Below are positions 1 to 64,000 of a DNA stretch of 64,000 bases, piece after piece. How positions within the stretch are numbered: position 1 is the first letter of the stretch; every line of letters begins with the position of its first letter. The DNA comes from Candidatus Rifleibacteriota bacterium (GTDB lineage: Bacteria > Muiribacteriota > Ozemobacteria > Ozemobacterales > Ozemobacteraceae). Below the pieces are notes generated by a model that made no database searches, was not told where the DNA came from, and was given only the letters and a program-made list of their open reading frames with translations. The stretch covers positions 82,814 through 146,813 of the forward strand of contig JAFPZP010000066.1 in NCBI GenBank assembly GCA_017417215.1, given 5' to 3'. The position numbers and the translations under genes are program-made.

Positions 1-323
1 ATAAGAGAAGAAAAAGAAGATTTTAGAAAGCAACCTGTAATAGTTGGGACTTTAAAAAATATTTTAAAGGTTCCGAATAATAGGGCTCCTAAAAAATATA
101 AGCAGATAACAAATGTTGAGCATGCTAGTCCTGATTCGGGGAAATTAGAAGAACCTAAGTCATAGGTTATTCCCAGGCAGACTAAGATAAGAAAAATCGG
201 AGTGAGAAAAAAAACAGCTCTATTATATTTTACAAGCTTAGAGATGCTGGTTTTTGTTCCACAATATAGGCAGTAAGCGACATCATTTGGTATTTGCATG
301 CCGCATTCCGGACATGTCTTCAA
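1..323 (-). CDS. zinc-ribbon membrane protein, N-terminal part only (ORF runs off window start)
   Basis: The minus frame is open from TTG at 323 (2 nt after the asparaginase stop) to base 1. It is absent from the track because it is open-ended. The translation starts LKTCPECGMQIPNDVAYCLYCGTK (CxxC-x10-CxxC zinc ribbon), then a hydrophobic FFLTPIFLILVCLGI. A competing + frame 1..165 is also open. Confidence 0.4.
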   Translation of the reverse strand, partial: MKTCPECGMQIPNDVAYCLYCGTKTSISKLVKYNRAVFFLTPIFLILVCLGITYDLGSSNFPESGLACSTFVICLYFLGALLFGTFKIFFKVPTITGCFLKSSFSSL

Positions 324-324
324 G

Positions 325-1344
325 TTATTTTACCTCGTGAAGTTCTCCAACAAAGCATTTTTGCATCATAGAATCAATGCTTTCGATATCATCGGTTTGC
401 CCGAGAACCCACATTAGTTTAACCATTGCTGTTTCTGGAGTCATATCCATTGCAGGTATTGCACCTACGTCTAAGGCTGCTCTGCCTACCTGGTAAAGTT
501 CCATTTCTGTGGATCCTAGTATACATTGGGTACATACAACGACAGGAACTTTTCTTTCAATAGCAGACTTTATTGCTGGAATGAGATTAATATTTTCGTC
601 TGTAGGAAGGTTTCCTGCACCGTAGCCTTCTATTATTATTCCAGAATGGGTTTGGGCAAGATACTCAATTATTTCGGGTTTTATTCCAGGGTAAACAGGT
701 ATCATAGCTACGTTAGAATTTAGGAAGGGTCTGAGCAGAGGTTTTTTCTTGCTTCTTAGATGAGCTGAATCGTCATATTTTATAGATAGACCTATTTTTC
801 CAAGAGGATTATCGTTAACAGAAACAAAAGCCTGCATATCGAATGCAGACATCTTTTTTGCTCTGGTTCCTCTTATTATTTGGGAACCGAATACTACGGC
901 AACTTCAGCTAAGTCTGAAATAGCTACTCTGACTGCGTTTATTAGGTTTGAACGACCGTCGGAGCCGATTTCTTCTAAGGGCACTTGAGCACCTGTTATT
1001 ACAATAGGTTTATTAAGTTCCTGAAGCATAAAGGAAAGTGCCGCGGCGGTATAGCAGAGAGTATCTGTTCCATGGGCAACGACAAAGCCGTCAAAATCTT
1101 TTATTCTTTGGAAAATAGCTTTTGATATTGTTAACCAGGTAGAAGGCGTGAAATTACTTGAATCTATGTTGACTATAGGAAGTATTTCTATTTCTGCCAG
1201 AGAACTTAATTCTGGAATAGCCTTGATTAGCTTATTTGCATCTTCGCAGGGTTGTAAAGCTCCATTAGAGCTTTTCAGCATGGTAATAGTCCCACCTGTG
1301 GTAAGAAGCAAAATTTTAGGTTTTGTATCTTTTGATTCAGTCAT
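325..1344 (-). CDS. ansA: L-asparaginase, type I (cytoplasmic) family
   Basis: 339 aa. It has the catalytic threonine motifs LLLTTGGTITM and VVAHGTDTL typical of the asparaginase/glutaminase fold. Confidence 0.8.
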   Translation of the reverse strand: MTESKDTKPKILLLTTGGTITMLKSSNGALQPCEDANKLIKAIPELSSLAEIEILPIVNIDSSNFTPSTWLTISKAIFQRIKDFDGFVVAHGTDTLCYTAAALSFMLQELNKPIVITGAQVPLEEIGSDGRSNLINAVRVAISDLAEVAVVFGSQIIRGTRAKKMSAFDMQAFVSVNDNPLGKIGLSIKYDDSAHLRSKKKPLLRPFLNSNVAMIPVYPGIKPEIIEYLAQTHSGIIIEGYGAGNLPTDENINLIPAIKSAIERKVPVVVCTQCILGSTEMELYQVGRAALDVGAIPAMDMTPETAMVKLMWVLGQTDDIESIDSMMQKCFVGELHEVK

Positions 1345-1358
1345 TTATTTCTCCTTTA

Positions 1359-2744
1359 CTAGAAGACATATTCAAGACCGAAATTGATTTTTTCATCATC
1401 TGCAGCATCATCTAATCTTAATTCAAAAGTAATGTGTTCGTTAATTAAATAACTAGCTTTCAATCTTACTTCAGAATCTTTTGTATCGATTAAATCAACG
1501 CTTAGCATTAAATCTTTAGCTATTTTATAGTCTACGCCAACGCCGACTTTAGATTTCATGATACCAGCTCTTTTTATGAATTTTGTATCAGCATCTCTAG
1601 CTAACATGGCATTAATATCGTTTTCATTGCCGACATCTTCCATACCGATTCGGAAGAAATAAGTGCTGTTCGGATAAATATCTACGTTGATATCAGACAA
1701 GAAGTCTTCTGTATCTTTGTGATATCTGAGCAAATATTTGAAATCAACTTTTGTTTGTTGAATGTTGAGGAATACTTTGTCTACTGCTTTTGCAAGTTTA
1801 TGAGCATCATCTAATGTGGTGCTGACTTGTTTCTTTATGTCTTTATCAACAATTATTTCCTTAACTTCTTTTGTGATTTCTTTTGCATTTTCGGAAGCAT
1901 CTTTCAAGGAATCCATTGTAGCGCGGATATCAGTAGTAATCTTATCGTCTGCGTTCAACTTGGCTATCATATCGTCTAGCTTATCTGTTGAAGTCTTAAT
2001 ATTAGCAAGAATTTCCTTGAGGTTTTCTCTGTTGCCTGTTCCGGTAATCTTATCAATATTGCTGCTGATATTCTTAAAGTTTTCAACAATTTGTTTTATA
2101 TCTTTGCGGTTTTTGTCTATTTCATCAGAAACGCTATTAAGTATCTTGTCGAGACTTTCAATTATGTGATCGCTTCTATTTCTAAGGGAGACGGTGATTT
2201 CATTGATATTATCAGAAGCATTTCTAGCATTGCGGAACATGGTTCTAGTATCTTCTTTAAGATCTGGGTCACCAATAATATCTTTGGCAGAAGCTGTTAA
2301 TTCCTGTAAACGCTGCAACAGAACGCTACCTTGTTCTATTAATTCATCCATTCTTACCGGGTCTGTACCTGCTATAACTTCGCCATTCGCGACATAAGGA
2401 GACGTATAGTCACGAGTAGGCATAATTTCAACGTATTTTTCACCCATTAGACCTGCTGAAGAAATGGTAAAAGTGCTTTTCCTTCTTATATGATGTTTTT
2501 TATCAGAGATATAGGCATGAACATAAACCTGGTCGTCAACTATTTCTATAGATGTTACCTTACCTATTTTAACACCGGACATAGAAACGTTTGAGCCTTT
2601 GCTCAGACCGTTAACTGCATAGAAGCTTATTGTAAAATTATAACCTTTTTCAGAAAAGCTAAAATCTCCGATAACGTATACCATATAGATAAGTACGGCT
2701 GAGGTAAGTAATGTCATTAAGCCGACTTTTAAATTTTGATTCAT
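1359..2744 (-). CDS. mlaD: long MCE/MlaD-family lipid-transport protein with helical extension and beta-rich C-terminus
   Basis: 461 aa. An N-terminal TM anchor (LMTLLTSAVLIYMVYVI) is followed by an MCE core (GLSKGSNVSMSGVKIGKVTSIE). Then come a roughly 250-aa charged helical region and a beta-strand-like tail ending GLEYVF. It lies last in the mlaF-mlaE-mlaD order. Confidence 0.75.
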   Translation of the reverse strand: MNQNLKVGLMTLLTSAVLIYMVYVIGDFSFSEKGYNFTISFYAVNGLSKGSNVSMSGVKIGKVTSIEIVDDQVYVHAYISDKKHHIRRKSTFTISSAGLMGEKYVEIMPTRDYTSPYVANGEVIAGTDPVRMDELIEQGSVLLQRLQELTASAKDIIGDPDLKEDTRTMFRNARNASDNINEITVSLRNRSDHIIESLDKILNSVSDEIDKNRKDIKQIVENFKNISSNIDKITGTGNRENLKEILANIKTSTDKLDDMIAKLNADDKITTDIRATMDSLKDASENAKEITKEVKEIIVDKDIKKQVSTTLDDAHKLAKAVDKVFLNIQQTKVDFKYLLRYHKDTEDFLSDINVDIYPNSTYFFRIGMEDVGNENDINAMLARDADTKFIKRAGIMKSKVGVGVDYKIAKDLMLSVDLIDTKDSEVRLKASYLINEHITFELRLDDAADDEKINFGLEYVF

Positions 2745-2768
2745 TATTTTGTCTCCTAATTTAGTTTA

Positions 2769-3515
2769 TCAAAGAAGTGTCATAGGTCCTTGTGACTCAC
2801 CTTTAATAAACTGTTGAACCATGGGGTTGGGTGAATTCAATATTTCTTCTTTTGTTCCTATTTCTACTATCTGACCACCGTAATGTAATGCGACACGATC
2901 ACATATACGGAAAGCTGATTTCATATCGTGAGTAACTACAATTGATGTAACACCAAGTTTTTCTTTAAGACTTAGGTGAAGTTCATCTATTGCAGAAGTC
3001 ATAATTGGGTCGAGACCTGTTGTTGGCTCATCGTATAGAATTATTTCAGGTTCCATAGCAATGGCGCGGGCTAGACCTACTCTTTTTCTCATACCACCAG
3101 ATAATTCAGAAGGCATGAGATAGTTTGTTCCTGGTAAACCGACCATTTCTAGTTTTTCAGAAACCAGATGATGTAATGCTAGTGTTGAAAGCTTAGTATG
3201 ACGCCTTAAAGCAAAAGCAATATTATCTTCAACATTTAAGGAGTCGAATAATGCAGCAGACTGGAAAAGCATACCCATTCTCATTCTCAGTAAATCTAAC
3301 TGGTTTGTGTTATAGGTTGTAATATCTTCTCCGTCAATGATAACCTGACCGCTATCCGGCTTCATTAAGCCTATTATATGCTTTAGTAATACGCTTTTCC
3401 CACAACCGGATGGTCCAAGTATAACAAGAGACTCCCCATCGTATATTTTGAGGTTGACGCCTTTTAATACTTGTTTTGGACCAAATCTTTTGTGAACGTT
3501 AGATACTATAATCAT
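2769..3515 (-). CDS. mlaF: ABC transporter ATP-binding protein, MlaF-like
   Basis: 248 aa with Walker A GPSGCGKS, ABC signature LSGGMRKR and Walker B ILYDEPTTGLD. A TAATG 1-nt overlap joins it to the upstream permease gene. Confidence 0.85.
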   Translation of the reverse strand: MIIVSNVHKRFGPKQVLKGVNLKIYDGESLVILGPSGCGKSVLLKHIIGLMKPDSGQVIIDGEDITTYNTNQLDLLRMRMGMLFQSAALFDSLNVEDNIAFALRRHTKLSTLALHHLVSEKLEMVGLPGTNYLMPSELSGGMRKRVGLARAIAMEPEIILYDEPTTGLDPIMTSAIDELHLSLKEKLGVTSIVVTHDMKSAFRICDRVALHYGGQIVEIGTKEEILNSPNPMVQQFIKGESQGPMTLL

Positions 3516-4291
3516 TATTGTAAATATGCATTATTAAAGTTTGTAATAGCAACAGTCAAGAAGTAATTTACTGCAATTATCAACATAATGGCAATAACAA
3601 CTGCACTGGTTGTACTTTTACCTACACCTTCTGCACCACCATCTGTAGTAAAGCCTTTATAACAGCCTACTATAGCGATAATACCTCCAAATATTATTGC
3701 TTTTAAAAGTCCTCCCATTAAATCTTGTATTTTCAACAAATATAGAATGGAGTCTTTAAAAGATTCAAATGTGAGTCCTATTTGATATATGGCTGTAATT
3801 GAGCCGCCTACCATACCAAAAGCATTAGATACTACTGTTAATAAGAAGAGCATGGTTGTGCAGCCCCAGAATCTCGGAACTACCAGGTAGTCTACTGGAT
3901 TAGTAGCCATAGTTTCCAGAGCGTCTATCTGCTCTGTAATTTTCATAGTTCCTATTTCGGCGGCCATTGAGCTTCCTATACGGCCAGCTACAACGATTGC
4001 TGTCATAATCGGGGCAATTTCTCTTGTCATTGCCAGGGCAACAACACCTCCGACGTAACTTTGAGCGCCCATATTAGCGAATTGGAAACCTATTTGAACT
4101 ACCAAAACTGCGCCAAGTGAGAATCCGCTGATGGCTACCATCAAAAAGGAGTCAACACCAATGATTGACATTTGATTAATTAAATTTTTGAAGCTGAATT
4201 TCTTGTTTCTTAAGCTTTCTACGGTCCAATATAAGGTTTGTAAAAAGAGTATTGTTTGTGCTCCAGCAGCTTCAATAAAGGACTTTATCAT
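3515..4291 (-). CDS. mlaE: ABC transporter permease, MlaE-like
   Basis: 258-aa polytopic protein with the conserved MlaE-type stretch REIAPIMTAIVVAGRIGSSMAAEIGTMKITEQIDALE. Confidence 0.8.
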   Translation of the reverse strand: MIKSFIEAAGAQTILFLQTLYWTVESLRNKKFSFKNLINQMSIIGVDSFLMVAISGFSLGAVLVVQIGFQFANMGAQSYVGGVVALAMTREIAPIMTAIVVAGRIGSSMAAEIGTMKITEQIDALETMATNPVDYLVVPRFWGCTTMLFLLTVVSNAFGMVGGSITAIYQIGLTFESFKDSILYLLKIQDLMGGLLKAIIFGGIIAIVGCYKGFTTDGGAEGVGKSTTSAVVIAIMLIIAVNYFLTVAITNFNNAYLQ

Positions 4292-4294
4292 CTA

Positions 4295-6184
4295 TTATTC
4301 CTCGCTCAGAGTCAAAGTAGTATCGACTCTGCCTGTAACTACCAGATTAGTAGGTTGAATTTCATAATCTTTATTGTTCATTTTCAACTTTTTGTTTTCG
4401 TCACCTTCAACTGTGATTTGAAATAGTATATCAGAGTTTTTGGGAGCACTAGCCCAGCTTCTTATCACAGAAGAAAAATCAGATGAATTGGTTTCTTCTA
4501 GTTTATAGTTTGATGTTTTGCCTTCTTTTGAATCTGAAGGAATATCAAGATCTTCAACTTTCATATTTAAGCCGAATACAGAAAGAGTAAGACTTTCTTT
4601 ACCTATATCCTGAGGAATAGGCAATTTAACTTTTCTGATAAACTTGGGTTCTCTAAATGGTTTTAAAGTAACTTCAACGTCAAGAACACCGCCGCTAGAA
4701 ACAGAAGAATTTTTTACTTCAACTTTTTCTATGGTAAGGGTTCGGCGTTTGTTTTCTATTTCTATTTTCAGAAGTATTCTTGTAGGCAAGACTTCGTCGA
4801 ATTCGCTTTCGCTAATCATGTCTACGAGACTGGTGACTTCATTGGTAAGAACCTGGCAAATATCTGTTTTTGAGTAGAAAAGGTTTTCACGTCTGAAATT
4901 ATAGTTTTCACCTTTTTTGCTGGAGCAATCCATAGATATGCTCATTAAGGCAGTTCCAGGTCCTTCTCTGTCTATAGCACCTTCTAAGGCTTGCATGATT
5001 GTGGTATCTAAGACTGTGCTCAGAATAGAAGCATCTTTAACAATCTGATAGTTAATGCTTTTTTCTATTCCTAGAGTTTTATCGTTAACATCAATTTTTA
5101 CAGGAATCATTGTTGGGAGTTTCCCTATAACAGCGCTTATGCCTTTTTCTCTATCTTGTTCAACAGTGCCAAGCATTTCTGTTGGGGCACCTATTTTAAA
5201 CGGCATTTGAACACTACCAAAGGAGTGGTGTATATAAGCGCCTGTTAAAAGAAAAGAAACATTACCTTTTTTCAAAAAGGAATGGGCTAATCCAAGTATT
5301 CTTTCGCCTTCTCTGTGAGTCAGAGTTCCTAAGGTGGTTACGTTAATATCACCTCTGGCTAATTGTATGCCTATTGAGGAACCTGGTTCATAATAATCTG
5401 GTGAAATAATAGCGAAATAACCAGACATATCGGTAGAATCTTCGTTGTTTTTGGAGTCTGTGACTATAACGTTTTTTCTATTCAGTCTGGCTTTTATGCT
5501 TTCTGATACTCGGTTTTTGTTTATATCATCAATTCTTATTTCTGTAGCAGCCTGAGAGAAAACAACTTCATTAGTTTGAGGAACAACAGCTTTTGCAAGT
5601 GAATATGGAGCTTCTATTATTGTGTCTATCTTTTTCGAGCCAATTTTTACGGGTTTATCAAGATGATGTTTTTGTAAATAACCTGTTTTTATACCTGATT
5701 TTGATTTGGAGTCGCTTGGATAATTCCATATTTCAAGCATTTCTTCTATAGGAGTTACAAGACCAACAGTGTGGTCTGTCATCAACCAACCGGAGCTTAT
5801 ACCGCCGACAAGTTTATTGTCTATATAAATAGGGCTTCCGCTCATTCCGGCAGCAATACCGCCAGCTTTTTTTATAACATCTCCACTTACTTTAACAAGA
5901 ATTGATTTCCCATTAATAAGAGCACTTTCGTTTATTTTGTTGTTTGAGCAGATTCCCAAAATTTCAACATCAAATTTTTCAATTTTGCGGCCAGAAACGA
6001 CAGTTTTTCCAAAGCCTTTCATACCGACTTGAAGTTCTTTTACCGGGAAAAATTCTACTTCAGCAGCTAAAGCAGGAATAGCATTCCAAATCAGGAATGC
6101 TATGAAAAATATATTTACAAGCTTAAAAGTTTTTTTATCTCTTTGTAACAAGAATCCCATTAGAAATTCTTCGCTCCGATCCAT
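4295..6184 (-). CDS. secreted serine peptidase, SpoIVB/S55-like
   Basis: 629-aa ORF with a signal-anchor (FKLVNIFFIAFLIWNAIPALAAE) and the GMSGSPIYIDNKLVGGIS motif seen around the catalytic Ser of S55 peptidases. An alternative start at 6160 (MGFLL) is possible. It overlaps the upstream gene stop at 6135. Confidence 0.55.
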   Translation of the reverse strand: MDRSEEFLMGFLLQRDKKTFKLVNIFFIAFLIWNAIPALAAEVEFFPVKELQVGMKGFGKTVVSGRKIEKFDVEILGICSNNKINESALINGKSILVKVSGDVIKKAGGIAAGMSGSPIYIDNKLVGGISSGWLMTDHTVGLVTPIEEMLEIWNYPSDSKSKSGIKTGYLQKHHLDKPVKIGSKKIDTIIEAPYSLAKAVVPQTNEVVFSQAATEIRIDDINKNRVSESIKARLNRKNVIVTDSKNNEDSTDMSGYFAIISPDYYEPGSSIGIQLARGDINVTTLGTLTHREGERILGLAHSFLKKGNVSFLLTGAYIHHSFGSVQMPFKIGAPTEMLGTVEQDREKGISAVIGKLPTMIPVKIDVNDKTLGIEKSINYQIVKDASILSTVLDTTIMQALEGAIDREGPGTALMSISMDCSSKKGENYNFRRENLFYSKTDICQVLTNEVTSLVDMISESEFDEVLPTRILLKIEIENKRRTLTIEKVEVKNSSVSSGGVLDVEVTLKPFREPKFIRKVKLPIPQDIGKESLTLSVFGLNMKVEDLDIPSDSKEGKTSNYKLEETNSSDFSSVIRSWASAPKNSDILFQITVEGDENKKLKMNNKDYEIQPTNLVVTGRVDTTLTLSEE

Positions 6185-7751
6185 CAGAAGGTCTGTTAAT
6201 TATTTTACCATTTAGATACATTGCTGTCGAACCCCCACCATCAAGATTTATTGCATGCATGCAACCTAATCTCTGAAGGTATTCTGCCAGTTCTTGGAGC
6301 TTCATTCCAATACTGTCTTTTTTTCTTCCATCAACTGCTATTAATAGCAAGTCACCGTCAAAGGTCATTGCAACCGCTGTTCTTGGATGTCTACCATTGA
6401 TAATTGAATTATCAAATTTTTCTTCTACACCGTTTATGCTTACTTTACCATTTGCCAAGAGTCTTGGTCCACCGCAAAGAGCATGTTTTATACTATTCCA
6501 AGGTTTATCTATAGAATAATCTAATTCTACAGAATTTCCAAGACTTAGAGAACTAAGCATAGAAGCTTTTACACCACCAGCAGAAACAACAACTCCATCG
6601 GGAGGAATCAAGGCATCTTTTTTATGGATACCTACGATTTTACCTTTAACTATAACGAATTCTTTGCCTAATTCAGCAGTTAAAGTGCTTCTTGCGTATT
6701 CAGGAGTAAATACAACAAGCGAGCTGCCACGACGAGGTTGGTTAACAGCATCTATTTTCAGTGTTATTTTACCAGACCTTAGAGTTCCTGAAAAGTCTGG
6801 ATTACCAAAAATAAGTTTATCATCTTCTGTTATACCAAAAACTGACCTTTTGTACAAAGGGGAACTTATTAATTTTCTATTAATTATTAAAGTGCCGATT
6901 GGATCGCCTCTCCAGGTGAAGTAGCTGCCATTTATACCAGCAACAGCATTATATCTTTTTGCCATAGAAGAAAGATTTTCTCTTTGAGCAATACCTTCAT
7001 TGGCTAATATTGGAAGTACTTGTATTTTGTCGGAAAGGGCTTCTATACGCAATATATGAACATCAGACCAACCTGAACCAGACTTGCCTCTGTCATGGTA
7101 GTAGGTTAAACCTTCAGCTATTTCTTCGCCTTTTCTTAAGGAAAAACGGCTCTTTCTACTTTGATAAGGAACGCAGAGCTTGAATATGCCAGCTGTGTCA
7201 GAAGCAGTGTATGGATTGCCTATTTTACCTTTTGAACTGAAAAGTATTTCAGTATAGTATTCTGTTTCGTAAACAGCAGTTTTTTCGAAACTCTGATTTA
7301 ATTTTTCTTTATTTTTCTTATCAGTAAACTTTACCGGTGGAATAATTCTTAGTTTTAAAAGTTGTCCGCCTTGATTTTTTCTCATTATTTTGACAGGTTT
7401 TGATATTGTAAGTTCTGCTATATCATAACTTGCTTCTCTTCTGATTTTAACATCAGTAATTTTTATATTATCTTCTTTGGCGGTTGATTTGTTTTGCTTA
7501 GAAGATTTCTTTTCTTTGTTGGGATTGTTAGTTACCGGGTTTTCTTTTTTTATTTTGGGGGTAGGGAGACTTTCTTTTTCAGAAAGGCTATCATCTTCGC
7601 AGTTTTCAGGAATAGGCATTTCATCTTCTGTCATTTGGTCGTAAACCGTGCTTGAATCATTGCTTTCAGAAGTTTTCATGTCAAAAAAGACTTCTTCAGA
7701 GCTATTATCGTAATCAGAAAGATTAGAATAACTGCTCTCATTGGTTTGCAT
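6135..7751 (-). CDS. phosphodiester glycosidase family protein (DUF2233/NAGPA-like)
   Basis: 538 aa from the ATG at 7751. The C-terminal domain carries INLDGGGSTAMY, characteristic of phosphodiester glycosidases. The N-terminal linker is acidic and Lys-rich. The true start may be an ATT at 7820 that adds a signal anchor (see findings). Confidence 0.6.
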   Translation of the reverse strand: MQTNESSYSNLSDYDNSSEEVFFDMKTSESNDSSTVYDQMTEDEMPIPENCEDDSLSEKESLPTPKIKKENPVTNNPNKEKKSSKQNKSTAKEDNIKITDVKIRREASYDIAELTISKPVKIMRKNQGGQLLKLRIIPPVKFTDKKNKEKLNQSFEKTAVYETEYYTEILFSSKGKIGNPYTASDTAGIFKLCVPYQSRKSRFSLRKGEEIAEGLTYYHDRGKSGSGWSDVHILRIEALSDKIQVLPILANEGIAQRENLSSMAKRYNAVAGINGSYFTWRGDPIGTLIINRKLISSPLYKRSVFGITEDDKLIFGNPDFSGTLRSGKITLKIDAVNQPRRGSSLVVFTPEYARSTLTAELGKEFVIVKGKIVGIHKKDALIPPDGVVVSAGGVKASMLSSLSLGNSVELDYSIDKPWNSIKHALCGGPRLLANGKVSINGVEEKFDNSIINGRHPRTAVAMTFDGDLLLIAVDGRKKDSIGMKLQELAEYLQRLGCMHAINLDGGGSTAMYLNGKIINRPSDGSERRISNGILVTKR

Positions 7752-7921
7752 GTAGGCACCTATGAGAAATAGCTGTCCAATAACAAGCGAGAAGATAAAG
7801 ATTTTAGCGAATCGATTAATTTGTTTGCCTCTGTTTATGTTTATTTTTATTTATCGACATAAAATAGCATAATTTTAATCTCTTAGCTATTCTATGATTT
7901 AGATGAATATCTAACTTAATT

Positions 7922-7950
7922 TTGCATTTGTTTCTTACTTTATGTATAAT
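7922..7950 (+). promoter_or_regulatory. sigma70-like promoter candidate (TTGCAT-17-TATAAT)
   Basis: TTGCAT at 7922-7927, a 17-nt spacer, then TATAAT at 7945-7950. It sits about 28 nt upstream of the GGAG RBS and the ATG at 7978. Confidence 0.3.
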
Positions 7951-7977
7951 TTTTAAAAATAAAAATTGGAGTTCAAT

Positions 7978-9624
7978 ATGTCCGAAAATACCTCAATAGA
8001 AGGAAAAAAAGAATCTTTTGATATTTGGCAAAAAATTGAAAAAATTATAAAAAGAAAAGAATCTTTGATTCTTTTCTTTTTAGTTATAGGAATATTGGTT
8101 TTTATACCCTTAAAAATATTGAGCTATGGTTGGACTCCGTATGATGATGCAAAGCGTCATGTTGCTTTTTCTACATTAGATGTAAAATGGTCTGATGTTT
8201 TAATTATAGATGAAAAATATGATACAGACCACAATGCCGGATGGCATCAAATTTTGAAGTTTCTTTATAAGAATTGCGGTTTTGACAAACTGGATTTAAT
8301 GTTTTTCTCTGTTGCTGGCTTGTTTATACTTGTAAATATTTGCGGAATATTATCTGCTCCATCCGCAATAAGTTGGTGTGTTGCGCTTTTGTTGGTTATG
8401 AATACTGATTATAGTATTTACTTTAGATTATTATCTGGTCGACCTTATATAGCTTCCTGTGCAGCGACATTAATCGTTTTGTTTTTGTGGTCTTTTGATT
8501 CAGATGAGAACGCACCAAAGTTCTTGAAAAAAAAATGGCTAAAGTATTTGTTGACTATAATTGCTCTATCTTTGGGAGTTTGGATACATGGTAGCTGGTA
8601 TCTGTTTTTGCTTATTCCGCTCTCATTTTTTATTGCTGGGAAAACTAAGGAATCATTAATATTAACAGGTTTGGTGCTTGTATCAACGGTTATAGGAGCT
8701 ATGCTTACCGGTAATTTCCTTCATTTCCTTTATTACCATTTCAATGCAACACTTTCAATTTATTCAGAAAAGACTTATAACTGGTTATTAGTTTCTGAAA
8801 ATGCACAAGGTGGGCAAACTATTTATTGGATACCTTTTACTGCAATAATTGTTTTTCTATGCATGAAAAAATGTGGTTATAAATTAAGTAATATTGCCTC
8901 TGATCCAATATTTATGATGGTTCTATTGTGCTGGTTGGGAAGTATTTGGGTTATAAGATTCTGGGTGGATTGGGGAAGAATATGTCTGATATTATGGTTA
9001 TCATATAGAATTCATGATCTGATTAAAAGTTCATATTCTTTAAAAATACCTAGAGTAAGATACTGTCTTTGTCTATTTGTTGAAGTAGCACTACTTTTAT
9101 GTTTTATTCACGACGGTAATGGTAGATTTACAAAATTAAGAGCAGAAGAACCTATAGATTTTTATTGTGAAGAAACTAAAGATGTATTAAAAGGATGGGA
9201 GCCTCAAGACGGAGGAATAATATATTCAGATAATATGTATTGTTTTTATCAGCATTTTTATCAATATCCTAATGCAAAATGGAAATATATTCTTGGCTTT
9301 GAATCTGCAATAATGAAGCAGGAAGACAAAGAAACTTTAAGAAACATTGGTTTCCATGCCATAGAAGAAGCTTATTTGCCTTGGGTAAATAAAATGACAG
9401 ATAAAGATAGATTAATTCTAAATAAACGATTAGATAAGTTGAAAGATATAGAATGGACTAGAGGAAATAGCAACTGGTGGATAGGGAGATTAAAAAAGAA
9501 ATCGGAATCGGAATCAAAACCAGAATCTGAATCAGAATCAAAGTCGGAATCTAAGCCTGAATCCGAATCAAAGTTGGAATCAAAAACTGAATCCGAATCT
9601 TTATCTAAGACAGAAAATAACTAA
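7978..9624 (+). CDS. polytopic membrane protein of unknown function with Ser/Glu/Lys-rich C-terminal tail
   Basis: I prefer the ATG at 7978, which has GGAG 6 nt upstream; the track ORF starts at TTG 7966. There are many hydrophobic segments (for example LILFFLVIGILVFIPL and LLTIIALSLGVWIHGSWYLFLLIPLSFFIAG). The tail is SESESKPESESESKSESKPESESKLESKTESES. Confidence 0.6.
   Translation: MSENTSIEGKKESFDIWQKIEKIIKRKESLILFFLVIGILVFIPLKILSYGWTPYDDAKRHVAFSTLDVKWSDVLIIDEKYDTDHNAGWHQILKFLYKNCGFDKLDLMFFSVAGLFILVNICGILSAPSAISWCVALLLVMNTDYSIYFRLLSGRPYIASCAATLIVLFLWSFDSDENAPKFLKKKWLKYLLTIIALSLGVWIHGSWYLFLLIPLSFFIAGKTKESLILTGLVLVSTVIGAMLTGNFLHFLYYHFNATLSIYSEKTYNWLLVSENAQGGQTIYWIPFTAIIVFLCMKKCGYKLSNIASDPIFMMVLLCWLGSIWVIRFWVDWGRICLILWLSYRIHDLIKSSYSLKIPRVRYCLCLFVEVALLLCFIHDGNGRFTKLRAEEPIDFYCEETKDVLKGWEPQDGGIIYSDNMYCFYQHFYQYPNAKWKYILGFESAIMKQEDKETLRNIGFHAIEEAYLPWVNKMTDKDRLILNKRLDKLKDIEWTRGNSNWWIGRLKKKSESESKPESESESKSESKPESESKLESKTESESLSKTENN
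9502..9600 (+). repeat. imperfect tandem 6/12-nt coding repeat (tcggaa/tcagaa/tcaaaa units) encoding an (S-E-S-K/P)n tail
   Basis: Direct reading: tcggaatcggaatcaaaaccagaatctgaatcagaatcaaagtcggaatctaagcctgaatccgaatca... Confidence 0.7.
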
Positions 9625-9745
9625 AATTAATTATAATTAACTAACCTTTACACTCTTAGAGGTTGCTAAAAATCAAATAGATTGCTATCATTAAACTATG
9701 TACATCTATAAAATGTTTTGATGTTACGTATTTAGGAGCATTGTT

Positions 9746-11482
9746 ATGACTAAGTTAAAAAATAAGAAACGTGGTTTAGCACTGTTTTTTACTATATGTG
9801 TCATTGGTTTAGTAAGTCTTATTGTCTACGGTATGATGCATTTTATGAGAGGTGAAGTTCATCTCTCTGAAAACTATGTGGATGGCACAGTGGCTTTGCT
9901 CTTAGCTGAGTCTGGAGTTGAAGAATGTCTTTTTAGTATAAAAAGTCAAATGACTTCAAAAGACAATGTCATTTATAAAATGATAACCACTCAAGATTCT
10001 GGCACTATAGATGTAGATCTTACCAGGTTGGCTAAAGGTGAAGATAAAGTCGAACCTGTTATGAAAGGCGGAGATATTAAAGCTACCGTTACCTGGGAAT
10101 TAAATAAAAGAACTTCTCAAGAACTGGCTAATCAGGGCATTCCTCGTGATTTGGCAAGAGAAGGTACTATTACAATTAATTCTATGGGTGTTTACAACAA
10201 TACCAAAAAGCAGGTTGAAGTTAAAAAGACAGTTAAAGCTGTATTGCTTAAAGGTGGTATAAATAGCAATTCTGTTGGGATGATAGCACCAGGTCATAGT
10301 TTATATCTTAATGAAGCTACTAGAGATTCATTTAAAATAGATACTTTTGACTTTTGGGATCCATGGGAATTTATCGTTAAGGGCGGTAAGACCTACATGA
10401 AAGACGGGGTTATTGTCGACTTACCAAAATGGTTGATGTTAACCGCAATGAAGAAAGAAATGGAACATCCATGGCTCGACATGGGCATGGGTTGGACTGG
10501 TTGGACAGGTGGTGCTAATTTTACTGAAACACAGCTTGAATATTCCAATGATCCAATAACTCGTGAATATTATAAATGGCAGGGTGTTTTCTCTTACCCA
10601 TGGTGGGAAAAATGCAGCAGTGAACTATATCATTCGGAAACTAAAAAGGTTGAAGAATATTCAGATAAACAAGTTCAAGCTTATCCTGCTTCTGTTTATA
10701 AGAAAATAGCAAATCGTGTTATAGACCCTGAAGACAACCCAACAATGGGTAAGTATTTCCAGGATGTAACTTTTGTTGAAGCTTTTGAACGTAATAAAGT
10801 AACTTATAATAAAGTATTGCCTCTTTATGGTTGGGGCGATTGGAGAAATGTTTCCAATAAATACAATAAGTATTTCGGTAATCCAAACAAGGCCCACGAT
10901 ACCAGTCATGCTGTAGAAATCAATGGCATAACCTATGTTAAGGGTGACGTTTTCCTTGAAGGCTGGGTAAAAGGTCAGGGTTTGCTTGTTGTTGAAGGAA
11001 ATGTTTATGTAGGTGGCGATGTATTGACACTTCCTGATGATAAGGGTTGCGAATCCTGCTTAGGTGTCATCGCTCTTCGTACTGAAACAGATAAATCAGA
11101 TGATGAGCCACGCTCAGGCAAGATTATTTATGAACCTCATCATGATAGCGATTGGTCTAGATTTGGTTTAACAACACCTTTCAGAAATTTAAGTCCTCGT
11201 CTTGAAGGCAGTTTCCATGCTGAAGGTGGTATGGAATTCAAGACAGATTCTTCTATGAAAAAGCTCTGTAATATGGATATAGTTGGTAATTTGTCTGTTG
11301 ACCGCTTTGATAGACGCAAAATGCCAAACGATGTAAGAATAACTTATTATGATTGGCAGAGTATACTCGAAAAGAGCGGTTATGATTACACTATAGACAA
11401 AACTATTGATTATACAAATCTTTATGATTTGGCTATGACAAAAGAAATAATGAGCTGGCGTGAAGTTCCTGCCAGTCTTTGA
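9746..11482 (+). CDS. large PilX-N-like (pilus minor-component-like) secreted/anchored protein
   Basis: 578 aa. The N-terminus KKRGLALFFTICVIGLVSLIVYGM resembles the PilX_N type of hydrophobic N-terminus (RG + hydrophobic helix, no Glu5). The rest has no motif I recognise. Confidence 0.45.
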   Translation: MTKLKNKKRGLALFFTICVIGLVSLIVYGMMHFMRGEVHLSENYVDGTVALLLAESGVEECLFSIKSQMTSKDNVIYKMITTQDSGTIDVDLTRLAKGEDKVEPVMKGGDIKATVTWELNKRTSQELANQGIPRDLAREGTITINSMGVYNNTKKQVEVKKTVKAVLLKGGINSNSVGMIAPGHSLYLNEATRDSFKIDTFDFWDPWEFIVKGGKTYMKDGVIVDLPKWLMLTAMKKEMEHPWLDMGMGWTGWTGGANFTETQLEYSNDPITREYYKWQGVFSYPWWEKCSSELYHSETKKVEEYSDKQVQAYPASVYKKIANRVIDPEDNPTMGKYFQDVTFVEAFERNKVTYNKVLPLYGWGDWRNVSNKYNKYFGNPNKAHDTSHAVEINGITYVKGDVFLEGWVKGQGLLVVEGNVYVGGDVLTLPDDKGCESCLGVIALRTETDKSDDEPRSGKIIYEPHHDSDWSRFGLTTPFRNLSPRLEGSFHAEGGMEFKTDSSMKKLCNMDIVGNLSVDRFDRRKMPNDVRITYYDWQSILEKSGYDYTIDKTIDYTNLYDLAMTKEIMSWREVPASL

Positions 11483-11497
11483 GGTCTTTCTATAAAT

Positions 11498-12463
11498 ATG
11501 ATAACTCCGTTGGAATCGGCTAAAAAAGCCTTGAATTTTGAAATTGAGGCTTTAAAAGAAGCCGTCAATAATCTTGATGATAATTTTACAAAAGCAGTTG
11601 AACTTATTTTAAATAGTTCTGGTCGTTTGATTGTTAGTGGAATGGGTAAATCCGGCTTAATAGGCAGTAAGATAGCCGCTACTCTTTCAAGCACAGGAAC
11701 CCCTTCTTTCTTCTTGCACCCTGCAGAAGCTTTGCATGGTGATTTAGGCATGGTAAAAGAAGATGATGTGGTTTTACTGCTTTCAAATTCTGGTGAAACA
11801 GATGAAATTATCAGAATAGTACCTTTTTTAAGAAGAATAGGCACCAGGATTATTGCGATGGTTGGCAATATAGAATCCTCATTGGCAAAGAATTCAGATA
11901 TAGTTCTTAATTCTTTTGTAGCTAGAGAAGCCTGCCCGTTGAATCTTGCTCCAACAAGTTCCACAACAGTAAGTCTTGCTCTTGGCGATGCCTTAGCTTG
12001 TGCTTTAATTGAAGCCAGGGGGTTTAAAGAAAAAGATTTCGCCAGATTCCACCCATCTGGAAGTCTTGGACGCAAGTTTATCTCTGTAAAAGACTTGATG
12101 CATTCTGGAGATTCAATTCCTTTGGTTGCTCCAGATGCTATCTTGCGTGAAGCTGTTGTTAAAATGTCTCATGGCGGCTTTGGAGCCTTGGTTATTACAG
12201 ATTCAGATAATAAGCTTTTAGGTGTATTTACTGATGGCGATTTGAGAAGATACTTTGAAAAGAGTAAAAATGTCGATTTGGATATTCCTATAAGTAAGGT
12301 TATGACAGTAAATCCAAAACGAGTTACTTCAAATCGTTTGGCAATGGAAGCTCTTAAGACTATGGAAGATAAAGCAATTACATCATTGCCTGTTGTAGAC
12401 CATGAAGACCATGTTGTTGGCTTCTTGCATCTACATGATATTTTAAAATCTCGTCTGGTTTAA
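11498..12463 (+). CDS. kdsD: arabinose-5-phosphate isomerase (KdsD/KpsF family: SIS + tandem CBS)
   Basis: 321 aa. The SIS motif is RLIVSGMGKSGLIGSKIAATLSSTGTPSFFLHPAEALHGDLG. The C-terminal CBS pair includes ALVITDSDNKLLGVFTDGDLRR and LPVVDHEDHVVGFLHLHDI. Confidence 0.85.
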   Translation: MITPLESAKKALNFEIEALKEAVNNLDDNFTKAVELILNSSGRLIVSGMGKSGLIGSKIAATLSSTGTPSFFLHPAEALHGDLGMVKEDDVVLLLSNSGETDEIIRIVPFLRRIGTRIIAMVGNIESSLAKNSDIVLNSFVAREACPLNLAPTSSTTVSLALGDALACALIEARGFKEKDFARFHPSGSLGRKFISVKDLMHSGDSIPLVAPDAILREAVVKMSHGGFGALVITDSDNKLLGVFTDGDLRRYFEKSKNVDLDIPISKVMTVNPKRVTSNRLAMEALKTMEDKAITSLPVVDHEDHVVGFLHLHDILKSRLV

Positions 12464-12585
12464 TTATTTATCTGTCTATAAGCCATAATCATCAATTTAA
12501 AATTCGCCAAAATTCTTGACTTTACTTATTTTTAGTAATTAAATGAACCTAATATAAATAAAATCAGGAAGGAATGTTTTTTGAT

Positions 12586-13566
12586 ATGGCAGTAAATTTA
12601 ATTGGTCGCAGTTTTTTGACTCTTAAAGATTTTACCCCAGAAGAAATCAGATATATGCTTGATTTAGCTAAAGAACTCAAGCGTTTAAAAATGGCTGGCA
12701 TTAAGCCAAGAAATCTAGAAGGCAAAAATATAGCTTTGATTTTTGAAAAAGCTTCTACAAGAACTCGTTGTGCTTTTGTTGTTGCTGCTTCTGACGAAGG
12801 TGCTCATGCAGAATATTTAGGAAAAGACGATATACAGTTAGGAAAGAAAGAAACTGTTAAAGATACAGCAAGAGTTTTGGGCAGAATGTTTGATGGTATT
12901 CAGTTCAGAGGTTTCAAGCATGAAACTGTTGAAGAATTAGCAAAATATTCTGGCGTTCCTGTTTGGAACGGTCTTACCGATAAATTCCACCCAACCCAGG
13001 TTTTAGCTGATTTGATGACTATTGAAGAACATTATGGTCATCTTAAAGGTATAGTATTTGCTTTTGTAGGTGACGGCCGCAATAACATGGCTAATTCTCT
13101 GATGATAGGCTGTGCTAAGATGGGCTTGGATTGCAGAATCGTAGCTCCTAAGGGCTTGCACCCAGAAAAAGAACTTGTTGATGAAGTTAAGAAAATCTGT
13201 AAAGAAACTGGTGGAAAGATTACCATTACTAATAATGTAAACACTGGTGTTAAGGGTGCAGATGTTCTTTATACTGATGTTTGGGCTAGTATGGGTGAAG
13301 AAGCCAAGATGCAGGCAAGAATCAAGCTTTTGAAACCATATCAGGTCAATATGGCTATGATAAAGAAAACCGGAAAAGAAAACCCGATATTCTTACATTG
13401 TCTGCCTGCTTTCCATAACAATGATACAACAATGTCAAAAGATATTGGTGAAATGGAAGTTACTGACGAAGTTTTCGAAAGCAAACATTCTAAGGTATTT
13501 GACGAAGCCGAAAACAGACTTCACACAATAAAAGCTGTTATGGTAGCTACTTTGGGAGTTAAGTAA
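12586..13566 (+). CDS. argF: ornithine carbamoyltransferase
   Basis: Motifs [12 protein letters not shown] (STRTR), [16 protein letters not shown] and HCLPAFH are present. I prefer the ATG at 12586 because its N-terminal spacing matches known OTCases. The track ORF starts 12 nt upstream at 12574. Confidence 0.9.
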
Positions 13567-13604
13567 GAGCTTAGGGCAAAGACCCCCTCAGTCACTACGT
13601 GACA

Positions 13605-13634
13605 GCTCCCCCAACAGCTTTGCTTTGGGGGAGC
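13605..13634 (+). terminator. GC-rich hairpin downstream of argF
   Basis: gctccccc (13605-13612) pairs with gggggagc (13627-13634) around a 14-nt loop, followed by a short T-containing stretch. Confidence 0.4.
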
Positions 13635-13650
13635 ATCTTTAAACTACAAC

Positions 13651-13687
13651 AAAAAAACGCCTTGGTTATAAACCAAGGCGTTTTTTA
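13651..13687. terminator. bidirectional rho-independent terminator between argF and tyrS
   Basis: aaaaaaa-cgccttggtt-ata-aaccaaggcg-tttttt: a perfect 10-11 bp stem flanked by an A-run and a T-run, sitting between convergent genes. Confidence 0.85.
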
Positions 13688-13693
13688 TGTCTT

Positions 13694-14917
13694 TTAACCT
13701 AAGATTATCTTATGGAAAATCTTTTTGCCTTTTTTGATTTTGGCACCGGTTTTCAGCATTTCTTCAGTAAATTTGAAATCTTGAGTTTCAACTTTATTGC
13801 CGTCAACAGTGATTCCACCTTGTTTTACAAGAGTGCGTGCATCACTTTTGCTCTTAGCAATACCTGTTTTTACTAAGGCATCAAGAATACCAATTCCATT
13901 AGCGGCTTCTTCTGCAGTAACAGTAGTTGTAGGCATATTAGCATCATCGCCGCCATTGCCAGCAAACAATGCAGCAGCAGCTTCAGCAGCTTTTTCTGCT
14001 TCTTCTTTACCATGAACTAAAGAAGTAAGTTCGTAGGCAAGAATCTTTTTCTTTTCGTTAATTCTGCTGTCATCCCATTTTTCCATTTCGTCGATTTGTT
14101 CTAATGGAAGGAATGTAAGCATTCTGATGCATTTCATAACGTCGGCATCACCAACATTACGCCAATACTGATAGAAATCATATGGAGAAGTCTTGTTAGG
14201 ATCAAGCCATACTGCGTTACCTGCAGTTTTACCCATCTTATGACCTTGTGAATCAGTAAGAAGAGTAATTGTCATTGCATGGGCGTCTTTGCCTAATTTT
14301 CTGCGGATAAGTTCAGTACCGCCAAGCATATTGCTCCACTGGTCGTCTCCGCCAAATTGCAAATTGCAGCCCATATTCTGATATAGATAGTAGAAGTCAT
14401 AGCTTTGCATAATCATATAGTTGAATTCTAAGAAGCTAAGACCCTGAGCCATTCTTTGCTTGTAACATTCTGCACGAAGCATGTTGTTTACAGAGAAACA
14501 ATGACCGACTTCACGTAGTAAGTCTATATAGTTAAGGTTAAGTAGCCAATCAGCGTTATTTACCATTATGGCTTTGCCTTCGCCAAATTCGATGAATTTT
14601 TCCATCTGGCGTTTGAAACATTCAGCATTGTGGTTAATGTCTTCACGAGTAAGCATTTTACGCATATCTGTGCGTCCTGATGGGTCACCAATCATTGTGG
14701 TGCCGCCGCCGATTAATGCTACCGGAGTATTCCCTGCCATCTGAAGTCTTTTCATCAGAGTTAAAGCCATAAAGTGACCAGCAGTAAGACTGTCTGCTGT
14801 GCAGTCGAAACCTATGTAGAACTTAGCTTTACCAGAGTTTACCATGGTTCTGATTTGTTCTTCATCAGTTACCTGAGCTATCAGGCCCCTGGCTTTTAGT
14901 TCTTCGTAAATACCCAT
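13694..14917 (-). CDS. tyrS: tyrosine--tRNA ligase
   Basis: 407 aa with a class I HIGH-type motif (DCTADSLTAGH), a KMSKS-type motif (HKMGKT) and a C-terminal S4-like domain (ARTLVKQGGITVDGNKV). Confidence 0.9.
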   Translation of the reverse strand: MGIYEELKARGLIAQVTDEEQIRTMVNSGKAKFYIGFDCTADSLTAGHFMALTLMKRLQMAGNTPVALIGGGTTMIGDPSGRTDMRKMLTREDINHNAECFKRQMEKFIEFGEGKAIMVNNADWLLNLNYIDLLREVGHCFSVNNMLRAECYKQRMAQGLSFLEFNYMIMQSYDFYYLYQNMGCNLQFGGDDQWSNMLGGTELIRRKLGKDAHAMTITLLTDSQGHKMGKTAGNAVWLDPNKTSPYDFYQYWRNVGDADVMKCIRMLTFLPLEQIDEMEKWDDSRINEKKKILAYELTSLVHGKEEAEKAAEAAAALFAGNGGDDANMPTTTVTAEEAANGIGILDALVKTGIAKSKSDARTLVKQGGITVDGNKVETQDFKFTEEMLKTGAKIKKGKKIFHKIILG

Positions 14918-14981
14918 CGTTAATTAATCTCCGTTTACTAAGTTTAATAGGTAGCGATTATAACAGTGTTTGATTAAAAAA

Positions 14982-15815
14982 TCAATATGACTTGTTATAT
15001 TGAATACTACTATTAGAGGTTAAATAGAGGAGCTTGTTTGGGCTTTTGTCGGTATATACTGAAACAGATTCCAAAATACCAGTATAGGTTGTATTGGGGT
15101 CTAAGTTGGCTTTGCCAGCATCTGTTATGGTAAAGTAGAAATTATTTCCTTCAGAGGTAATTCTATACATTTCAGTATACTGACCATTATATACTACCTT
15201 AGAGTTTTGACTTTTATTAGATGTAAGGCGGATTCTCCAACTATAAAAATCGGAAACAGTTCCAAGTTCGCTTGGAACAACGGCTGTAATAGTATCGCCT
15301 TTTATTGATAAACTAACATAGCCGTCAACTTTCTGAGGTTCATCTTCTGTAACGATAGGTTTTTCAACTACTGCACCATTTCTTTCGGCCTTAATGATTT
15401 TATAATTCTGATCGAAAGTTAGAACGGCAGTGGGTTGGATACCTTGAGAAATATTGACAAAAGCAATTTTGAAGAAGTTACTTTCAATATATAATATTAC
15501 AGAATCAATTTGTAATTTTAATGTTGAAACTGCTTGATTTATAATAGTTTTAGAAAGATATCCAGAATAATAATCTATACCGTTTATGTTTTCTACAAAT
15601 TTTAGAGGAATACCAGCTATAACAACTGTTCTTCCAGAAGAAGCGGCTCTAACTTCTTTAATTGCGTTAGATGGAATACCTACTTTCAAAAGCACAGAAT
15701 TGGATTCAGTTGTTTTAACCCAGCTTGAATAATCATCATTGTTATTGCAGCCTGTTATAAAAAGAGAAGTAACTGCAAAAGTTAATGCCAAAAATAATTT
15801 GAACAGCTTTTTCAT
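14982..15815 (-). CDS. lipoprotein of unknown function
   Basis: 277 aa with a signal peptide and lipobox (LFITGC). No other motif is recognised. Confidence 0.55.
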   Translation of the reverse strand: MKKLFKLFLALTFAVTSLFITGCNNNDDYSSWVKTTESNSVLLKVGIPSNAIKEVRAASSGRTVVIAGIPLKFVENINGIDYYSGYLSKTIINQAVSTLKLQIDSVILYIESNFFKIAFVNISQGIQPTAVLTFDQNYKIIKAERNGAVVEKPIVTEDEPQKVDGYVSLSIKGDTITAVVPSELGTVSDFYSWRIRLTSNKSQNSKVVYNGQYTEMYRITSEGNNFYFTITDAGKANLDPNTTYTGILESVSVYTDKSPNKLLYLTSNSSIQYNKSY

Positions 15816-15862
15816 AATACTATCCTTATTTTTCTTTCTATAGATTTGTATTATTCATCGGC

Positions 15863-15891
15863 TTGTATGTCATATTAGGTAATGATATACT
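15863..15891 (+). promoter_or_regulatory. sigma70-like promoter candidate (TTGTAT-17-TATACT)
   Basis: The hexamers sit at 15863-15868 and 15886-15891, about 35 nt upstream of the ATG at 15926. Confidence 0.3.
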
Positions 15892-15925
15892 TTATAAAAT
15901 TTAAAGAAGTAAAAACGATTATGGT

Positions 15926-18900
15926 ATGTCTGAGCTATTAAACAACGATTTTAACAGATTAAACGAGCAGCAAAAAAAAATTATAAAAAGTTTTAGTAAA
16001 AATTCTCTTGTTATAGCTGGACCAGGTACAGGAAAAACAAGAACAATTTCTGTTTTAATAGCCAAACAGCTTGAAGCTGGCGTAAAATTAAAAGAAATAT
16101 TAGCTCTGACCTTTTCAGACAAGGCAGCTACAGAACTTAAGCAAAGAGTTCTAGAATATTATCCCAGAAGTTTTGACCAATGTTGGATATCTACGTTCCA
16201 CTCATTTTGTGCAAGAATTTTAAGAGAACAATACTATGAAGTAGGAATTGCACCTGATTTTAAACTATTGAATGCTTTTAAAGAGTCTCTTCTAATGAGT
16301 TTTATTTGTAGGAAAATGGCTCAGGAAGCTTTCCCTGAATATGGGAAGGTATTAAGTAAAAGGGGCTTTCAGCAGGAAGTTTCAACCTTAATAGGTATTT
16401 TAAAATCAAATCTTGTTACTCCTGAAGAATTTGAAGATGCTATAAAAAATACTCCAGATTTGAACAAAAGAACTCAAAAAAGATGTTTTGAATTACTGAA
16501 TATTTATCAGCAATATGAAAAGGAAAGAAAAAAAGATAACTATTTAGACTACAGAGATTTGATAGCCCTTTCTATACGAGTATTAAAAAATCCTAGAATA
16601 GCAGAAATATACCGAAGAAGATTTAAAGTTATTCTTGTAGACGAGTTCCAGGATACAGACCCTGCTCAGTTTTTGCTTTTATCACTTTTGAAAGGTGAAA
16701 ACACAGATATAAAAACAGCAGTAATTGGAGACCCTCGTCAGAGTATATACCGATTCAGGGGTGCAGACCCGTCAATGATGACCCCAAAAGGTTTATTTAA
16801 GCAAAGATACAAGGCTAGTGTGTTCCCTTTAAGTCAGAATTATCGTTCTGCTAAGAGCATAGTAAAATCTGCAACAATGCTTAACTGGTCAGAAAAATTC
16901 TCTACAGATGGTCTTTTAACACCTAATAGCACAGAAGAAGGCTTTATTAAATATTATAAAGTTAAAAACGAAATCGAAGAAGCCAGAGTTATTGCAAGAC
17001 AAATAGCAAACTATCTGATTTATGGCAATAATGGTAAGAGATATAAACCTTCTGACATAGCAATTCTTGTAAGAAACAACTATCAAATAGATTTGATAGC
17101 TGAAAATCTGCAAACTATGTATGTTCCCTATCAAATTGCTGAAGATATGAAGTTTTTTAAAGCAGGGGAGATTATTACACTTGTTTCTTTGCTAAAAATA
17201 GCTGGGGCAACCGAAGAAGATATAAAAGAATCTGCATTGCAAACGGCTTTTTTGTCACCTGTTTTTGGCTTAGACCCTTTGTGGACACAGGCTGTAATTA
17301 CTGATATTTCAAATAAAACCAATAAAATCTCATATGTTCTAAAACTAATTGAAGAAAATCGCTTTTCAGAATTACCAGAAACTGATGAAATCAATCAGAA
17401 TAAGGCTTTAGAATTTGTTAGAATAATCAGATTACTTGAATCCAATGGCAATGAAGAGATAAGTTCTATTATTTCTGCGGCTGTTTCTTCTGTTATACCT
17501 CTTTTGAAAAATGCTTCAGATAGCACTTCACGTAATATTTTGCATTTGAGGAATATGCTTTCTGATTATTCAGAAGTATTTTTACATAATTTCAATAGAA
17601 AACCTTTAATATCTGATTTACTTCCAGAGCTTGAAGAATGGATAAATTACTATGCTTTAAATATTGAATCTTCAGAGATAGTAAATGAAAATGCTGTAAA
17701 AATTATGACTGTCCATCAATCTAAGGGCTTGGAATTTCCAATAACAGTAATTAGTGGCCTTTGTGAAGGGCAGTTCCCTGTAAATTTAAGAGAAAATATT
17801 CTGTTAGGAACTTCTGTAATTGAAAAGCTGAAAAATTATTTTAACTCTAAGAATAGAGAAGTAAATTTTTTCAATCCTTATCCTGGTAGTGATGAAGAAC
17901 AATTAGAGGAAGAACGTCGCTTGTTTTTTGTAGCAATAACAAGAGCAAAAGAAGGGCTTATAATGACTGTTCCAATGAGGATAGGAACAGACCCAACAAC
18001 AGCAGCGCCATTCTTCTACGAAATGGGAATTAAACCAAATGAATTAGAAAAAGAAGATAAGATTTTAACTCTTAGCGAATTTAGAACAGCTATAACAGGT
18101 TTAAATCAAGAAGAACTCTTAGAATTAGAACCAACTTTGATGGAAGTAGAAAAACAAATTCCTAAAAAATATGCTATTCATGGTATTAGACCTAGAATTT
18201 TCAATAAAGCCAAGCATGATTCTGTTGAATTACCAGAAGATTTCTGTTTTTCTGCAACTTCTTTAAAAAACTACTTGGACTGTCCTCGCAAATTCTTTTT
18301 TAATAACCTTTTGGGAATAACAAACCCCTTAGAAAACAATGCTAATCATTTTATAGTTGGAAATGCATTTCATAAGGTCTTAGAAGAGCTTCATAAACCT
18401 GGTTCTGTTTGGGAATTAGCCAAAGAGCCTACAGATGAAGATTTAATGGAACTTTTTGAAAAATATGCAAAACCTATGCTTGAGATTATTCCTTTTTTTG
18501 AAAGGCATAAACACGAGACAGAGATTATGAAAGCTTTGCCTTTATATAGAGAAGCAGTTTTTAAGAATGAGCAACTGCCATGTAGGCATACTAAGGGGGT
18601 TGAAAAGCTTTTTTCTTTTGAACTTGCTGGTAGCAGAATAAAAGGAAGATTTGACCGTATTGCTTTGTTAGATAAAGAAAGCATTCAGATTATAGACTAT
18701 AAAACGACAAAAACCATTGTTTCTAGTGAGAATATGTTTAAAAAAGCTTTTCCAACTTCTGGTTTAATAGAAGACCAGGAAGAAATGCAGCTTCCTATAT
18801 ACTTTTTAGCCTGTCAAAGAATGGGTTATAAAAATATTTCTGCTGCGACTTTATATATCATGACAGATCTTTACAAAAAGCAGACAAATAATATGAAAGC

Positions 18901-19162
18901 TGGTTATCAGCGGTCTGCTGCTTTGAACTATGGTTGTGGTCCATGTTATGGTGAAAGAGTTTCTAGCAATGATTTAAAAGAATTTGAAAACAGAGTTAAA
19001 GAGCTTTTGATTAAGATAAAAACAGACAAGACTTTTGACTCTATACCTTCTGATAAAGAAAATGCCAGTAGTTGTTTAACAAAAGAGGGCTGTCCTTTTG
19101 CAACTTTCTGTCAGGTTGGGCTTGAACAGCTTAAAAATCGTCAGAACACAGCAAAGGCATAG
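15926..19162 (+). CDS. UvrD-like helicase fused to a RecB-family (PD-(D/E)XK) nuclease, subunit 1 of an AddAB/AdnAB-like pair
   Basis: 1078 aa. Helicase motifs are Walker A AGPGTGKT, motif II ILVDEFQDTDP, GDPRQSIYRFRGA, TVHQSKGLEFP and VAITRAKEGL. The nuclease motifs are GRFDRIAL...IIDYKTTK and QLPIYFLA. Cysteines occur at DCPRKFFF and CLTKEGCPFATFC. Confidence 0.8.
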   Translation: MSELLNNDFNRLNEQQKKIIKSFSKNSLVIAGPGTGKTRTISVLIAKQLEAGVKLKEILALTFSDKAATELKQRVLEYYPRSFDQCWISTFHSFCARILREQYYEVGIAPDFKLLNAFKESLLMSFICRKMAQEAFPEYGKVLSKRGFQQEVSTLIGILKSNLVTPEEFEDAIKNTPDLNKRTQKRCFELLNIYQQYEKERKKDNYLDYRDLIALSIRVLKNPRIAEIYRRRFKVILVDEFQDTDPAQFLLLSLLKGENTDIKTAVIGDPRQSIYRFRGADPSMMTPKGLFKQRYKASVFPLSQNYRSAKSIVKSATMLNWSEKFSTDGLLTPNSTEEGFIKYYKVKNEIEEARVIARQIANYLIYGNNGKRYKPSDIAILVRNNYQIDLIAENLQTMYVPYQIAEDMKFFKAGEIITLVSLLKIAGATEEDIKESALQTAFLSPVFGLDPLWTQAVITDISNKTNKISYVLKLIEENRFSELPETDEINQNKALEFVRIIRLLESNGNEEISSIISAAVSSVIPLLKNASDSTSRNILHLRNMLSDYSEVFLHNFNRKPLISDLLPELEEWINYYALNIESSEIVNENAVKIMTVHQSKGLEFPITVISGLCEGQFPVNLRENILLGTSVIEKLKNYFNSKNREVNFFNPYPGSDEEQLEEERRLFFVAITRAKEGLIMTVPMRIGTDPTTAAPFFYEMGIKPNELEKEDKILTLSEFRTAITGLNQEELLELEPTLMEVEKQIPKKYAIHGIRPRIFNKAKHDSVELPEDFCFSATSLKNYLDCPRKFFFNNLLGITNPLENNANHFIVGNAFHKVLEELHKPGSVWELAKEPTDEDLMELFEKYAKPMLEIIPFFERHKHETEIMKALPLYREAVFKNEQLPCRHTKGVEKLFSFELAGSRIKGRFDRIALLDKESIQIIDYKTTKTIVSSENMFKKAFPTSGLIEDQEEMQLPIYFLACQRMGYKNISAATLYIMTDLYKKQTNNMKAGYQRSAALNYGCGPCYGERVSSNDLKEFENRVKELLIKIKTDKTFDSIPSDKENASSCLTKEGCPFATFCQVGLEQLKNRQNTAKA

Positions 19163-19178
19163 GATAAAGGAAGCTTAG

Positions 19179-22100
19179 ATGACGAATATTAAAAAAATTC
19201 TTAATATTATAACCGAAGGTCTGACTCCTGAACAGGCTGAAGCTGTTGTTTATCCTCCAAAAGGAAGGTTAAGAATTTCTGCTGGTGCAGGTTCTGGCAA
19301 AACTGAAGTATTAACAAGACGTATCGAAGCGCTTCTAAAACAAGGAATAAAACCAGAAGAGCTAGTTGCTATAACCTATACTACAAAAGCTGCATCTGAA
19401 ATGAAAGACAGGCTTATTGAAAAGCGAAAGATATCTCCTTCAGTTTTAAGAAAAATGGAAGTAGCAACTTTTCATTCTTTTCTTTCAAGATTTTTGAAGC
19501 AAGACCCATTTGGTGCTGGTTTAGATAGTTCTTTTACAGTTATAAACGAAAATACCAGAGAAATCTTGATGTTAGACCTTGCAGATAAATTTGCAGAGCA
19601 ATATGGAGAAAAGATTATCAAAGGTGATAATGCCTTAGGAGCGGATATAGCTGCAAAATTTATTGAAAATTTTCCCGCGGCTTTGAGTAAAATAAGGCGT
19701 TATCTTTTAAGCCCAGGTGAATTTTATCGCAAAGCAAGAAAAGAACTAGATTCTAGAGGAACTGAACTTGAATTTAAAACCTTAGAATGGCTTTTCCAAT
19801 TTTATACACTCTATATGGAAGAGCTTGATAAATGCAATTTGCTTGATTTTGACGAAATACTCATTAAGAGTAAAAACCAGATAGAATATATGCGTGAAAT
19901 AGGCATATTCCCTGATCGTCGTGTTTTCTTAATTGATGAATTTCAAGACAATAATCCAAATCAGCTTGGTATAGTAGAAGAGTTTTGTCGCGACCGAGAA
20001 AGCCAGATTTGTGTTGTTGGAGATGAAAAGCAGAGTATTTACAGATTTCAAGGAGCAAAAGTAGATACTTTCAGAGATTTTGTTTCAGATGAAGACATTA
20101 TTTTAAAAGACAATTTTCGCTCATATTCACAAATAATAGATTTTGCAGATACCTATTTGCTTAGAGGCGGCGACGTTGGAAAAATGTTTGCCAAACAAGA
20201 AGCCAATAGAGGAGATTCTCCTAGAACGCCGGTTGTAAGTTGCCTTTTATCACCAGATTCTATGAGTGACGCAGAAGCTTCTCAAAATATAGTTCAGTTT
20301 ATTCGAGATACGGTTGCTTCAGGAATGACGATACCTGATCGTAAAAACAAAGGGGAAATGAGACCTATTCGCTATGGAGATATTGCTTTAATTCTTAATT
20401 CTGTAAAGAATCTTCCTATTAATTTTGAAGATTCAATGTCTAATTTGCAGATTCCATATGTAATTTCAGGTGGATTTGGTCTTTATGACCGTAGTGAAAT
20501 TGAAGATATTCTTTCCTTTTTGAAACTGTTGATTCAACCAGAAGATGATTACTCTGTTATTAAGCTACTTACAGGACCTTTATATGGCCTTAATGATTCA
20601 GACCTTTTAAAACTTTCTCTGAGTGGAAAATTCGAAAATGTTCGTTTGTTGCCTAGAATTCTTTCAATGAAAGAAGAAGATTTGCCAGAAGAGGCAGTTA
20701 ATTTTAGAAATCTTTATGTAAGTATAAAGGAAAAGGCAAACAAGCCTGGTCTTGTAAATCTTTGTCATTCTATTATAGAACAGGCTGGTTTTTATGAATA
20801 CTCAGCCACTTTAGATTCTGATTTAAAGACCAAAAGAATCAACAATAACATCTCAAAGTTTTTAGGAATAGTTAGGGATTTTGAACAAAACGGCATTTTT
20901 ACTTCTTTAAGAGATTTTTTAAATCATGTTGAAAGAACAAGAGTTGCTGATATAGACGAAGATGAAGCGGGGTTGGGGCTTGATGAGGGTGATGCAGTCA
21001 AGATAATGACTATACATAAATCTAAAGGTCTTGAATTCCCGCTTGTAATACTGCCTTTCTTAAAAGGTAGAATATATAGATTTAACGAGAAAATCATTTA
21101 TGACGATCAATTTGGTTTAATTGTAAATGAAAAAAAATCTGATAATAAAAAAGCTGCTTTGTCACCGATTATAGAGAGTTATAAACAGATAGACAGAAAA
21201 GAATCTGCCTCTGAAGATTTTCGTAAGCTTTATGTAGCTTTTACGCGAGCAGAAAATTTATTGGTAATCACAGGACCCCATAAAGCTAGTATTCCACCAG
21301 AAGACCCCACAAAGCCAATTATAGAACCAATTTGTCATATTGTAGATATTTTAAAAGAAAATCAAAACTTAGGAGAAATATTTGACTTACAGAATTGGCG
21401 GGAATTACTGAATAAATGGCTGCAATCAGGTAAGTCAGAAAGAGTTGATAATCCTGTTCCTCAAAGACCTGAGGCAGATATTCAAATGCTCGACAGAAGC
21501 ATAAAGGCCATAGGTAGTTTCTTGGAAGAAAGAGAAAACACAGATTTCATTCAAATAGATAACAACAAAGATATTTTTTCTTTGCAGGAACTTTCGTTGT
21601 TTAAGATTTGCCCAAGAAAATATTATTTTTCTTCTGTTCACGTAGGTTCTTTTGAAGAAAGGTTAGAACAGGTTCAAACATTAGTTGGAAAGCTAACACA
21701 TGAGTCTATTAGGCTATTTCATGAAAATGACGGACATAATCTTACTTCTGAAAAAGAAGCTATTGATTTAATTGAATCTTTCTTAGATAAATTGATTCCA
21801 TGCTATCTAAGGAGTAAAACTCTATCTGCTATGGATGCAGAGGTCAGTGAGTCGCAGGGAATTTCTGAGAATAATAACAATGACATTGGTGAAACTTCAA
21901 ATATACCCCCTTTTGTAAAGGGGGAAGTCTGCGATAGCAGACAGGGGGATTTTAAAAAGCTTTTAAAGTCTAAGACGATGACTTTGCTTAATCGTTATAT
22001 TGAATCAGACCTCAGCAGAACCAAGCCTTGGCTTTTTGAAGCAGAAGTTAATGTTAAATTTGACGGAAACAATCTTACTAAGCCATTTTTTATCAGAGGT

Positions 22101-22484
22101 TTTGTTGACCGAGTTGATTTGGAAGAAAATGGTGATATTAGAATAATAGATTTTAAAACCAGAGAATATAGTCCTGAAGCTCATGAAGGTTATAAACGCC
22201 AGTTAGCTTTATATAGAATAGCTTCAAGCCGAGGCGTTATAGGCAAAATGGGCCAACTCAATTTTGCTAATTCATATATAGCTTATCTTAATCCAAAAGG
22301 TTTGGATTTACATGAGATAGAACCAAATTTGAATTATTTTGAAGATGAAGCGGCTAAAATAGTTTCTGAATTGCGTAAGGAACATCTTTGGGCAGCCAAG
22401 AAATCTGAACATTGTGCTGACTGTCCATATTCCAATCTTTGTGGAATGGAGAAGGGAGAAGGGAGAAAAAAAGCTCCCCTATAA
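19179..22484 (+). CDS. UvrD-like helicase fused to a RecB-family nuclease, subunit 2 of an AddAB/AdnAB-like pair
   Basis: 1101 aa. Helicase motifs are Walker A AGAGSGKT, FLIDEFQDNNP, GDEKQSIYRFQGA, TIHKSKGLEFP and VAFTRAENLL. The nuclease motifs are GFVDRVDL...IIDFKTRE and QLALYRIA. Cysteines occur at ICPRKYYF and CADCPYSNLC (CxxCx5C). Confidence 0.8.
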   Translation: MTNIKKILNIITEGLTPEQAEAVVYPPKGRLRISAGAGSGKTEVLTRRIEALLKQGIKPEELVAITYTTKAASEMKDRLIEKRKISPSVLRKMEVATFHSFLSRFLKQDPFGAGLDSSFTVINENTREILMLDLADKFAEQYGEKIIKGDNALGADIAAKFIENFPAALSKIRRYLLSPGEFYRKARKELDSRGTELEFKTLEWLFQFYTLYMEELDKCNLLDFDEILIKSKNQIEYMREIGIFPDRRVFLIDEFQDNNPNQLGIVEEFCRDRESQICVVGDEKQSIYRFQGAKVDTFRDFVSDEDIILKDNFRSYSQIIDFADTYLLRGGDVGKMFAKQEANRGDSPRTPVVSCLLSPDSMSDAEASQNIVQFIRDTVASGMTIPDRKNKGEMRPIRYGDIALILNSVKNLPINFEDSMSNLQIPYVISGGFGLYDRSEIEDILSFLKLLIQPEDDYSVIKLLTGPLYGLNDSDLLKLSLSGKFENVRLLPRILSMKEEDLPEEAVNFRNLYVSIKEKANKPGLVNLCHSIIEQAGFYEYSATLDSDLKTKRINNNISKFLGIVRDFEQNGIFTSLRDFLNHVERTRVADIDEDEAGLGLDEGDAVKIMTIHKSKGLEFPLVILPFLKGRIYRFNEKIIYDDQFGLIVNEKKSDNKKAALSPIIESYKQIDRKESASEDFRKLYVAFTRAENLLVITGPHKASIPPEDPTKPIIEPICHIVDILKENQNLGEIFDLQNWRELLNKWLQSGKSERVDNPVPQRPEADIQMLDRSIKAIGSFLEERENTDFIQIDNNKDIFSLQELSLFKICPRKYYFSSVHVGSFEERLEQVQTLVGKLTHESIRLFHENDGHNLTSEKEAIDLIESFLDKLIPCYLRSKTLSAMDAEVSESQGISENNNNDIGETSNIPPFVKGEVCDSRQGDFKKLLKSKTMTLLNRYIESDLSRTKPWLFEAEVNVKFDGNNLTKPFFIRGFVDRVDLEENGDIRIIDFKTREYSPEAHEGYKRQLALYRIASSRGVIGKMGQLNFANSYIAYLNPKGLDLHEIEPNLNYFEDEAAKIVSELRKEHLWAAKKSEHCADCPYSNLCGMEKGEGRKKAPL

Positions 22485-22499
22485 GTAGGAGAGCTTTTT
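22466..22499. terminator. bidirectional terminator between the helicase-nuclease pair and giant gene 1
   Basis: An A-run, then agctcccct / aggagagct (9 bp, one mismatch, 6-nt loop), then a T-run. It overlaps the stop codon at 22482-22484 and lies between convergent genes. Confidence 0.55.
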
Positions 22500-22516
22500 A
22501 GGATAATAGTTAACAG

Positions 22517-25500
22517 TTACTTCAGAACAGCGAGTTTAAGTGTTGCTTTTATCTTCTTGCCTGTTTCTGGGTTAATAGCTTCAAGTTTAGCTATGTAAAC
22601 ACCATTGGCAACTTTCTTGCCTTTCTTGTTTCTCAAATCCCATCTAACTTCATAGTTCCCGTCATTCCTGTCTAATACATCACCTTCATCGAAATCAGCA
22701 ACTTTATGACCGGCAACATCGTATATTTTTATTCTGATGTTGCAGTTAATGCCAGTACTGTTGGTTCTGATTCTTATGGTCATGTTGTTTTTAGCGGGGT
22801 TCGGATACTGGATAATCTGTTTGAATTCAAAAGGCAATACAAGAGCAAAACGCATACTTCCAGATGTGGCTAAGTTGCCTGTTTTGTCTTTTGCTGAAAT
22901 AACCAGATCATGATTTCCGTTAATGAGTTCAGAGAGTGATTTGAACTTGAAATTACCATCATTATCTAAGGTTATACCTTGAATTTTGCTGTCTATTTTT
23001 GCTTCAAGGCTATTGGTATCAATGCCAGAACCAAAGTCTTTTATTGATCCTCTAAACTCAGGTCTAGCAGTTTCAAAAGCTTTGGTTAAGTCTACTGATT
23101 CGTCTAACTTGATGGTTGGAGCAACAGAGTCTCTCATTATCGCAAATACCTGACTAGAATTGATTCTAGCTTTGATTTCTTTGTCAGCAGTTATATTAGA
23201 GGATATGTATTTCCAAGAACCATTCTTTTGGTAGAATAATCCTAATCCTGTAGTTTGACTGGCTGATTCAGGAATCTTCATAGAAGCAACAATTCCTTTG
23301 TTAACTTTTGATGAATTAACAGCGGCTTCGTAAGCATCTGTAATAGGAGTTAATTCAGAATTAGTGGCTTCTTCTTCACTTGTTGCAACAGAAGCTCTTA
23401 AACCTCTCATGGCGATATATTCGTTTTGCAAAGAGGTTCTGATTGTTCCTGTAGCATAATCTTCCTTAATAACACTTCGTTTAAGTATTTTAACAGTTGC
23501 ATCTTCTTTTAGACTATCTTTGTCGAATGAAAGACTGAACTGTTTATCATCAGAAGTAAGTCTTTGGTTAGAGTTAACTTTTACGTTTGCTATAACGAAG
23601 CTTCCGGTTTCACTGCCTTTATTGCCGTTTAAGTCTTCTCCTTCGACTTTCAATGTTCCAGACTGACCATTGGAAGCTTTAAGTGAAGCGGCAGACATAA
23701 ATGCAAGAGGATTAGTTGCATTTTTCTGCATTGTAAGTTTTATCGGGGAAGCAGAGCCGTGAGTTATTGTTAGAGTTGGGACTTTAATCAATTCTTCGTT
23801 GCTTATAGCGATTATGATTATGTCGTTTTCGTTTGCTGGATTAGAGAAAGCAGATATAACAAATGTTGGCGGAGTAACATCGCGACCCTTGAAGCCAAAG
23901 CCACTTATAGAACTTTCGCAAGAATCGTTTCCTAATTCGTCTTTGACTCCAGGAGCTTTAATTCTGTAATCAGCATTTTCTATGAAAGTTCCTGATGCGA
24001 CAAGTAATACTGAGGTTCCATCAGATTGTAGAATTGCTGTAGTGATTGGAATAGTATTTCCAACACTGTCCTGAATTATATAAGATGAAGTTGCTTCACC
24101 TGTTGTTTTATCTAAGGGCTGGTCGAAAACAACCATAATTTCGCCTTGACTATTTACTTTGTCAAAGCTTGTTCCTACGATTGCAGGACCTTTTATATCT
24201 GCGTAGAATACTGCAGAACTTGCTGTAGTGCTTAGAGTAGAACCATAAATATTAGTCAGGCTGTCATTTACTGTTAGAGTGTATGAAGCTCCATGAGTCA
24301 TACCTGTAGCAATAAAGCTAATAGCTCGTTCATCTTCTATCTGAATGTTACTAATAGTTAAAGGAGGAACGCAGCTTATAGGTGTTGCTCCTAATGATGC
24401 TGGTTCTATTCCATGGTTGAACCACAACTTAATAGTGTTGGAACCAGTCTGAACTGCTGGACTCATTACCTGGAAGGGTGATGTTATAGCAGTTGTGCTT
24501 GTAGCTGTTTCTGATGAGTTACCGCAGATATCAGAAACTCGGAAAGTGTAAACACCGTCAGAAACAGTAGCACCGCTGTCGTTCTTGGCGTTCCAGGAAG
24601 CTTCAAGGGTTCCACCGTTATCAACAATGTTGAGTCTGTTAATTCTTACGTTACCAGCGTTGTAGACGTCTATGTAATAAGCGCCAGTAGCTGTTAGAGG
24701 TTCTTCAGTTTCCAATGAAATTACTAATGGTTTATCTTCACTTGGTGAACAGTAACTGCCGATGACAGAACCATTAATCTTAAGAGTATAAGTGCCTATT
24801 TCAGGATTCTTTGTGTCTATAACCAATTTATAGAGGTCTTCTGTGTCTGAGGCAGCTAAGTTACCTGCCTGATCTGTAAGACCTATGTCATAGACTCCAT
24901 CGGGCATTATATCATCTGGATTACCGGTGTCTCTGCTGTATTTTGCTCTGAAAGGAGCTTTCCAACCATTACTACTAAGAGGAGTCAGAGCATAGGTATC
25001 TGTAGATACTTTGCTTCTAATCCTAAGTCTTGGATTTGTATCAATTAAGTTTTTGAAGGTTACTTCAAAGTTTGTATGCCTATATGGATTCATATAGACA
25101 GTTTCGCTGTCTGGGAAATCTATTCCACTATTGAATGAAATGCCTGTGTAAGTTGGTTCTTCACTGTCAACACTCCATTCATAGTTATAGAATGATAAGT
25201 CACCGTTCGTATCAGCTATTCTTATAATAAATGTGGCTGATGTAGCTACGATAGGTTCTGTTACTGCATCCCAGGTAAATGTTGCCATTAAATCACCATC
25301 TAAGGCTAATGGGTAAGAAGCTACCATTATTTCTTCTGTTAGCTGATTTACTGTAACTTTTTTGAGGAAAGTTAAATAAACAGTAGCCGGGTCTCCATCA
25401 GGTGCTTCTGAAAGCTTTATGGTCATTGTTGCAGCATTGGGTTCAACGTTAAAGCTGAATACATCATCGTAATGGTATTCATTACCACTTTCTAAGGTAT

Positions 25501-28500
25501 CGCTGGCAGTTGTTTGCTGATAGGAGTATGTGTGTATATAGCTTACTACTGGACCAGCAGATTTAACAAATACTTCGCCAAAGTCTGTTTCAACTTTATT
25601 ACCTGTTAAATCGGTTCCTATAATATGGTAAACATAATTGCCCTGAGGTATTGTGTTTGGAATCGCTACTGAAGATTCAAAGATAGCTGTATCACTAGCA
25701 ATAGCAGTGGTTTCTAATCTTATAAATCTACAAGGTATTTTGTATGAAGTTGTTGCTATTTCCAGATATTGGAATGCTTCTTCAAACATAGATTCATTAA
25801 ATTGAATAGAGAATGTAGCCATTCCAGCTTCACCTGAACTTATGTAAAGCTGATCTGTAATTGTGGCAACTAATACAGTTGGAGCTGTTTTATCAATCAA
25901 AATATTAGCTGTTTGTATAAATCCTGGCAGAGAATAATATTCTGCAAAGTTTCCTGCCATATCTATTGCCGCAATAGTATAGGTTCCTTCTGGTAACGGG
26001 GTTCCGTAAATGTCTTCCAGATTGCCTTCATAACTATAAGTTAATGCATTGGTTAAAGTTAATGGGTAGGTTCTTGTTGCTATTATTTCATAAGGTGAAC
26101 TTGAAACTCCATAAACAACTAGTTTTATTGCATCACTTGCATTGAGAATTATATCAGTACTTATATTGCCTAATATGTCTGGATTATAATAATAATTCAA
26201 TCCGACAGAAGCAGATGATGGTCCTGTTAATTGTATAATATCATTAAGTTTAGGTCTAATACTGTCATACTTTATTTCAAAATTATTAGAATCTGAAGCG
26301 ATATTTCCAACAGAATCTTTTAGCATAATAGTGAATGTGCCAGTAAATTCTTCGGGTGGAGTTATACCTGCTTCAAAATCTCCAAAGAATGGTGCATCAA
26401 CAGTGATTTCTGTTGCTCCACCAGTAAGAGTATGAGTTGCAATCTGAACGCCTGTTCCATCGAATAGAAGCAGAGTATGGTCTAGTGCATATGGACCATT
26501 TGTTGTTATTGTGTCGTAGACAATAGTTAAAGTTGCAATATTGGGTTCTGCTCTTAAACTAAATGGAATATCGTTTAGATAAGCATCACTTATCATTGTT
26601 TGCTGAGTTGTTAATGAAGCATAGAATTTTGGATTTTGAGAAATTACCTGAACTTCACCGTAGGTGTCAGTTGCTATGAGGTTACCAGCCAGGTCTCTTG
26701 CTTCGCTTACTACTATGCTTGCTGTTCCAACAGGGAAGTTGATTGTGTCAAATACATTATTAGTTACGAATAAACAAGATTGATCATCACGCCAGCTTTG
26801 GAAAGTGAGGGTAGCTATTTCTGTTGTTCCATAACTTGTATCTGTAGCTAATTGAACAGTTGGAGTTATGTTTTGGTTCATTATTTTGTCGAAAGTAACA
26901 AGGAAAGTAGCTGTCTTCCCAACTATTTCCAATGGAGCGAAGAGTTCATCTGAAGCATAGGCAGAAGTAACTTGAGGTGGTATGCTGTCAACAGTAATCT
27001 TCATAGAAACACCATCATTGATATTGCCAGCTAAATCTGAAATACCTAAGGTGTATTCCCCATCTGCTAAGCTACTGCCAAAGCTTATGCTGTGGCTTGT
27101 AGAAGCTGTTATGATATATGTTGTAGTTGCTGTTGATGAAGCAATCAATACTAAATCGTCTGTTTCTGTAGTGGTTACAGTAAATGTAGCTGGAACAGTC
27201 GGACTGTAATATCTTATTCCTGCTACTGTCTGACCAATACCACCATCGTTGAAATCAATAGATGTAACATCAGGTGTTGTAGTATCGACTTTGAACTGCC
27301 ATTTCAAATAACCTGTTTCTGGGCTGATATTCATTAGATTATCTGCTATTTTGAAAGAATATGTGGAGTCTGTTGTTGGCATATCTCCAGCATCCCAGGT
27401 GGCATAACCAGGATTACCTACACTAACAGCTAAGGTAGCTATATTGTTACCATCTTCATCATATATCAGTAGTTGATGCGGAGTGTTAAATGGACCGCTG
27501 ACATAATCAATCTTGAATGTTACAGAAGCTTCATCGCCAGTACTGTATTTAATTGGGTTGAAGTCTCTATTTTCGAAAACCTCATCACTAATGTCTGGTT
27601 GTAATGTGAGTATTGTTAAACTGCTAACGCCTGGTCCTTTTGGCTGAATATCAGTTGTGAAACTGTCTGGAGTTGCACCAATGACATTACCAGCAAGGTC
27701 TTGAGCATTTGTTACTGTATAGTTATAGATTCCTACAGGATAAGTAGCAACTATATCTACTGCATTTGTGAAGGAGGCGGTCATTAAATCGTCGCCCCAG
27801 CCAACAAACTGCATTCCAATACTTGCATTAAGAGTAGAAGTTGCCAAAACAAGTGTTGGAGTAACAGTAGTATCCATTAATTCTGTAAATTTAACGGTGA
27901 AAGTTGCCATGCCTATTGGGGTGTTAGCAACTAAATCTGTCGGACCTGGAACGATACTGTCTATTTCTGGTGGCGTATCATCTACGATGAGCATTATAGG
28001 ATCTGCAGTGGTATGCAAATTACCAGCATCATCTGCAATATAAATGGTGTAGATGTCTTCTGCTAAAGATTGACCGAAATTATTTGTCAGAGTTGTAGAT
28101 ATAACGTCTTCTGTTGTTAAAGTCATAGTAGCAACAGGTGACATTGGTGCAGAGAAAGAGGCTATAATAAGATTTAACGGATTGTTAAATGGTGGGGTTA
28201 TAGTCCCTTTAAACGTCATATCATCTAGAGCTGTTCTATAATAGTATATTCCCTGACTTAAAGTTGCTACGCCTGTTAGTGTCATTTCTGAAACAATAGG
28301 AGCTTTTGCATAATATTCAATGCTTCCTATGCTTTCAGTCATGTTTCCGGCCTTATCTACAACTTTAATTATTATGCTTGAGTTGGTTGTCGGAACTGTA
28401 TCGAAATCTAATATGCTAAATGTTGCTGTAGCATTTACACCGCTTTGAACTATTGTTGCGCTACCTATTTCTTGATCTGAAGTGTCGAAGAAACAAAGAG

Positions 28501-31500
28501 TATGTGGCAGATTTTCTGTATCGGCAGATACATACTTAAAGCCTATTCTGGTGTAATCAGGAGAAGCATCAAAATTTAATTGTTTATCTGTTACAACATT
28601 ATTATTGTCTATATTCTTTCTAATACTGTATAAGTGCATACTGTCAGTAAGCACTTTTGGTATTTCTGATTTAATGGTTAAAGCACTTTCAAAGTTAGCA
28701 AAAGCATTTCCAGCTAAGTCTTGTCCTCCAGCGAGAACATACTTCCAGGTTCCGTTTGGAGTTTCTGCGGTAATTGCCTGATTATTAGAGAATATGGCTC
28801 TTTTGTCAGAGTTATCCCATTGAACAAAACTTAAACCTATTACAGTAGATTCTGTTGCAATACTCATACTAGGTGTGTAATTTGTATCCATGCTTTCAGA
28901 ATAATCTACTGTGAATATTTGCTGACCTGCTGGTGTCAGACCTAATAATTCTGGTTGAATAGTTGCTGTTGGGGCAACATTGTCTACTATAAATGCTTCA
29001 GATGCTGTATTAAAACCAGTAATTTGAGAATCATTCTTCTGGGCTCTGTCATAAACATAAGAAGCTATTTGAACAGGAGTTTCATTTCCAAATATATCTT
29101 TTAATCCATATATTCTTAATTCTGCAGGAACTCCGTCAACGTCTTTATTAAAATCTTCGGAAGTTTTAAATGAAGCGATGGTTCTTTCAACATTTCTTAC
29201 CGTTCTTTGACTCCATCCTGTAAATGTTGCTGAAGCTATTCTGTCACCAGTAGATATTTCAAAAATAGCAGCATTTGGTGAAGTGGTTGTTAAGAATGGT
29301 AAGGTTATTTCGCCTGCTTTTATTTTGGTGAGTTCAAAATCAAAGAGGAAATTTCCAGCGTCATCTTTTGTAGGTGGCATATCAGAAACAGAGACGGCTA
29401 TAATTGCGGCATTTTCAGTAGGAACAGCTTCTATAACTTCTATTGTACCTGGTGTTGTAGGTTTATATCTTGTATTACCCATTCCCCAGAAATTAACAAA
29501 TGAATCTGCTTCTATTTGTAAACCCCAGCTTAGGGTGTCTGCTGTATTATAGAAGTTTAGAATATTGTCTATGTCTGTTTCGGTTAAATTGATTTTAACT
29601 GTTGTACTTGCATATTCATTGTTTGAATTAGCAATCGGATTAGTTTCAAGAGTAAAAGACTGGTCATTTTCCAAATTGAATAATTTGATATTATTCAAAT
29701 GAAGTCTTGAACCTTTATTCTGGCTTGGAGTCGGCATTCCCATCTGGGGGTCTGTTTCATTTATTGTTCTGAAATTGTCTGTAAACAATACTACTCTATC
29801 ATTGAAGGTGAGAGTTAATGTTGCAGAAGCTAAATCGATAACAGGCTTCGGTGATGAAAGAATGTTTAAAGCACTAATAGGTGTAGATTCACGGTTGTCT
29901 GAAACTACAAATGGTTGTTCGATAGTATAATATTTGAGCTTTTTGTTAAAGATACTTGAAATCATTCTGTTGGCAGATGATTTCTGGGCAAATTTTAAAG
30001 TTTTTTCTGGATTATTTGTTAGCTTGTTTGCAATCCAATCTCTTCCGTTGTCTTGTAATGTAATTCTTAAATTCTTGTTGTCTGACCAGTTGCAGACATC
30101 TTCTTTTTGAATTACATACCATGAATCATAGCTGACATCTGCGAATTCTGTTAAGCCTGGATCATCAACAAAGAATACTGCATCAGAAGCAACGAATGTT
30201 GAAGTATCCATTTCTTGTTCAAATTGTATGTCTAAAGTGATTGTATTGGGCCAGTCATGAACCATTACAATATTTAAGATTGCAGGCTCTTCACGCCAAG
30301 AAGAATCTGTTATTGTTATTGGTAAGTAGTCATAGGTTTTTAGCCAGTTTTTATAGATGTCTTCTGCTGCCGCATTTGTCGTTGTGCGTTTTACTTCCAG
30401 GTAGAGAGGAGAAGATGCCCAGCCTGTAACTTCTCTTCTTCCTTCTAGAGTTAGATGAATTTCTATTTCTTCAAATAAATCTGTCCATGGGTCTTGGGTT
30501 AAATTGGTGTCGGAAAGGTCTAGCTTTACTGTAGTTCCTACGGTTGAGCTGCCTATAAGTGTCCATTGGGTTTTATCGATGTTATCTATTACTTCTGAAA
30601 AAGAAACGATTAGTTTTTCACCATCGAAGGTTGCGCCTGTAATTTCTGGTGCTTTTGTGTCTAATTTTAGTTCATGAGATGAATTACAAGAGTATCCTGC
30701 TTCATCATATATCGTTATCGGTATTGAAACCTCCATATAGTCTACTTCAGAATATGAAGCTATATCTATACCATTTCCGCTGCTATTGACGACAGAATTT
30801 GTTATAGAAGCAATATATAATGTTTGAGGACCATTAATACCAGATAAATCTAATGAAGCTGTTGATATATTTGCATTATTGTCAAGTGTTGCACTGGCTA
30901 TTAATAGGTCTCTTGTTGTTCTGTCTGTTCCTGATGCTATATTAAGTATTCCTGGAACATCATAATCAGGATTAATTATCAATGAAAAGCTTGCTATTGT
31001 CGGATAAACATTTTTTGCAACAAAAGTTGTAGTGTTTTCGTAAGGAGTTGCTATATTCCCAGCGTCATCTGCAGCAGAAATAACATAGGGAAGATCGTTT
31101 AAGTTGAGTTCTCCCCAAGTTGCTCCATTTTCAACTATGTTTGGGGCTTTTATTGTAAATGAAATTTCGTGTCTGTTTTTATCTTCATTGAAGACCATTT
31201 CTTTGGAGATACTTGCTACTCCTGGATCTATGCTAAAAGTAACCGATGCTGTTGCATCAATACAGGCTGTCATACTTGCATAGAACGTAATAGTATCACC
31301 TATTCTGACAATATTTTGATTCTTGGGTGTTGGCAGACTGTCTGATCTTCCTGTTATTTCAGCTCCACATAAAGGTGTGTTTATTATAGGAACCTGGCAA
31401 TCTACGGTTCCTACTTCCATAGTATATATTAATAATCTGTTTCCTTGGTCGTCTGTAATTAATGCTGGAAATTTGTAATTTTCGTATTCTTCGGATGTTT

Positions 31501-34500
31501 GAGATGTTGTTGTATTATATGTATAAATGTAATTCGGTGGAACACTCATTACTAGCGGAGTTTGATTTGCAGAACCTCCGATAGCTGTGAGATCTAGTGA
31601 TACTGTGAGATGTTCGGGAGCAACTAAAGAAAAGTTAACTTCAGCTACAGAGTTTTCTGTATAGTTGATTCTATTATTATTTGTAATATTGTCTGCGTTT
31701 ACAGTAAACATTGTTATTTCAGGAGGCTTGTTGTCTATAGCTATTTCTGGAGTGTAGCTGGTTACTGAGTTATCGCAGCCATCATAGAGAGTAATTGCCC
31801 AAGATGCATTTACATTGTTTAAAGTTCCTGTTGCAATTTTAACATCATATGTGTATATGCCTATATTAGCTGGGTCATATATCATTGGAACTGAGCCTGT
31901 ATCTGGGTCTATGCTCGTTAAATCTATGATTGGTCTTTGTCCATCATTTCCTGAAACATTTACTGTAAATGATATTGTGTCACCAATTCTTAATGGTGTT
32001 GCTCCGCTTGTTCCAACTGTAATTGAATTTATTACAGGTGGGTTAAGGTCGACTTTCTGGAAGTAAGTGCTCTGCTTGGCAACTTTATTCCCAGATTTAT
32101 CATACATCATGAAGTTAAATTGGTAATTTGTTTGTTCTTCCAAACCTATCGATTCTGTTGCTATTATTACTTGTCTGTAAAGATTAGATCCTTCTTCCAT
32201 ACTAATAAAATTAGTTGGAGGTGGAGGAGTTACGAGATTCAGGTTATTGTCAACATACTTCATTGAACCATCTTCTAGTTTGCATAGATAGGTTACGTCT
32301 AAAGTTGCAGTAGCATGGTCATCATTTGAAGTTTCTTTAATATATGGCAGTGTAAATGTAATAGTTTTCTTGGTGTTGATAGAATCAGGATATTTATCGG
32401 TGGTTGAAGTATGATTTACTAATGTGACAGTTGGTTCTTGTGGGTCAGGTGGATTTTGGTCTAGGGTTAAAAATGTAAATGAAGCAATATGAATATCACC
32501 AGTATCCTGGTGTACTGCTTTGTTCCCCGCATTGTCCTTGATTTCTACTGGGAAAATTGCACCATTATTGATTGGACCAGTTGCTATATCAAAGCTGTAG
32601 GAAAATTCATTACCCATGCTTGACATGTATTCTTTGCTTAAGTTGCCTAACTGGGTTAAATCAATTACTACTGTAATTCCATCGTCTGAATTAGCAAGAA
32701 GAACTTTTGTTGTGATACTGTCTCCAATAATAATATAAGGATAGTTTTGCTGATTTAAGGCCACACTTTGTGAAATATAGACAGGTGGCTCGTTATCAAC
32801 TGGGTGAGTGATTTGTTTAGATGATATGTTTCCGTTACTGTCTTGTGCTATTAATGTAAAAGGAAAATCGCTTTCATCGACAGTGCCACTTGCAACAGTA
32901 TGACGATATTGCCAGTTGTTTCCAGAACTGGTTGTTAGGTTTTTAACTCCTGAATCATCTAGGGCAGTTAAGTCTATTGTTACTGGATTATTTGGAGCAT
33001 TAGCACCAGAGATTGTTGCGGAAAAAGTGATTTTGTCTTTGTTTAGTATGCTGCCATCTGTTCCTGTTGCGCCAGTAATATTGAAACTTTCTATTCTAGG
33101 ACCAACATTGTCTACAATTATAGGTGGAGTTGTGGTTTTCGTTATGGTGTTGTTATAACGGTCTGTGGCAGTAACTTCAAAAGTTACTTGTTCTCCGTCT
33201 AATTGTAGCATAGTTAAACCACCTGTATATGTTGCAACATATTGCGGTGGAACTAATGTATCATCGTATATCAGGTTTAGAGTCGTTCCCCCAATAGGTG
33301 ATAAATCAACTACTACAGTAGTCATTTCTGTATTAGTTGTAACTATTTCTGAATGAAAATAAAGTTTTGATGTTGCTGTTGCAACATTAGTTACTCTGTT
33401 TTCTGCAGAGTAAATTGTAACTTTTGATGTTTTATGCGAAAATTCACCTAAGTCAACTATATTGTTGTAGGTTGCTTCTTTTGTAATTGTGTTTCCTGCT
33501 TTATCTTTTGCAGTGAATTGAAAGGTCAGAGTATTGTCATAGTAACAGGTCTGGTCAGGAAGAAAAGTTAAAGTTCCTTGAAATGTTGCAGTGCTTCCTG
33601 CGGTTGGATTTCCGTTTACTACAAGTTCTTTTGGAAGAGTTCCGTCATAGGCGCTAGGATGATTGGTTGTTAATTCATTGCTGGTAACAGTTACTGTGTC
33701 TCCATCATAGTTTGATATTGTTGCTGTAAAAGTAAATGTGTGACCAGGAATTGCTACAACATTACCTGCATTGTTTGCAATCGTGACAGTCAGAGTTGGA
33801 GCTCTACTGTCTATCGTTAAATTCAGGGCTTCGTTGTCCTGATATGTAGTTGTGTTTCCAACATCATCAACCATTGTTAAATTACATGGAAGAACTAGTT
33901 CGTAGTTGTTTGGTACTGTGAATGTTGTAGTAAATGTTCTATTCGCACTTGATGTCATATTGGCTGGTGGATAACCAATAGGAGATAAGTCAACAATAAT
34001 TGAGTTGATGTCGTCATCGTTTACTTTTTGAGTTAATACTACAACATCACCTGCTTTTAATACTCTGCCGGCTACGTAATTTGCACCGTTGACTGTGCAT
34101 GTCATTCCACCGTTTCTTGTAGGAGGTTTGTTGTCGAATGTGTATGAAGGAGCTGGTGAAAAACTAATAGTATCACTAGCGTTTCCTATAAATATTGGTA
34201 TATTTACTGGATTTTGGTTTTCTTTTGTTCCTTCAACTACAGTAAAAGTTCCTTGTGCAAAATAGTTTTCTCCGCCAATATTTGTTATGCTTAAAGTATT
34301 TAAACCTGGGGTACATATCCCTGATAAATCTACAACTGCATTATTACCATTTGCATTGCTTTTAAAATAAACGCTTACATTGATTACGCTGTTTATTCTT
34401 GCAGGATTATCTGCTGAAGTTACAGTAGCACTTATAGATACAGGTGGTTCTGCAAAAACAGGATGCAATATTGTGATAAATAATATTGTTAAAAGCAGAA

Positions 34501-34531
34501 GCTTTATCTTTTTAGCGGATATGAAAAACAT
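22517..34531 (-). CDS. giant secreted Ig-like-repeat surface protein with FlgD-Ig/T9SS-CTD-like C-terminal domain (giant 1)
   Basis: I prefer the ATG at 34531, which has AAGGAG 5 nt upstream and gives about 4004 aa; the track ORF extends to 34579. The signal peptide is MFFISAKKIKLLLLTILFITILHPVFA. Dozens of roughly 100-aa domains end in D-x-(A/S)-G-N motifs (DKAGN, DLAGN, DDAGN...). The C-terminus reads YPNPAKNNMTIRIR...IKIYDVAGHKVA...RWDLRNKKGKKVANGVYIAKLE...LKLAVLK. Confidence 0.85.
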   Translation of the reverse strand: MFFISAKKIKLLLLTILFITILHPVFAEPPVSISATVTSADNPARINSVINVSVYFKSNANGNNAVVDLSGICTPGLNTLSITNIGGENYFAQGTFTVVEGTKENQNPVNIPIFIGNASDTISFSPAPSYTFDNKPPTRNGGMTCTVNGANYVAGRVLKAGDVVVLTQKVNDDDINSIIVDLSPIGYPPANMTSSANRTFTTTFTVPNNYELVLPCNLTMVDDVGNTTTYQDNEALNLTIDSRAPTLTVTIANNAGNVVAIPGHTFTFTATISNYDGDTVTVTSNELTTNHPSAYDGTLPKELVVNGNPTAGSTATFQGTLTFLPDQTCYYDNTLTFQFTAKDKAGNTITKEATYNNIVDLGEFSHKTSKVTIYSAENRVTNVATATSKLYFHSEIVTTNTEMTTVVVDLSPIGGTTLNLIYDDTLVPPQYVATYTGGLTMLQLDGEQVTFEVTATDRYNNTITKTTTPPIIVDNVGPRIESFNITGATGTDGSILNKDKITFSATISGANAPNNPVTIDLTALDDSGVKNLTTSSGNNWQYRHTVASGTVDESDFPFTLIAQDSNGNISSKQITHPVDNEPPVYISQSVALNQQNYPYIIIGDSITTKVLLANSDDGITVVIDLTQLGNLSKEYMSSMGNEFSYSFDIATGPINNGAIFPVEIKDNAGNKAVHQDTGDIHIASFTFLTLDQNPPDPQEPTVTLVNHTSTTDKYPDSINTKKTITFTLPYIKETSNDDHATATLDVTYLCKLEDGSMKYVDNNLNLVTPPPPTNFISMEEGSNLYRQVIIATESIGLEEQTNYQFNFMMYDKSGNKVAKQSTYFQKVDLNPPVINSITVGTSGATPLRIGDTISFTVNVSGNDGQRPIIDLTSIDPDTGSVPMIYDPANIGIYTYDVKIATGTLNNVNASWAITLYDGCDNSVTSYTPEIAIDNKPPEITMFTVNADNITNNNRINYTENSVAEVNFSLVAPEHLTVSLDLTAIGGSANQTPLVMSVPPNYIYTYNTTTSQTSEEYENYKFPALITDDQGNRLLIYTMEVGTVDCQVPIINTPLCGAEITGRSDSLPTPKNQNIVRIGDTITFYASMTACIDATASVTFSIDPGVASISKEMVFNEDKNRHEISFTIKAPNIVENGATWGELNLNDLPYVISAADDAGNIATPYENTTTFVAKNVYPTIASFSLIINPDYDVPGILNIASGTDRTTRDLLIASATLDNNANISTASLDLSGINGPQTLYIASITNSVVNSSGNGIDIASYSEVDYMEVSIPITIYDEAGYSCNSSHELKLDTKAPEITGATFDGEKLIVSFSEVIDNIDKTQWTLIGSSTVGTTVKLDLSDTNLTQDPWTDLFEEIEIHLTLEGRREVTGWASSPLYLEVKRTTTNAAAEDIYKNWLKTYDYLPITITDSSWREEPAILNIVMVHDWPNTITLDIQFEQEMDTSTFVASDAVFFVDDPGLTEFADVSYDSWYVIQKEDVCNWSDNKNLRITLQDNGRDWIANKLTNNPEKTLKFAQKSSANRMISSIFNKKLKYYTIEQPFVVSDNRESTPISALNILSSPKPVIDLASATLTLTFNDRVVLFTDNFRTINETDPQMGMPTPSQNKGSRLHLNNIKLFNLENDQSFTLETNPIANSNNEYASTTVKINLTETDIDNILNFYNTADTLSWGLQIEADSFVNFWGMGNTRYKPTTPGTIEVIEAVPTENAAIIAVSVSDMPPTKDDAGNFLFDFELTKIKAGEITLPFLTTTSPNAAIFEISTGDRIASATFTGWSQRTVRNVERTIASFKTSEDFNKDVDGVPAELRIYGLKDIFGNETPVQIASYVYDRAQKNDSQITGFNTASEAFIVDNVAPTATIQPELLGLTPAGQQIFTVDYSESMDTNYTPSMSIATESTVIGLSFVQWDNSDKRAIFSNNQAITAETPNGTWKYVLAGGQDLAGNAFANFESALTIKSEIPKVLTDSMHLYSIRKNIDNNNVVTDKQLNFDASPDYTRIGFKYVSADTENLPHTLCFFDTSDQEIGSATIVQSGVNATATFSILDFDTVPTTNSSIIIKVVDKAGNMTESIGSIEYYAKAPIVSEMTLTGVATLSQGIYYYRTALDDMTFKGTITPPFNNPLNLIIASFSAPMSPVATMTLTTEDVISTTLTNNFGQSLAEDIYTIYIADDAGNLHTTADPIMLIVDDTPPEIDSIVPGPTDLVANTPIGMATFTVKFTELMDTTVTPTLVLATSTLNASIGMQFVGWGDDLMTASFTNAVDIVATYPVGIYNYTVTNAQDLAGNVIGATPDSFTTDIQPKGPGVSSLTILTLQPDISDEVFENRDFNPIKYSTGDEASVTFKIDYVSGPFNTPHQLLIYDEDGNNIATLAVSVGNPGYATWDAGDMPTTDSTYSFKIADNLMNISPETGYLKWQFKVDTTTPDVTSIDFNDGGIGQTVAGIRYYSPTVPATFTVTTTETDDLVLIASSTATTTYIITASTSHSISFGSSLADGEYTLGISDLAGNINDGVSMKITVDSIPPQVTSAYASDELFAPLEIVGKTATFLVTFDKIMNQNITPTVQLATDTSYGTTEIATLTFQSWRDDQSCLFVTNNVFDTINFPVGTASIVVSEARDLAGNLIATDTYGEVQVISQNPKFYASLTTQQTMISDAYLNDIPFSLRAEPNIATLTIVYDTITTNGPYALDHTLLLFDGTGVQIATHTLTGGATEITVDAPFFGDFEAGITPPEEFTGTFTIMLKDSVGNIASDSNNFEIKYDSIRPKLNDIIQLTGPSSASVGLNYYYNPDILGNISTDIILNASDAIKLVVYGVSSSPYEIIATRTYPLTLTNALTYSYEGNLEDIYGTPLPEGTYTIAAIDMAGNFAEYYSLPGFIQTANILIDKTAPTVLVATITDQLYISSGEAGMATFSIQFNESMFEEAFQYLEIATTSYKIPCRFIRLETTAIASDTAIFESSVAIPNTIPQGNYVYHIIGTDLTGNKVETDFGEVFVKSAGPVVSYIHTYSYQQTTASDTLESGNEYHYDDVFSFNVEPNAATMTIKLSEAPDGDPATVYLTFLKKVTVNQLTEEIMVASYPLALDGDLMATFTWDAVTEPIVATSATFIIRIADTNGDLSFYNYEWSVDSEEPTYTGISFNSGIDFPDSETVYMNPYRHTNFEVTFKNLIDTNPRLRIRSKVSTDTYALTPLSSNGWKAPFRAKYSRDTGNPDDIMPDGVYDIGLTDQAGNLAASDTEDLYKLVIDTKNPEIGTYTLKINGSVIGSYCSPSEDKPLVISLETEEPLTATGAYYIDVYNAGNVRINRLNIVDNGGTLEASWNAKNDSGATVSDGVYTFRVSDICGNSSETATSTTAITSPFQVMSPAVQTGSNTIKLWFNHGIEPASLGATPISCVPPLTISNIQIEDERAISFIATGMTHGASYTLTVNDSLTNIYGSTLSTTASSAVFYADIKGPAIVGTSFDKVNSQGEIMVVFDQPLDKTTGEATSSYIIQDSVGNTIPITTAILQSDGTSVLLVASGTFIENADYRIKAPGVKDELGNDSCESSISGFGFKGRDVTPPTFVISAFSNPANENDIIIIAISNEELIKVPTLTITHGSASPIKLTMQKNATNPLAFMSAASLKASNGQSGTLKVEGEDLNGNKGSETGSFVIANVKVNSNQRLTSDDKQFSLSFDKDSLKEDATVKILKRSVIKEDYATGTIRTSLQNEYIAMRGLRASVATSEEEATNSELTPITDAYEAAVNSSKVNKGIVASMKIPESASQTTGLGLFYQKNGSWKYISSNITADKEIKARINSSQVFAIMRDSVAPTIKLDESVDLTKAFETARPEFRGSIKDFGSGIDTNSLEAKIDSKIQGITLDNDGNFKFKSLSELINGNHDLVISAKDKTGNLATSGSMRFALVLPFEFKQIIQYPNPAKNNMTIRIRTNSTGINCNIRIKIYDVAGHKVADFDEGDVLDRNDGNYEVRWDLRNKKGKKVANGVYIAKLEAINPETGKKIKATLKLAVLK

Positions 34532-34587
34532 CTCTTCTCCTTGAATAAAGCCAATTAGGAGAGAACTGGCTTTGTTCATATTTTTCT

Positions 34588-34616
34588 AATATATTGTTTC
34601 TTGCATAACATGTTAA
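34588..34616 (-). promoter_or_regulatory. sigma70-like promoter candidate for giant gene 1 (TTAACA-17-TATATT on minus strand)
   Basis: The -35 reverse complement is at 34611-34616 and the -10 reverse complement at 34588-34593. This would give a roughly 50-nt leader before the AAGGAG/ATG at 34531. Confidence 0.35.
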
Positions 34617-34681
34617 TTTATTCTTTAAAAAAGTACAAGCCCTTTTTAGATTTTTGTTAAGAAGTTTTCGTTTCAAAAAAT

Positions 34682-34709
34682 TTGACAATGGTATCAGATT
34701 TGCTAGAAT
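34682..34709 (+). promoter_or_regulatory. sigma70-like promoter candidate for the central operon (TTGACA-16-TAGAAT)
   Basis: TTGACA at 34682-34687 and TAGAAT at 34704-34709. The ATG at 34721 is only about 11 nt past the -10, so the leader would be very short. Confidence 0.4.
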
Positions 34710-34720
34710 TATTTTAATTT

Positions 34721-35446
34721 ATGTACAGAAATAGCATATTAAAATATATCTTTTTAATAGTAATTATGTTGTTGTGCAGAGCATCAACAGCTTCTGCATG
34801 CAGTCTTGCCTTACATGATTGGCAGTTGAAATTTTTTTATAAAATTCCTATAAATGCTCCTTTTATTCCATTGTCTGAAATCGCTGTTATTCAAAAACAG
34901 TTTAATAGAGCAGTAACAGATAGATTGTTCTGGGCTGTAAAACCTGGTGTTTTAACCCCATTCAATGATTTTATTATTTCTTTTATTGATGGTTGGGTCT
35001 CAAAAGTAAAATGGATAATAGTTCCCAACAATAAGTCTGTTATTAAACTAGCTAGAAGCTTTTCTAATGATGAAAATAAGCCTTTAATAGTTGGTTCTGA
35101 TAAAAATTATCTTAAAATAGCTGTTTTTTTAGATGCAAATTCAAATAATAATTGTTGTCAGATTGTTTTGGCTCAAGATAGCCGCATAAGATGCATTTTC
35201 CAAGACCCCAATAAGCCCTGGGCTCAAGAATATAGTATGGAGAGCTGGTTCTCTTTGATATTTTACAGACTTCCTATTCCGGGTTATATTTTGTCATTTT
35301 CTACTTATCCTATAGATGGCAATAGAGTTGCATTATATGAAGATCATCCTTTGGTTGAAACTCTATTGAGCAAAAAAATGCTCATGCGTAGACCAGATTT
35401 AGTTATCGACCCTTATTCTTTTGATTTTCCGGATTTACCAGAATGA
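34721..35446 (+). CDS. secreted protein of unknown function (first gene of central operon)
   Basis: 241 aa with signal peptide MYRNSILKYIFLIVIMLLCRASTASA. An ATGA 4-nt overlap joins it to the next gene. Confidence 0.6.
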   Translation: MYRNSILKYIFLIVIMLLCRASTASACSLALHDWQLKFFYKIPINAPFIPLSEIAVIQKQFNRAVTDRLFWAVKPGVLTPFNDFIISFIDGWVSKVKWIIVPNNKSVIKLARSFSNDENKPLIVGSDKNYLKIAVFLDANSNNNCCQIVLAQDSRIRCIFQDPNKPWAQEYSMESWFSLIFYRLPIPGYILSFSTYPIDGNRVALYEDHPLVETLLSKKMLMRRPDLVIDPYSFDFPDLPE

Positions 35447-36102
35447 AAAAATATGTAAAAATTTTATTACTCGTTTTTCCTTGCCTTTTGCCTTTCTCGT
35501 TATTTGGGCAACCTTTTGGGGAGGCAGATTTAGAACGTTTGATTATGAATCATCCTATGATGAAGAATTACGATGCTAAAACAGGTCATTTTAAGAATAC
35601 TCCTTATGAATTAAAGAATGTTGCTGATTTGAAGTTGGAAAATGCTTCTATGTCATCTGAAATAAAGGAAATAGAAAGCAAAGAATTAAATAATTCTGTG
35701 GCGGCAATCTCTTCTGAAATCGAGGATGAAGATGCGTTCTGGGATAATGTGGTTTCTCTTGGTGTTAGAAAATATCAGCTTAAATATAAAATCCAGAAGA
35801 ATGAAAATATGATTATTAGTGATGGAAAGCCTGGCTCGGAGAAGTTATATCCTATTATAGACAATATCTGCAATGATATTTTTGTTCCAATGTATGATAA
35901 AAACAAAGTTATATTGAATAAACAGCCTAGATATCTGACTAAAAAGCCTGAATTGAATGGAAAAGATTTGCATGCTTTCTGGTCCAGACCTGATGAAAAA
36001 GTCCTCTGTGATTATCTTCAATATTCTTCCTTTATTGGTCTTATGTTCCCTTCTGTAGACAAGACCATTCTTTTTCAGAAAACTTCAGGAGATACGAAAT
36101 GA
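35443..36102 (+). CDS. short Skp/OmpH-like periplasmic protein (paralog 1)
   Basis: 219 aa with a signal peptide. Its N-terminal motif DLERLIMNHPMM is shared with the 36099 and 38941 products. It also has a coiled-coil-like middle and a DKNKVILNKQ stretch. An ATGA overlap joins it to the next gene. Confidence 0.4.
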   Translation: MKKYVKILLLVFPCLLPFSLFGQPFGEADLERLIMNHPMMKNYDAKTGHFKNTPYELKNVADLKLENASMSSEIKEIESKELNNSVAAISSEIEDEDAFWDNVVSLGVRKYQLKYKIQKNENMIISDGKPGSEKLYPIIDNICNDIFVPMYDKNKVILNKQPRYLTKKPELNGKDLHAFWSRPDEKVLCDYLQYSSFIGLMFPSVDKTILFQKTSGDTK

Positions 36103-37034
36103 AAAGATTGAGATATGTTTTTATTTGTATTTTTATACTTCTTTCTACTCAGTCTGTCTGGGCTATAAATGCTAATGAAGTGGCAACTATAGATTTGTCT
36201 ATGGCTTTGTGCTTGCACCCAAAAATGTCTTTGTTCGATTTTAATAGAATTGGTTTCTATAAAGTTGAATTTGGTCTTTCTGAAGAAGAATTCAATGAAA
36301 AAACTTATTCTTTAAGAGCTTCTGCCCCAGATCGTTCTGAAGAATTAAATAAATTGCAGAAGGAGTTAGATGATCTTTATGAAGAACGAAATAAAATATC
36401 TGATCTTTACGTAAATATAGATGAGGAAAAGCAAAAAAAGATTGATGAGCTGATGTCTGCTTCTTTGGCTAAAGAAAAAGAGTTGAATGATAAGATTCTT
36501 GATATTAACTATCAAACAATGAATTACGATTTGACTTCTCCTTCTGAAACTCGAGCTATATTGGAAGAAATCGAAAAAGATATTTTTGAAGCTATTAATC
36601 AGGTTGTAGAGGAAGAAAAATATTCTGTAGTTCTAAATTCTACTATTCCGGTGCCTTATACATTTACTAAAAATTATTATAATAGTGAAATATATGGGCA
36701 GGGTATTCCAGGTATAAACTTTATGCTTTTTTATTCTTTCCTGGCAATGAATAATCTGGCTAGTCCTTTAGATGAGGTTCCTCCCTCAAGAGATTTAATT
36801 AATTGGCTTGAGCTGACAAGATACCCAGGAACAGTAAATTTATTGCCTATGAAACCTTATCCTTTGGTCTTGTCAGGGGGAAAAAGCATATTGTCATCTG
36901 TTGTTAAAAAGATATATAATAAATATAAAATAAAACCTGCTATATATAATGTGGTTGATTCTGTTATAATTAAAATAGAACAGTTGCAAAATGGGAAAAA
37001 TGTCGAGCAGAAGACTGTAAAATATGATTTTTAA
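36099..37034 (+). CDS. Skp/OmpH-like periplasmic chaperone-like protein with C-terminal extension (paralog 2)
   Basis: 311 aa with a signal peptide (cleavage after VWA). It has the motif IDLSMALCLHPKM, a charged coiled-coil region, then IFEAINQVVEEEKYSVVLNST, which resembles the Skp C-terminal (kgy.lVld) segment. Confidence 0.45.
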   Translation: MKRLRYVFICIFILLSTQSVWAINANEVATIDLSMALCLHPKMSLFDFNRIGFYKVEFGLSEEEFNEKTYSLRASAPDRSEELNKLQKELDDLYEERNKISDLYVNIDEEKQKKIDELMSASLAKEKELNDKILDINYQTMNYDLTSPSETRAILEEIEKDIFEAINQVVEEEKYSVVLNSTIPVPYTFTKNYYNSEIYGQGIPGINFMLFYSFLAMNNLASPLDEVPPSRDLINWLELTRYPGTVNLLPMKPYPLVLSGGKSILSSVVKKIYNKYKIKPAIYNVVDSVIIKIEQLQNGKNVEQKTVKYDF

Positions 37035-37851
37035 TTTAAGTCGAGTTAAACTTATGCATAAAAACAAAAAAGGTTTTACTGTTGCTGAAGTAATCGTGGC
37101 TGCTGCTATATTTATGGCTTTCTCAGGCGCTCTTTTTTCTCTTTATAGAATGGGAAGCCGTATGTTTGTCTCTGGTTCTTGGAAGTTTACTCGCCAAAAA
37201 GAAGCGGAACGTTTTTTTGAAATATTAAAAGAACGTGTTGAACAGGCTTCTAATATGGTTAAAATAGATCCATCAAGTACTCCTCAGATTGAAACAAATG
37301 CTTCAAGATTTATGACCAAAAAAGGCGTTGTTATCGATTTAGCTGAAAATACAAAAGCTTCTGGATCTAATATACAACTTGCGGAATTTGCAGTTTGTAA
37401 ACCCTGTCAGATTCTTTCTTCCAGCAATAGAAAAACAGGAATCATTGTTCTTCATAGTTTAACTGTTGTTCCAGATAGCGATTCTGGTCTCTATAAGCTT
37501 AATCTATTTGTAAAAAGAATAGATGATAATAGTCTTACAGATTGCTTTTCTATGGGTGCTGCAGATGGTTTGAATATGACTCAGGCTAACTTTTTGGGTG
37601 ACCCAGTGAGTTTCGGTTTGCAACCAGTTCCAGGTATTTTTACATTAAGAGATGTTTGTAGTGTAACTCTTAATTATTCTGAAGGCGCAGAAGAATCTGG
37701 AGCTTCTGGTAACTTACAAGCAATAAAACCTATCCTTTATGAAGTTAGAGTAAAGATGCGCAACCCCAAACATGCACAAACCGTATTGGAAATGGGGTAT
37801 AAATTCAAGATTGATGGCTCTGTTAAGGTAGAGGAGGTGGGCGCAAGATAA
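37024..37851 (+). CDS. prepilin-type N-terminal domain protein (PilW/GspJ-size minor pilin-like)
   Basis: It has the class III signal-like KKGFTVAEVIVAAAIFMAF (G-1, F+1, E+5). The likely start is the ATG at 37054 (MHKNKKGFT), giving about 265 aa. A TAATG 1-nt overlap joins it to the next gene. Confidence 0.7.
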   Translation: MIFNLSRVKLMHKNKKGFTVAEVIVAAAIFMAFSGALFSLYRMGSRMFVSGSWKFTRQKEAERFFEILKERVEQASNMVKIDPSSTPQIETNASRFMTKKGVVIDLAENTKASGSNIQLAEFAVCKPCQILSSSNRKTGIIVLHSLTVVPDSDSGLYKLNLFVKRIDDNSLTDCFSMGAADGLNMTQANFLGDPVSFGLQPVPGIFTLRDVCSVTLNYSEGAEESGASGNLQAIKPILYEVRVKMRNPKHAQTVLEMGYKFKIDGSVKVEEVGAR

Positions 37852-38399
37852 TGTTAAAAAAATTATTCTTTAAAACTAAAAAGGCAGTAACTTTGGTTGA
37901 AATTCTTCTTGCTGTTGTTCTTATGGCCGGTGCTTTTTTGCCTATTATGGGCCTGATGTCTTCTTCTATAAAGGTTACTGAGCAGGATGAAAATACTCAA
38001 CGTGCAGTTATGCTTTGTCAGGAAAAACTAAATGCTGTTTTACAAATGCCTTTTGATAAATTTGCTGTTAGTACAACTCCAATTGTGTCTGGTACCTATA
38101 ATAATAATGAAATTGTTGCTTCTTTTGGAGCCCAGATTATTGATGGAGTAACTTATACTTCTTCATTATTAGTTGAACAATACAATGTTAGCTTTAATGT
38201 TCCTACATGTGATTTTACTAGAAAAGGTGATTCCAGATATAAGAATGATCCTTCTCAATGGGGTTTTAACGTAATTCAATGTGATGCTTCTGATAAAGTT
38301 AAAAGATATACTGTTACTGTAAATTGGCAAGATAAAGGCAGAGGTAATCAGAAATTTTATACTCTTTCTTCTTTAAAAGCAGATATAAGGGAGAAATAA
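37851..38399 (+). CDS. pilin-like protein with degenerate prepilin signal (PilV/GspI-like)
   Basis: 182 aa. The N-terminus KTKKAVTLVEILLAVVLMAGAF keeps TLVE with Glu at +5 but has Ala-Val where the canonical Gly-Phe would be. Confidence 0.6.
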   Translation: MLKKLFFKTKKAVTLVEILLAVVLMAGAFLPIMGLMSSSIKVTEQDENTQRAVMLCQEKLNAVLQMPFDKFAVSTTPIVSGTYNNNEIVASFGAQIIDGVTYTSSLLVEQYNVSFNVPTCDFTRKGDSRYKNDPSQWGFNVIQCDASDKVKRYTVTVNWQDKGRGNQKFYTLSSLKADIREK

Positions 38400-38400
38400 T

Positions 38401-38925
38401 ATGAGAAAATCATGTAATTTAAAAAGAGGTAGTGCTGTTGCTCTTTGTCTTATTTTCGCTACAGTTCTGCTTATGATGGGCTTGGCTTATAGTAAACAGA
38501 CTGCTACTTCAAAGCGACAAACTGTTCAAATAGATGAAAGAATAAAATTAGAATATTTGGCTCATGGTGTAACAGAACTTGCATTGTTGAAGTTTCAGCT
38601 TTATCCTGCTGATTTTTATGCTTGTATGGAAGCTTCAAAACTTAATGATTCCTCTTATTTAACCTCTTTTACAACAGGTGCTCCTGAATTTCAATTTACA
38701 GGTACTAGGGCTGAAAATAGATCTATTTCTTCTTTTAATAGTACTTCGGTCAATCTTCAGTTAGCTAGTATGACTATTCTTACAAATAATAAATGGAATA
38801 ATGAAGTTCTATATATAGAAGCTTTTGCTAATTATACAGATCAATATCATAAAAGTATAGATAAAGTAGTCACTAGATTGGTTGATTTGGATAGACATAG
38901 TTTAATTCCACAAAGTAATAGATAG
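38401..38925 (+). CDS. PilX-N-like pilus minor-component-like protein
   Basis: 174 aa. The N-terminus LKRGSAVALCLIFATVLLMMGLAY has the RGS + hydrophobic helix of the PilX_N type and no Glu5. Confidence 0.5.
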   Translation: MRKSCNLKRGSAVALCLIFATVLLMMGLAYSKQTATSKRQTVQIDERIKLEYLAHGVTELALLKFQLYPADFYACMEASKLNDSSYLTSFTTGAPEFQFTGTRAENRSISSFNSTSVNLQLASMTILTNNKWNNEVLYIEAFANYTDQYHKSIDKVVTRLVDLDRHSLIPQSNR

Positions 38926-38940
38926 AATAGGATATTGTTT

Positions 38941-39906
38941 ATGAAGAAGAGTTGTTTTTTATTTTTGTTTATTTTAGGTTTTGTAATTTCTGCTTCTAAT
39001 TCTGTTTTTGCTCAAAGGGGTGGAGCATATATTGGCAAAATAGATGTAAAAACCGTTTTTTTATTACATCCATTGATGATTAGTTATAGCCCTGAAAGAC
39101 AGGCATTTAAAGTTACTCGTGATGATGTATCTAAAAAAAGAGCTGTAGCAGAAGCAAGTTCTAACAAGGAAGAAGTTCGCAGACTTAATGCTTTAATGAA
39201 AAGTATTACTGGTAAAATAAATGAAGAAGAAAAGAGCTTTCAGAAAAAAATGTCTGCTCTTTATGATAAATTTATGAAAAATATCACTAATTTAGCTACA
39301 GCTGAGGCTGGTTTTAACCGGGTTACATACAAAGCGGAAACTGATAATGCAGAAGTATCTCATAATGCTAAATTAACAGCTCTATATGCCCAATATAATG
39401 ATGCCGAAGAAAAACTTTTAAATCTTACTCAGTTTAATTTTGAAGAAGGTTATACAACTCCAGATGAAACAGAAAAGAAATTTATTGCTATTTTAAATGA
39501 AATAAAAACATATGCTCAGCGTGCAGCAGATCAGAAAGGTGTATCAATAGTTTTGAACACCAGTTATAAAAGAACAGTTATGAGACCAGATTCTAGAGAT
39601 TCTGAAAGTGGATATGTTCCTGATGGAATGGCTTTGGGTGCAATTTTTAATACTAATTTCCCACCAGAATTAGCTAGAGATGAAGCTGCAGTTGCTGGTT
39701 ATTATAGCAATGTCTCTACTTTAACCCAAAACTGGTTGAAGAATTGTTCTCCTATAACAGGACGTTTTAAGAGCTCTATGCTTGAAAATGATGTTTTTAT
39801 TGGTGGTGTGGATTTGACTGCTGATGTTTTGGCTGCTTTATTTAAAGCTTATAAACTAGACCCTAATATATCTAATGCGGTTATTAAAGCAGCTATAAGT
39901 TATTAA
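38941..39906 (+). CDS. Skp/OmpH-like periplasmic chaperone-like protein with C-terminal extension (paralog 3)
   Basis: I prefer the ATG at 38941; the track starts at TTG 38935. It has a signal peptide (SVFA), the motif IDVKTVFLLHPLM, a coiled-coil region, and IKTYAQRAADQKGVSIVLNTS (Skp-like kG..iVl segment). Confidence 0.45.
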   Translation: MKKSCFLFLFILGFVISASNSVFAQRGGAYIGKIDVKTVFLLHPLMISYSPERQAFKVTRDDVSKKRAVAEASSNKEEVRRLNALMKSITGKINEEEKSFQKKMSALYDKFMKNITNLATAEAGFNRVTYKAETDNAEVSHNAKLTALYAQYNDAEEKLLNLTQFNFEEGYTTPDETEKKFIAILNEIKTYAQRAADQKGVSIVLNTSYKRTVMRPDSRDSESGYVPDGMALGAIFNTNFPPELARDEAAVAGYYSNVSTLTQNWLKNCSPITGRFKSSMLENDVFIGGVDLTADVLAALFKAYKLDPNISNAVIKAAISY

Positions 39907-40082
39907 TATAAACTTAGTAAAAATATAAACCGGTATGTAAAAATATTTTTACTGGGTATTGGTATGAATACGATAATACTAATAGAGTAAATAAGGTACA
40001 AAATATGCATATCAAAACTAGATATAATTGTTTTGTATTTTGTTGATAGATACAAAAAACATAGTTAACAGGAGTTAACCAT

Positions 40083-43000
40083 ATGAGAAAAACGTCGAGT
40101 TTTTGTTTGGGACTATTGGGCTTAGTAGCTCTGTCGTTGTTATGTCCTCAACAAGCCAAGGCATTGGACTCACAGTATTTAAGAAACGGTGAGTGTTATT
40201 TGCTAATTGGTGAAGGGGCTTCTACGCTGAGAGGTGTTTATAGATTAAACAATCCTGCAGCTAATCCAGCTAAATATTATAATAATAACCGAGTTATTCC
40301 TGGTGGTAGTATTAATAACACCCTAGGTTTTAATGTTGACCTTAACAGAAAAATATATACTTTTACTGAACAGGTTGAATCAACTTGGCAGGTTTCTTCT
40401 GCTCCACTTTATAGACAGGTTCTTGATGGCGGAGTAACTGCCGACCAGGCAGACTATGGCTATCATTCATATATTCACTATGACCATAGAAGCTGGAACA
40501 AAGGTGATATTTATAGAACTGGTCCTTCAGGAAGAAATATACATAAAGACGGCGGCGGAACCTGGAGTGGTTTTAAATCCGCTGGACCTGGTACTGAAGT
40601 ATCAGGCGATTATACCTCAACATTGCCGAGTATGACAGGTGCTGCTTCACTTGGTAAAATTAGTGGTAAAAAATGGTATCAAATTCCAAATGCTAGCTGG
40701 TATTCTAACTGGAAGACTGGTTCAGCAGACCCTATGGGCGATTATGGTAAGAAATCCAATGGAAAGTATGGATATTTATATAACGGATTCAATACTTTCT
40801 ATTATGTATTTGGCGATAAAGTTCAAGAAAAGAACCATAATTACAAACTCTGGACTTGGAATCCTAGCAATGCTGAACTTGATACTCCTTCATATACTAA
40901 AAATACAGGAGATACTGTTGCTGTAACTAAAGAAGAAAAGATTTCCAGAAATGTTTATGCTGGTTGTCTTGATGGTTGTGGTGGTGCGTCAGGTAGTGGT
41001 AGTTCACAGCCTCTACCAATGCTTAATGATATAGCTTTTCAGCCTCCGTTAAAAGACTCTAGTTCTAGAACTTATTTCTATTCAAGAACTAAAGGTGGTA
41101 CTAACGGTAAAGTTACTAAAAACAATTCGGCTTATAATCCTGGTTCTGGCAACCCATTAATTGGTCTGAAAGATAGTACTGATACATTCTGGCTCTGTAT
41201 TTCTTTGAGAAATGTTTCAACAGATTATGTGTATTGCTTAGGTACTACTGTAATAAAAGATTGGTATAAACAGGCTTTTGGTTCTGCTCCATCTAATATG
41301 AACATTACTGCTGTTACTGTTTCCAATCAGTGGGACCAGCAGGGCGGTATTGTTTACGCTTATGATAAAGCTAATAAAAAGATTTACAAGTTTGAACGAA
41401 AAGAAACTTCTGGAACACCGATTTCAAAAGAAAGATTCCTAGCATTAGACTTAAATTCTATAATGAATGAAATTGATGCTTTGAATAATTCTGAATTAGA
41501 TGACATCAAGGCAGATGGTTTCGGCAGTCTTTATTTTGCTATGAGCCATCCTAGCAAGAATGTAGATTCATATAACCCTGCACAACATTTTAAGCCAAGT
41601 GATTGTATACATGTTCACAAGACTGGTCATGATAATACTAAGAAAGAAACTACTTTCTTGATGATATTCAAGCAGGATTACGGCAAGAAAGTTTTTCAAA
41701 GAAATTATCTTACTGGTGATATTACGAAAGTTGGTAGTAAAGACTTTGCAAGCAGAATATATAATGTTACTTGTAAAATCAAAGATGCTGGTTGGAATGT
41801 TATTCAGAATTATCCATCCGGTTGTAATTTTGCAAGATTAAATGCAGAACTAGCTTCATGGTCAGCAACTGTTGCTGGTTATACCTATTCTTCAGCAACA
41901 AATTCTTGGCCATCTAGTTATTACCAGAGAGGCAGAGGTGCATGTACTCATTATTCTGAACTTAACTATAATGACCCAGGTCAGGCTAAATTGGCTGTTA
42001 TCAACGTTCCAACTCCTCCAAAGGTTATCAGCTTAGGTAATAAAAAATCATATCTTGATATAGTTGGTCCGTATCTTGATGTATTTGCTATTCCTGATAA
42101 AGTAAATAGAAGCACTAATCAGGGTGATGGTTTGCTTAATACTTCTAATTTAAGTACAGAACAGTTATATTTCTATATGGTTGAAAACTATCCTCTTGAC
42201 GACGGTGCTCAAGACCCGACAGCTCAACCCAACTGGGATAATGATGGCAGAATGGGTGGTTTTATTACCTCTGTTCAAGATCCGGCTCCATATAACCCAA
42301 GTACTCATCCAAGCGGTGTTAAGTATGAATGGAGAACTTGGATGGTATTAGATTTGTATGGTAACTGTACTTGTAGATTAATTCAGAAAAATGATGTAAA
42401 TAACGGTTATCCGTATCATTCTGTTTACTCTTCTGTTCCTGGTAAGTTTATTATTACCTGCCGTGCAACATATAACTGGTATGATTATGATGCATTGACT
42501 TTTGGTAGTACTGTTGACGATTTAAGTAGTGTTCTTCACACTAATGAAGTGGCTCTACCTGTTGCTGTAGGTGGTATTTCAACTCAATGGGCATCTGATA
42601 GACTTACACAGATTAAAAATTCATTTAAATACAAAGGGCCTAATACTGGCAATAAAGAAATCCTGTTTATGAATTATCCTGTTGATCAAAAAGGGAATTC
42701 AATTAATGTTGATTATAGCCCAATTGTATCGGATGCAAATGGCGGAAAATACTTAGCTCTTGAACCTATTTCTATTGGTGAAGTAGGAGAAGCTCCTGAA
42801 GAACCAACTGTAAAATTCCCAATTACTCGTTGTGATAATATTCCAGGTGTTGCTAGTGATTCTTATATGAATACAGATTCATTCTGGAGTCCTGTTCCAG
42901 ACGATGATAAAGTTTTTGGTATTGCAGCAGGTGAAGTATATAACTGGCGTATAGATAAAAATGCACAGGCATATATGTTTAAGGATATTTCTAAATTTAA

Positions 43001-45143
43001 CAGCACAAATTCAAAAGATCCAAATTATAACTATCTTGCTGATCAGATGCTTACTCCAGGTTCCGGTTATTATCGTAATACAGCTAAGGTAAAATTCATA
43101 AATAATCTTGGAGACCTTTATTGGACAGATAAGAAGATTTATGTTTCAGCCAAGCTTATTTATAAAGTTCCAAATGGCAGTGGCTATAAAGAAATTTCTT
43201 TGCCATTAAAACAGGCTCAAGATAATAGTTCTTCTATAGGTAGTGACTATGAATTTGAATATACAGTAAAAGATGAAAGCCAATTATGGCAACCTGGTGG
43301 TAATATCCCTGTTTATTATACTACTGCAAGTAATTTGCCTCCTACTGACCCAATGGATGCAAGAATTCGAATCACTATGAGAAGATCATATATGTATACA
43401 TTGTGGTCTTTGTCTCCAGATGGTCAGCCCAGGTATCCAGCCCCAGTACCTGGTGAATTTAAAATGGTAGGTGAAGCTACTGTTCGTATTATGGATACAA
43501 ATAAACCAAAAGTAGATTGGGAAAAGACTGTTCCAAACAATCTCTTTGCTTTAACAGGCGGAGCATTAAAATCTGGAGTCGGTCCAACAGGCAGAGTTAA
43601 TCCTGATAACGTAAGCTTTACTGTTACTGATAATAATCCTTGGGAAGCTGTAGAAACAGAAGAAGGCTTGTCAATAGAACAACATATTAGAAATATCAAC
43701 ACCAACTATGGTCATGCTTATTGTCAATCCTACTGTAGTAAGAATTCTTATCTCAAAAAACTATTTGATGATATGAATCTTCCTAATACAACAGGCACAA
43801 AGGAAGACATCAGAACTGCAAAAGCTAAGAAACAAAAGACTTCGCATTTGAATTATAAGCCCTTGTTCTCAAGACAGGCTAGAGATATAAGAATTGGTTT
43901 TGAAACCGTAAGTCGTGATAAAGTAAGTGGCAAGGTAACATTAGACAAGGCAGATAATATGTCTGCAGCAGCTGGAAGACAGTTCTCTAGTGACAATGAC
44001 AGTGATTATGCTGTTCACTATCGTGCAGGTAAAAATCACAATGCAAAATACCAGAAGTCTTTATCTTTGGGTGAAATGAGTTATTCTAGAACTGTTGGTG
44101 CTACTACTGTTTATGATTCTACTTTGGCATATAGTATACCGGTTAATAATATCAAGATTGGTACTACTAATGATGATTCAAGCCAGAATAAGGTTCCTGA
44201 TGGTTATGCAAATAATACTCCAGGTTATAGAGTTGGAGACAAAATCAGACCTTATAAGTTCTTTGTTAGCTTAACAGACTCTTCTGGTAACTATACAGGT
44301 GAAAAAGAACTTAACGTTGTTCTGAATGTTAAGGACGATATTCCACCTATTGGTTATGGCTCAGTTCATGATGCTAAGAATGATCTTGTTTCATATTTCC
44401 CATATGAAGTAGATTCTGATGTGGCTACAGATCCAGCAAAGGCTCCATCTTATAGAGTTAAAGGTGAAGACTATTATTTCTCTCAGAATCTTAATAGTGC
44501 ATTCTTAAGAGGAAACTCTTGGGCTTCAACTGATTCAACTGGATTGGTTAGATATAATACTATAGCTGGTCCTTATAAGGCTATGCTTCCAGTATCTGAT
44601 GATATTTCTACTGGAGAATCTGTGAAAGATAATGATGCATATATTAATCTGGTTAAAGGAAGAATTCCACCGTTAGCAGTTGAAGATAACGTTGAATGCC
44701 GTTTCAATGCCTATGTTAACGATAACTGTGGTAATGCAACCGCAACATTAACTCTTAAATACTTTGATACTGACGGACGTAGTGGTGCTCAGACTGTATT
44801 AACTAGAAGTATTAGAACCACAAATGGTTGGATTTCAGCAGCAAATGTAGATGGTTCTACTAAGCTGAATATCTCTTCTTCAACAGTAGAATTGAATACA
44901 TTGTTCAGAGGTAATTCTGGCCAATTCCCAATGGCTATTCCTATAACCATTGTATCTGAAGACAATGCCAGAGATTGGGACTATTACCTCGGTGGTGCTG
45001 AAGATGGTAATGGCGACTGGTCTTGGGGAACTGTTCATTTTGGTAAGGACACACCAAATAAGAGAACATTTAAGACCTCATTACCAGTATTTGGTCACGA
45101 ACTTGACATTAGAACACTTGATAAGACAATTCAGAATAGATAA
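40083..45143 (+). CDS. 1686-aa secreted protein of unknown function, in the PilY1-like position after the pilin-like genes
   Basis: The signal peptide is MRKTSSFCLGLLGLVALSLLCPQQAKA. The protein is rich in W/Y/N/G and shows no obvious internal repeats, unlike the neighbouring giants. An AGGAG RBS precedes it and a strong terminator follows. Confidence 0.7.
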   Translation: MRKTSSFCLGLLGLVALSLLCPQQAKALDSQYLRNGECYLLIGEGASTLRGVYRLNNPAANPAKYYNNNRVIPGGSINNTLGFNVDLNRKIYTFTEQVESTWQVSSAPLYRQVLDGGVTADQADYGYHSYIHYDHRSWNKGDIYRTGPSGRNIHKDGGGTWSGFKSAGPGTEVSGDYTSTLPSMTGAASLGKISGKKWYQIPNASWYSNWKTGSADPMGDYGKKSNGKYGYLYNGFNTFYYVFGDKVQEKNHNYKLWTWNPSNAELDTPSYTKNTGDTVAVTKEEKISRNVYAGCLDGCGGASGSGSSQPLPMLNDIAFQPPLKDSSSRTYFYSRTKGGTNGKVTKNNSAYNPGSGNPLIGLKDSTDTFWLCISLRNVSTDYVYCLGTTVIKDWYKQAFGSAPSNMNITAVTVSNQWDQQGGIVYAYDKANKKIYKFERKETSGTPISKERFLALDLNSIMNEIDALNNSELDDIKADGFGSLYFAMSHPSKNVDSYNPAQHFKPSDCIHVHKTGHDNTKKETTFLMIFKQDYGKKVFQRNYLTGDITKVGSKDFASRIYNVTCKIKDAGWNVIQNYPSGCNFARLNAELASWSATVAGYTYSSATNSWPSSYYQRGRGACTHYSELNYNDPGQAKLAVINVPTPPKVISLGNKKSYLDIVGPYLDVFAIPDKVNRSTNQGDGLLNTSNLSTEQLYFYMVENYPLDDGAQDPTAQPNWDNDGRMGGFITSVQDPAPYNPSTHPSGVKYEWRTWMVLDLYGNCTCRLIQKNDVNNGYPYHSVYSSVPGKFIITCRATYNWYDYDALTFGSTVDDLSSVLHTNEVALPVAVGGISTQWASDRLTQIKNSFKYKGPNTGNKEILFMNYPVDQKGNSINVDYSPIVSDANGGKYLALEPISIGEVGEAPEEPTVKFPITRCDNIPGVASDSYMNTDSFWSPVPDDDKVFGIAAGEVYNWRIDKNAQAYMFKDISKFNSTNSKDPNYNYLADQMLTPGSGYYRNTAKVKFINNLGDLYWTDKKIYVSAKLIYKVPNGSGYKEISLPLKQAQDNSSSIGSDYEFEYTVKDESQLWQPGGNIPVYYTTASNLPPTDPMDARIRITMRRSYMYTLWSLSPDGQPRYPAPVPGEFKMVGEATVRIMDTNKPKVDWEKTVPNNLFALTGGALKSGVGPTGRVNPDNVSFTVTDNNPWEAVETEEGLSIEQHIRNINTNYGHAYCQSYCSKNSYLKKLFDDMNLPNTTGTKEDIRTAKAKKQKTSHLNYKPLFSRQARDIRIGFETVSRDKVSGKVTLDKADNMSAAAGRQFSSDNDSDYAVHYRAGKNHNAKYQKSLSLGEMSYSRTVGATTVYDSTLAYSIPVNNIKIGTTNDDSSQNKVPDGYANNTPGYRVGDKIRPYKFFVSLTDSSGNYTGEKELNVVLNVKDDIPPIGYGSVHDAKNDLVSYFPYEVDSDVATDPAKAPSYRVKGEDYYFSQNLNSAFLRGNSWASTDSTGLVRYNTIAGPYKAMLPVSDDISTGESVKDNDAYINLVKGRIPPLAVEDNVECRFNAYVNDNCGNATATLTLKYFDTDGRSGAQTVLTRSIRTTNGWISAANVDGSTKLNISSSTVELNTLFRGNSGQFPMAIPITIVSEDNARDWDYYLGGAEDGNGDWSWGTVHFGKDTPNKRTFKTSLPVFGHELDIRTLDKTIQNR

Positions 45144-45165
45144 CTTTATTGTCTAGTAAGTTTCT

Positions 45166-45198
45166 AAAAAAACCTCAGCGAAAGCTGAGGTTTTTTTT
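45166..45198 (+). terminator. rho-independent terminator after the 1686-aa gene
   Basis: aaaaaa-acctcagc-gaaa-gctgaggt-tttttttt: a perfect 8-bp stem, a GAAA loop and a T8 run. Confidence 0.9.
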
Positions 45199-45263
45199 CT
45201 AATAAATTAGTCTAATTATTCCGATAATTTTCAAAATAATTATTTTATTTAAATGGGATAGCT

Positions 45264-46058
45264 ATGAAAAAAATTAACATGATAGTAATTTATAAAGTGG
45301 TATTTTCGTTTATGCTTGCTACCGCTATTATGTTAATTGGTTGTGGTGGTTCTGGTGGTGGAGAAGGTCGACAAACTTTACCAGGAGAAAACCCAACTGG
45401 TCCAATAATTATTCCAGGAACAAATACTGGTACTTATACACAAACTCAAACTGGGACAGGCACAGGCACTGGCACTGGTAGCGGAACAGGAACTGGAACC
45501 TCAATAGAATATCTAACTCCAGCTGATTTGTTAAAAAGAGGTTGGGAGATAATGAAAGAGGGGAATTATGGTGGAAGCATGACTTATTTTGATCATGTTA
45601 TATCTAATTCCAATTCTACTCCAGAACAGCGTCAGCAGGCTTATAACGGTCGTGGTTGGGCAAGAGCCAAATATTACAATACTATTGAAGGGTTAGATGA
45701 TTTTAAAGCTTCTTATCAAATGGGTGAGCTTAATACTAATGCCTATAAAGAATCTATATTAGGTTATGCTCTAGCTTTAATTCAAGCTACAGGAGATTCA
45801 AATTTTGATAGAGCAATACAACTATTGGCAGATGAACTTCAATTAGCTAATCCAACTTTTGTATTAGGTATAGAACATACTTGTATCGGTGTTAGTTCAC
45901 CAGAAGCTCATGCTATGCTTGCCTATGCATATTATTGGAGAAATCAGCCAGAATTAGCTAAAGCTCAGATAAATCAAGCGCGTGTAGATGATTCATCAAC
46001 TACAGGAACTGTTTATCAGATTTTTACAACTTTAACAGCCGCTGGATTATTCAATTAG
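45264..46058 (+). CDS. TPR-like lipoprotein with (Thr-Gly)n linker (paralog A)
   Basis: 264 aa with lipobox MLIGC, a linker GGSGGGEG...TGTGTGTGTGSGTGTGT, then a helical repeat domain. It shares AYNGRGWARAKY and AHAMLAYAYYW with the 56315 product. Confidence 0.65.
   Translation: MKKINMIVIYKVVFSFMLATAIMLIGCGGSGGGEGRQTLPGENPTGPIIIPGTNTGTYTQTQTGTGTGTGTGSGTGTGTSIEYLTPADLLKRGWEIMKEGNYGGSMTYFDHVISNSNSTPEQRQQAYNGRGWARAKYYNTIEGLDDFKASYQMGELNTNAYKESILGYALALIQATGDSNFDRAIQLLADELQLANPTFVLGIEHTCIGVSSPEAHAMLAYAYYWRNQPELAKAQINQARVDDSSTTGTVYQIFTTLTAAGLFN
45450..45500 (+). repeat. coding (ACN-GGN)n microrepeat encoding TGTGTGTGTGSGTGTGT
   Basis: Direct reading: actgggacaggcacaggcactggcactggtagcggaacaggaactggaacc. 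Confidence 0.8.
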
Positions 46059-46068
46059 AAAAATTAGA

Positions 46069-46120
46069 ATACCCCGTGCACAAAAATAAATAAAAAAATT
46101 GTGCACGGGGTATTTTTTTT
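46069..46120 (+). terminator. rho-independent terminator after lipoprotein A
   Basis: ataccccgtgcac (46069-46081) pairs with gtgcacggggtat (46101-46113) around a 19-nt A-rich loop, followed by T8. Confidence 0.8.
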
Positions 46121-46236
46121 AGAATAATTTAATGTTATAGTAGATTAGGCTGTGCACTAAAAATATACTGTGCACGCTTTTGTCTTGTAAAAAAATAGTT
46201 GAAACCAAGGGTGTTTCACAGGAGAAATATATAAAT

Positions 46237-49200
46237 ATGGCAAACAATAAGGTAACAAACAAGTCTTTCTATTGGTGTTTTAGCATTTTTGTGCTAATTC
46301 TTTTTATGACAACGGCCTCTACCGGGCAGGCTGCAATAAAGAATCCTGCGGTAGCTTTAACTTCTGATGCTAATGGCGACGGAATTGCAGGTATTGGAGA
46401 TACAATTACTTTAACTTGTAGATCCACTACTAACGATGCAACTATATATGTTACTTCATTACCTTCGTTAGGATTCACACAGTTACCATTGGTTGATATC
46501 GGCAACGGCTTGTATTCTGCCATATATACAGTTAGTGCCGGTAATGTTAATAGTCAGATTCAATTTATTTTTGATGATAACTCAGGAAGCACCCAGTCTG
46601 TTACCACTGGGTTTGTTCTGAATAGTAAACGCCCTTCAGCTAACGGCAGACCTTCTACAAATCGTGGTACTTCTTCTGATGGAACTTTTAAGAAAAACGA
46701 TACTTTAACTATTACTTTTAAGCTCAATAATTCAAATAACGGCGAAACAATGTATGCTGATTTAAGTGCATTGGGATTGGGCTATGTAGATATGGGTGCC
46801 AATGCAAACACTTTCAGTTGTAGTGTTGTTATGCCGGCAAATAAAGAGGGCACCAACCTCAGTTTCCCAGTAACTGCAATGAATGAAGCTGGTAACTCTG
46901 TTACCTGGACTTCAGCAGCCATAAACTACGATACTATTAATCCTGTAGTTCAGTCTGCTACAGCAGTAAACCAGACATCTAACAAACAGTATGTTACTGT
47001 TGGAGATACTATTAAAATACAGGCCGTAATCAGCAAATGGGATAATGATATTGTTACTGCTTCAAACTCTCTGCTTTTCCCAGGCGGTCCCGTTACAATG
47101 GAACATGTTTCCGGTGATACTATTGGGGCTATGGCTGTTTATGAATACTCTCATCCGGTTACAGAAGAAAATATATCTAATATTTCAACCTGTTTTGACA
47201 TAACAGTAATGGATGATGCAGAAAACACTGTAAAGAAATCCACAAACTATATAAGACTGGATACTCTTCCACCAGAATTTAAAACCTTATCTATTAAAAT
47301 TACTGACCCTGTAAAAGGTCTTTTGTCTAATGTAGCTATAATTGATGATAACCTTCAAATATTCGGTGATATGTCATCTTTGATGACAGATGTCACCTTA
47401 TTGGTTGATTTATCTGCAATAGGTGGCGTTTCTAATCAGATTATTCCTTTCGCTGATGGTTCTACTGCTCCTTCTGTTGCTACAACAAGTTTTTGTTTGA
47501 ATTATAATGTTGGTCAATATACTTCAGAAGATAATATTCCAAGAGCTTTTACTGTTACAGCTAAAGATATTGCGGGTAATATTATTACTCAGGTTACAAT
47601 GCCTGTAATCTATGTTGATAACTTACCTCCTACTATAAGTGCAGCTCAATTTATAAATGTAACATCAGCTAATCAGCCTGTAAAATTAGGCGATCAAATA
47701 GCTATTACTGCTTCTGTTGGTAATCCAGACAATGGAATTGTTTATGCAGATATCAGTAAGTTAGGCGGTTCTGATAAGGCTGAATTAAGTTTGTTCTCTG
47801 GGGTCAGTTACAGATTAGATCATGTCGTCAGTGAATCTATTAATCCTATGTTACCAGGCGGTATTGATCAATCATTAAGTTTTGTTGTTTTTGCTCAAGA
47901 TAATGCTGGTAATATTGTAGATACTACAACAGGAAATCTGATGGTTGATACAGAACCACCATTGATTTTGAATGCGACATATACTGTCAATCCAGCTCTT
48001 TCTGCTACACATAAATTTGTAAAAGCAGGCGATAGAATAACTTTTAAAGTTCAGTTAGCTAGTTCTACATCAACTGTTCATGATGGTGAAACTGTTACTA
48101 TGGATTTATCTGCTTTTGAAGGGCAGAGTGATAATACTGAACTTAATTATGGTGGTGGTTGGTATACTTATTCTTTTGATATTCCTGCTGGTAATTTGAA
48201 TTTTGACAATAACTTTACTGCCGTCGCCAAAGATAATGCTGGCAATACTGTTACAAGATCTATTCAAGTTAAAATAGACAATCAGAAGCCAGTTGTAGGT
48301 CCAATAGGTATTAATTTCCTGACAGATACTGCTAAAACTGGTGTAATTAATATAGGTGATAGAATTGAAATAATTGTTCCTGTTGATGATGCTGATGAAG
48401 GTTACTGCTATATGGATTTATCCATTATTGGTAGTAGCAGTAACTGCATTATTCCTTATGATCAGTTTGACACAGCTTTGAACAGATATTACCTTGTTAT
48501 AGATTGTAAAGATGCAGCCATAGAAAATCCTAGCTATGTATTTACTGCAAATGTATATGATAAAGCAGGAAATAAAATGAGTGGCATATCGTCACCATTT
48601 GTAGTTGACTGCCGCCGACCTGTCTGCAATGATTTCAGCGTAACTCATATAAAGAAAAAAGGAAAATCAGGCGTAGTAAACGTTGGTGATCAGATTAAAT
48701 TTACTGTTGAAGTTGACCCCTCAACTTTTGATAATGCTTCTGTAACAGTAAATCTTAAAAAGTTGGGTGGTTCATCTGCTCAAAAACTGGAAGATATTGG
48801 CGATAACATCTGGACATACACCTATACTGTTGAAAAGGGTGATACCAACGGCGAAGATGTTTTATTTAAATGTAAAATAACTGATGATGCAGGAAACTTT
48901 GTAGAAACTAATGCTCCAAAGAGTTTCTTCGTAGATAATTGCCCGGTAGAAATTGACAGTATTACTTTTGCTCAGACTACAGATACCAACGGCAACGATA
49001 TAGTTGACTTAGACGGTTCCTTTGTTGTTACTCCTGTTTACGCAACAGATTCAGTTACATTAACAGTAAATCTTTCTGCAAATGCAAGCGTTACTGTTGA
49101 TTTGACTAAATTCGGATATAACAATACTGCTTATTCTATTCCTGTTGTAACCTCTATTAGCGGTTATAAAGCCGAAGAAGTTATTGAGCCTAAGAAAGGT

Positions 49201-52200
49201 TCTACCAATAATGAAGCTGTTACCTTGACTGTTACTGCAACAGATGAAAATGGTAACCAGACAATAATGGATACTCCTAACAGTGTAAAGGTAGATAATA
49301 AACCGCCTGAAATATTGGTAGCTCCAGTAACTTTCACATACGATACCGGAAGACAGGGCGAAGCAAATAAGAATGACGTTATAAAGATTGAAGCAAATGT
49401 TACTGGCAATGATGGGTTGGCTCCATTGCTTGATTTCACAGAGCTTTATTCGGCAAATAATATGACTCCTCCAGGTGGAACAATAATGGAAGTTACACCT
49501 GGTAGTAATAAATATTCTGCCACATTCACTGTTCCTGAAGGTCTCTTATCAAAGAATAGACTGGCTATAATTGCTAAGGATTCTTCTGGAAATATGACAG
49601 TTGCTCAAACTGAAATTATAAGATTTATTTCGAAAATTCCTGAAGTAAATCAGACTTCAGTAGCAATAATTGATGATAAAAATTCAAATGGAATCTTGAA
49701 TCCTGGTGATACAGTAAGAATTAGCTGTAACCTGAGAGGTGCATTTGAAGATAATAATACTCCTCCAACAAAAGTTGTTGTAGATATAGGTGGAATAACA
49801 GATTCAGACAGTAATGCTTTTTATACTGGTGATGTTGAAAATCCTGAAAAACGTTGTTGGGTAGAATTAACATGGGATGGAGATTCTGGAGACCCATATC
49901 TGTATACAGGTGAATTTGTCGCATCTCCAACTGTTAAACTTAATCGTGGAACCGATGCAGAAAGTATTGATTTCATAATCAGGGTTCTTCACCCGGATTC
50001 TACAACAGAAACCATGTATACTACTACAGTTACTGGTGAGTTCCCTGTTGATACCAAAATGCCTCTTGTTGTAAATGGTTCTACAAAACTGACTATTGTA
50101 GATGAAAACGGCGATAATACAGCTTCATATTCTGCAAATATTGGCGATTTTATGGAAGTTAAGACAGAAATTAAATTCTTCGATGATTTTGCTTCTGCAA
50201 CTGCCGTATTATATATGCCTAACAATGGTGAAATATTAGGTTATGTTCCATTAGTAAGAAATACTGGTACAGATGTTTGGATTGGTAACTTTGAAGTTGC
50301 TACAGGTACTAGAAAAGCAGGAGAAGTTGTTGGTGAAAATGAATGGCGTATAATAAATGAAGAAGCTGTAAAAATTAAGATTTTTGCAACTGATGACGCA
50401 GACAATACCGCTTCTTCTAGTTTGACTACACCTTCACCTGCAATTAAGATGGATAATAAGCCACCGCAAATCAGTACTTCACATACTGAAACTTATATTG
50501 AATGTGTAAATACTAATGCTGACTCCTGGACTGGCGTCAATGTATGGAATGGCTTAGCTACAGATAGTATACATGTTAAGGTAACATTAACAGAAGGTAT
50601 TAATGCCACTATAGGTAAGGGTTATGCCTATATTGATTTATCACCTATTAATGGTACTTCAACCTATTTGCTTAAACCTAGTACCGGAGCTAACTGCACT
50701 ATTTTTGAAACTGTTGCAGGAATTACTTACGGAGATAGATACGATCACTATATAAGCAATTCCGAAGTAGATTTAGGCAGTTATAGTTTCAAAATATGGG
50801 TTGTTGACGGTGCAGGTAATAAGAACTTTTTTGAAGATACTGTCAATCTTCTCGGCATAGATACCAAACGACCTGTTATTGAAAGTATGGCTTATGATGG
50901 AGCTATGCTTACAATTAAATTCTCTGAACCAGTTCAGCCTGGAACAATAGATGTAGATAATATAAGAATGGGTAGAGCCAATGTTTCAGGAGTTCAGAGT
51001 CTTCATAAAGACGTAGACGTTATTCAGGGCACAGCAGTTAAGTTTTCTTCAACTCCTGTATCTGCTGACCCCGAAGACTATGAAAAAGTTTCTCCTCTTA
51101 CAACTAACTCACAATATGTCTACATAATGCTTGGTAAAACAGTAAAGAGCAAAATCGCTGATTGGGGTTCAACTAAGCTGTTCCTTTCTATTGCTAGTAT
51201 AGATGACGATCCAGGCCAAATTACTGATACAACAGATATAAATTATAAAGAAACTGGTTTGGGTGTAGATGTTGCTAATAACTGGATAACTCCTGTTTTA
51301 AGAGGTTCTCCAATGGAAATAACCATCAGCAATGAACAGTATTGTGAAAGACCTAACCTGATTGGTGGTCGTTATAATGCTGCTTCTACAAATATTGATG
51401 GTGATTATTTACATTTGACTTTTGATAGGTCTATGGATAAAACTACTTTAACAGAAGATTCAATTAGTAAGTTGGCAATCTGGTATAATAATTCTTCTCA
51501 GTCAGAACTTTGGAATGTAAGATACAGAATGCAGCCCGGTAGTGATACTTATGATCTTGGAGATACATATAATACTTCTAGTTGTAATGCATTCTCTGTA
51601 GGTATCAAGCTTTCTCAGGAAGCTAAAGACTGGATTGCTTTAACTTATGGCAACAGAGCTTCTGAAATCAGATTGCAGGTTAATGATTCAGAATATGACC
51701 CACCAGCTTTTATTAGAGATATAAACGGTAATAGAATCAATGCTATATTACCAAGTTATTCAATAGCTGCAAGTTTAACTCCATTGGTAAGTCCTTTCTC
51801 TATGACCTCTGGTGTGAAACTTGATTTAACTGGAACAGTTCCAATGCTCACTATTAACTTCAATAATCGTAGAGCTAGATTGTTCCAGGATACATACTCT
51901 GCAACCAGCCTTCAGGTTGGTAAAACCATGCCTGCTGATCTGTCAAGAATATACATTTGTTCTGATGAAAGAGTCAGCACAGGCAATAATATCTGTTTAG
52001 GTACTTCTGGCACAATTCCCGCAATGGTTAATTGGAATTCTGGTGCTACAAGTTATACCTCTTTGAATGATTTTGCTTCATCTACAGTTCGTATTCCACT
52101 TACCGATACAGCTTTAAATACTATATTGACTTGGGGAACAAGCCAATTCTACTTGAGATGTGAAAACGGAGCATTTAGAGACCTTTGGGGCAATTTAAGT

Positions 52201-55200
52201 GAACCATTTGCAGATTCTAATAATAATGGTGCTTTAATTGAAACAGTAATGCCAAGCGGTAGTGAATTCGCAGAACCTAAGATTTATTCTGTAGCTTTAA
52301 CTCCAGTAGTAGAAGGCTTAGCTGGTAGAACTTTATTTAAAGGTCATACAGCAAACACCTTTATGTATGAAGTAAGTTTTGAAACAGCTACACTTTCCAG
52401 CAATATCAGAGTTCCTATTGCCCAGAATGTAACTCCAACCTTGAAGTTATATACTCAAAATGGTGACAGTTTAATAGATTCTGGAACCTTTGTTGAATGG
52501 GGAGAACATAATCAGGGTGGTGTAAGTAGAACCTATGTAAGATTTGCTAACTCAGGCTTATCTGAAGCTGGAACCTTCCAAAGAGAACCTGTATATGTTA
52601 AGGTCGAAGGCTTTACTGATATATTCAGAGCAACTCAAAGCTTTGAAGATACTGCTTCTTTCTCATACGATCTTACTAAAAAGATGGAAGGAACAGCTTA
52701 TCCAACAGGATTTAATCAGGTTGCAAGTTATCCAATGGAATTCGATAACTGTGCTCCAACTGTTTTGACTGCAACTTCTACTGTAGCTAACGTGGCTCCT
52801 GTAGACTATATTGTTGGAGTAACATCTAAGAATAACTTGAAAGTTGTTGTAACCTTCAGCGAAAACATGTTCCAAAGCACTAATACATCTGCAATGCCTT
52901 CTTTGAAACTTGTAACTTCAGCTGGAGCAACAGTAATGCCATTTACATTCAGCAGATGGCAAAGCCCAACTGAAGCTGAATATCTCAATGCTGCAGACTT
53001 TGATAGCAATACTACTCAGGGCAAAGCTTATTTCATGATAAGCGGCGGTTACGACGAAGCTGGAAATGCTTTGGCAGATGTAACCTTAGCAGATTATCTT
53101 GATATTAAGTCTAAAGGCCCGACTATTAATAGTATTATTGTTAAGACTTTGCAATATACAACAGCTAATTCAGCAGATGATTATCAGACAAATGTAGCTT
53201 ACAGCCCCTCTGTAAGTTCAAATTACTATGAAGATACTGTTGCTCATCCTTATGGTATGGGTGAAGGTCTTGGTGTTGCTACTATTACTGTAACCTTTGA
53301 TTCTGCTCCAGAAGGAAATACTGGAGAAATAAGAATCTATACTATAGATGGAGCAACTTTGGTAAGAAGACTTGATGCTGTTCAAGCTTCATCTGCTACT
53401 GAATGGTATGCAGAATGGGATGGTAGAAGAGATGATGGAACTTTAATTACCTCTAATTATCAGATTACTTATTTAATTAAGTTCTTTGATGCTGCAGGCA
53501 ATGAAGGAAGCCGTACTGGTCAGATTATTTACGATAATTCTTCACCAAAAGTTATCGAATGGCAATTCCCGAATCTAAAAGTTGTTAATAATGTTGCTTA
53601 TTTCAGTCCTAGCGCTCAATCTTCTGCCAGAATTAACGTAATTACTGGTGATTTAGGCCAAACCATGAAAATGCGTTTGTCTAGAAAGAATCCAGATCCA
53701 GCTCAGCATGATATTATAAATACCTATGTAATGAGTTCTTATGGAAATTCTGGCTATACAATTGCATTTGATGGTAATGGTTCTGTTAGTGCAACTGAAG
53801 CATTGGTCGGAAGTTGGGCAGTTGACCTTGTTGATACTGCAGGTAATATTGGTGTCGGTTTAAATGCATCCAGCAAACCGGTTGCTACATTGTATATAGA
53901 TAGAACTGCTCCAAATATTACTAACATTACTCTTCAGAAGGTTACTGCAGATTTGACTCCTGTTGGTGATCCTGGAATAGACAGATTCAATGCAAGACTT
54001 AACAATCTTAAGATTATGATTGTTGACAGTACTGTTGCTGATGACCCATTAGATGATGGCACTGGCATAGTCAAGATTATGTCTGGTAATACTGTTCTTA
54101 GAGAAATCTTTACTGTAAAAACCGGAAGTGACTTATATGCCGTATGGGATGGCAATGACGACAATGGTGCTCCTGTTCCTGATGGAACTTACACCATTAA
54201 AGTTTCTGACCTTGCTGGCAACGAAGGCACTCTGACCAAAGAAGTAACATTGATTCGTTCAGTATTCTCATTAACAGGTGTTGAACAGGTCGGACTTGAT
54301 TCTATTAAAATGGTATTCAGCCAGAAAGTAGAACCTACAACAATCGGTGCTGCTTATACTATCAGTCCAATTAATCCTCCTGGTTTGCAGATTTCTAATG
54401 CTACATTGAGCTCAAGTGATGCAACCATAGTTATGGCTTCTATTACACCTGCGTTGACTGTTAATCAGCATAATATTGAATATACAGTAACTGTTCCGGC
54501 AGATACTGTTAAGAGTATTGATGGTGATTCAATCACAGCTGGTAATAATACTGCTAAGTTTACTGCAGATACAAAAGGACCTAGTATAGTTGCTATAACT
54601 TATGATGGTTTGAATTCTCAGAAACAGTTCAATGTAGTCTTTGATGAACAGGTTGAATCTGGTAGTGCAATAACTGTTGCAAATTACAAACTGGCAATTG
54701 GTGGAACAGATGTTCCGATAACTTCTGTTGTATTAAGAGCTGATAATAAATCTGTTACTATTACTTCTTCAAGTGATATTGAAGAAGGCACAAATTATAC
54801 TTTAACAGTAAAAGATGTTAAAGATTTGTCTGGAAATAAGAGTGACACTAATATTACTTTTGAAGGTCGTGATATTACTCCTCCTGTTTTAATTATTACC
54901 GCTTTCAGCACTCCAGCAAATGTAAGAGATATAGTTATCGCTGTTAAAGCAAATGAAGATATTTCTGGACTTCCAACTGCAGTAATCAGCCAGACTGGAA
55001 CTGTTGCTAACAGTATTCAGCTTGTATCAACTGGTAATAATAGAATATTTACAGGTGGTTATCACCTTGATTCTAATTATGCTGGTGTTGCAACAATTAA
55101 AGTTACTGCTACAGACTTATCAAATAACGTTGGAACAGGCAATTACAGCTTTACAACTGCTTATGTAAGTTCTTCTGCACGAGCTTCTATAACATCAGCA

Positions 55201-56253
55201 GATAAGGTTGCAACTGTTGTATTTGAAAAGGGTAGCTTGAAATCTAATTCAACTGTAATGTTTATGACTGAACAGTTGGTTAAGATTGAAAATGCTTCTG
55301 ATACTGCTGTTAGAGCATCAATTATTCCTGCTGTTTCTGAAGGAATGAATACAGAAACAAGAGCTTCGTTGAGAGCTACTATAGACATCAATGCTCAGAA
55401 CGATAAAGTAGTTCAGGAACTTACACCCTTTGGTGACGGCTATAAGCTTATTGTTCCAACCAATAATCTTACTAAGTCTGTTAATATCAGCATGAAACTT
55501 AGTGATGAACAATTAGCTGCAACAAATGCTGGTCTTTACGAATATACCAATAACACTTGGAAATTGGTTAAGACTTCTGTTGCTAGCGGAACAGCCAGAT
55601 TCTCTACAAAAGATGGCAGTCTGTTTGCTGTTATGAAAGATACTATGGCTCCAAGAGCATCAATAACCAATGACTTAACGAAGGTAATTAAGACATCTAA
55701 GCCTGTATTTACTTGGAATATTACCGAATATGCATCAGGAATTGATAAGAATAATATAAAAGCCGTCTTGGATGGAAAAGAATATGATGTAATGCTCAGC
55801 AAAGATGGTACTGTTGCTAAGTTTACACCGCCTAGTCTTAATACTGGTGAACACGAATTAGGTATTAATGTGATTGACCTAGCTGGTAATAGGGCTTCAA
55901 TTGATTCTGGACGCTTTACAGCACTTATTTCTTTGGTAATTGAAGATGTATCAAGCTACCCGAATCCTGCAAAAAATTATTCAAAAATCAGATTTAAGGT
56001 TAGCGGAAATCAAATAAATGCCGATGAAGTAAGTGTAAAAATTTATGACGTTGCCGGTCACCTTGTCGCAGATGCTAGTAACATTGATATGAGAGGTGGA
56101 AAGGCCAATATCTATGAAGCTCGTTGGGATTTAAGAAACAAGAAAGGCAAGAAAGTAGCAAATGGCGCCTATATTGCTAGAATTGAAGTAAGAGATCCTA
56201 TCAATTGGGGCAAAAAAGCTAAGTATACGCTGAAAATAGCTGTTCTTAAATAG
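46237..56253 (+). CDS. giant secreted Ig-like-repeat surface protein with FlgD-Ig/T9SS-CTD-like C-terminal domain (giant 2)
   Basis: I prefer the ATG at 46237, with AGGAGA about 11 nt upstream, giving about 3338 aa; the track starts at TTG 46180. It has an N-terminal hydrophobic signal (FYWCFSIFVLILFMTTASTGQAA) and many D-x-AGN-terminated roughly 100-aa domains. It is colinear with giant 1. The C-terminus reads YPNPAKNYSKIRFK...VKIYDVAGHLVA...RWDLRNKKGKKVANGAYIARIE...LKIAVLK. Confidence 0.85.
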   Translation: MANNKVTNKSFYWCFSIFVLILFMTTASTGQAAIKNPAVALTSDANGDGIAGIGDTITLTCRSTTNDATIYVTSLPSLGFTQLPLVDIGNGLYSAIYTVSAGNVNSQIQFIFDDNSGSTQSVTTGFVLNSKRPSANGRPSTNRGTSSDGTFKKNDTLTITFKLNNSNNGETMYADLSALGLGYVDMGANANTFSCSVVMPANKEGTNLSFPVTAMNEAGNSVTWTSAAINYDTINPVVQSATAVNQTSNKQYVTVGDTIKIQAVISKWDNDIVTASNSLLFPGGPVTMEHVSGDTIGAMAVYEYSHPVTEENISNISTCFDITVMDDAENTVKKSTNYIRLDTLPPEFKTLSIKITDPVKGLLSNVAIIDDNLQIFGDMSSLMTDVTLLVDLSAIGGVSNQIIPFADGSTAPSVATTSFCLNYNVGQYTSEDNIPRAFTVTAKDIAGNIITQVTMPVIYVDNLPPTISAAQFINVTSANQPVKLGDQIAITASVGNPDNGIVYADISKLGGSDKAELSLFSGVSYRLDHVVSESINPMLPGGIDQSLSFVVFAQDNAGNIVDTTTGNLMVDTEPPLILNATYTVNPALSATHKFVKAGDRITFKVQLASSTSTVHDGETVTMDLSAFEGQSDNTELNYGGGWYTYSFDIPAGNLNFDNNFTAVAKDNAGNTVTRSIQVKIDNQKPVVGPIGINFLTDTAKTGVINIGDRIEIIVPVDDADEGYCYMDLSIIGSSSNCIIPYDQFDTALNRYYLVIDCKDAAIENPSYVFTANVYDKAGNKMSGISSPFVVDCRRPVCNDFSVTHIKKKGKSGVVNVGDQIKFTVEVDPSTFDNASVTVNLKKLGGSSAQKLEDIGDNIWTYTYTVEKGDTNGEDVLFKCKITDDAGNFVETNAPKSFFVDNCPVEIDSITFAQTTDTNGNDIVDLDGSFVVTPVYATDSVTLTVNLSANASVTVDLTKFGYNNTAYSIPVVTSISGYKAEEVIEPKKGSTNNEAVTLTVTATDENGNQTIMDTPNSVKVDNKPPEILVAPVTFTYDTGRQGEANKNDVIKIEANVTGNDGLAPLLDFTELYSANNMTPPGGTIMEVTPGSNKYSATFTVPEGLLSKNRLAIIAKDSSGNMTVAQTEIIRFISKIPEVNQTSVAIIDDKNSNGILNPGDTVRISCNLRGAFEDNNTPPTKVVVDIGGITDSDSNAFYTGDVENPEKRCWVELTWDGDSGDPYLYTGEFVASPTVKLNRGTDAESIDFIIRVLHPDSTTETMYTTTVTGEFPVDTKMPLVVNGSTKLTIVDENGDNTASYSANIGDFMEVKTEIKFFDDFASATAVLYMPNNGEILGYVPLVRNTGTDVWIGNFEVATGTRKAGEVVGENEWRIINEEAVKIKIFATDDADNTASSSLTTPSPAIKMDNKPPQISTSHTETYIECVNTNADSWTGVNVWNGLATDSIHVKVTLTEGINATIGKGYAYIDLSPINGTSTYLLKPSTGANCTIFETVAGITYGDRYDHYISNSEVDLGSYSFKIWVVDGAGNKNFFEDTVNLLGIDTKRPVIESMAYDGAMLTIKFSEPVQPGTIDVDNIRMGRANVSGVQSLHKDVDVIQGTAVKFSSTPVSADPEDYEKVSPLTTNSQYVYIMLGKTVKSKIADWGSTKLFLSIASIDDDPGQITDTTDINYKETGLGVDVANNWITPVLRGSPMEITISNEQYCERPNLIGGRYNAASTNIDGDYLHLTFDRSMDKTTLTEDSISKLAIWYNNSSQSELWNVRYRMQPGSDTYDLGDTYNTSSCNAFSVGIKLSQEAKDWIALTYGNRASEIRLQVNDSEYDPPAFIRDINGNRINAILPSYSIAASLTPLVSPFSMTSGVKLDLTGTVPMLTINFNNRRARLFQDTYSATSLQVGKTMPADLSRIYICSDERVSTGNNICLGTSGTIPAMVNWNSGATSYTSLNDFASSTVRIPLTDTALNTILTWGTSQFYLRCENGAFRDLWGNLSEPFADSNNNGALIETVMPSGSEFAEPKIYSVALTPVVEGLAGRTLFKGHTANTFMYEVSFETATLSSNIRVPIAQNVTPTLKLYTQNGDSLIDSGTFVEWGEHNQGGVSRTYVRFANSGLSEAGTFQREPVYVKVEGFTDIFRATQSFEDTASFSYDLTKKMEGTAYPTGFNQVASYPMEFDNCAPTVLTATSTVANVAPVDYIVGVTSKNNLKVVVTFSENMFQSTNTSAMPSLKLVTSAGATVMPFTFSRWQSPTEAEYLNAADFDSNTTQGKAYFMISGGYDEAGNALADVTLADYLDIKSKGPTINSIIVKTLQYTTANSADDYQTNVAYSPSVSSNYYEDTVAHPYGMGEGLGVATITVTFDSAPEGNTGEIRIYTIDGATLVRRLDAVQASSATEWYAEWDGRRDDGTLITSNYQITYLIKFFDAAGNEGSRTGQIIYDNSSPKVIEWQFPNLKVVNNVAYFSPSAQSSARINVITGDLGQTMKMRLSRKNPDPAQHDIINTYVMSSYGNSGYTIAFDGNGSVSATEALVGSWAVDLVDTAGNIGVGLNASSKPVATLYIDRTAPNITNITLQKVTADLTPVGDPGIDRFNARLNNLKIMIVDSTVADDPLDDGTGIVKIMSGNTVLREIFTVKTGSDLYAVWDGNDDNGAPVPDGTYTIKVSDLAGNEGTLTKEVTLIRSVFSLTGVEQVGLDSIKMVFSQKVEPTTIGAAYTISPINPPGLQISNATLSSSDATIVMASITPALTVNQHNIEYTVTVPADTVKSIDGDSITAGNNTAKFTADTKGPSIVAITYDGLNSQKQFNVVFDEQVESGSAITVANYKLAIGGTDVPITSVVLRADNKSVTITSSSDIEEGTNYTLTVKDVKDLSGNKSDTNITFEGRDITPPVLIITAFSTPANVRDIVIAVKANEDISGLPTAVISQTGTVANSIQLVSTGNNRIFTGGYHLDSNYAGVATIKVTATDLSNNVGTGNYSFTTAYVSSSARASITSADKVATVVFEKGSLKSNSTVMFMTEQLVKIENASDTAVRASIIPAVSEGMNTETRASLRATIDINAQNDKVVQELTPFGDGYKLIVPTNNLTKSVNISMKLSDEQLAATNAGLYEYTNNTWKLVKTSVASGTARFSTKDGSLFAVMKDTMAPRASITNDLTKVIKTSKPVFTWNITEYASGIDKNNIKAVLDGKEYDVMLSKDGTVAKFTPPSLNTGEHELGINVIDLAGNRASIDSGRFTALISLVIEDVSSYPNPAKNYSKIRFKVSGNQINADEVSVKIYDVAGHLVADASNIDMRGGKANIYEARWDLRNKKGKKVANGAYIARIEVRDPINWGKKAKYTLKIAVLK

Positions 56254-56314
56254 TCTTTCGGAGGTCTTCTCCGAATTGACTAAGTAAGTAAGGTGTTAAT
56301 TTGGAGAAAGACTG

Positions 56315-57013
56315 ATGAATAAAAAGCTAATCGCATTATTTGCAATAATGGCTGTTATCTTGACACTAGCCAATGGCTGTGGTTCAAGCAGTGGAACTGG
56401 TCGTTATTCTGTTCCATCAGATATTATTAGTGGCGGCGGTGGTTCTGGACACAGCAGCGGTGGCTCAGGTGGCGGCGGAATTGTTGAAACAGACGTTGAT
56501 TCTCTAATCGCCAGTGGTTGGGAAGATTTCAAATACGGTGCTTATAGCAGTGCTATTAGTAAATTCAATGAAGCTTTATTAAATTCAGGCATATCTGATA
56601 CTCAAAAAGCTAGTGCTTATAATGGACTTGGATGGGCTTTAACTAAATCATCAGGTTCAGAATCTGGTTACTCAGCTTTTACTCAGGCTTCCGGATTAAA
56701 TGATGAAGCTAAAATTGGTTTAGCAGCGGCTTTAATGCAAAGAGGAACCAAAACTGCTTGTCAGCAGGCAGCTTCTTTGTTGGAAAGCCTTGGTTTAAAA
56801 GAAACTTCAACTGTTTTTACAGCTATTCACCCAATTGGAGTTACAAATGCTGGTGCTCATGCTATGCTTGCATGGTGTTACTTCATAATTGGTAACGAAG
56901 ATGGGGCAAGAGTGCAGATTACATTTGCTAGAGCAGCAGATGGAACTGCAGATAGCGCCGTAAATCAAATATATAACTCTCTAATTGCTATGGGGTTAAC
57001 CTTTAATGATTAA
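56315..57013 (+). CDS. TPR-like lipoprotein with Gly/Ser linker (paralog B)
   Basis: 232 aa with lipobox LANGC, a linker GGGGSGHSSGGSGGGG, then AYNGLGWALTKS and AHAMLAWCYFI, which match paralog A. Confidence 0.65.
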   Translation: MNKKLIALFAIMAVILTLANGCGSSSGTGRYSVPSDIISGGGGSGHSSGGSGGGGIVETDVDSLIASGWEDFKYGAYSSAISKFNEALLNSGISDTQKASAYNGLGWALTKSSGSESGYSAFTQASGLNDEAKIGLAAALMQRGTKTACQQAASLLESLGLKETSTVFTAIHPIGVTNAGAHAMLAWCYFIIGNEDGARVQITFARAADGTADSAVNQIYNSLIAMGLTFND

Positions 57014-57885
57014 CTAATCTCTGGCATTTCCTCTCTGATTCTAGAGAGAGTTGAATGATAGATAAATTCTCTTTCTCCAATGTTTATTTTATCACCATCA
57101 ACTAATGCTCTATAGCGAAACTTAGACCCATTAACAGAGGCTCTGAAATCACTACTTTGAAGTTCAAAGACGTGAACAGAGTCTTTTTCTGTTATATAGA
57201 ATAAAACTTCTGGGCCTTCAGGTAAGGTTAAATCGCATTCATTTGAAGAGCCTACAGAAAAATCATCTTCAAGATAATATCTAAAAGTTATTCCATAACC
57301 TCTATATTCATCTAGCCATCCTTCTTTCAGTAATTCCCAGATAATAACAAAACCTAGCCCAATCATAAAACCAAGAAATAGAAAAGAAAGCAAATAATAA
57401 TTATCTAACAGGAAAACTTTGTCTATTAATGCTCCTGCAACAATAAATGCAGGTATGAAGCCCATAAGGGTTTTGCATAGAATTTTAATACTATTGTATA
57501 TAAAACTGAAAGTGCATGACAGACCAATAGCCAGTAAAAGCCACCAGAAAAACCTTAAAACAGTTAAAGGTATATTGGTTCCGCTGTCTATTATTGATTC
57601 CATTATTAATGAATAAACGGTACTGCCTAAGGCTGTCAGTGAAAAGCATATTATAAATGGCGATATAAAATAATGTAATGATTTGATAAAATGTCTTTCC
57701 ATTATCAAAATAGGTATGGAAGAGACTAGACCAGCAAAAAGACCACAAAACATACTCGAAGTCATTAAACTGGTTTGAAAGTTACCTATTAAATCCCAAG
57801 GATTTCCTCCACGATATAAAAGCCAGCTAAGTAAGCCGGCTAATATACCTGATAAGCAACTTTCAAGAAAGAATAGGAAGTTCAT
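57010..57885 (-). CDS. polytopic membrane protein with C-terminal FHA-like domain
   Basis: 291 aa. The N-terminal two-thirds holds about 6-7 hydrophobic segments. The C-terminal roughly 90 aa reads VGSSNECDLTLP...SVNGSKFRYRALVDGDKINIGEREFIY, an FHA-like G-x-x-x-x-C-D-h-x-h / NG / GD-x-I-x-h-G pattern, but the usual SR-x-H is not evident. Its stop overlaps the convergent lipoprotein stop (TTAA). Confidence 0.5.
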   Translation of the reverse strand: MNFLFFLESCLSGILAGLLSWLLYRGGNPWDLIGNFQTSLMTSSMFCGLFAGLVSSIPILIMERHFIKSLHYFISPFIICFSLTALGSTVYSLIMESIIDSGTNIPLTVLRFFWWLLLAIGLSCTFSFIYNSIKILCKTLMGFIPAFIVAGALIDKVFLLDNYYLLSFLFLGFMIGLGFVIIWELLKEGWLDEYRGYGITFRYYLEDDFSVGSSNECDLTLPEGPEVLFYITEKDSVHVFELQSSDFRASVNGSKFRYRALVDGDKINIGEREFIYHSTLSRIREEMPEIS

Positions 57886-57911
57886 CTTTAAGTTATAAGA
57901 CTCAAGTTACA

Positions 57912-57948
57912 AGACACAAGATTCAAGTTTAACTTGTATCTTGTGTCT
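57912..57948. repeat. 37-nt near-perfect palindrome between the AAA+ gene stop and the FHA-membrane gene start
   Basis: agacacaagattcaagt-tta-acttgtatcttgtgtct: a 17-bp stem with one mismatch and a 3-nt loop. It is embedded in several caagtt/aacttg repeats. Confidence 0.8.
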
Positions 57949-57961
57949 CAAGTTTGGGTCT

Positions 57962-59248
57962 TTATTCTATTGTTTCTACAAGGGTCATTTCAGTGACGAA
58001 GTAGATGTCGTAAGCTTCTTGGATTTCTTGAGGAGTAATAGCTACGTTTTCGTCTTCCAAATAACGTTTTCTATCTCTGATGATATTTAGTATGTCGCGT
58101 GGATGAACTGCGCGAAGTCCGCGTTTCTTGGCCTTATAGATTTCAAGAATCTGTTTGATGTTTTCGGGGTCGAACTTAAGACCAAGTTTGTTGCAGACGC
58201 CTTTCCAAATATCAGTATATTCTTCAACATTTGGATTTCTAACGTTAATCTTGTAGGGCAAACGTCTTAAGAATGCATCATCAACAATTTTCATTGGGTC
58301 GAGGTTCGTACTGAAGAGTATGATTTCGTCTGTTGGAACTTCCATACGCTGTCCACCGAGAACCATATAGTCAACCTTGTTTTCAAGAGGAATGATAAAA
58401 CGGTTGAAAATTTCTTCAACTGCGCATCTCTGTCTGCCCAAGTCGTCTACGAGAAGAACTCCGCCAGTTGCTTTAACCTGTGGTGGAACGTCAAAGCAGC
58501 CGTATTTGTTATTATATTTAACTTCAAGGTCGTCAAGAGTCAATTCACCGCCGACTGTAATCAAAGGAGGATTTACAGCTACCCATCTTTGGTCTAAACC
58601 ATCCATGTCGAAAGTTTCGATAACCTGATGACAGCTTGGGTCGAAAACTTTTACCAACTGACCGCCAATTTCAACAGCATAAGGAACAATCATCGGAGGC
58701 AATAATTTTACGACAGAACTACAGAGGAATGTTTTACCATTACCAGGGAAACCATAAACGAAAGCTGGCTTGCGTGCGCAGACTGCCTGACCGATCTGGA
58801 ACAGAACGTCTCTATAACCAGTATGATCGCTTAATTTTTCTTCTAGGAAATCATGATTGATTCTGAAAGAAGACTTGGATTCGGCAAGAATTTGTTTGGT
58901 GAATTTAATATATTCATCAAAACTTACTGGTGTAGCACCTACGTAAGCATCTCTTTCCTGAATATTTCTGGCTCTTTCCATTCCTTTTGGATAAAGGCCA
59001 TACTGATAGTCGTCGCCCATACCGGTTCCGCCTACCATTGCAACTAATTCCTGCTTCTTTAAATCTGCAATAACACCGGAAACTATTTCTGTGTTAACTT
59101 TCAAACGCTTTGCTATTCTTCTTGGAACATCTTTTCCATGAAGATATAGTTCTTTAATAATGAGATTGGTTAGAATTTCAGGGTCTATATTAAGTTCAAA
59201 AAGGGTTTTGGGTTCTGGTGGAATAATTTTTCTTAAATCTAATGCCAT
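57962..59248 (-). CDS. AAA+ ATPase with N-terminal winged-helix-like region
   Basis: I prefer the ATG at 59248, with GGAGG 8 nt upstream, giving about 428 aa; the track starts at 59263. It has Walker A GFPGNGKTF, a Walker B-like GVLLVDDLG, and DDAFLRRLPYKINVRNP, which resembles the classic AAA D-x-A-h-LRR-h segment. An N-terminal HTH-like stretch reads RRIAKRLKVNTEIVSGVIADLKKQELV. Confidence 0.65.
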   Translation of the reverse strand: MALDLRKIIPPEPKTLFELNIDPEILTNLIIKELYLHGKDVPRRIAKRLKVNTEIVSGVIADLKKQELVAMVGGTGMGDDYQYGLYPKGMERARNIQERDAYVGATPVSFDEYIKFTKQILAESKSSFRINHDFLEEKLSDHTGYRDVLFQIGQAVCARKPAFVYGFPGNGKTFLCSSVVKLLPPMIVPYAVEIGGQLVKVFDPSCHQVIETFDMDGLDQRWVAVNPPLITVGGELTLDDLEVKYNNKYGCFDVPPQVKATGGVLLVDDLGRQRCAVEEIFNRFIIPLENKVDYMVLGGQRMEVPTDEIILFSTNLDPMKIVDDAFLRRLPYKINVRNPNVEEYTDIWKGVCNKLGLKFDPENIKQILEIYKAKKRGLRAVHPRDILNIIRDRKRYLEDENVAITPQEIQEAYDIYFVTEMTLVETIE

Positions 59249-59375
59249 TATAGAAACCTCCATAAATTTCTAAAGATACTCTAATACATTTCATGGAGTT
59301 ATTACAAGAGGTATCTTGCTCTAATTAATTAGAATATGATATTAAATTACAATCTCTAATTTTGTGAGGCAAAAA

Positions 59376-60122
59376 ATGCTTATTGATGAAATAGAAGTTC
59401 AAGGTTCTTCACTATCGTTTAAATGCTTGAATTTAAAAATAGATGATATAAAAACAACTTTCGATACTATTATGCAGAAAGGTGATATTTTTGATATAGA
59501 TGCTGGAACGCCAGGTTTTCATGATTGCGACTGCGATAAAGGTGTTATCAGAGGTTTCTATTCAAATCTCGCATCCTTCAATGTTGAATTTTTTAAAGAT
59601 GGAATTACTACAAAAGAAGAATTTAAGCGCATTGAAAGCTGTGAATTTTTAATAACTCCTGAAAGAATTTATTTGTTTGGGAAACAGGGCCCTCAGAAGC
59701 TTATTGAAATGGCTTTGTCTGCTGCTACTGGCGAACATGTTGAAAGAGTTGAATTTGACAATCACTGTATGGAACTGGTTCAAGGCAGATTGACTGTTAT
59801 GAAGTCTATTGTGGTTGAAAATCCTAAAGACAAAGAAATTCGCCGTGCAAGATTGACTGGTCATATGGAAGATTATGAATCTTACAATATTGTTGAGCCC
59901 AATAATCATGAAATTAATTCAATAAGCGGTATTATAGAAACTCCCTTAGGGGCTATGACACTTACGGTAGATAAAAAAGGCAAAGTCAGATTAGGAGTAA
60001 AAAGGGGTCTTATTATTAATTTAGATAATCTAAATTGGATTTTGGAACTTATTACCAGTGATGCTGGTCCCGCTCCGATTAAGACTCTTATAGAAGGTGC
60101 TTCAGAAAACGCCCCGTTCTGA
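59376..60122 (+). CDS. hypothetical protein
   Basis: The ATG is at 59376; the track starts at GTG 59364. About 248 aa with no signal peptide and no motif I recognise. It diverges from the AAA+ gene. Confidence 0.5.
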   Translation: MLIDEIEVQGSSLSFKCLNLKIDDIKTTFDTIMQKGDIFDIDAGTPGFHDCDCDKGVIRGFYSNLASFNVEFFKDGITTKEEFKRIESCEFLITPERIYLFGKQGPQKLIEMALSAATGEHVERVEFDNHCMELVQGRLTVMKSIVVENPKDKEIRRARLTGHMEDYESYNIVEPNNHEINSISGIIETPLGAMTLTVDKKGKVRLGVKRGLIINLDNLNWILELITSDAGPAPIKTLIEGASENAPF

Positions 60123-60151
60123 TATATTATCCCCTTTCTCGTTTGTTTGTA

Positions 60152-60228
60152 GCCTACCCATTGTCATAAACGTATAGCTTTCAGGGCTAAAGCCCATACG
60201 CTATACTTTTTATGACAAATGTGTAGGC
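60152..60228. repeat. 77-nt imperfect inverted repeat (long hairpin) in the intergenic region
   Basis: The left arm is gcctac-cca-ttgtcataaa-c-gtatagc. The right arm is gctatac-tt-tttatgacaa-atgt-gtaggc. The paired blocks are 6+10+7 bp, around an inner gggct-aa-agccc hairpin. Confidence 0.75.
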
Positions 60229-60329
60229 AATTAGCACAATCTAATTTGGATTTAAAAATTAGTTTTGATACAGCCTCTAACAAAGAGGGTAATCAAAGGA
60301 TAATTTCTATAAAAGATAACAATATAATA

Positions 60330-61049
60330 ATGAATAACATAATAAACGAACTAAAAAAATATAAAAGCATTTGTTTTTACCCTTCTTGTGGCACTGATTT
60401 GAGTGATATCGATTATTTTTGTTCTGGTCGGCTTCCGAGAGAAGAACGTAATAAAGAAGATGCTATTTCGGAAGCTTGGCATGGAGATTTCGATGAACCA
60501 GAAGTTTTCGTTCATAGTGATGTGAATTTTTATATGGAATTTGAGTCTGGTGAAGACTTGGATTTATCTGAATGTGGAATTCATGGAAAATTTGAAATTC
60601 TAAGCTTTGAACAGCTTGAAAACATTGATAAACCTAACCGCATAAATGGCAACTTCCCTTATAGTGGTCAGTGTTTTAAATATACTTTAAAGGTTTGGGG
60701 AAAAGAAAAGCCGATTACATTGATTTTCTGCCTTTGTGAAAATGAATATATTGTCTCACAGATTTTTCTATCCAATAAAATAAATCTAAATTATATCTGG
60801 TCTAAAAACTGGAATGGTGGACGAACTTATGGAACCTGGCTTGCAAGAGTTTCTAAAAAAATAGGAGTCAGATTATTCTATACAGATTGGCTTTGTTTAC
60901 CAGGTTTTAGAGGGGAACCTTCCAATTCGATAGTTTACGAAAAGTATCCGGAACTATTATTTGAAGAAGATTCAAAATTAGAACGAACAGATAACCATTG
61001 GATAGAAGAAGGGGCACATGGTTGGGTGGATGAATTTATCGTGAAATAA
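60330..61049 (+). CDS. hypothetical protein
   Basis: I prefer the ATG at 60330 (MNNIINELKK). The track start at 60219 lies inside the right arm of the inverted repeat. About 239 aa, with no signal peptide and no recognised motif. Confidence 0.5.
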   Translation: MNNIINELKKYKSICFYPSCGTDLSDIDYFCSGRLPREERNKEDAISEAWHGDFDEPEVFVHSDVNFYMEFESGEDLDLSECGIHGKFEILSFEQLENIDKPNRINGNFPYSGQCFKYTLKVWGKEKPITLIFCLCENEYIVSQIFLSNKINLNYIWSKNWNGGRTYGTWLARVSKKIGVRLFYTDWLCLPGFRGEPSNSIVYEKYPELLFEEDSKLERTDNHWIEEGAHGWVDEFIVK

Positions 61050-61120
61050 CAAGGGGTATGGAAAAGTAATTATTGATGTGGTACTATTAAGTTATTAATT
61101 TACAAAACATCGGATATGAA

Positions 61121-61513
61121 ATGAACAAAAAAACTATTTCCATATTTTTTCTTTACTTGTTATTTGGGCTTTCCTTAACTCTTAATGCACAGACTCCAGG
61201 TACTTCCAGTGACCCTTTGGTTACAAAAAGTTATCTTGATTTTGCTGCAAAATTAAGAAGTGTAGAGGTCAAATCAGGGACCACTGTTAATGCTGAAACT
61301 GGAGCATTAATAATAGTAATGTCGGGGCAGCTAAAACTTGAACTGAAAAAGGGCGGTTTTGTTATCGACCTTACTAATGGTAGAAAATTAGGTTCTAATA
61401 CTACATTACAGGTTTTTCACTTGATTATGGTTCCAAATGGTTCACTTTGCAGCTTTAAAGCTAGAAAAGATTCTAGTTTAATGGCTATGGGAATTAGTGA
61501 TGACGCTGAATAA
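61121..61513 (+). CDS. small secreted protein of unknown function
   Basis: 130 aa with signal peptide MNKKTISIFFLYLLFGLSLTLNA and a beta-rich mature part. Confidence 0.5.
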   Translation: MNKKTISIFFLYLLFGLSLTLNAQTPGTSSDPLVTKSYLDFAAKLRSVEVKSGTTVNAETGALIIVMSGQLKLELKKGGFVIDLTNGRKLGSNTTLQVFHLIMVPNGSLCSFKARKDSSLMAMGISDDAE

Positions 61514-61532
61514 AGCGTAACTTTTTGAGGAT

Positions 61533-64000
61533 ATGAATTTATTAAAGAAAATATCTCTATTTTGGTTAATTGTTATTCCTTTGGTTCTCCCAGGTATCAT
61601 AGTTGCGACTATGAGATGTATGCTGCGTTCTGCTGTTGAGCAGGAAGATGTTTTTGTTGAAACTGTAGCTGATTTCGATGAATTTAGAAAACTAGCCAGA
61701 AAAGACGGCTGGTCTATTGAAGAACTATTTGTAAAGTTAAAGGAAAATGGAGCCAGTTCTGTTGCTATTTCAGAAGATACTTTGGCTTCTTTGGAATTAG
61801 AAGGTAAGATAACCGTTTTAAGTTCTAAGGAAATTAGAAAACTCTCATTAGACGAGACTTTTGAAGTAAAACTTCCTACTGACACAAGTGCCTTGGCTGG
61901 GCTTTGGGTTCATTCCGATGATGACAAGCTTTTAGATAGAATTACTCAGAATCTTTCTTGGAAATTATCTGATAAAACATTAATACGTATACATCGCAAT
62001 CTTTTGCTTATAAATAAATCAGGTGATGGTTTTACAGAAAAGGTAGGCTTAGGCTTTTCTGAAGAATACTTTAAATTGGCAGAAAAAACCGGTTTAGGGG
62101 TTGTTGCCAGAGTATTCAATTATCCTGGTTTAACTGCTGAAAGTGCAAGCAAGATAATTAATTCTGTTCCAGACCCCGCAAGTGTTTCTGCTCTGCTGTT
62201 CTCTGACGATGAGATGCTCGGAGCTCGTGGCGAATTAGATAAAATTATTGATATTTTCCAAAACCCTTCTTACAGAATAGGCTGGATAGAATTTGATACT
62301 CAAGACGGAATAAAAGAATATATCAAGAAATTGTCTAAAAATAGACCTTTTGTAAGAGTTCACAGTATAACGAGAAAAGAACTTGATTTGGTCTATACTC
62401 CACAAAGAGCTGTTGCAAGATGGGTTAGAGCTGTAAAAGACAGAAGCTTGAAAATGCTTTATTTCAAATGCTTTTTGCAAGACGAAGATAGATATGTAGC
62501 GAACCTGACAGAGTTCAATATTAAATATCTTAAAGACAGTGTTGATGCATTGGTTAAAGCTGGTTTTAAAATAGCAAGTAACGATGAAGAACGAAAAAAT
62601 GAACCTTTATTAAAGCTAGGAAGACTTATTCCTGCTGAAACAATGGTTATTTCTTTGGCTTTGATGCTTGGACTCTTAATATTCTTAAGATTATGCTTCA
62701 TTCCGCAAATAGAAGGAACAACTGTTTTAATATATACTTTCGCAACAGTTTGTCTTTATTACTTGTATCCAAAACAGTTGCCAGGTTGGGCTGGTTTAAT
62801 AGGAGCTATATCATATTCTTGTATAGGTTTGTTCCTGGCTTCAAATGCTGTTGAAGATAATAATTATACTTTTATTAGAAATTCAATAAGATTTATAGTA
62901 TTGCTCGTTCTACCATCAATAATAGGTGGTTTTCTAATAGCTGGTCTATATTCAAATATTGAATTCCTTCTGAAACTAGAACAGTTTAGAGGTATCAAGC
63001 TTGCTTTTATAATACCTTTGATAATAAGCGTTGCATGGTCATTGAAGAAGTATGGCAAAAATGTTTTTACTTTAATTCAAAAGCCAATGACCATAGTAAG
63101 CGTTTTGGTATTAGGTGCAGTAGTTGTTAGTCTGTTCCTATATATAATCAGATCCGACAATACTACTCTGTTAAAGCCAACGGCATTAGAAGACTGTGCT
63201 AGAACTTTCCTGGAAAATACATTAGTTGCCAGACCAAGAAACAAGGAATTCCTTGTCGGTTATCCGGCAGCTTTGCTATTTGTCCTTCTTTTGATGCGCA
63301 AAGAATTGCTACTTCTTCCTCTCTTGGCTTTATTTGTTCAAATGGGGCAAGTATCAGTAGTCAATACCTTCTGCCATTTCCATACACATTTGTTGATGAC
63401 TTTATTGAGAGTCGGCAACGGACTTTGGCTTGGAATACTTTTAGGGTTAATTCTCGTTTCGGTATGGAGATTTTTCCAACTTATAAATGCTTATGGACTA
63501 GGAAAAGAAAAGAAGATTTTCCTTGTTGGTTATTTTGGCTATGGCAATGCTGGAGATGAACTATTACGTGAAGTCTACACTGATAAAGTATCTAAAAAAT
63601 TAGATGACTATAAGATATCTGTATTAATTGGCAATAAACCACCAGAAAAGAATGATCATAAAGTTAACTGGGTTCTTCGAAGAGATTTTACTGCCGTAAT
63701 TGAAGAGCTGATTAAGTCAGAAGCTCTTGTTATTCCTGGCGGTGGAATATTCCAATCAGTTACAAGCTATCGAAGTTTGATGTATTACTTGCTTATAGTC
63801 AGGTTGGCAAGATGTTTTAAAACAAGGGTTGTTCTGCCTGCTCAGGGCTTAGGACCTTGGAGAAACAACAGCCTTCTTGCTTTATGGCTACATAAAAAGC
63901 TTGCTCATGAACTTAAAAAAGCTGATTACGTCACAGTCAGAGACAGTAATTCTGTAGAAAAATACAAAGAAATTACTTCTTTGGAAGCTTATGTAGAATC
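61533..64000 (+). CDS. csaB: DUF5693-like membrane domain fused to polysaccharide pyruvyl transferase CsaB (3' end beyond window)
   Basis: It is not in the supplied track. I read an uninterrupted + frame from the ATG at 61533 to the window end (about 822 codons). It begins with an N-terminal TM and a soluble region, then a multi-TM block (about 62640-63480). After that comes KIFLVGYFGYGNAGDELL ... LVIPGGGIFQSVTSYRSLMYYL, matching the CsaB N-terminal G-Y-x-G-x-G-N-x-GD and GGG-x-x-Q-x-x-TS-x-RSL-x-YY motifs. Confidence 0.7.
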   Translation, partial: MNLLKKISLFWLIVIPLVLPGIIVATMRCMLRSAVEQEDVFVETVADFDEFRKLARKDGWSIEELFVKLKENGASSVAISEDTLASLELEGKITVLSSKEIRKLSLDETFEVKLPTDTSALAGLWVHSDDDKLLDRITQNLSWKLSDKTLIRIHRNLLLINKSGDGFTEKVGLGFSEEYFKLAEKTGLGVVARVFNYPGLTAESASKIINSVPDPASVSALLFSDDEMLGARGELDKIIDIFQNPSYRIGWIEFDTQDGIKEYIKKLSKNRPFVRVHSITRKELDLVYTPQRAVARWVRAVKDRSLKMLYFKCFLQDEDRYVANLTEFNIKYLKDSVDALVKAGFKIASNDEERKNEPLLKLGRLIPAETMVISLALMLGLLIFLRLCFIPQIEGTTVLIYTFATVCLYYLYPKQLPGWAGLIGAISYSCIGLFLASNAVEDNNYTFIRNSIRFIVLLVLPSIIGGFLIAGLYSNIEFLLKLEQFRGIKLAFIIPLIISVAWSLKKYGKNVFTLIQKPMTIVSVLVLGAVVVSLFLYIIRSDNTTLLKPTALEDCARTFLENTLVARPRNKEFLVGYPAALLFVLLLMRKELLLLPLLALFVQMGQVSVVNTFCHFHTHLLMTLLRVGNGLWLGILLGLILVSVWRFFQLINAYGLGKEKKIFLVGYFGYGNAGDELLREVYTDKVSKKLDDYKISVLIGNKPPEKNDHKVNWVLRRDFTAVIEELIKSEALVIPGGGIFQSVTSYRSLMYYLLIVRLARCFKTRVVLPAQGLGPWRNNSLLALWLHKKLAHELKKADYVTVRDSNSVEKYKEITSLEAYVE

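Follow-up and report, generated by a model that had tools for sequence, protein, structure and literature searches.

A conserved Riflebacteria operon of pilin-like, Skp-like and very large secreted proteins: a candidate tip module of a type IV filament

The 64-kb stretch of DNA analysed here (the window) belongs to a bacterium of the candidate phylum Riflebacteria that lives in gut or rumen. Within a 34.5-kb span of genes for exported proteins, the conserved unit is an eight-gene operon, A-B-C-D-E-F-G-H (34721–45143), and not the span as a whole; the operon is specific to Riflebacteria. The results below demonstrate its gene content and conserved synteny, its restriction to one phylum and, for the encoded proteins, paralogy, Skp homology and prepilin motifs. 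With a probability of about one half, in our estimate, the operon encodes the tip or priming module of a type IV filament, similar to minor-pilin/PilY1 sets and equipped with Skp-like chaperones of its own. A pilus-tip-type role was suggested in the original prediction, and it is the best reading for the central operon, not for the whole span.

Results

Layout of the span

Twelve ORFs had been predicted between 22517 and 57013, and all were found at the coordinates given for them. The component calls made for them, namely pilin-like proteins, three Skp-like paralogs, giants whose tails are FlgD-Ig/T9SS-CTD-like, and paralogous lipoproteins, were also borne out. The genes and the regions between them are as follows.

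Giant 1: 22517–34579, minus strand; 4020 aa, adhesin-like surface protein
Intergenic region from which giant 1 and the operon diverge: 34580–34720
A: 34721–35446, plus strand; 241 aa, lipoprotein-like, opens the core operon
B: 35443–36102, plus strand; 219 aa, shortest of the Skp/OmpH-like paralogs
C: 36099–37034, plus strand; 311 aa, periplasmic, Skp/OmpH-like, extended by a C-terminal region
D: 37024–37851, plus strand; 275 aa, type IV prepilin-like, the largest, GspJ/PilW-sized
E: 37851–38399, plus strand; 182 aa, type IV prepilin-like, small, GspI/PilV-sized
F: 38401–38925, plus strand; 174 aa, atypical pilin-like, without Glu5
G: 38935–39906, plus strand; 323 aa, Skp/OmpH-like paralog
Putative regulatory region before H: 39937–40009, plus strand; palindrome and sigma54-type motif
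H: 40083–45143, plus strand; 1686 aa, secreted, N-terminal region beta-propeller-like
I: 45264–46058, plus strand; 264 aa, lipoprotein, paralog of J
Giant 2: 46180–56253, plus strand; 3357 aa, colinear paralog of giant 1
J: 56315–57013, plus strand; 232 aa, lipoprotein 3′ of giant 2

N-termini were assigned by eye on the translations. As had been claimed, each of the 12 proteins carries an export-type N-terminus (secretion, lipoprotein or prepilin). By this inspection, giant 1, B, C, G, H and giant 2 have Sec-type signal peptides, and a lipobox-like Cys is present in A (ASAC), I (LIGC) and J (ANGC). According to the coordinates, A/B and B/C each overlap by 4 nt and D/E by 1 nt, while E/F and F/G are separated by 1 nt and 9 nt. 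A gap of 176 nt lies between G and H and was absent from the original prediction. The divergent region between giant 1 and A, put at about 190 nt, measures 189 nt with the giant 1 start at Met17 and 141 nt if the longest giant 1 ORF is taken. Rfam and tRNA scans of the 64-kb window were empty. MlaDEF and a KdsD/KpsF-like gene are encoded within the window, and Riflebacteria have been placed among diderms (10.1101/2021.05.31.446380); a periplasm and a Skp role are therefore plausible.

The giant 1/A region contains the best sigma70-like site of the scanned sequence, TTGACA-16-TAGAAT with TG (34682–34709). This site is overlapped by a sigma54-like motif at 34690–34704, 31 nt before the start of A; the motif also occurs 27–28 nt before A in two related loci (L006 and L027). 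Before H, a palindrome, GTAAAAATATTTTTAC (39937–39952), and a sigma54-type −24/−12 motif, GGTACAAAATATGCA (39995–40009), were found, both conserved in L005 and L006. Across the loci, the palindrome is enriched before the starts of H or D, and the sigma54-type motif before those of A, D or H.

Conservation of the eight-gene operon

Synteny was counted in 24 related loci with enough flanking DNA, taken from riflebacterial MAGs, with H identity down to 28%. The central operon is a real functional unit, and its gene order is strongly conserved across these loci. All eight families are present in 20 of the 24, and the blocks ABC, DEF and GH are each kept together in nearly all of them. Three gene orders were observed: ABCDEFGH, ABC-GH-DEF, and DEFGH with CBA inverted. 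In one locus (L001), both the G-H pair and the D-E-F set are present twice. L047, whose H′ belongs to a diverged subfamily (27% identity), retains E-F-D and H′ along with two Skp-like genes. Several whole modules can be found in one genome (L007/L009; L018/L027/L028). Our literature search found no paper on pili, T9SS or T2SS of Riflebacteria, or on the present locus.

Giants 1 and 2 and lipoproteins I and J

The claimed paralogies around the operon held. The C-terminal ~1200 aa of the two giants are 29% identical (E 2e-113, BLASTP), with a second, N-terminal match at E 6e-45, so that the giants are colinear; I and J share 35% identity (E 8e-24). TPR matches of I and J were all below the Pfam cut-offs, and I has a Thr-Gly-rich linker in addition to its lipobox. 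Self-BLAST at E 1e-5 detected no internal repeats in the giants. Giant 1 matched FlgD_ig (E 3.3e-15) and Big_13 in Pfam, and giant 2 also has FlgD_ig. The Por_Secre_tail scores were 27.2 bits for giant 1 and 27.1 bits for giant 2 (cut-off 27). For TIGR04183 (cut-off 23), giant 1 scored 18.8 bits, below the cut-off, and giant 2 scored 23.6 bits, just above it. In the giants, FlgD_ig matches the same domain type as Por_Secre_tail and TIGR04183, and the C-terminus of giant 1 matches the PorU C-terminal region.

By these scores, a T9SS-type tail on the giants would be a borderline assignment. The giants resemble the T9SS cargo adhesins of Bacteroidota (SprB-type) in being Ig-rich surface proteins of multi-kb size whose C-terminal domain is FlgD-Ig/Por_Secre_tail-like. 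They differ in that their tail scores lie at the cut-off, their host is outside Bacteroidota and no T9SS core gene (PorK/L/M/N, SprA, PorU/V) was seen in the 64-kb window; T9SS has been described as confined to Bacteroidetes (PMC7906972, PMC11611037). The giants also stand outside the conserved operon.

The original prediction took the 34.5-kb span for a single system; on this reading, the two giants would be displayed or secreted by the pilin/Skp/H operon with the help of the TPR lipoproteins. The part concerning the central operon stood; the giants and the TPR-like lipoproteins did not share its conservation. L005, L006 and L007 share the order giant 1–operon–I–giant 2, down to 55% H identity, and giant 1 and the operon have a divergent promoter region in common. 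A giant-like gene (1009–1037 aa) and a J-like lipoprotein gene also stand head-to-head with the operon in L029/L048, a distant locus (H 31% identical) where the pairing of a giant with a following J-like lipoprotein recurs. Yet among the 24 loci, a giant-like or TPR-lipoprotein gene is found beside the operon in a single one (L029); all other instances come from L005, L006 and L007, close relatives from gut or rumen. Homologs of giant 1 and of I adjoin the operon only in L005 and L006, and those of giant 2 in L006, L007 and L029. Elsewhere the operon has other neighbours: an AddA/AddB-like pair and an OTCase gene follow it in 8 of the 24 loci, and in L003 and L004, where neighbours are annotated, a PBP1A-type gene lies 5′ of the operon and an M42 peptidase gene 3′ of H. 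The operon is thus maintained without the giants. The giants also have signal peptides and C-terminal sorting-like domains of their own. A single system that spans the locus is hence quite improbable in our estimate. Because they are adjacent only in L029 and in gut/rumen relatives, the giants are by synteny no obligatory parts; they are lineage-specific neighbours of the operon and not core parts.

The Skp/OmpH-like paralogs B, C and G

The claim of three Skp-like paralogs was confirmed by profile-profile comparison, which linked B, C and G with probabilities of 98–99.8%. In hhalign, C against the G family gave 99.8% (E 1e-30), B against the G family 98.5% (E 3.6e-15) and B against the C family 98%. 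C matched Pfam OmpH (PF03938) with 36.2 bits (cut-off 32.4, E 8.7e-9), as did 17 of 24 members of its family at E up to 0.01. G of the window reached 15.1 bits against the same cut-off; in its family, 12 of 25 members matched at E up to 0.01 (best E 1.3e-5), and close homologs bear the JGI label 'Skp family chaperone'. B of the window, scanned as a single protein, had no OmpH match of its own. Against PDB, the G and C profiles returned coiled-coil noise and OmpH at E about 0.4 only, yet a match to the OmpH chains was colinear.

Canonical Skp is encoded by a single gene and forms a homotrimer. B, C and G resemble Skp/OmpH in their signal peptide and in the order of their elements, which runs colinear with the OmpH profile from an N-terminal strand through a long helical hairpin to a strand that returns. 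They differ in length (219–323 aa, compared with about 140–170 aa), in being three fixed paralogs per module, and in a family-specific HPxM..(Y/F)D motif near the N-terminus, ~100–150 extra residues and an additional conserved C-terminal region.

That B, C and G serve as the general outer-membrane-protein chaperones of the cell, in a housekeeping envelope operon where the pilin-like genes and H are merely co-located, would fit their Skp/OmpH family and the housekeeping neighbours (PBP1A, AddAB-like, OTCase) in many genomes. However, G, which almost always lies directly 5′ of H, was duplicated jointly with it in L001, modules are multi-copy, the diverged L047 module has its own Skp-like genes beside its own pilins and H′, and the motif and extra residues set the three families apart. 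We consider a housekeeping role most improbable.

The pilin-like proteins D, E and F

D and E have the features of a class III signal peptide, a short basic leader up to Gly or Ala, a hydrophobic helix and Glu at +5; F does not. Inspected by eye, the window copies read KG|FTVAE (D) and KA|VTLVE (E). G|FT(L/V)xE is found in nearly all D family members, with T and E invariant, and (G/A)|xTLxE is conserved in the E family. Pfam N_methyl (PF07963) was matched by 25 of 25 D members (best E 4e-8), although D of the window itself scored 20.8 bits (cut-off 21.2), and by 14 of 19 E members. E also gave weak XpsI, GspI, ComGE and PilV matches, all under the cut-off, and D gave ComGF and GspJ matches far under it. 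The NCBIfam equivalog scores were 17.7 bits for GspI (cut-off 44.35) and 13.1 bits for GspJ (cut-off 64.85), and F had no match to GspK, all short of a GspI/J/K assignment. In PDB searches, the alpha1 helix of solved pilins was the sole part matched by the D family profile, the globular parts of D and E had no sequence match to solved minor pilins, and the E and F profiles found no informative relatives.

F begins with a basic and then a hydrophobic stretch with a conserved RRGxA(L/V) and without Glu5. It always accompanies D and E, directly 3′ of E in all loci but L047 (order E-F-D). Because none of 21 members had a Pfam match, PilX_N and N_methyl included, we infer rather than read from a domain hit that F is a pilin. 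We detected no fourth prepilin motif in the window.

Genes for a pilus motor, platform, secretin, major pilin or prepilin peptidase were not found within the 64-kb window. PilB/C/M-Q and a major pilin were likewise absent from the flanks of related loci, and prepilin peptidase (PilD/GspO) from their 10-kb flanks. A scan of 39 loci for the PilB/PilT-type Walker A motif matched ClpX alone. The protein concerned, a 416-aa GPTGSGKT protein 5′ of the operon in L023, L024 and L042, was rejected as a PilB/PilT ATPase; a CxxC zinc-finger sequence at its N-terminus and a gene for a ClpP-like protein upstream of it identify it as ClpX.

Proteins H and A

No relative of H was found in Pfam, NCBIfam or PDB sequences, a full-length H profile had 0 matches to PDB sequences, and exact look-up of H in the assembly collection returned no match. 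Its 86 homologs include no named one from outside Riflebacteria. A profile of residues 27–830 retrieved only 125 proteins among 1.84 billion representatives, and those with a name were again all riflebacterial. The AF2 model of residues 1–1200 (pLDDT 86) is mostly beta. Its sole confident Foldseek match was the six-bladed propeller 4hhq (probability 1.0, 367 columns), the query being the whole 1200-residue, multi-domain model with poor global alignments; the viral structure library gave nothing credible. The PilY1/PilC domain (PF05567) was matched neither by H at E up to 1 nor by 15 family members. A PilY1 structure was absent from the top 50 Foldseek matches of H, a test weakened by the multi-domain query. 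The propeller of PilY1 is C-terminal, whereas the propeller-like part of H is N-terminal. H is likely the functional head of the module. Two unannotated ORFs of the window (7966–9624 and 9746–11482) were considered as short paralogs of the H propeller and rejected (hhalign probability <1%).

A is present in 21 of the 24 loci, and its named homologs are all riflebacterial. Its signal peptide is followed by the invariant motif ACSLALHDW. No match was found in Pfam, NCBIfam or PDB sequences, the A profile against PDB included. The AF2 model (pLDDT 86) is an alpha/beta sandwich; its best Foldseek E was 0.025, not significant, and the weak matches were the lipoproteins CsgG and LptE. The invariant Cys had raised the possibility of an N-terminal-nucleophile hydrolase, a reading that was dropped; the alpha/beta sandwich of the model is small and had no hydrolase match.

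Discussion

Minor pilins and PilY1 prime the type IVa pilus and occupy its tip, and several minor-pilin/PilY1 sets may be present per genome (PMC7541494, PMC8833165). The closest comparison is with the T4aP module FimU-PilV-PilW-PilX-PilY1 and the Myxococcus xanthus clusters 1–3 (PMC7541494). Each is a compact cluster in which small genes of prepilin type precede the gene for a single, very large, mostly beta protein that is secreted; the Riflebacteria operon likewise lies apart from a pilus machine, occurs in several divergent sets per genome and has one pilin-like member (here F) without the canonical Glu5. It differs in having three pilin-like genes per module in the loci examined instead of four minor pilins, in the lack of a sequence or detected fold match of H to the PilY1/PilC domain, and in that three Skp-like genes and a lipoprotein gene are integral and conserved. 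It is also known from loci only, in which the pilus machine was not seen. A precedent for a dedicated periplasmic helper exists in TfcP, a non-canonical cytochrome c of an M. xanthus minor-pilin/PilY1 cluster that supports PilY1 function by stimulating its calcium binding (PMC8833165). Such a helper is needed for the function of the big tip protein; it is a cytochrome c there and would be three Skp/OmpH-type paralogs in the Riflebacteria operon.

The pseudopilus tip of T2SS, GspI-GspJ-GspK, is made of a small (I), a larger (J) and a Glu5-less capping subunit (K). The trio of small E, larger D and Glu5-less F is alike in this respect. Against this, F with its 174 aa falls far short of the size of GspK, the Riflebacteria operon includes a giant partner protein, and no GspC-F, L or M genes lie near it.

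We infer a D-E-F-H complex, its location at a tip, a chaperone–client relation and a link to a pilus machine encoded elsewhere. D and E would be cleaved by prepilin peptidase and, with the non-canonical F, may assemble into a small complex of minor pilins, as GspI/J/K or PilV/W/X do. Such a complex could prime or cap a type IV filament (pilus or pseudopilus) and carry H at the tip as a binding head, the part played by PilY1 in type IVa pili. B, C and G, possibly as a heterotrimer, would keep H or the pilins assembly-competent in the periplasm, with G as the putative H-specific partner, and A may be an accessory membrane-anchored factor. Giants 1 and 2 and lipoproteins I and J would be separately secreted surface adhesins, located beside the operon only in the gut/rumen lineage.

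The operon might instead work as an independent device that exports or anchors H and can do without a long pilus: the three Skp-like proteins would ferry H through the periplasm, A would act at the outer membrane, and D, E and F would form a short T2SS-like pseudopilus stub that pushes out or tethers H. Machine genes near none of the loci, three Skp-like genes per module (unusual among pilus clusters), the weak GspI/XpsI-type matches of E and GspJ-type matches of D, and the resemblance of the A fold to the outer-membrane lipoproteins CsgG and LptE, weak and non-significant, all point in this direction. Even a pseudopilus requires an ATPase, a platform and a peptidase, however, and none was seen; the GspI/GspJ matches are far under the cut-offs, as the A matches are short of significance. 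We regard such a device as rather unlikely; it differs from the tip module mainly in filament length, which is beyond sequence data. It is also doubtful that the eight genes make up an autonomous, Riflebacteria-specific envelope machine exporting and presenting H without a canonical T4P/T2SS motor. As a whole, this machine would combine a Skp-like cage (a B, C and G heterotrimer), an outer-membrane lipoprotein A and a D-E-F pilin stub, an assembly that we think unlikely.

Riflebacteria, a group of uncultured diderms, were reported to rank first among the named phyla in the density of novel gene families per genome and to have 26 lineage-defining unknown families (PMC10849945). The operon probably accounts for several of these 26 families and gives them a testable context. 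Should the eight genes form an autonomous machine, the type IV filament superfamily would gain a new derivative, one of the lineage-defining inventions of Riflebacteria, presenting a 1,700-aa protein whose fold family is not known from elsewhere. To our knowledge, no minor-pilin/tip-protein module with built-in Skp-type chaperones has been known before. If the tip module model is true, the operon would be the first, and H would stand for a new family of large proteins at pilus tips, one that shares no sequence relationship with PilY1. It would then bear on the diversification of type IV filament tips and on the periplasmic handling of very large beta-rich proteins. In gut and rumen ecology, the module and the neighbouring giant adhesins are obvious candidates for attachment to particles or cells.

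Gene organization of the 34.5-kb span

The original prediction read the whole span 22517-57013 as one cell-surface locus, possibly a pilus-tip or giant-adhesin display system. As listed below, its 12 ORFs were recovered at exactly the predicted coordinates, together with two envelope-related features of the same window.

Features of the window (coordinates, strand where noted, product)
1359-4291, minus, MlaD/ABC ATPase/MlaE operon
11498-12463, plus, SIS+CBS (KdsD/KpsF-like) gene
22517-34579, minus, giant 1, adhesin-like, 4020 aa
34721-35446, plus, A, lipoprotein-like, 241 aa
35443-36102, plus, B, Skp/OmpH-like, 219 aa
36099-37034, plus, C, Skp/OmpH-like, 311 aa
37024-37851, plus, D, prepilin-like, 275 aa
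37851-38399, plus, E, prepilin-like, 182 aa
38401-38925, plus, F, atypical pilin-like, 174 aa
38935-39906, plus, G, Skp/OmpH-like, 323 aa
40083-45143, plus, H, secreted protein, 1686 aa
45264-46058, lipoprotein I
46180-56253, giant 2, adhesin-like, 3357 aa
56315-57013, lipoprotein J

Translations read by eye bore out secretion-type N-termini in all 12 products (Sec-type signal peptide, lipobox-like Cys or prepilin-type). Genes A to G overlap or lie at most 9 nt apart, and 176 nt (39907-40082) lie between G and H. Giant 1 and A are 141 nt apart if the longest giant 1 ORF is taken, or 189 nt if giant 1 starts at Met17.

Conservation of the operon and its neighbours

Homologs of H numbered 86 in a collection of 5.8 billion proteins, and all named ones belonged to MAGs of Candidatus Riflebacteria/Rifleibacteriota/Ozemobacteraceae or to bins that are obviously mislabelled. 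When one genome per species was scanned, 39 comparable loci emerged, and that of the rumen MAG RUG334 was the closest (70% identity). ORFs of all related loci (L-numbers denote H-type genes with flanking DNA from other genomes) were labelled by comparison with the window proteins and with family profiles. Synteny was counted in the 24 loci whose flanks extend at least 6 kb upstream and 2.5 kb downstream of H.

All eight families A-H were present in 20 of these 24 loci. Most loci have the order ABCDEFGH; five (L023, L024, L025, L033 and L034) have ABC-GH-DEF, and in L032, L037 and L040 DEFGH comes first, with CBA inverted behind it. Across these rearrangements, nearly all loci keep ABC, DEF and GH as intact blocks; among the exceptions, L027 has A-C-B, L047 has E-F-D, and L006 has G behind two H genes. 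Copy number varies as well. In L001 (4335-25187), H is present three times and G and the D-E-F set twice each, all in tandem; tandem H pairs occur in L006 (4859-14986) and L007 (1-10457), and Reindeer_2_mag_167 and Rumen mag_344 have two or three loci per genome. A diverged H subfamily, H' (27% identity, ∼1,390 aa), lies in L047 behind E-F-D and two Skp-like genes.

L047 (22855-24185) has type I-F CRISPR-Cas genes for Cas1 and for a Cas2-Cas3 fusion ∼9 kb downstream of the H' module. In L028 (18121-22025), one module has downstream of it a second group of pilin-like ORFs, of 699, 144 and 182 aa, that start with prepilin-type N-termini; the N-terminus encoded by the gene before this group is flagellin-like.

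Genes related to the giants and to I and J adjoin the operon only in L005, L006 and L007, from close gut/rumen relatives, and in the distant L029/L048, whose operon stands head-to-head with a giant-like gene (1009-1037 aa) and a J-like lipoprotein gene. Because families A-H are kept across loci and the giants and I/J are adjacent in so few, the conserved system is the 10.4-kb operon, and the giants are lineage-specific neighbours. Synteny, which the original prediction had named as a check, thus held for A-H and not for the giants or I/J. An integrated adhesin-display system of 34.5 kb would suit the few relatives in which giants adjoin the operon; elsewhere the operon is kept without them, and we consider this reading distinctly unlikely.

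Giants 1 and 2 are colinear paralogs with FlgD_ig and Big_13 domains, and their C-terminal domain scores right at the Por_Secre_tail cut-off, which makes them borderline candidates for T9SS cargo. Lipoproteins I and J are also paralogous, with TPR matches below threshold only. The lipobox of I runs directly into a long low-complexity linker of the Thr-Gly/Ser-Gly type (…TGTGTGTGTGSGTGTGTS…).

An AddA/AddB-like pair and an OTCase gene lie downstream of the operon in 8 of the 24 loci, whereas in the window they (12574-22484) lie on the far side of giant 1 from the operon, suggesting that this lineage underwent a local rearrangement or insertion. Annotated neighbours in L003 and L004 include a PBP1A-type gene before the operon and an M42 peptidase gene between H and AddA.

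Pilin-like proteins D, E and F

Both D and E belong to the type IV pilin-like class as genuine prepilin-like proteins. Their cleavage/methylation motifs (G|FTLxE in D, G/A|xTLxE in E) are kept in nearly all members across the phylum, and Pfam N_methyl matched 25/25 members of D and 14/19 of E. No sequence likeness was found between their globular parts and solved pilins, and matches to GspI/J, ComGE/GF and PilV were far below cut-off. F follows directly behind E in every locus except L047. It has a conserved RRGxA(L/V) motif and then a hydrophobic helix that lacks Glu5, a pattern that we take to resemble PilX/GspK-type subunits. Since no pilin HMM recognized F, its pilin nature is less certain.

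Skp-like proteins B, C and G and lipoprotein A

B, C and G are mutual paralogs by hhalign (C-G 99.8%, E 1e-30; B-G 98.5%; B-C 98%). C scored 36.2 bits against Pfam OmpH (cut-off 32.4); OmpH matched 17/24 members of family C and 12/25 of family G, and G homologs are labelled 'Skp family chaperone' by JGI. By sequence, C, and through C also B and G, form a divergent subfamily of Skp/OmpH. Compared with canonical Skp, they are longer (219-323 aa) and have an additional conserved C-terminal region and a common HPxM..(Y/F)D motif. Such membership would suit a housekeeping Skp operon with chance neighbours, a reading that we regard as very improbable.

A carries an invariant ACSLALHDW motif in addition to its signal peptide. 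Its confident predicted model (pLDDT 86) is an alpha/beta sandwich, for which a fold search gave no significant match; the best were weak ones to the lipoproteins CsgG and LptE (E 0.03-0.4).

Protein H

H is an orphan. Fifteen family members gave no Pfam family match except one weak propeller match, and neither the single protein nor the family profile matched any PDB sequence. The profile of its best-conserved part (residues 27-830) retrieved only 125 proteins among 1.84 billion representatives, the named ones being riflebacterial. Among them is a family of ∼550-aa stand-alone paralogs in another conserved gene neighbourhood, gyrB-gyrA-divIC-dnaX, of riflebacterial genomes (L045:10001-11641, L046:10001-11734); these paralogs match H in its N-terminal propeller-like region alone. 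A confident AF2 model (pLDDT 86) of residues 1-1200 consists mostly of beta structure and includes several long hairpins. Its sole confident Foldseek match was the six-bladed propeller of paraoxonase 4hhq (probability 1.0, 367 columns, TM 0.36 on target). Conservation peaks in residues 1-830, with a second rise over the C-terminal ∼90 residues.

Five sizeable ORFs of the window (552, 578, 291, 433 and 252 aa; 7966-11482, 57010-60122) have no Pfam family; the 552- and 578-aa ORFs were ruled out as relatives of H (hhalign probability <1%).

Putative regulatory sequences

Three sequence elements were noted in the G-H gap: a perfect 16-nt palindrome, GTAAAAATATTTTTAC (39937-39952), a sigma54-type -24/-12 motif (GG-N10-GC), GGTACAAAATATGCA (39995-40009), and a strong Shine-Dalgarno sequence. 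Palindrome and sigma54-type motif also precede H in the two closest loci, L005 (9725-10005) and L006 (4735-4865). Across the loci, the strict motif GG[CT]A[CT]N6TGC[AT] was counted 9 times in the 100 nt that precede the starts of A, D or H, against ∼0.43 expected from a simple uniform-rate calculation that takes no account of composition. The palindrome GTAAAA-N4-TTTTAC occurred 8 times in all loci and the window, 7 of them before H or D starts, and these include distant clades (L032, L037, L040, L035), the Rifleibacterium clade among them. Before A, the best sigma70-like site (34682-34709, near-consensus TTGACA-16-TAGAAT with TG) overlaps with a sigma54-like motif placed 31 nt ahead of the start codon. 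Two other lineages (L006, 470; L027, 4706) have this sigma54-like motif as well, 27-28 nt ahead of A. These motifs suggest that the sub-operons may be under shared control and H under separate control, with predicted promoters at 34682-34709 and at about 40021. A lacks a Shine-Dalgarno sequence, and its leader would be very short.

Proposed function

Riflebacteria have been treated as diderms (10.1101/2021.05.31.446380). The MlaD/E/F-type operon and the SIS+CBS gene are both compatible with an LPS-containing outer membrane, so a periplasm is expected.

Minor-pilin/PilY1 modules prime type IVa pili and sit at the pilus tip (PMC7541494), and TfcP is a dedicated periplasmic helper linked to one such module (PMC8833165). 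The operon resembles these modules in having three small pilin-type genes beside one very large secreted beta-rich protein, no machine genes nearby, and often several sets per genome. It differs in having three pilins, not four, and H is not recognized as PilY1 in the domain test. The operon is thus likened to such a module in its working, yet lies outside that family.

From the shared layout and the TfcP precedent we infer, with a probability of about 0.5, that a tip or priming complex of D, E and F would carry H, and that B, C and G, the Skp-like paralogs, would hold H or the pilins assembly-competent. Because G is duplicated along with H, it may be the partner specific to H. We hold a device that exports or tethers independently of a pilus to be rather unlikely.

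A literature search found no published description of this locus. In the FESNov survey, Riflebacteria had the highest novel-family density among named phyla, with 26 synapomorphic unknown families (PMC10849945). Among the papers listed for minor pilins and PilY1 in combination with Skp, none mentioned Skp. To our knowledge, no pilin/tip-protein module has been described that includes a lipoprotein and three fixed Skp-type paralogs as built-in parts.

Follow-up and report, generated by a model that had tools for sequence, protein, structure and literature searches.

The window, by which we mean the whole 64-kb stretch of DNA that was analysed, holds a cluster of co-oriented genes spanning 34721-46058 on the forward strand, with three pilin-like genes in its middle. 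Its genes and features are as follows:

34682..34709, + strand: sigma-70-like promoter match (TTGACA, 16-nt spacer, TAGAAT, TG extension), 12 nt 5′ of the first gene
34721..35446, + strand: exported protein of 241 aa, first gene of the cluster, with an invariant Cys directly after the signal peptide (CSLALHDW)
35443..36102, + strand: exported protein of 219 aa with the post-signal motif h-D-h-x-x-h-h-x-x-HP-x-M
36099..37034, + strand: Skp/OmpH-like periplasmic chaperone paralogue of 311 aa, its position 5′ of the pilin-like trio conserved
37024..37851, + strand: PilJ/PilW-like minor pilin of 275 aa, or 265 aa from the ATG at 37054 (MHKNKKG/FTVAEVIVA, Glu5)
37851..38399, + strand: PilI/PilV-like minor pilin of 182 aa (leader KTKKA/VTLVEILLA, Glu5, Ala at −1)
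38401..38925, + strand: PilK/PilX-like minor pilin of 174 aa (leader NLKRG/SAVALCLIF, without Glu5)
38935..39906, + strand: Skp/OmpH-like protein of 323 aa, between the K-like pilin gene and the gene for the giant
40083..45143, + strand: partner protein of 1686 aa (the giant), a candidate tip adhesin, Sec-exported, with a predicted N-terminal beta-propeller and C-terminal beta-sandwich stalk
40083..40163, + strand: Sec (signal peptidase I) signal peptide of the giant, aa 1-27, cleavage after AKA, read from the translation
42231..42248, + strand: DxDxDG-type motif of the giant, a candidate Ca2+ site, aa 717-722, NWDNDG (family consensus DWDGDG)
45105..45140, + strand: 12-residue tail of the giant, DIRTLDKTIQNR, aa 1675-1686, a candidate plug and beta-strand donor to the K-like pilin
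45264..46058, + strand: lipoprotein of 264 aa with an LIGC lipobox, a Gly/Thr-rich linker and a TPR-like C-terminal domain

Among the first six genes, neighbours either overlap (by 11 nt at most) or have no more than one base between them; the gap is 9 nt ahead of the gene for the 323-aa protein, and 176 nt and 120 nt on the two sides of the giant. A preliminary description of this DNA had reported pilin-type N-termini in three adjacent products, and the corresponding ORFs do occupy 37024-38925. It had also described the giant as following the trio; the giant belongs to the same cluster but is not adjacent, because the gene for the 323-aa Skp/OmpH-like protein intervenes, and this gene had been overlooked together with the three co-oriented genes 5′ of the trio. 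The promoter candidate agrees at 11 of 12 positions and is the best-scoring site of the region. Because promoter-like sites are overall no commoner than in shuffled sequence, its assignment as the promoter of the cluster is only suggestive.

Sequence comparison confines the likeness of the trio to known pilins to the N-terminal helices. When the window's 139 ORFs of 50 aa or more were scanned for motifs, the J-like and I-like genes were the only ones with a Glu5-bearing, class-III-signal-like N-terminus, and the third gene of the trio was the only one with the K-type N-terminal pattern. Phe+1, Thr+2 and Glu+5 are invariant among 22 orthologues of the J-like protein, which are annotated as prepilin-type N-terminal cleavage/methylation domain proteins and whose profile matches pilin N-terminal helices in the PDB (E = 3e-3). 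Leu+3 and Glu+5 are invariant among 21 I-like orthologues, and profile-profile comparison aligns the two families across the N-terminal helix with a probability of 94%. Scores against the Pfam N_methyl model (cut-off 21.2 bits) were 20.8 bits for the 275-aa protein and 13.2 bits for the 182-aa protein. In NCBIfam the latter matches XpsI, GspI and ComGE weakly (E = 2e-3 to 4e-3, far under the curated cut-offs), and weak matches of the 275-aa protein include GspJ. The K-like protein has no match in Pfam or the PDB; its family has Gly at −1 in 18/18 orthologues and Glu at +5 in 0/18, and a C-terminus (...VTRLVDLDR) that is conserved among orthologues. Invariance of Glu5 in two families, its loss in the third, and Gly or Ala at −1 support the earlier view of the trio as a minor-pilin set, and Glu5 in two members with a Glu5-less, Gly-1 K-like member is the PilI/PilJ/PilK pattern. 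The Ala-Val site of the 182-aa protein had been called degenerate, which the families contradict, since Ala exchanges with Gly at −1 across orthologues (15 Gly and 6 Ala among the 21 I-like sequences; Ala in 2 of the 22 J-like ones). Protein lengths of 258-285 aa (J-like), 177-212 aa (I-like) and 160-183 aa (K-like, or 160-205 aa over all module types) fit PilW, PilV and PilX of type IVa pili (T4aP) rather than GspJ, GspI and GspK of the type II secretion system (T2SS). As a separate observation, another K-type N-terminus was spotted by eye at 9746-11482.

The giant begins with a Sec-type signal peptide (MRKTSSFCLGLLGLVALSLLCPQQAKA/LD in the translation). AlphaFold2 predicts a beta-propeller region with long hairpin insertions over aa 25-900 (pLDDT 91.2) and a stalk of beta-sandwich domains over aa 880-1686 (mean pLDDT 87.9), so that the propeller sits N-terminally and not in the C-terminal placement expected of PilY1. 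The candidate Ca2+ site has Asp or Asn at 717, 719 and 721 in 30/30 sequences and Gly722 in 22/30. The preliminary description had seen no PilY1-like motif in the giant, and the Pfam PilY1/PilC model indeed matches 0 of 30 family members; a profile search of PDB sequences with the giant family gave no match, and PilY1 is not among the best 50 Foldseek matches of the N-terminal part. By these results the giant is not a PilY1 homologue. Foldseek returned only generic propellers for the N-terminal part, the top match being a paraoxonase (E = 5e-5, TM 0.35), and the C-terminal part resembles integrin alphaV legs, protocadherin, C3/alpha-2-macroglobulin and arrestin. The fold comparisons thus rule out a glycoside hydrolase or other specific enzyme, the alternative that had been raised for this protein at the outset, and the modelled architecture is adhesin-like and non-enzymatic.

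The features that define PilC/PilY1 function are a Sec signal, a beta-propeller and a conserved tail that is modelled as disordered; the last 10-12 residues are disordered in monomer models, are required for piliation and form a C-terminal "plug", described in 2026, that completes the beta-sheet of PilK by beta-strand addition (PMC13533445; bioRxiv 10.64898/2026.09.18.752573). The suggestion of a PilY1-type partner therefore holds for these three features, all of which are found in the giant, and fails for homology. In the model of aa 880-1686, pLDDT drops below 50 over nearly exactly the tail (model residues 796-798 and 800-807). Across 30 sequences the tail conserves I1676 in 27, R1677 in 29, T1678 in 26, L/I1679 and D/E1680 in 30 each and K1681 in 24, its core ranking only in the top 9% of the giant's conserved 8-residue windows. 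The motif h-x-[IV]-R-x-[LI]-[DE]-[KR] is retained in a subfamily of 1370-1411 aa and also ends a 914-aa partner protein that BLASTP does not relate to the window giant (best E = 0.93). Of 1967 ORFs across 1.06 Mb, 45 terminate in it, each of them a partner protein or a fragment of one. The tail matches the PilC/PilY1 plug and, by analogy, would contact the K-like pilin.

A profile scan of a genome collection found 49 loci, more were added by look-ups, and the module is syntenic in about 50 loci. The link between the trio and a large secreted protein, proposed in the preliminary description, is borne out in every locus whose flanks can be read: the J-like, I-like and K-like genes and a large partner recur together, including loci where the same gene set is rearranged to giant-I-K-J (L050, L051 and L053) or I-K-J-...-giant (L062). 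Genomes carry two to three paralogous copies, each with its own large partner, and the partners are between 914 and about 1860 aa long. The distribution of the module is limited to Candidatus Riflebacteria: every named one of the 86 giant homologues comes from this phylum, as do the informatively named records of the module, bar three MAGs with other labels that we take to be mis-binned.

We know of no minor-pilin operon that includes Skp-like genes, which counts against a pilus-type reading of the cluster. The 311-aa protein passes the threshold of Pfam OmpH (PF03938) with 36.2 bits (cut-off 32.4; E = 8.7e-9), and the 323-aa protein of the window reaches only E = 0.027, with 8 of its 20 orthologues matching (best E = 1.3e-5). 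Genes of the 323-aa type adjoin the partner gene in most module types, L027 aside, usually 5′ and in L005 3′. Both proteins resemble Skp/OmpH chaperones in having a signal peptide and a coiled-coil-rich middle. They differ in size, the Pfam OmpH model (141 positions) being roughly half as long, and in genomic setting: skp usually lies in a BamA/LpxD neighbourhood, whereas their genes are linked to pilin-like ones. The 219-aa protein has no Pfam match and may be related to them, as judged solely by the post-signal motif common to all three, which would make three paralogues in one operon. The 241-aa protein, encoded in most module types, has His32, Asp138 and Arg157 as further invariant residues in an alignment of 16 orthologues and shows no relatives in Pfam or the PDB.

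We consider it probable that the cluster is the tip and initiation module of a type IV filament, and we judge it to be a new, non-homologous variant of such a module to which Skp-like chaperone genes have been added. Among the closest parallels are the T4aP tip-initiation modules (fimU-pilVWXY1E of Pseudomonas aeruginosa, pilHIJK with pilC1/2 of Neisseria, and the three minor-pilin/PilY1 clusters of Myxococcus xanthus), which likewise have three co-encoded class III signal-peptide proteins with the Glu5/Glu5/no-Glu5 arrangement and PilW/PilV/PilX-like sizes, an adjacent non-pilin protein of more than 1000 aa with a Sec signal, a beta-propeller and a DxDxDG-type motif, a conserved partner terminus of about 12 residues that monomer modelling leaves disordered, several paralogous modules in each genome, and unlinked machinery genes. 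The Riflebacteria modules differ in that the giant lacks sequence homology to PilY1/PilC and any specific fold match, with its propeller at the N-terminus and an Ig-like stalk as its C-terminal half; in lacking FimU/PilH and PilE; in integrating three Skp/OmpH-like genes and the Cys/His protein; and in the wide length range of the partner. The pilVWX-type gene order suggested earlier is likewise not found, the actual order being J-I-K with a Skp-like gene ahead of the giant.

MSHA pili of Vibrio cholerae provide a precedent for a non-homologous partner with the same mechanism. [quoted passage not shown] MshQ is encoded within a complete MSHA machinery locus that lacks Skp-like genes, and no kinship to the Riflebacteria proteins is expected. 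[quoted passage not shown] These proteins carry their own pilin-like N-terminal domain, whereas the giant has an ordinary Sec signal and no pilin domain.

We propose that the three minor pilins, made with class III signal peptides, would be cut by prepilin peptidase, with their N-terminal helices retaining them in the inner membrane, while Sec would export the giant to the periplasm. The last 12 or so residues of the giant, disordered alone, would then supply the missing edge strand of the K-like pilin beta-sheet, the pair would be recognised by the I-J pair, and the resulting four-protein complex would prime filament polymerisation and end up at the distal tip, displaying the propeller head on its stalk of Ig-like domains as an adhesin or receptor-binding device. 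Before assembly, the Skp/OmpH-like paralogues would probably maintain the solubility of the giant, or of the incomplete K-like pilin, in the periplasm, and the several paralogous modules per genome could provide alternative tips. The short conserved tail is apparently suited to plug one pilin, and therefore the Riflebacteria, an uncultured phylum, appear to have an adhesin-bearing type IV pilus tip of their own, built from unrelated proteins.

An alternative that we regard as unlikely is a T2SS-like pseudopilus tip, in which the trio would be a GspI-J-K cap and the giant a cargo that passes a secretin and is released or re-bound at the surface, its tail serving as a secretion or recognition signal and not as a permanent anchor. 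T2SS tip pseudopilins contact substrates, and the giant, being Sec-exported and adhesin-like, resembles many of these. The GspI-GspJ-GspK complexes (GspIJK of E. coli, XcpVWX of P. aeruginosa) also have a minor-subunit trio with a K-type member that lacks Glu5, and they agree with the weak NCBIfam matches to XpsI, GspI and GspJ, although these are far under cut-off and limited to the N-terminal helix. The K-like proteins, on the other hand, are about half as long as GspK, which has about 330 aa and provides its last strand in cis (PMC13533445). The gsp genes are embedded in the gsp operon and have no large partner, and a one-to-one substrate gene inside a minor-pseudopilin operon, here with a partner of its own in each paralogous module, is not normal for a T2SS.

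The trio might also act without any filament. Pfam found no pilus or secretion machinery among the annotated ORFs of the window, in line with the preliminary description; a PilB/PilT-type ATPase was found neither in the window, nor in the roughly 1 Mb of Riflebacteria loci that surround the modules, nor within the 3-6 kb past the window ends at which the retrieved contigs stop; and the module lacks a major pilin and a GspH/FimU-like (H-type linker) fourth minor pilin. These observations, the chaperone-like periplasmic genes within the module, and the report that novel gene families per genome are densest in Riflebacteria (PMC10849945) would suit an envelope complex in which the pilin-like proteins are inner-membrane anchors or periplasmic scaffolds for the giant, with Skp-like help and neither motor nor polymer, for example a periplasm-spanning tether or a fixed surface-display stub. 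We think this quite unlikely, because the strict Glu5 of two families and the Gly or Ala at −1 of all three argue for selection by a prepilin peptidase and for filament-like helix-helix packing. Minor-pilin/PilY1 operons are moreover commonly unlinked to the machinery in well-studied species, as with fimU-pilVWXY1E in Pseudomonas, and the missing linkage is therefore uninformative. For the tip module that we favour, the motor ATPase, platform protein, secretin, peptidase and major pilin would be encoded elsewhere.

It is highly improbable that the tail is a sorting signal of another pathway, processed in a sortase- or exosortase-like manner by the exported 241-aa protein with its invariant Cys, His, Asp and Arg while the pilin-like genes are mere neighbours: short conserved C-terminal motifs are typical of sorting signals, but in this tail of about 12 residues both a hydrophobic segment and the signature of a processing site are missing, the 241-aa family shows no kinship to known peptidases or sortases, and the L061 module retains the trio and the tail although it lacks the Cys/His gene and the Skp-like genes, the 323-aa type included.

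The lipoprotein gene that closes the cluster is a clade-specific appendix of the module, with homologues 3′ of the giant in the closest relatives (L004 and L005) and not in other clades. A paralogue of this lipoprotein lies at 56315-57013, 3′ of a neighbouring gene for a 3357-aa protein.

The cluster at 34721-46058 is probably a type IV filament tip and initiation module, in which a giant protein unrelated to PilY1 is plugged into a K-type minor pilin and Skp-like chaperones have been added. The giant would be anchored to this minor pilin through its C-terminal plug. The pilin-like trio forms the middle of the co-oriented cluster, and for its genes and the giant our ORF positions and translations agree with those of the preliminary description (a slash separates residues -1 and +1):

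37024-37851, (+) strand, J-like pilin of 275 aa (265 aa when started at the ATG at 37054); N-terminus MHKNKKG/FTVAEVIVA
37851-38399, (+) strand, I-like pilin of 182 aa; N-terminus KTKKA/VTLVEILLA
38401-38925, (+) strand, K-like pilin of 174 aa; N-terminus LKRG/SAVALCLIF, without Glu at +5
40083-45143, (+) strand, giant protein of 1686 aa with an ordinary Sec signal peptide

Of the 139 window ORFs that encode 50 aa or more, a pilin-motif scan selected the trio genes alone. The J-like and I-like proteins have the features of a class III signal peptide, namely a short basic leader, Gly (more rarely Ala) at -1, a hydrophobic residue at +1, Glu at +5 and a run of some 20 hydrophobic residues. They score 20.8 and 13.2 bits, respectively, with Pfam N_methyl (PF07963; cut-off 21.2), many orthologues carry a precomputed PF07963 match, and distant relatives reach 34 bits. 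Phe+1, Thr+2 and Glu+5 are invariant among 22 aligned J-like sequences (-1 is Gly in 20 and Ala in 2), as are Leu+3 and Glu+5 among 21 I-like sequences (Gly in 15, Ala in 6). The K-like protein resembles PilK, PilX and GspK in having Gly-1 (18/18 sequences) and no Glu at +5 (0/18), encoded by a gene that always adjoins both Glu5 pilins; it has no Pfam or NCBIfam match at E <= 1, the curated K-type models (PilX_N, T2SSK) included, and no PDB sequence match. Judged by these N-termini, two Glu5 subunits and a short one without Glu5 are the PilI/PilJ/PilK (GspI/J/K, PilV/W/X) pattern. The Ala-Val site of the I-like protein had been regarded as degenerate, a view that does not hold, since Ala alternates with Gly within orthologous families, occurs also in a J-like paralogue, and is thus a tolerated variant. 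Ala is the sole -1 substitution that prepilin peptidase is known to cleave.

PDB profile searches with the three pilin families matched only pilin N-terminal helices, leaving the head domains without detectable relatives of known structure, and the I-like and J-like profiles match each other (94% probability) over the helix. The J-like family is large: its profile retrieved 48 proteins in a word-indexed search, all named ones from Riflebacteria, and 782 representatives at E <= 1e-3 in an exhaustive search. The 10 distant ones sampled carry N_methyl only, so that neither a GspJ nor a PilW assignment is possible by sequence. The NCBIfam matches of the J-like and I-like proteins, all weak and far under cut-off, are to GspJ, GspI/XpsI, ComGE and PilV. 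Some of these names would suit a T2SS-like pseudopilus with a dedicated cargo, a reading that we regard as unlikely; the sizes of the three proteins fit type IVa minor pilins and not T2SS subunits, GspK being about twice as long.

The preliminary description likened the locus to pilVWX-pilY1 synteny. A giant gene does lie downstream of the pilin trio, with a gene for a 323-aa protein (38935-39906) between them; this gene and the longer co-oriented cluster around the trio had been overlooked. Neighbors among the first six cluster genes share up to 11 nt or lie at most one base apart, a 9-nt gap precedes the 323-aa gene, and the giant gene is set off by 176 nt on one side and 120 nt on the other. 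Directly upstream of the cluster is the best promoter-like site in this region (34682-34709). A G+C content of about 0.35 characterizes the window, which is chromosomal and whose Mla, OmpH and TPR-lipoprotein genes show the source to be a diderm bacterium.

Throughout the phylum the same arrangement is seen again, even where the giant is only 30% identical. In a scan with one genome for each species, 49 loci were detected. Nearly all belong to Riflebacteria MAGs, and the three labelled otherwise (Avigastranaerophilus, Methylomirabilis, Erysipelotrichia) are taken to be mis-binned. The closest locus, from a rumen MAG, shows 70% identity. The common order is a Cys-protein (~240 aa), a ~219-aa protein, a Skp/OmpH-like protein (~311 aa), J, I, K, a second Skp/OmpH-like protein (~325 aa) and the giant. 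Three loci (L050, L051 and L053) have the order Skp-like, giant (~1370 aa), I, K, J, Cys-protein, and in another (L062:8978-17249) I, K and J are followed by a 200-aa gene, two Skp-like genes and finally a 1373-aa giant. Retention of the gene set despite rearrangement is strong evidence of functional linkage. A minimal module (L061:3688-8258) consists of J, I, K and a 914-aa partner; it is without the Skp-like, 219-aa-type and Cys-protein genes and retains the trio and the C-terminal tail, which are therefore the invariant core. The L061 and L062 types both occur in Ozemobacteraceae, L062 being the third module of the MAG that also contains loci L021 and L038. Several MAGs have two or three modules, and some have tandem giants. 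At one such locus (L001:10001-25187), tandem partner genes encode 1728, 1790 and 1789 aa, a second pilin trio separating the last two, and at another (L005:4859-14986) genes for partners of 1675 and 1668 aa lie back to back. Tandem duplication of the partner suggests rapid diversification of the displayed protein. Riflebacteria reportedly rank highest in density of novel gene families per genome, with 26 phylum-specific synapomorphic families (PMC10849945).

As had been noted, no machinery genes accompany the trio: in the 64-kb window, neither a T2SSE/PilT ATPase nor a platform protein, secretin, prepilin peptidase or major pilin was found. Nor were machinery genes found within the 3 to 6 kb past the window ends to which contigs reach, in the inspected contexts of pilin paralogues and of a second K-type candidate of 578 aa, or in 1.0 Mb of related loci. 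In these loci, tblastn with a PilT query and a Walker-A regular expression gave only ClpX. A literature search on Riflebacteria with pili or secretion returned nothing addressing pili. Minor-pilin/PilY1 operons in model organisms are normally unlinked from the machinery, and its absence near the module is therefore uninformative. The same absence would suit a filament-independent anchored complex of trio and giant, which we think quite unlikely. Riflebacteria may also lack a canonical T4P or T2SS machine altogether, with the module as an autonomous, motor-less tip derivative serving as a fixed, envelope-spanning display device; three pilin-like anchors and the plug-bearing giant would then be assembled with dedicated, long-armed Skp-like chaperones. 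We consider this quite improbable as well, although, if true, it would represent a new class of surface organelle derived from type IV filaments, with several paralogous versions per genome.

The partner of the trio is not a PilY1 homologue. The preliminary description, which placed the giant where PilY1-type adhesins are encoded, proposed a search with the PilY1/PilC beta-propeller profile; the Pfam model (IPR008707) matched none of 30 family members at E <= 0.1 and gave no match to the window giant at E <= 1. The family profile had no match among PDB sequences, and PilY1 (PDB 3HX6, the C-terminal domain) was absent from the top 50 Foldseek matches of the N-terminal part of the giant. Homology to PilY1 was thus rejected from Pfam across 30 members, the PDB profile search and Foldseek of both halves against the PDB. 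The 86 homologues of the giant carry no Pfam domain, and their informative source names are Candidatus Riflebacteria or Ozemobacteraceae, except for two MAGs labelled Erysipelotrichia and Clostridiales.

To obtain structural models, the giant was predicted as two overlapping halves with deep alignments and compared with the PDB by Foldseek. Residues 25-900 (mean pLDDT 91.2, pTM 0.77) match only generic beta-propellers, such as paraoxonase (E = 5e-5, TM 0.35) and cd1 nitrite reductase, and include two very long beta-hairpins. Residues 880-1686 (mean pLDDT 87.9, pTM 0.81) are modeled as successive beta-sandwich domains plus a helical insert and match integrin alphaV legs, protocadherin, complement C3/alpha-2-macroglobulin, arrestin and Ig domains. 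The models, with a propeller N-terminally and a beta-sandwich chain C-terminally, indicate that in the giant an adhesin-like beta-propeller head is carried by an Ig-like stalk. The propeller of PilY1 is C-terminal, whereas that of the giant lies in the N-terminal half, and the domain order is thus reversed. A DxDxDG-type motif at residues 717-722 is conserved. A glycoside hydrolase or similar enzyme received no support, the sole enzyme matches being generic propellers with TM <= 0.35, and nothing pointed to a phage or viral origin, Foldseek against BFVD returning no meaningful match.

The C-terminal tail of the giant (residues 1675-1686, DIRTLDKTIQNR; 45105-45140) coincides almost exactly with the C-terminal stretch that has pLDDT below 50 in the AlphaFold monomer model. 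It is conserved among 30 family members at I1676 (27), R1677 (29), T1678 (26), L/I1679 (30), D/E1680 (30) and K1681 (24), and its eight-residue core ranks 145th by conservation among 1679 segments of that length in the giant. The motif, h-x-[IV]-R-x-[LI]-[DE]-[KR] followed by 3 to 6 residues and the stop codon, is also present in the 1370- to 1411-aa partner subfamily (e.g., MEIRVIDKKNSDF) and ends the L062 partner (LDVRILEKNQR). It likewise ends the 914-aa partner of the minimal module (LTIRSLEEKRNRN), a protein that BLASTP does not relate to the window giant (best E = 0.93). Among 1967 ORFs of at least 100 aa in 1.06 Mb, the motif terminates 45, all of them (45/45) partner proteins or truncated copies. 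The K-like pilin also has a conserved C-terminus (..V-T/V-R-L/I-V-x-L-x-R), and residue changes in it and in the tail follow clades across about 24 pairs. Conservation of both termini is compatible with the tail acting as an added beta-strand of the K-type sheet. A conserved terminal motif might also be read as a sorting signal, to which we give very little credence.

Precedent for such a plug comes from PilC/PilY1, whose C-terminal strand of about 12 residues completes PilK, holds the adhesin on the pilus and licenses assembly (Ellison et al. PMC13533445; Denic et al. bioRxiv 10.64898/2026.09.18.752573). The same two studies, both from 2026, found the last 10 to 12 residues of PilC/PilY1 to be disordered, with very low pLDDT in monomer models, and the plug to be necessary and largely sufficient for piliation and tip localization. 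Plug sequences vary between systems, T2SS GspK provides the strand in cis, and the non-homologous MshQ, encoded right after mshDOP, is a predicted strand donor in trans; both studies proposed that unrelated proteins might use the same strand addition (PMC13533445; bioRxiv 10.64898/2026.09.18.752573). The module matches all sequence-testable features of the PilC/PilY1-PilK system: an I/J/K-type trio, a short K-type subunit and an adjacent, large, Sec-exported, non-pilin protein that is encoded with the minor pilins and ends in a conserved tail disordered in the monomer. It is probably a non-homologous variant of this known kind of system, and it lies outside the PilY1 family.

The partner proteins have no homology to PilY1, and some have none among themselves, yet the tail is kept and the I/J/K-like trio is always co-encoded. 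The locus offers a natural test, in a deep-branching uncultured phylum, of the idea that unrelated proteins can carry the plug. If confirmed, licensing by beta-strand addition would hold as a principle for type IV filaments in general, whatever the protein family, and the combination of trio and tail would provide a simple sequence rule by which unknown tip proteins could be uncovered in metagenomes. Several unexplained, phylum-specific families of Riflebacteria would also gain a cell-surface function. The Skp-like genes in the module would likewise be the first hint that assembly of the tip can require periplasmic chaperones of its own.

Of the accessory proteins, that of 311 aa passes the gathering threshold of Pfam OmpH (PF03938; 36.2 vs 32.4 bits). 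The 323-aa protein falls under it (15.1 bits), with 8 of 20 orthologues matching at E <= 0.01, and the 219-aa protein has no OmpH match and has in common with the Skp-like proteins only an HP-x-M motif after the signal peptide. The Pfam model covers 141 positions, about half the length of the Skp/OmpH-like proteins. These are putative periplasmic holdases, acting on the giant or on the incomplete K-like pilin. The first cluster gene (34721-35446, (+) strand) encodes an exported 241-aa protein in which an invariant Cys is the first mature residue (CSLALHDW) and His32, Asp138 and Arg157 are also invariant; Pfam and PDB searches gave no relatives. The protein could be either an enzyme of the N-terminal-nucleophile type or a lipoprotein.

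Several other genes in the window deserve mention:

9746-11482, (+) strand, 578-aa protein with a PilX_N/GspK-like N-terminus, KKRG/LALFFTICVIGLVSLIV, without Glu5
15926-22484, (+) strand, AddA/AddB-like pair (UvrD-helicase/PD-(D/E)XK nuclease, 1078 and 1101 aa)
22517-34579, (-) strand, 4020-aa giant with FlgD_ig and Big_13 domains
46180-56253, (+) strand, 3357-aa giant with FlgD_ig and Big_13 domains
45264-46058, (+) strand, lipoprotein with lipobox LIGC
56315-57013, (+) strand, paralogous lipoprotein with lipobox ANGC

The 578-aa protein is 54 to 93% identical across most Riflebacteria homologues and thus far better conserved than the tip module; in Candidatus Wallbacteria, identity is about 30%. 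Its gene is always in an unrelated, orphan context, and its profile matches that of the 174-aa K-like family with 24% probability over 84 N-terminal residues; it could be a cis-complemented K-type or a CpaL-like subunit. The 4020- and 3357-aa giants, which flank the cluster, score 27.2 and 27.1 bits with the T9SS-type Por_Secre_tail model (cut-off 27), and both end in ...TLK[LI]AVLK. If they are T9SS cargo, it would here occur in a phylum outside Bacteroidota and the FCB group, where such cargo is usually found. The 1686-aa giant was rejected as T9SS cargo because it has no T9SS C-terminal domain, whereas both flanking giants have one. The two lipoproteins, each with a Gly/Thr/Ser-rich linker and a TPR-like C-terminal domain, are encoded directly downstream of giant secreted-protein genes, and homologues follow the 1686-aa giant only in the closest rumen relatives. 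The AddA/AddB-like pair recurs beside the module in many Riflebacteria (also at loci L007, L009, L013-L015, L019 and L031), which is probably a plain conserved chromosomal neighborhood; in the window, the 4020-aa gene is inserted between the pair and the module.
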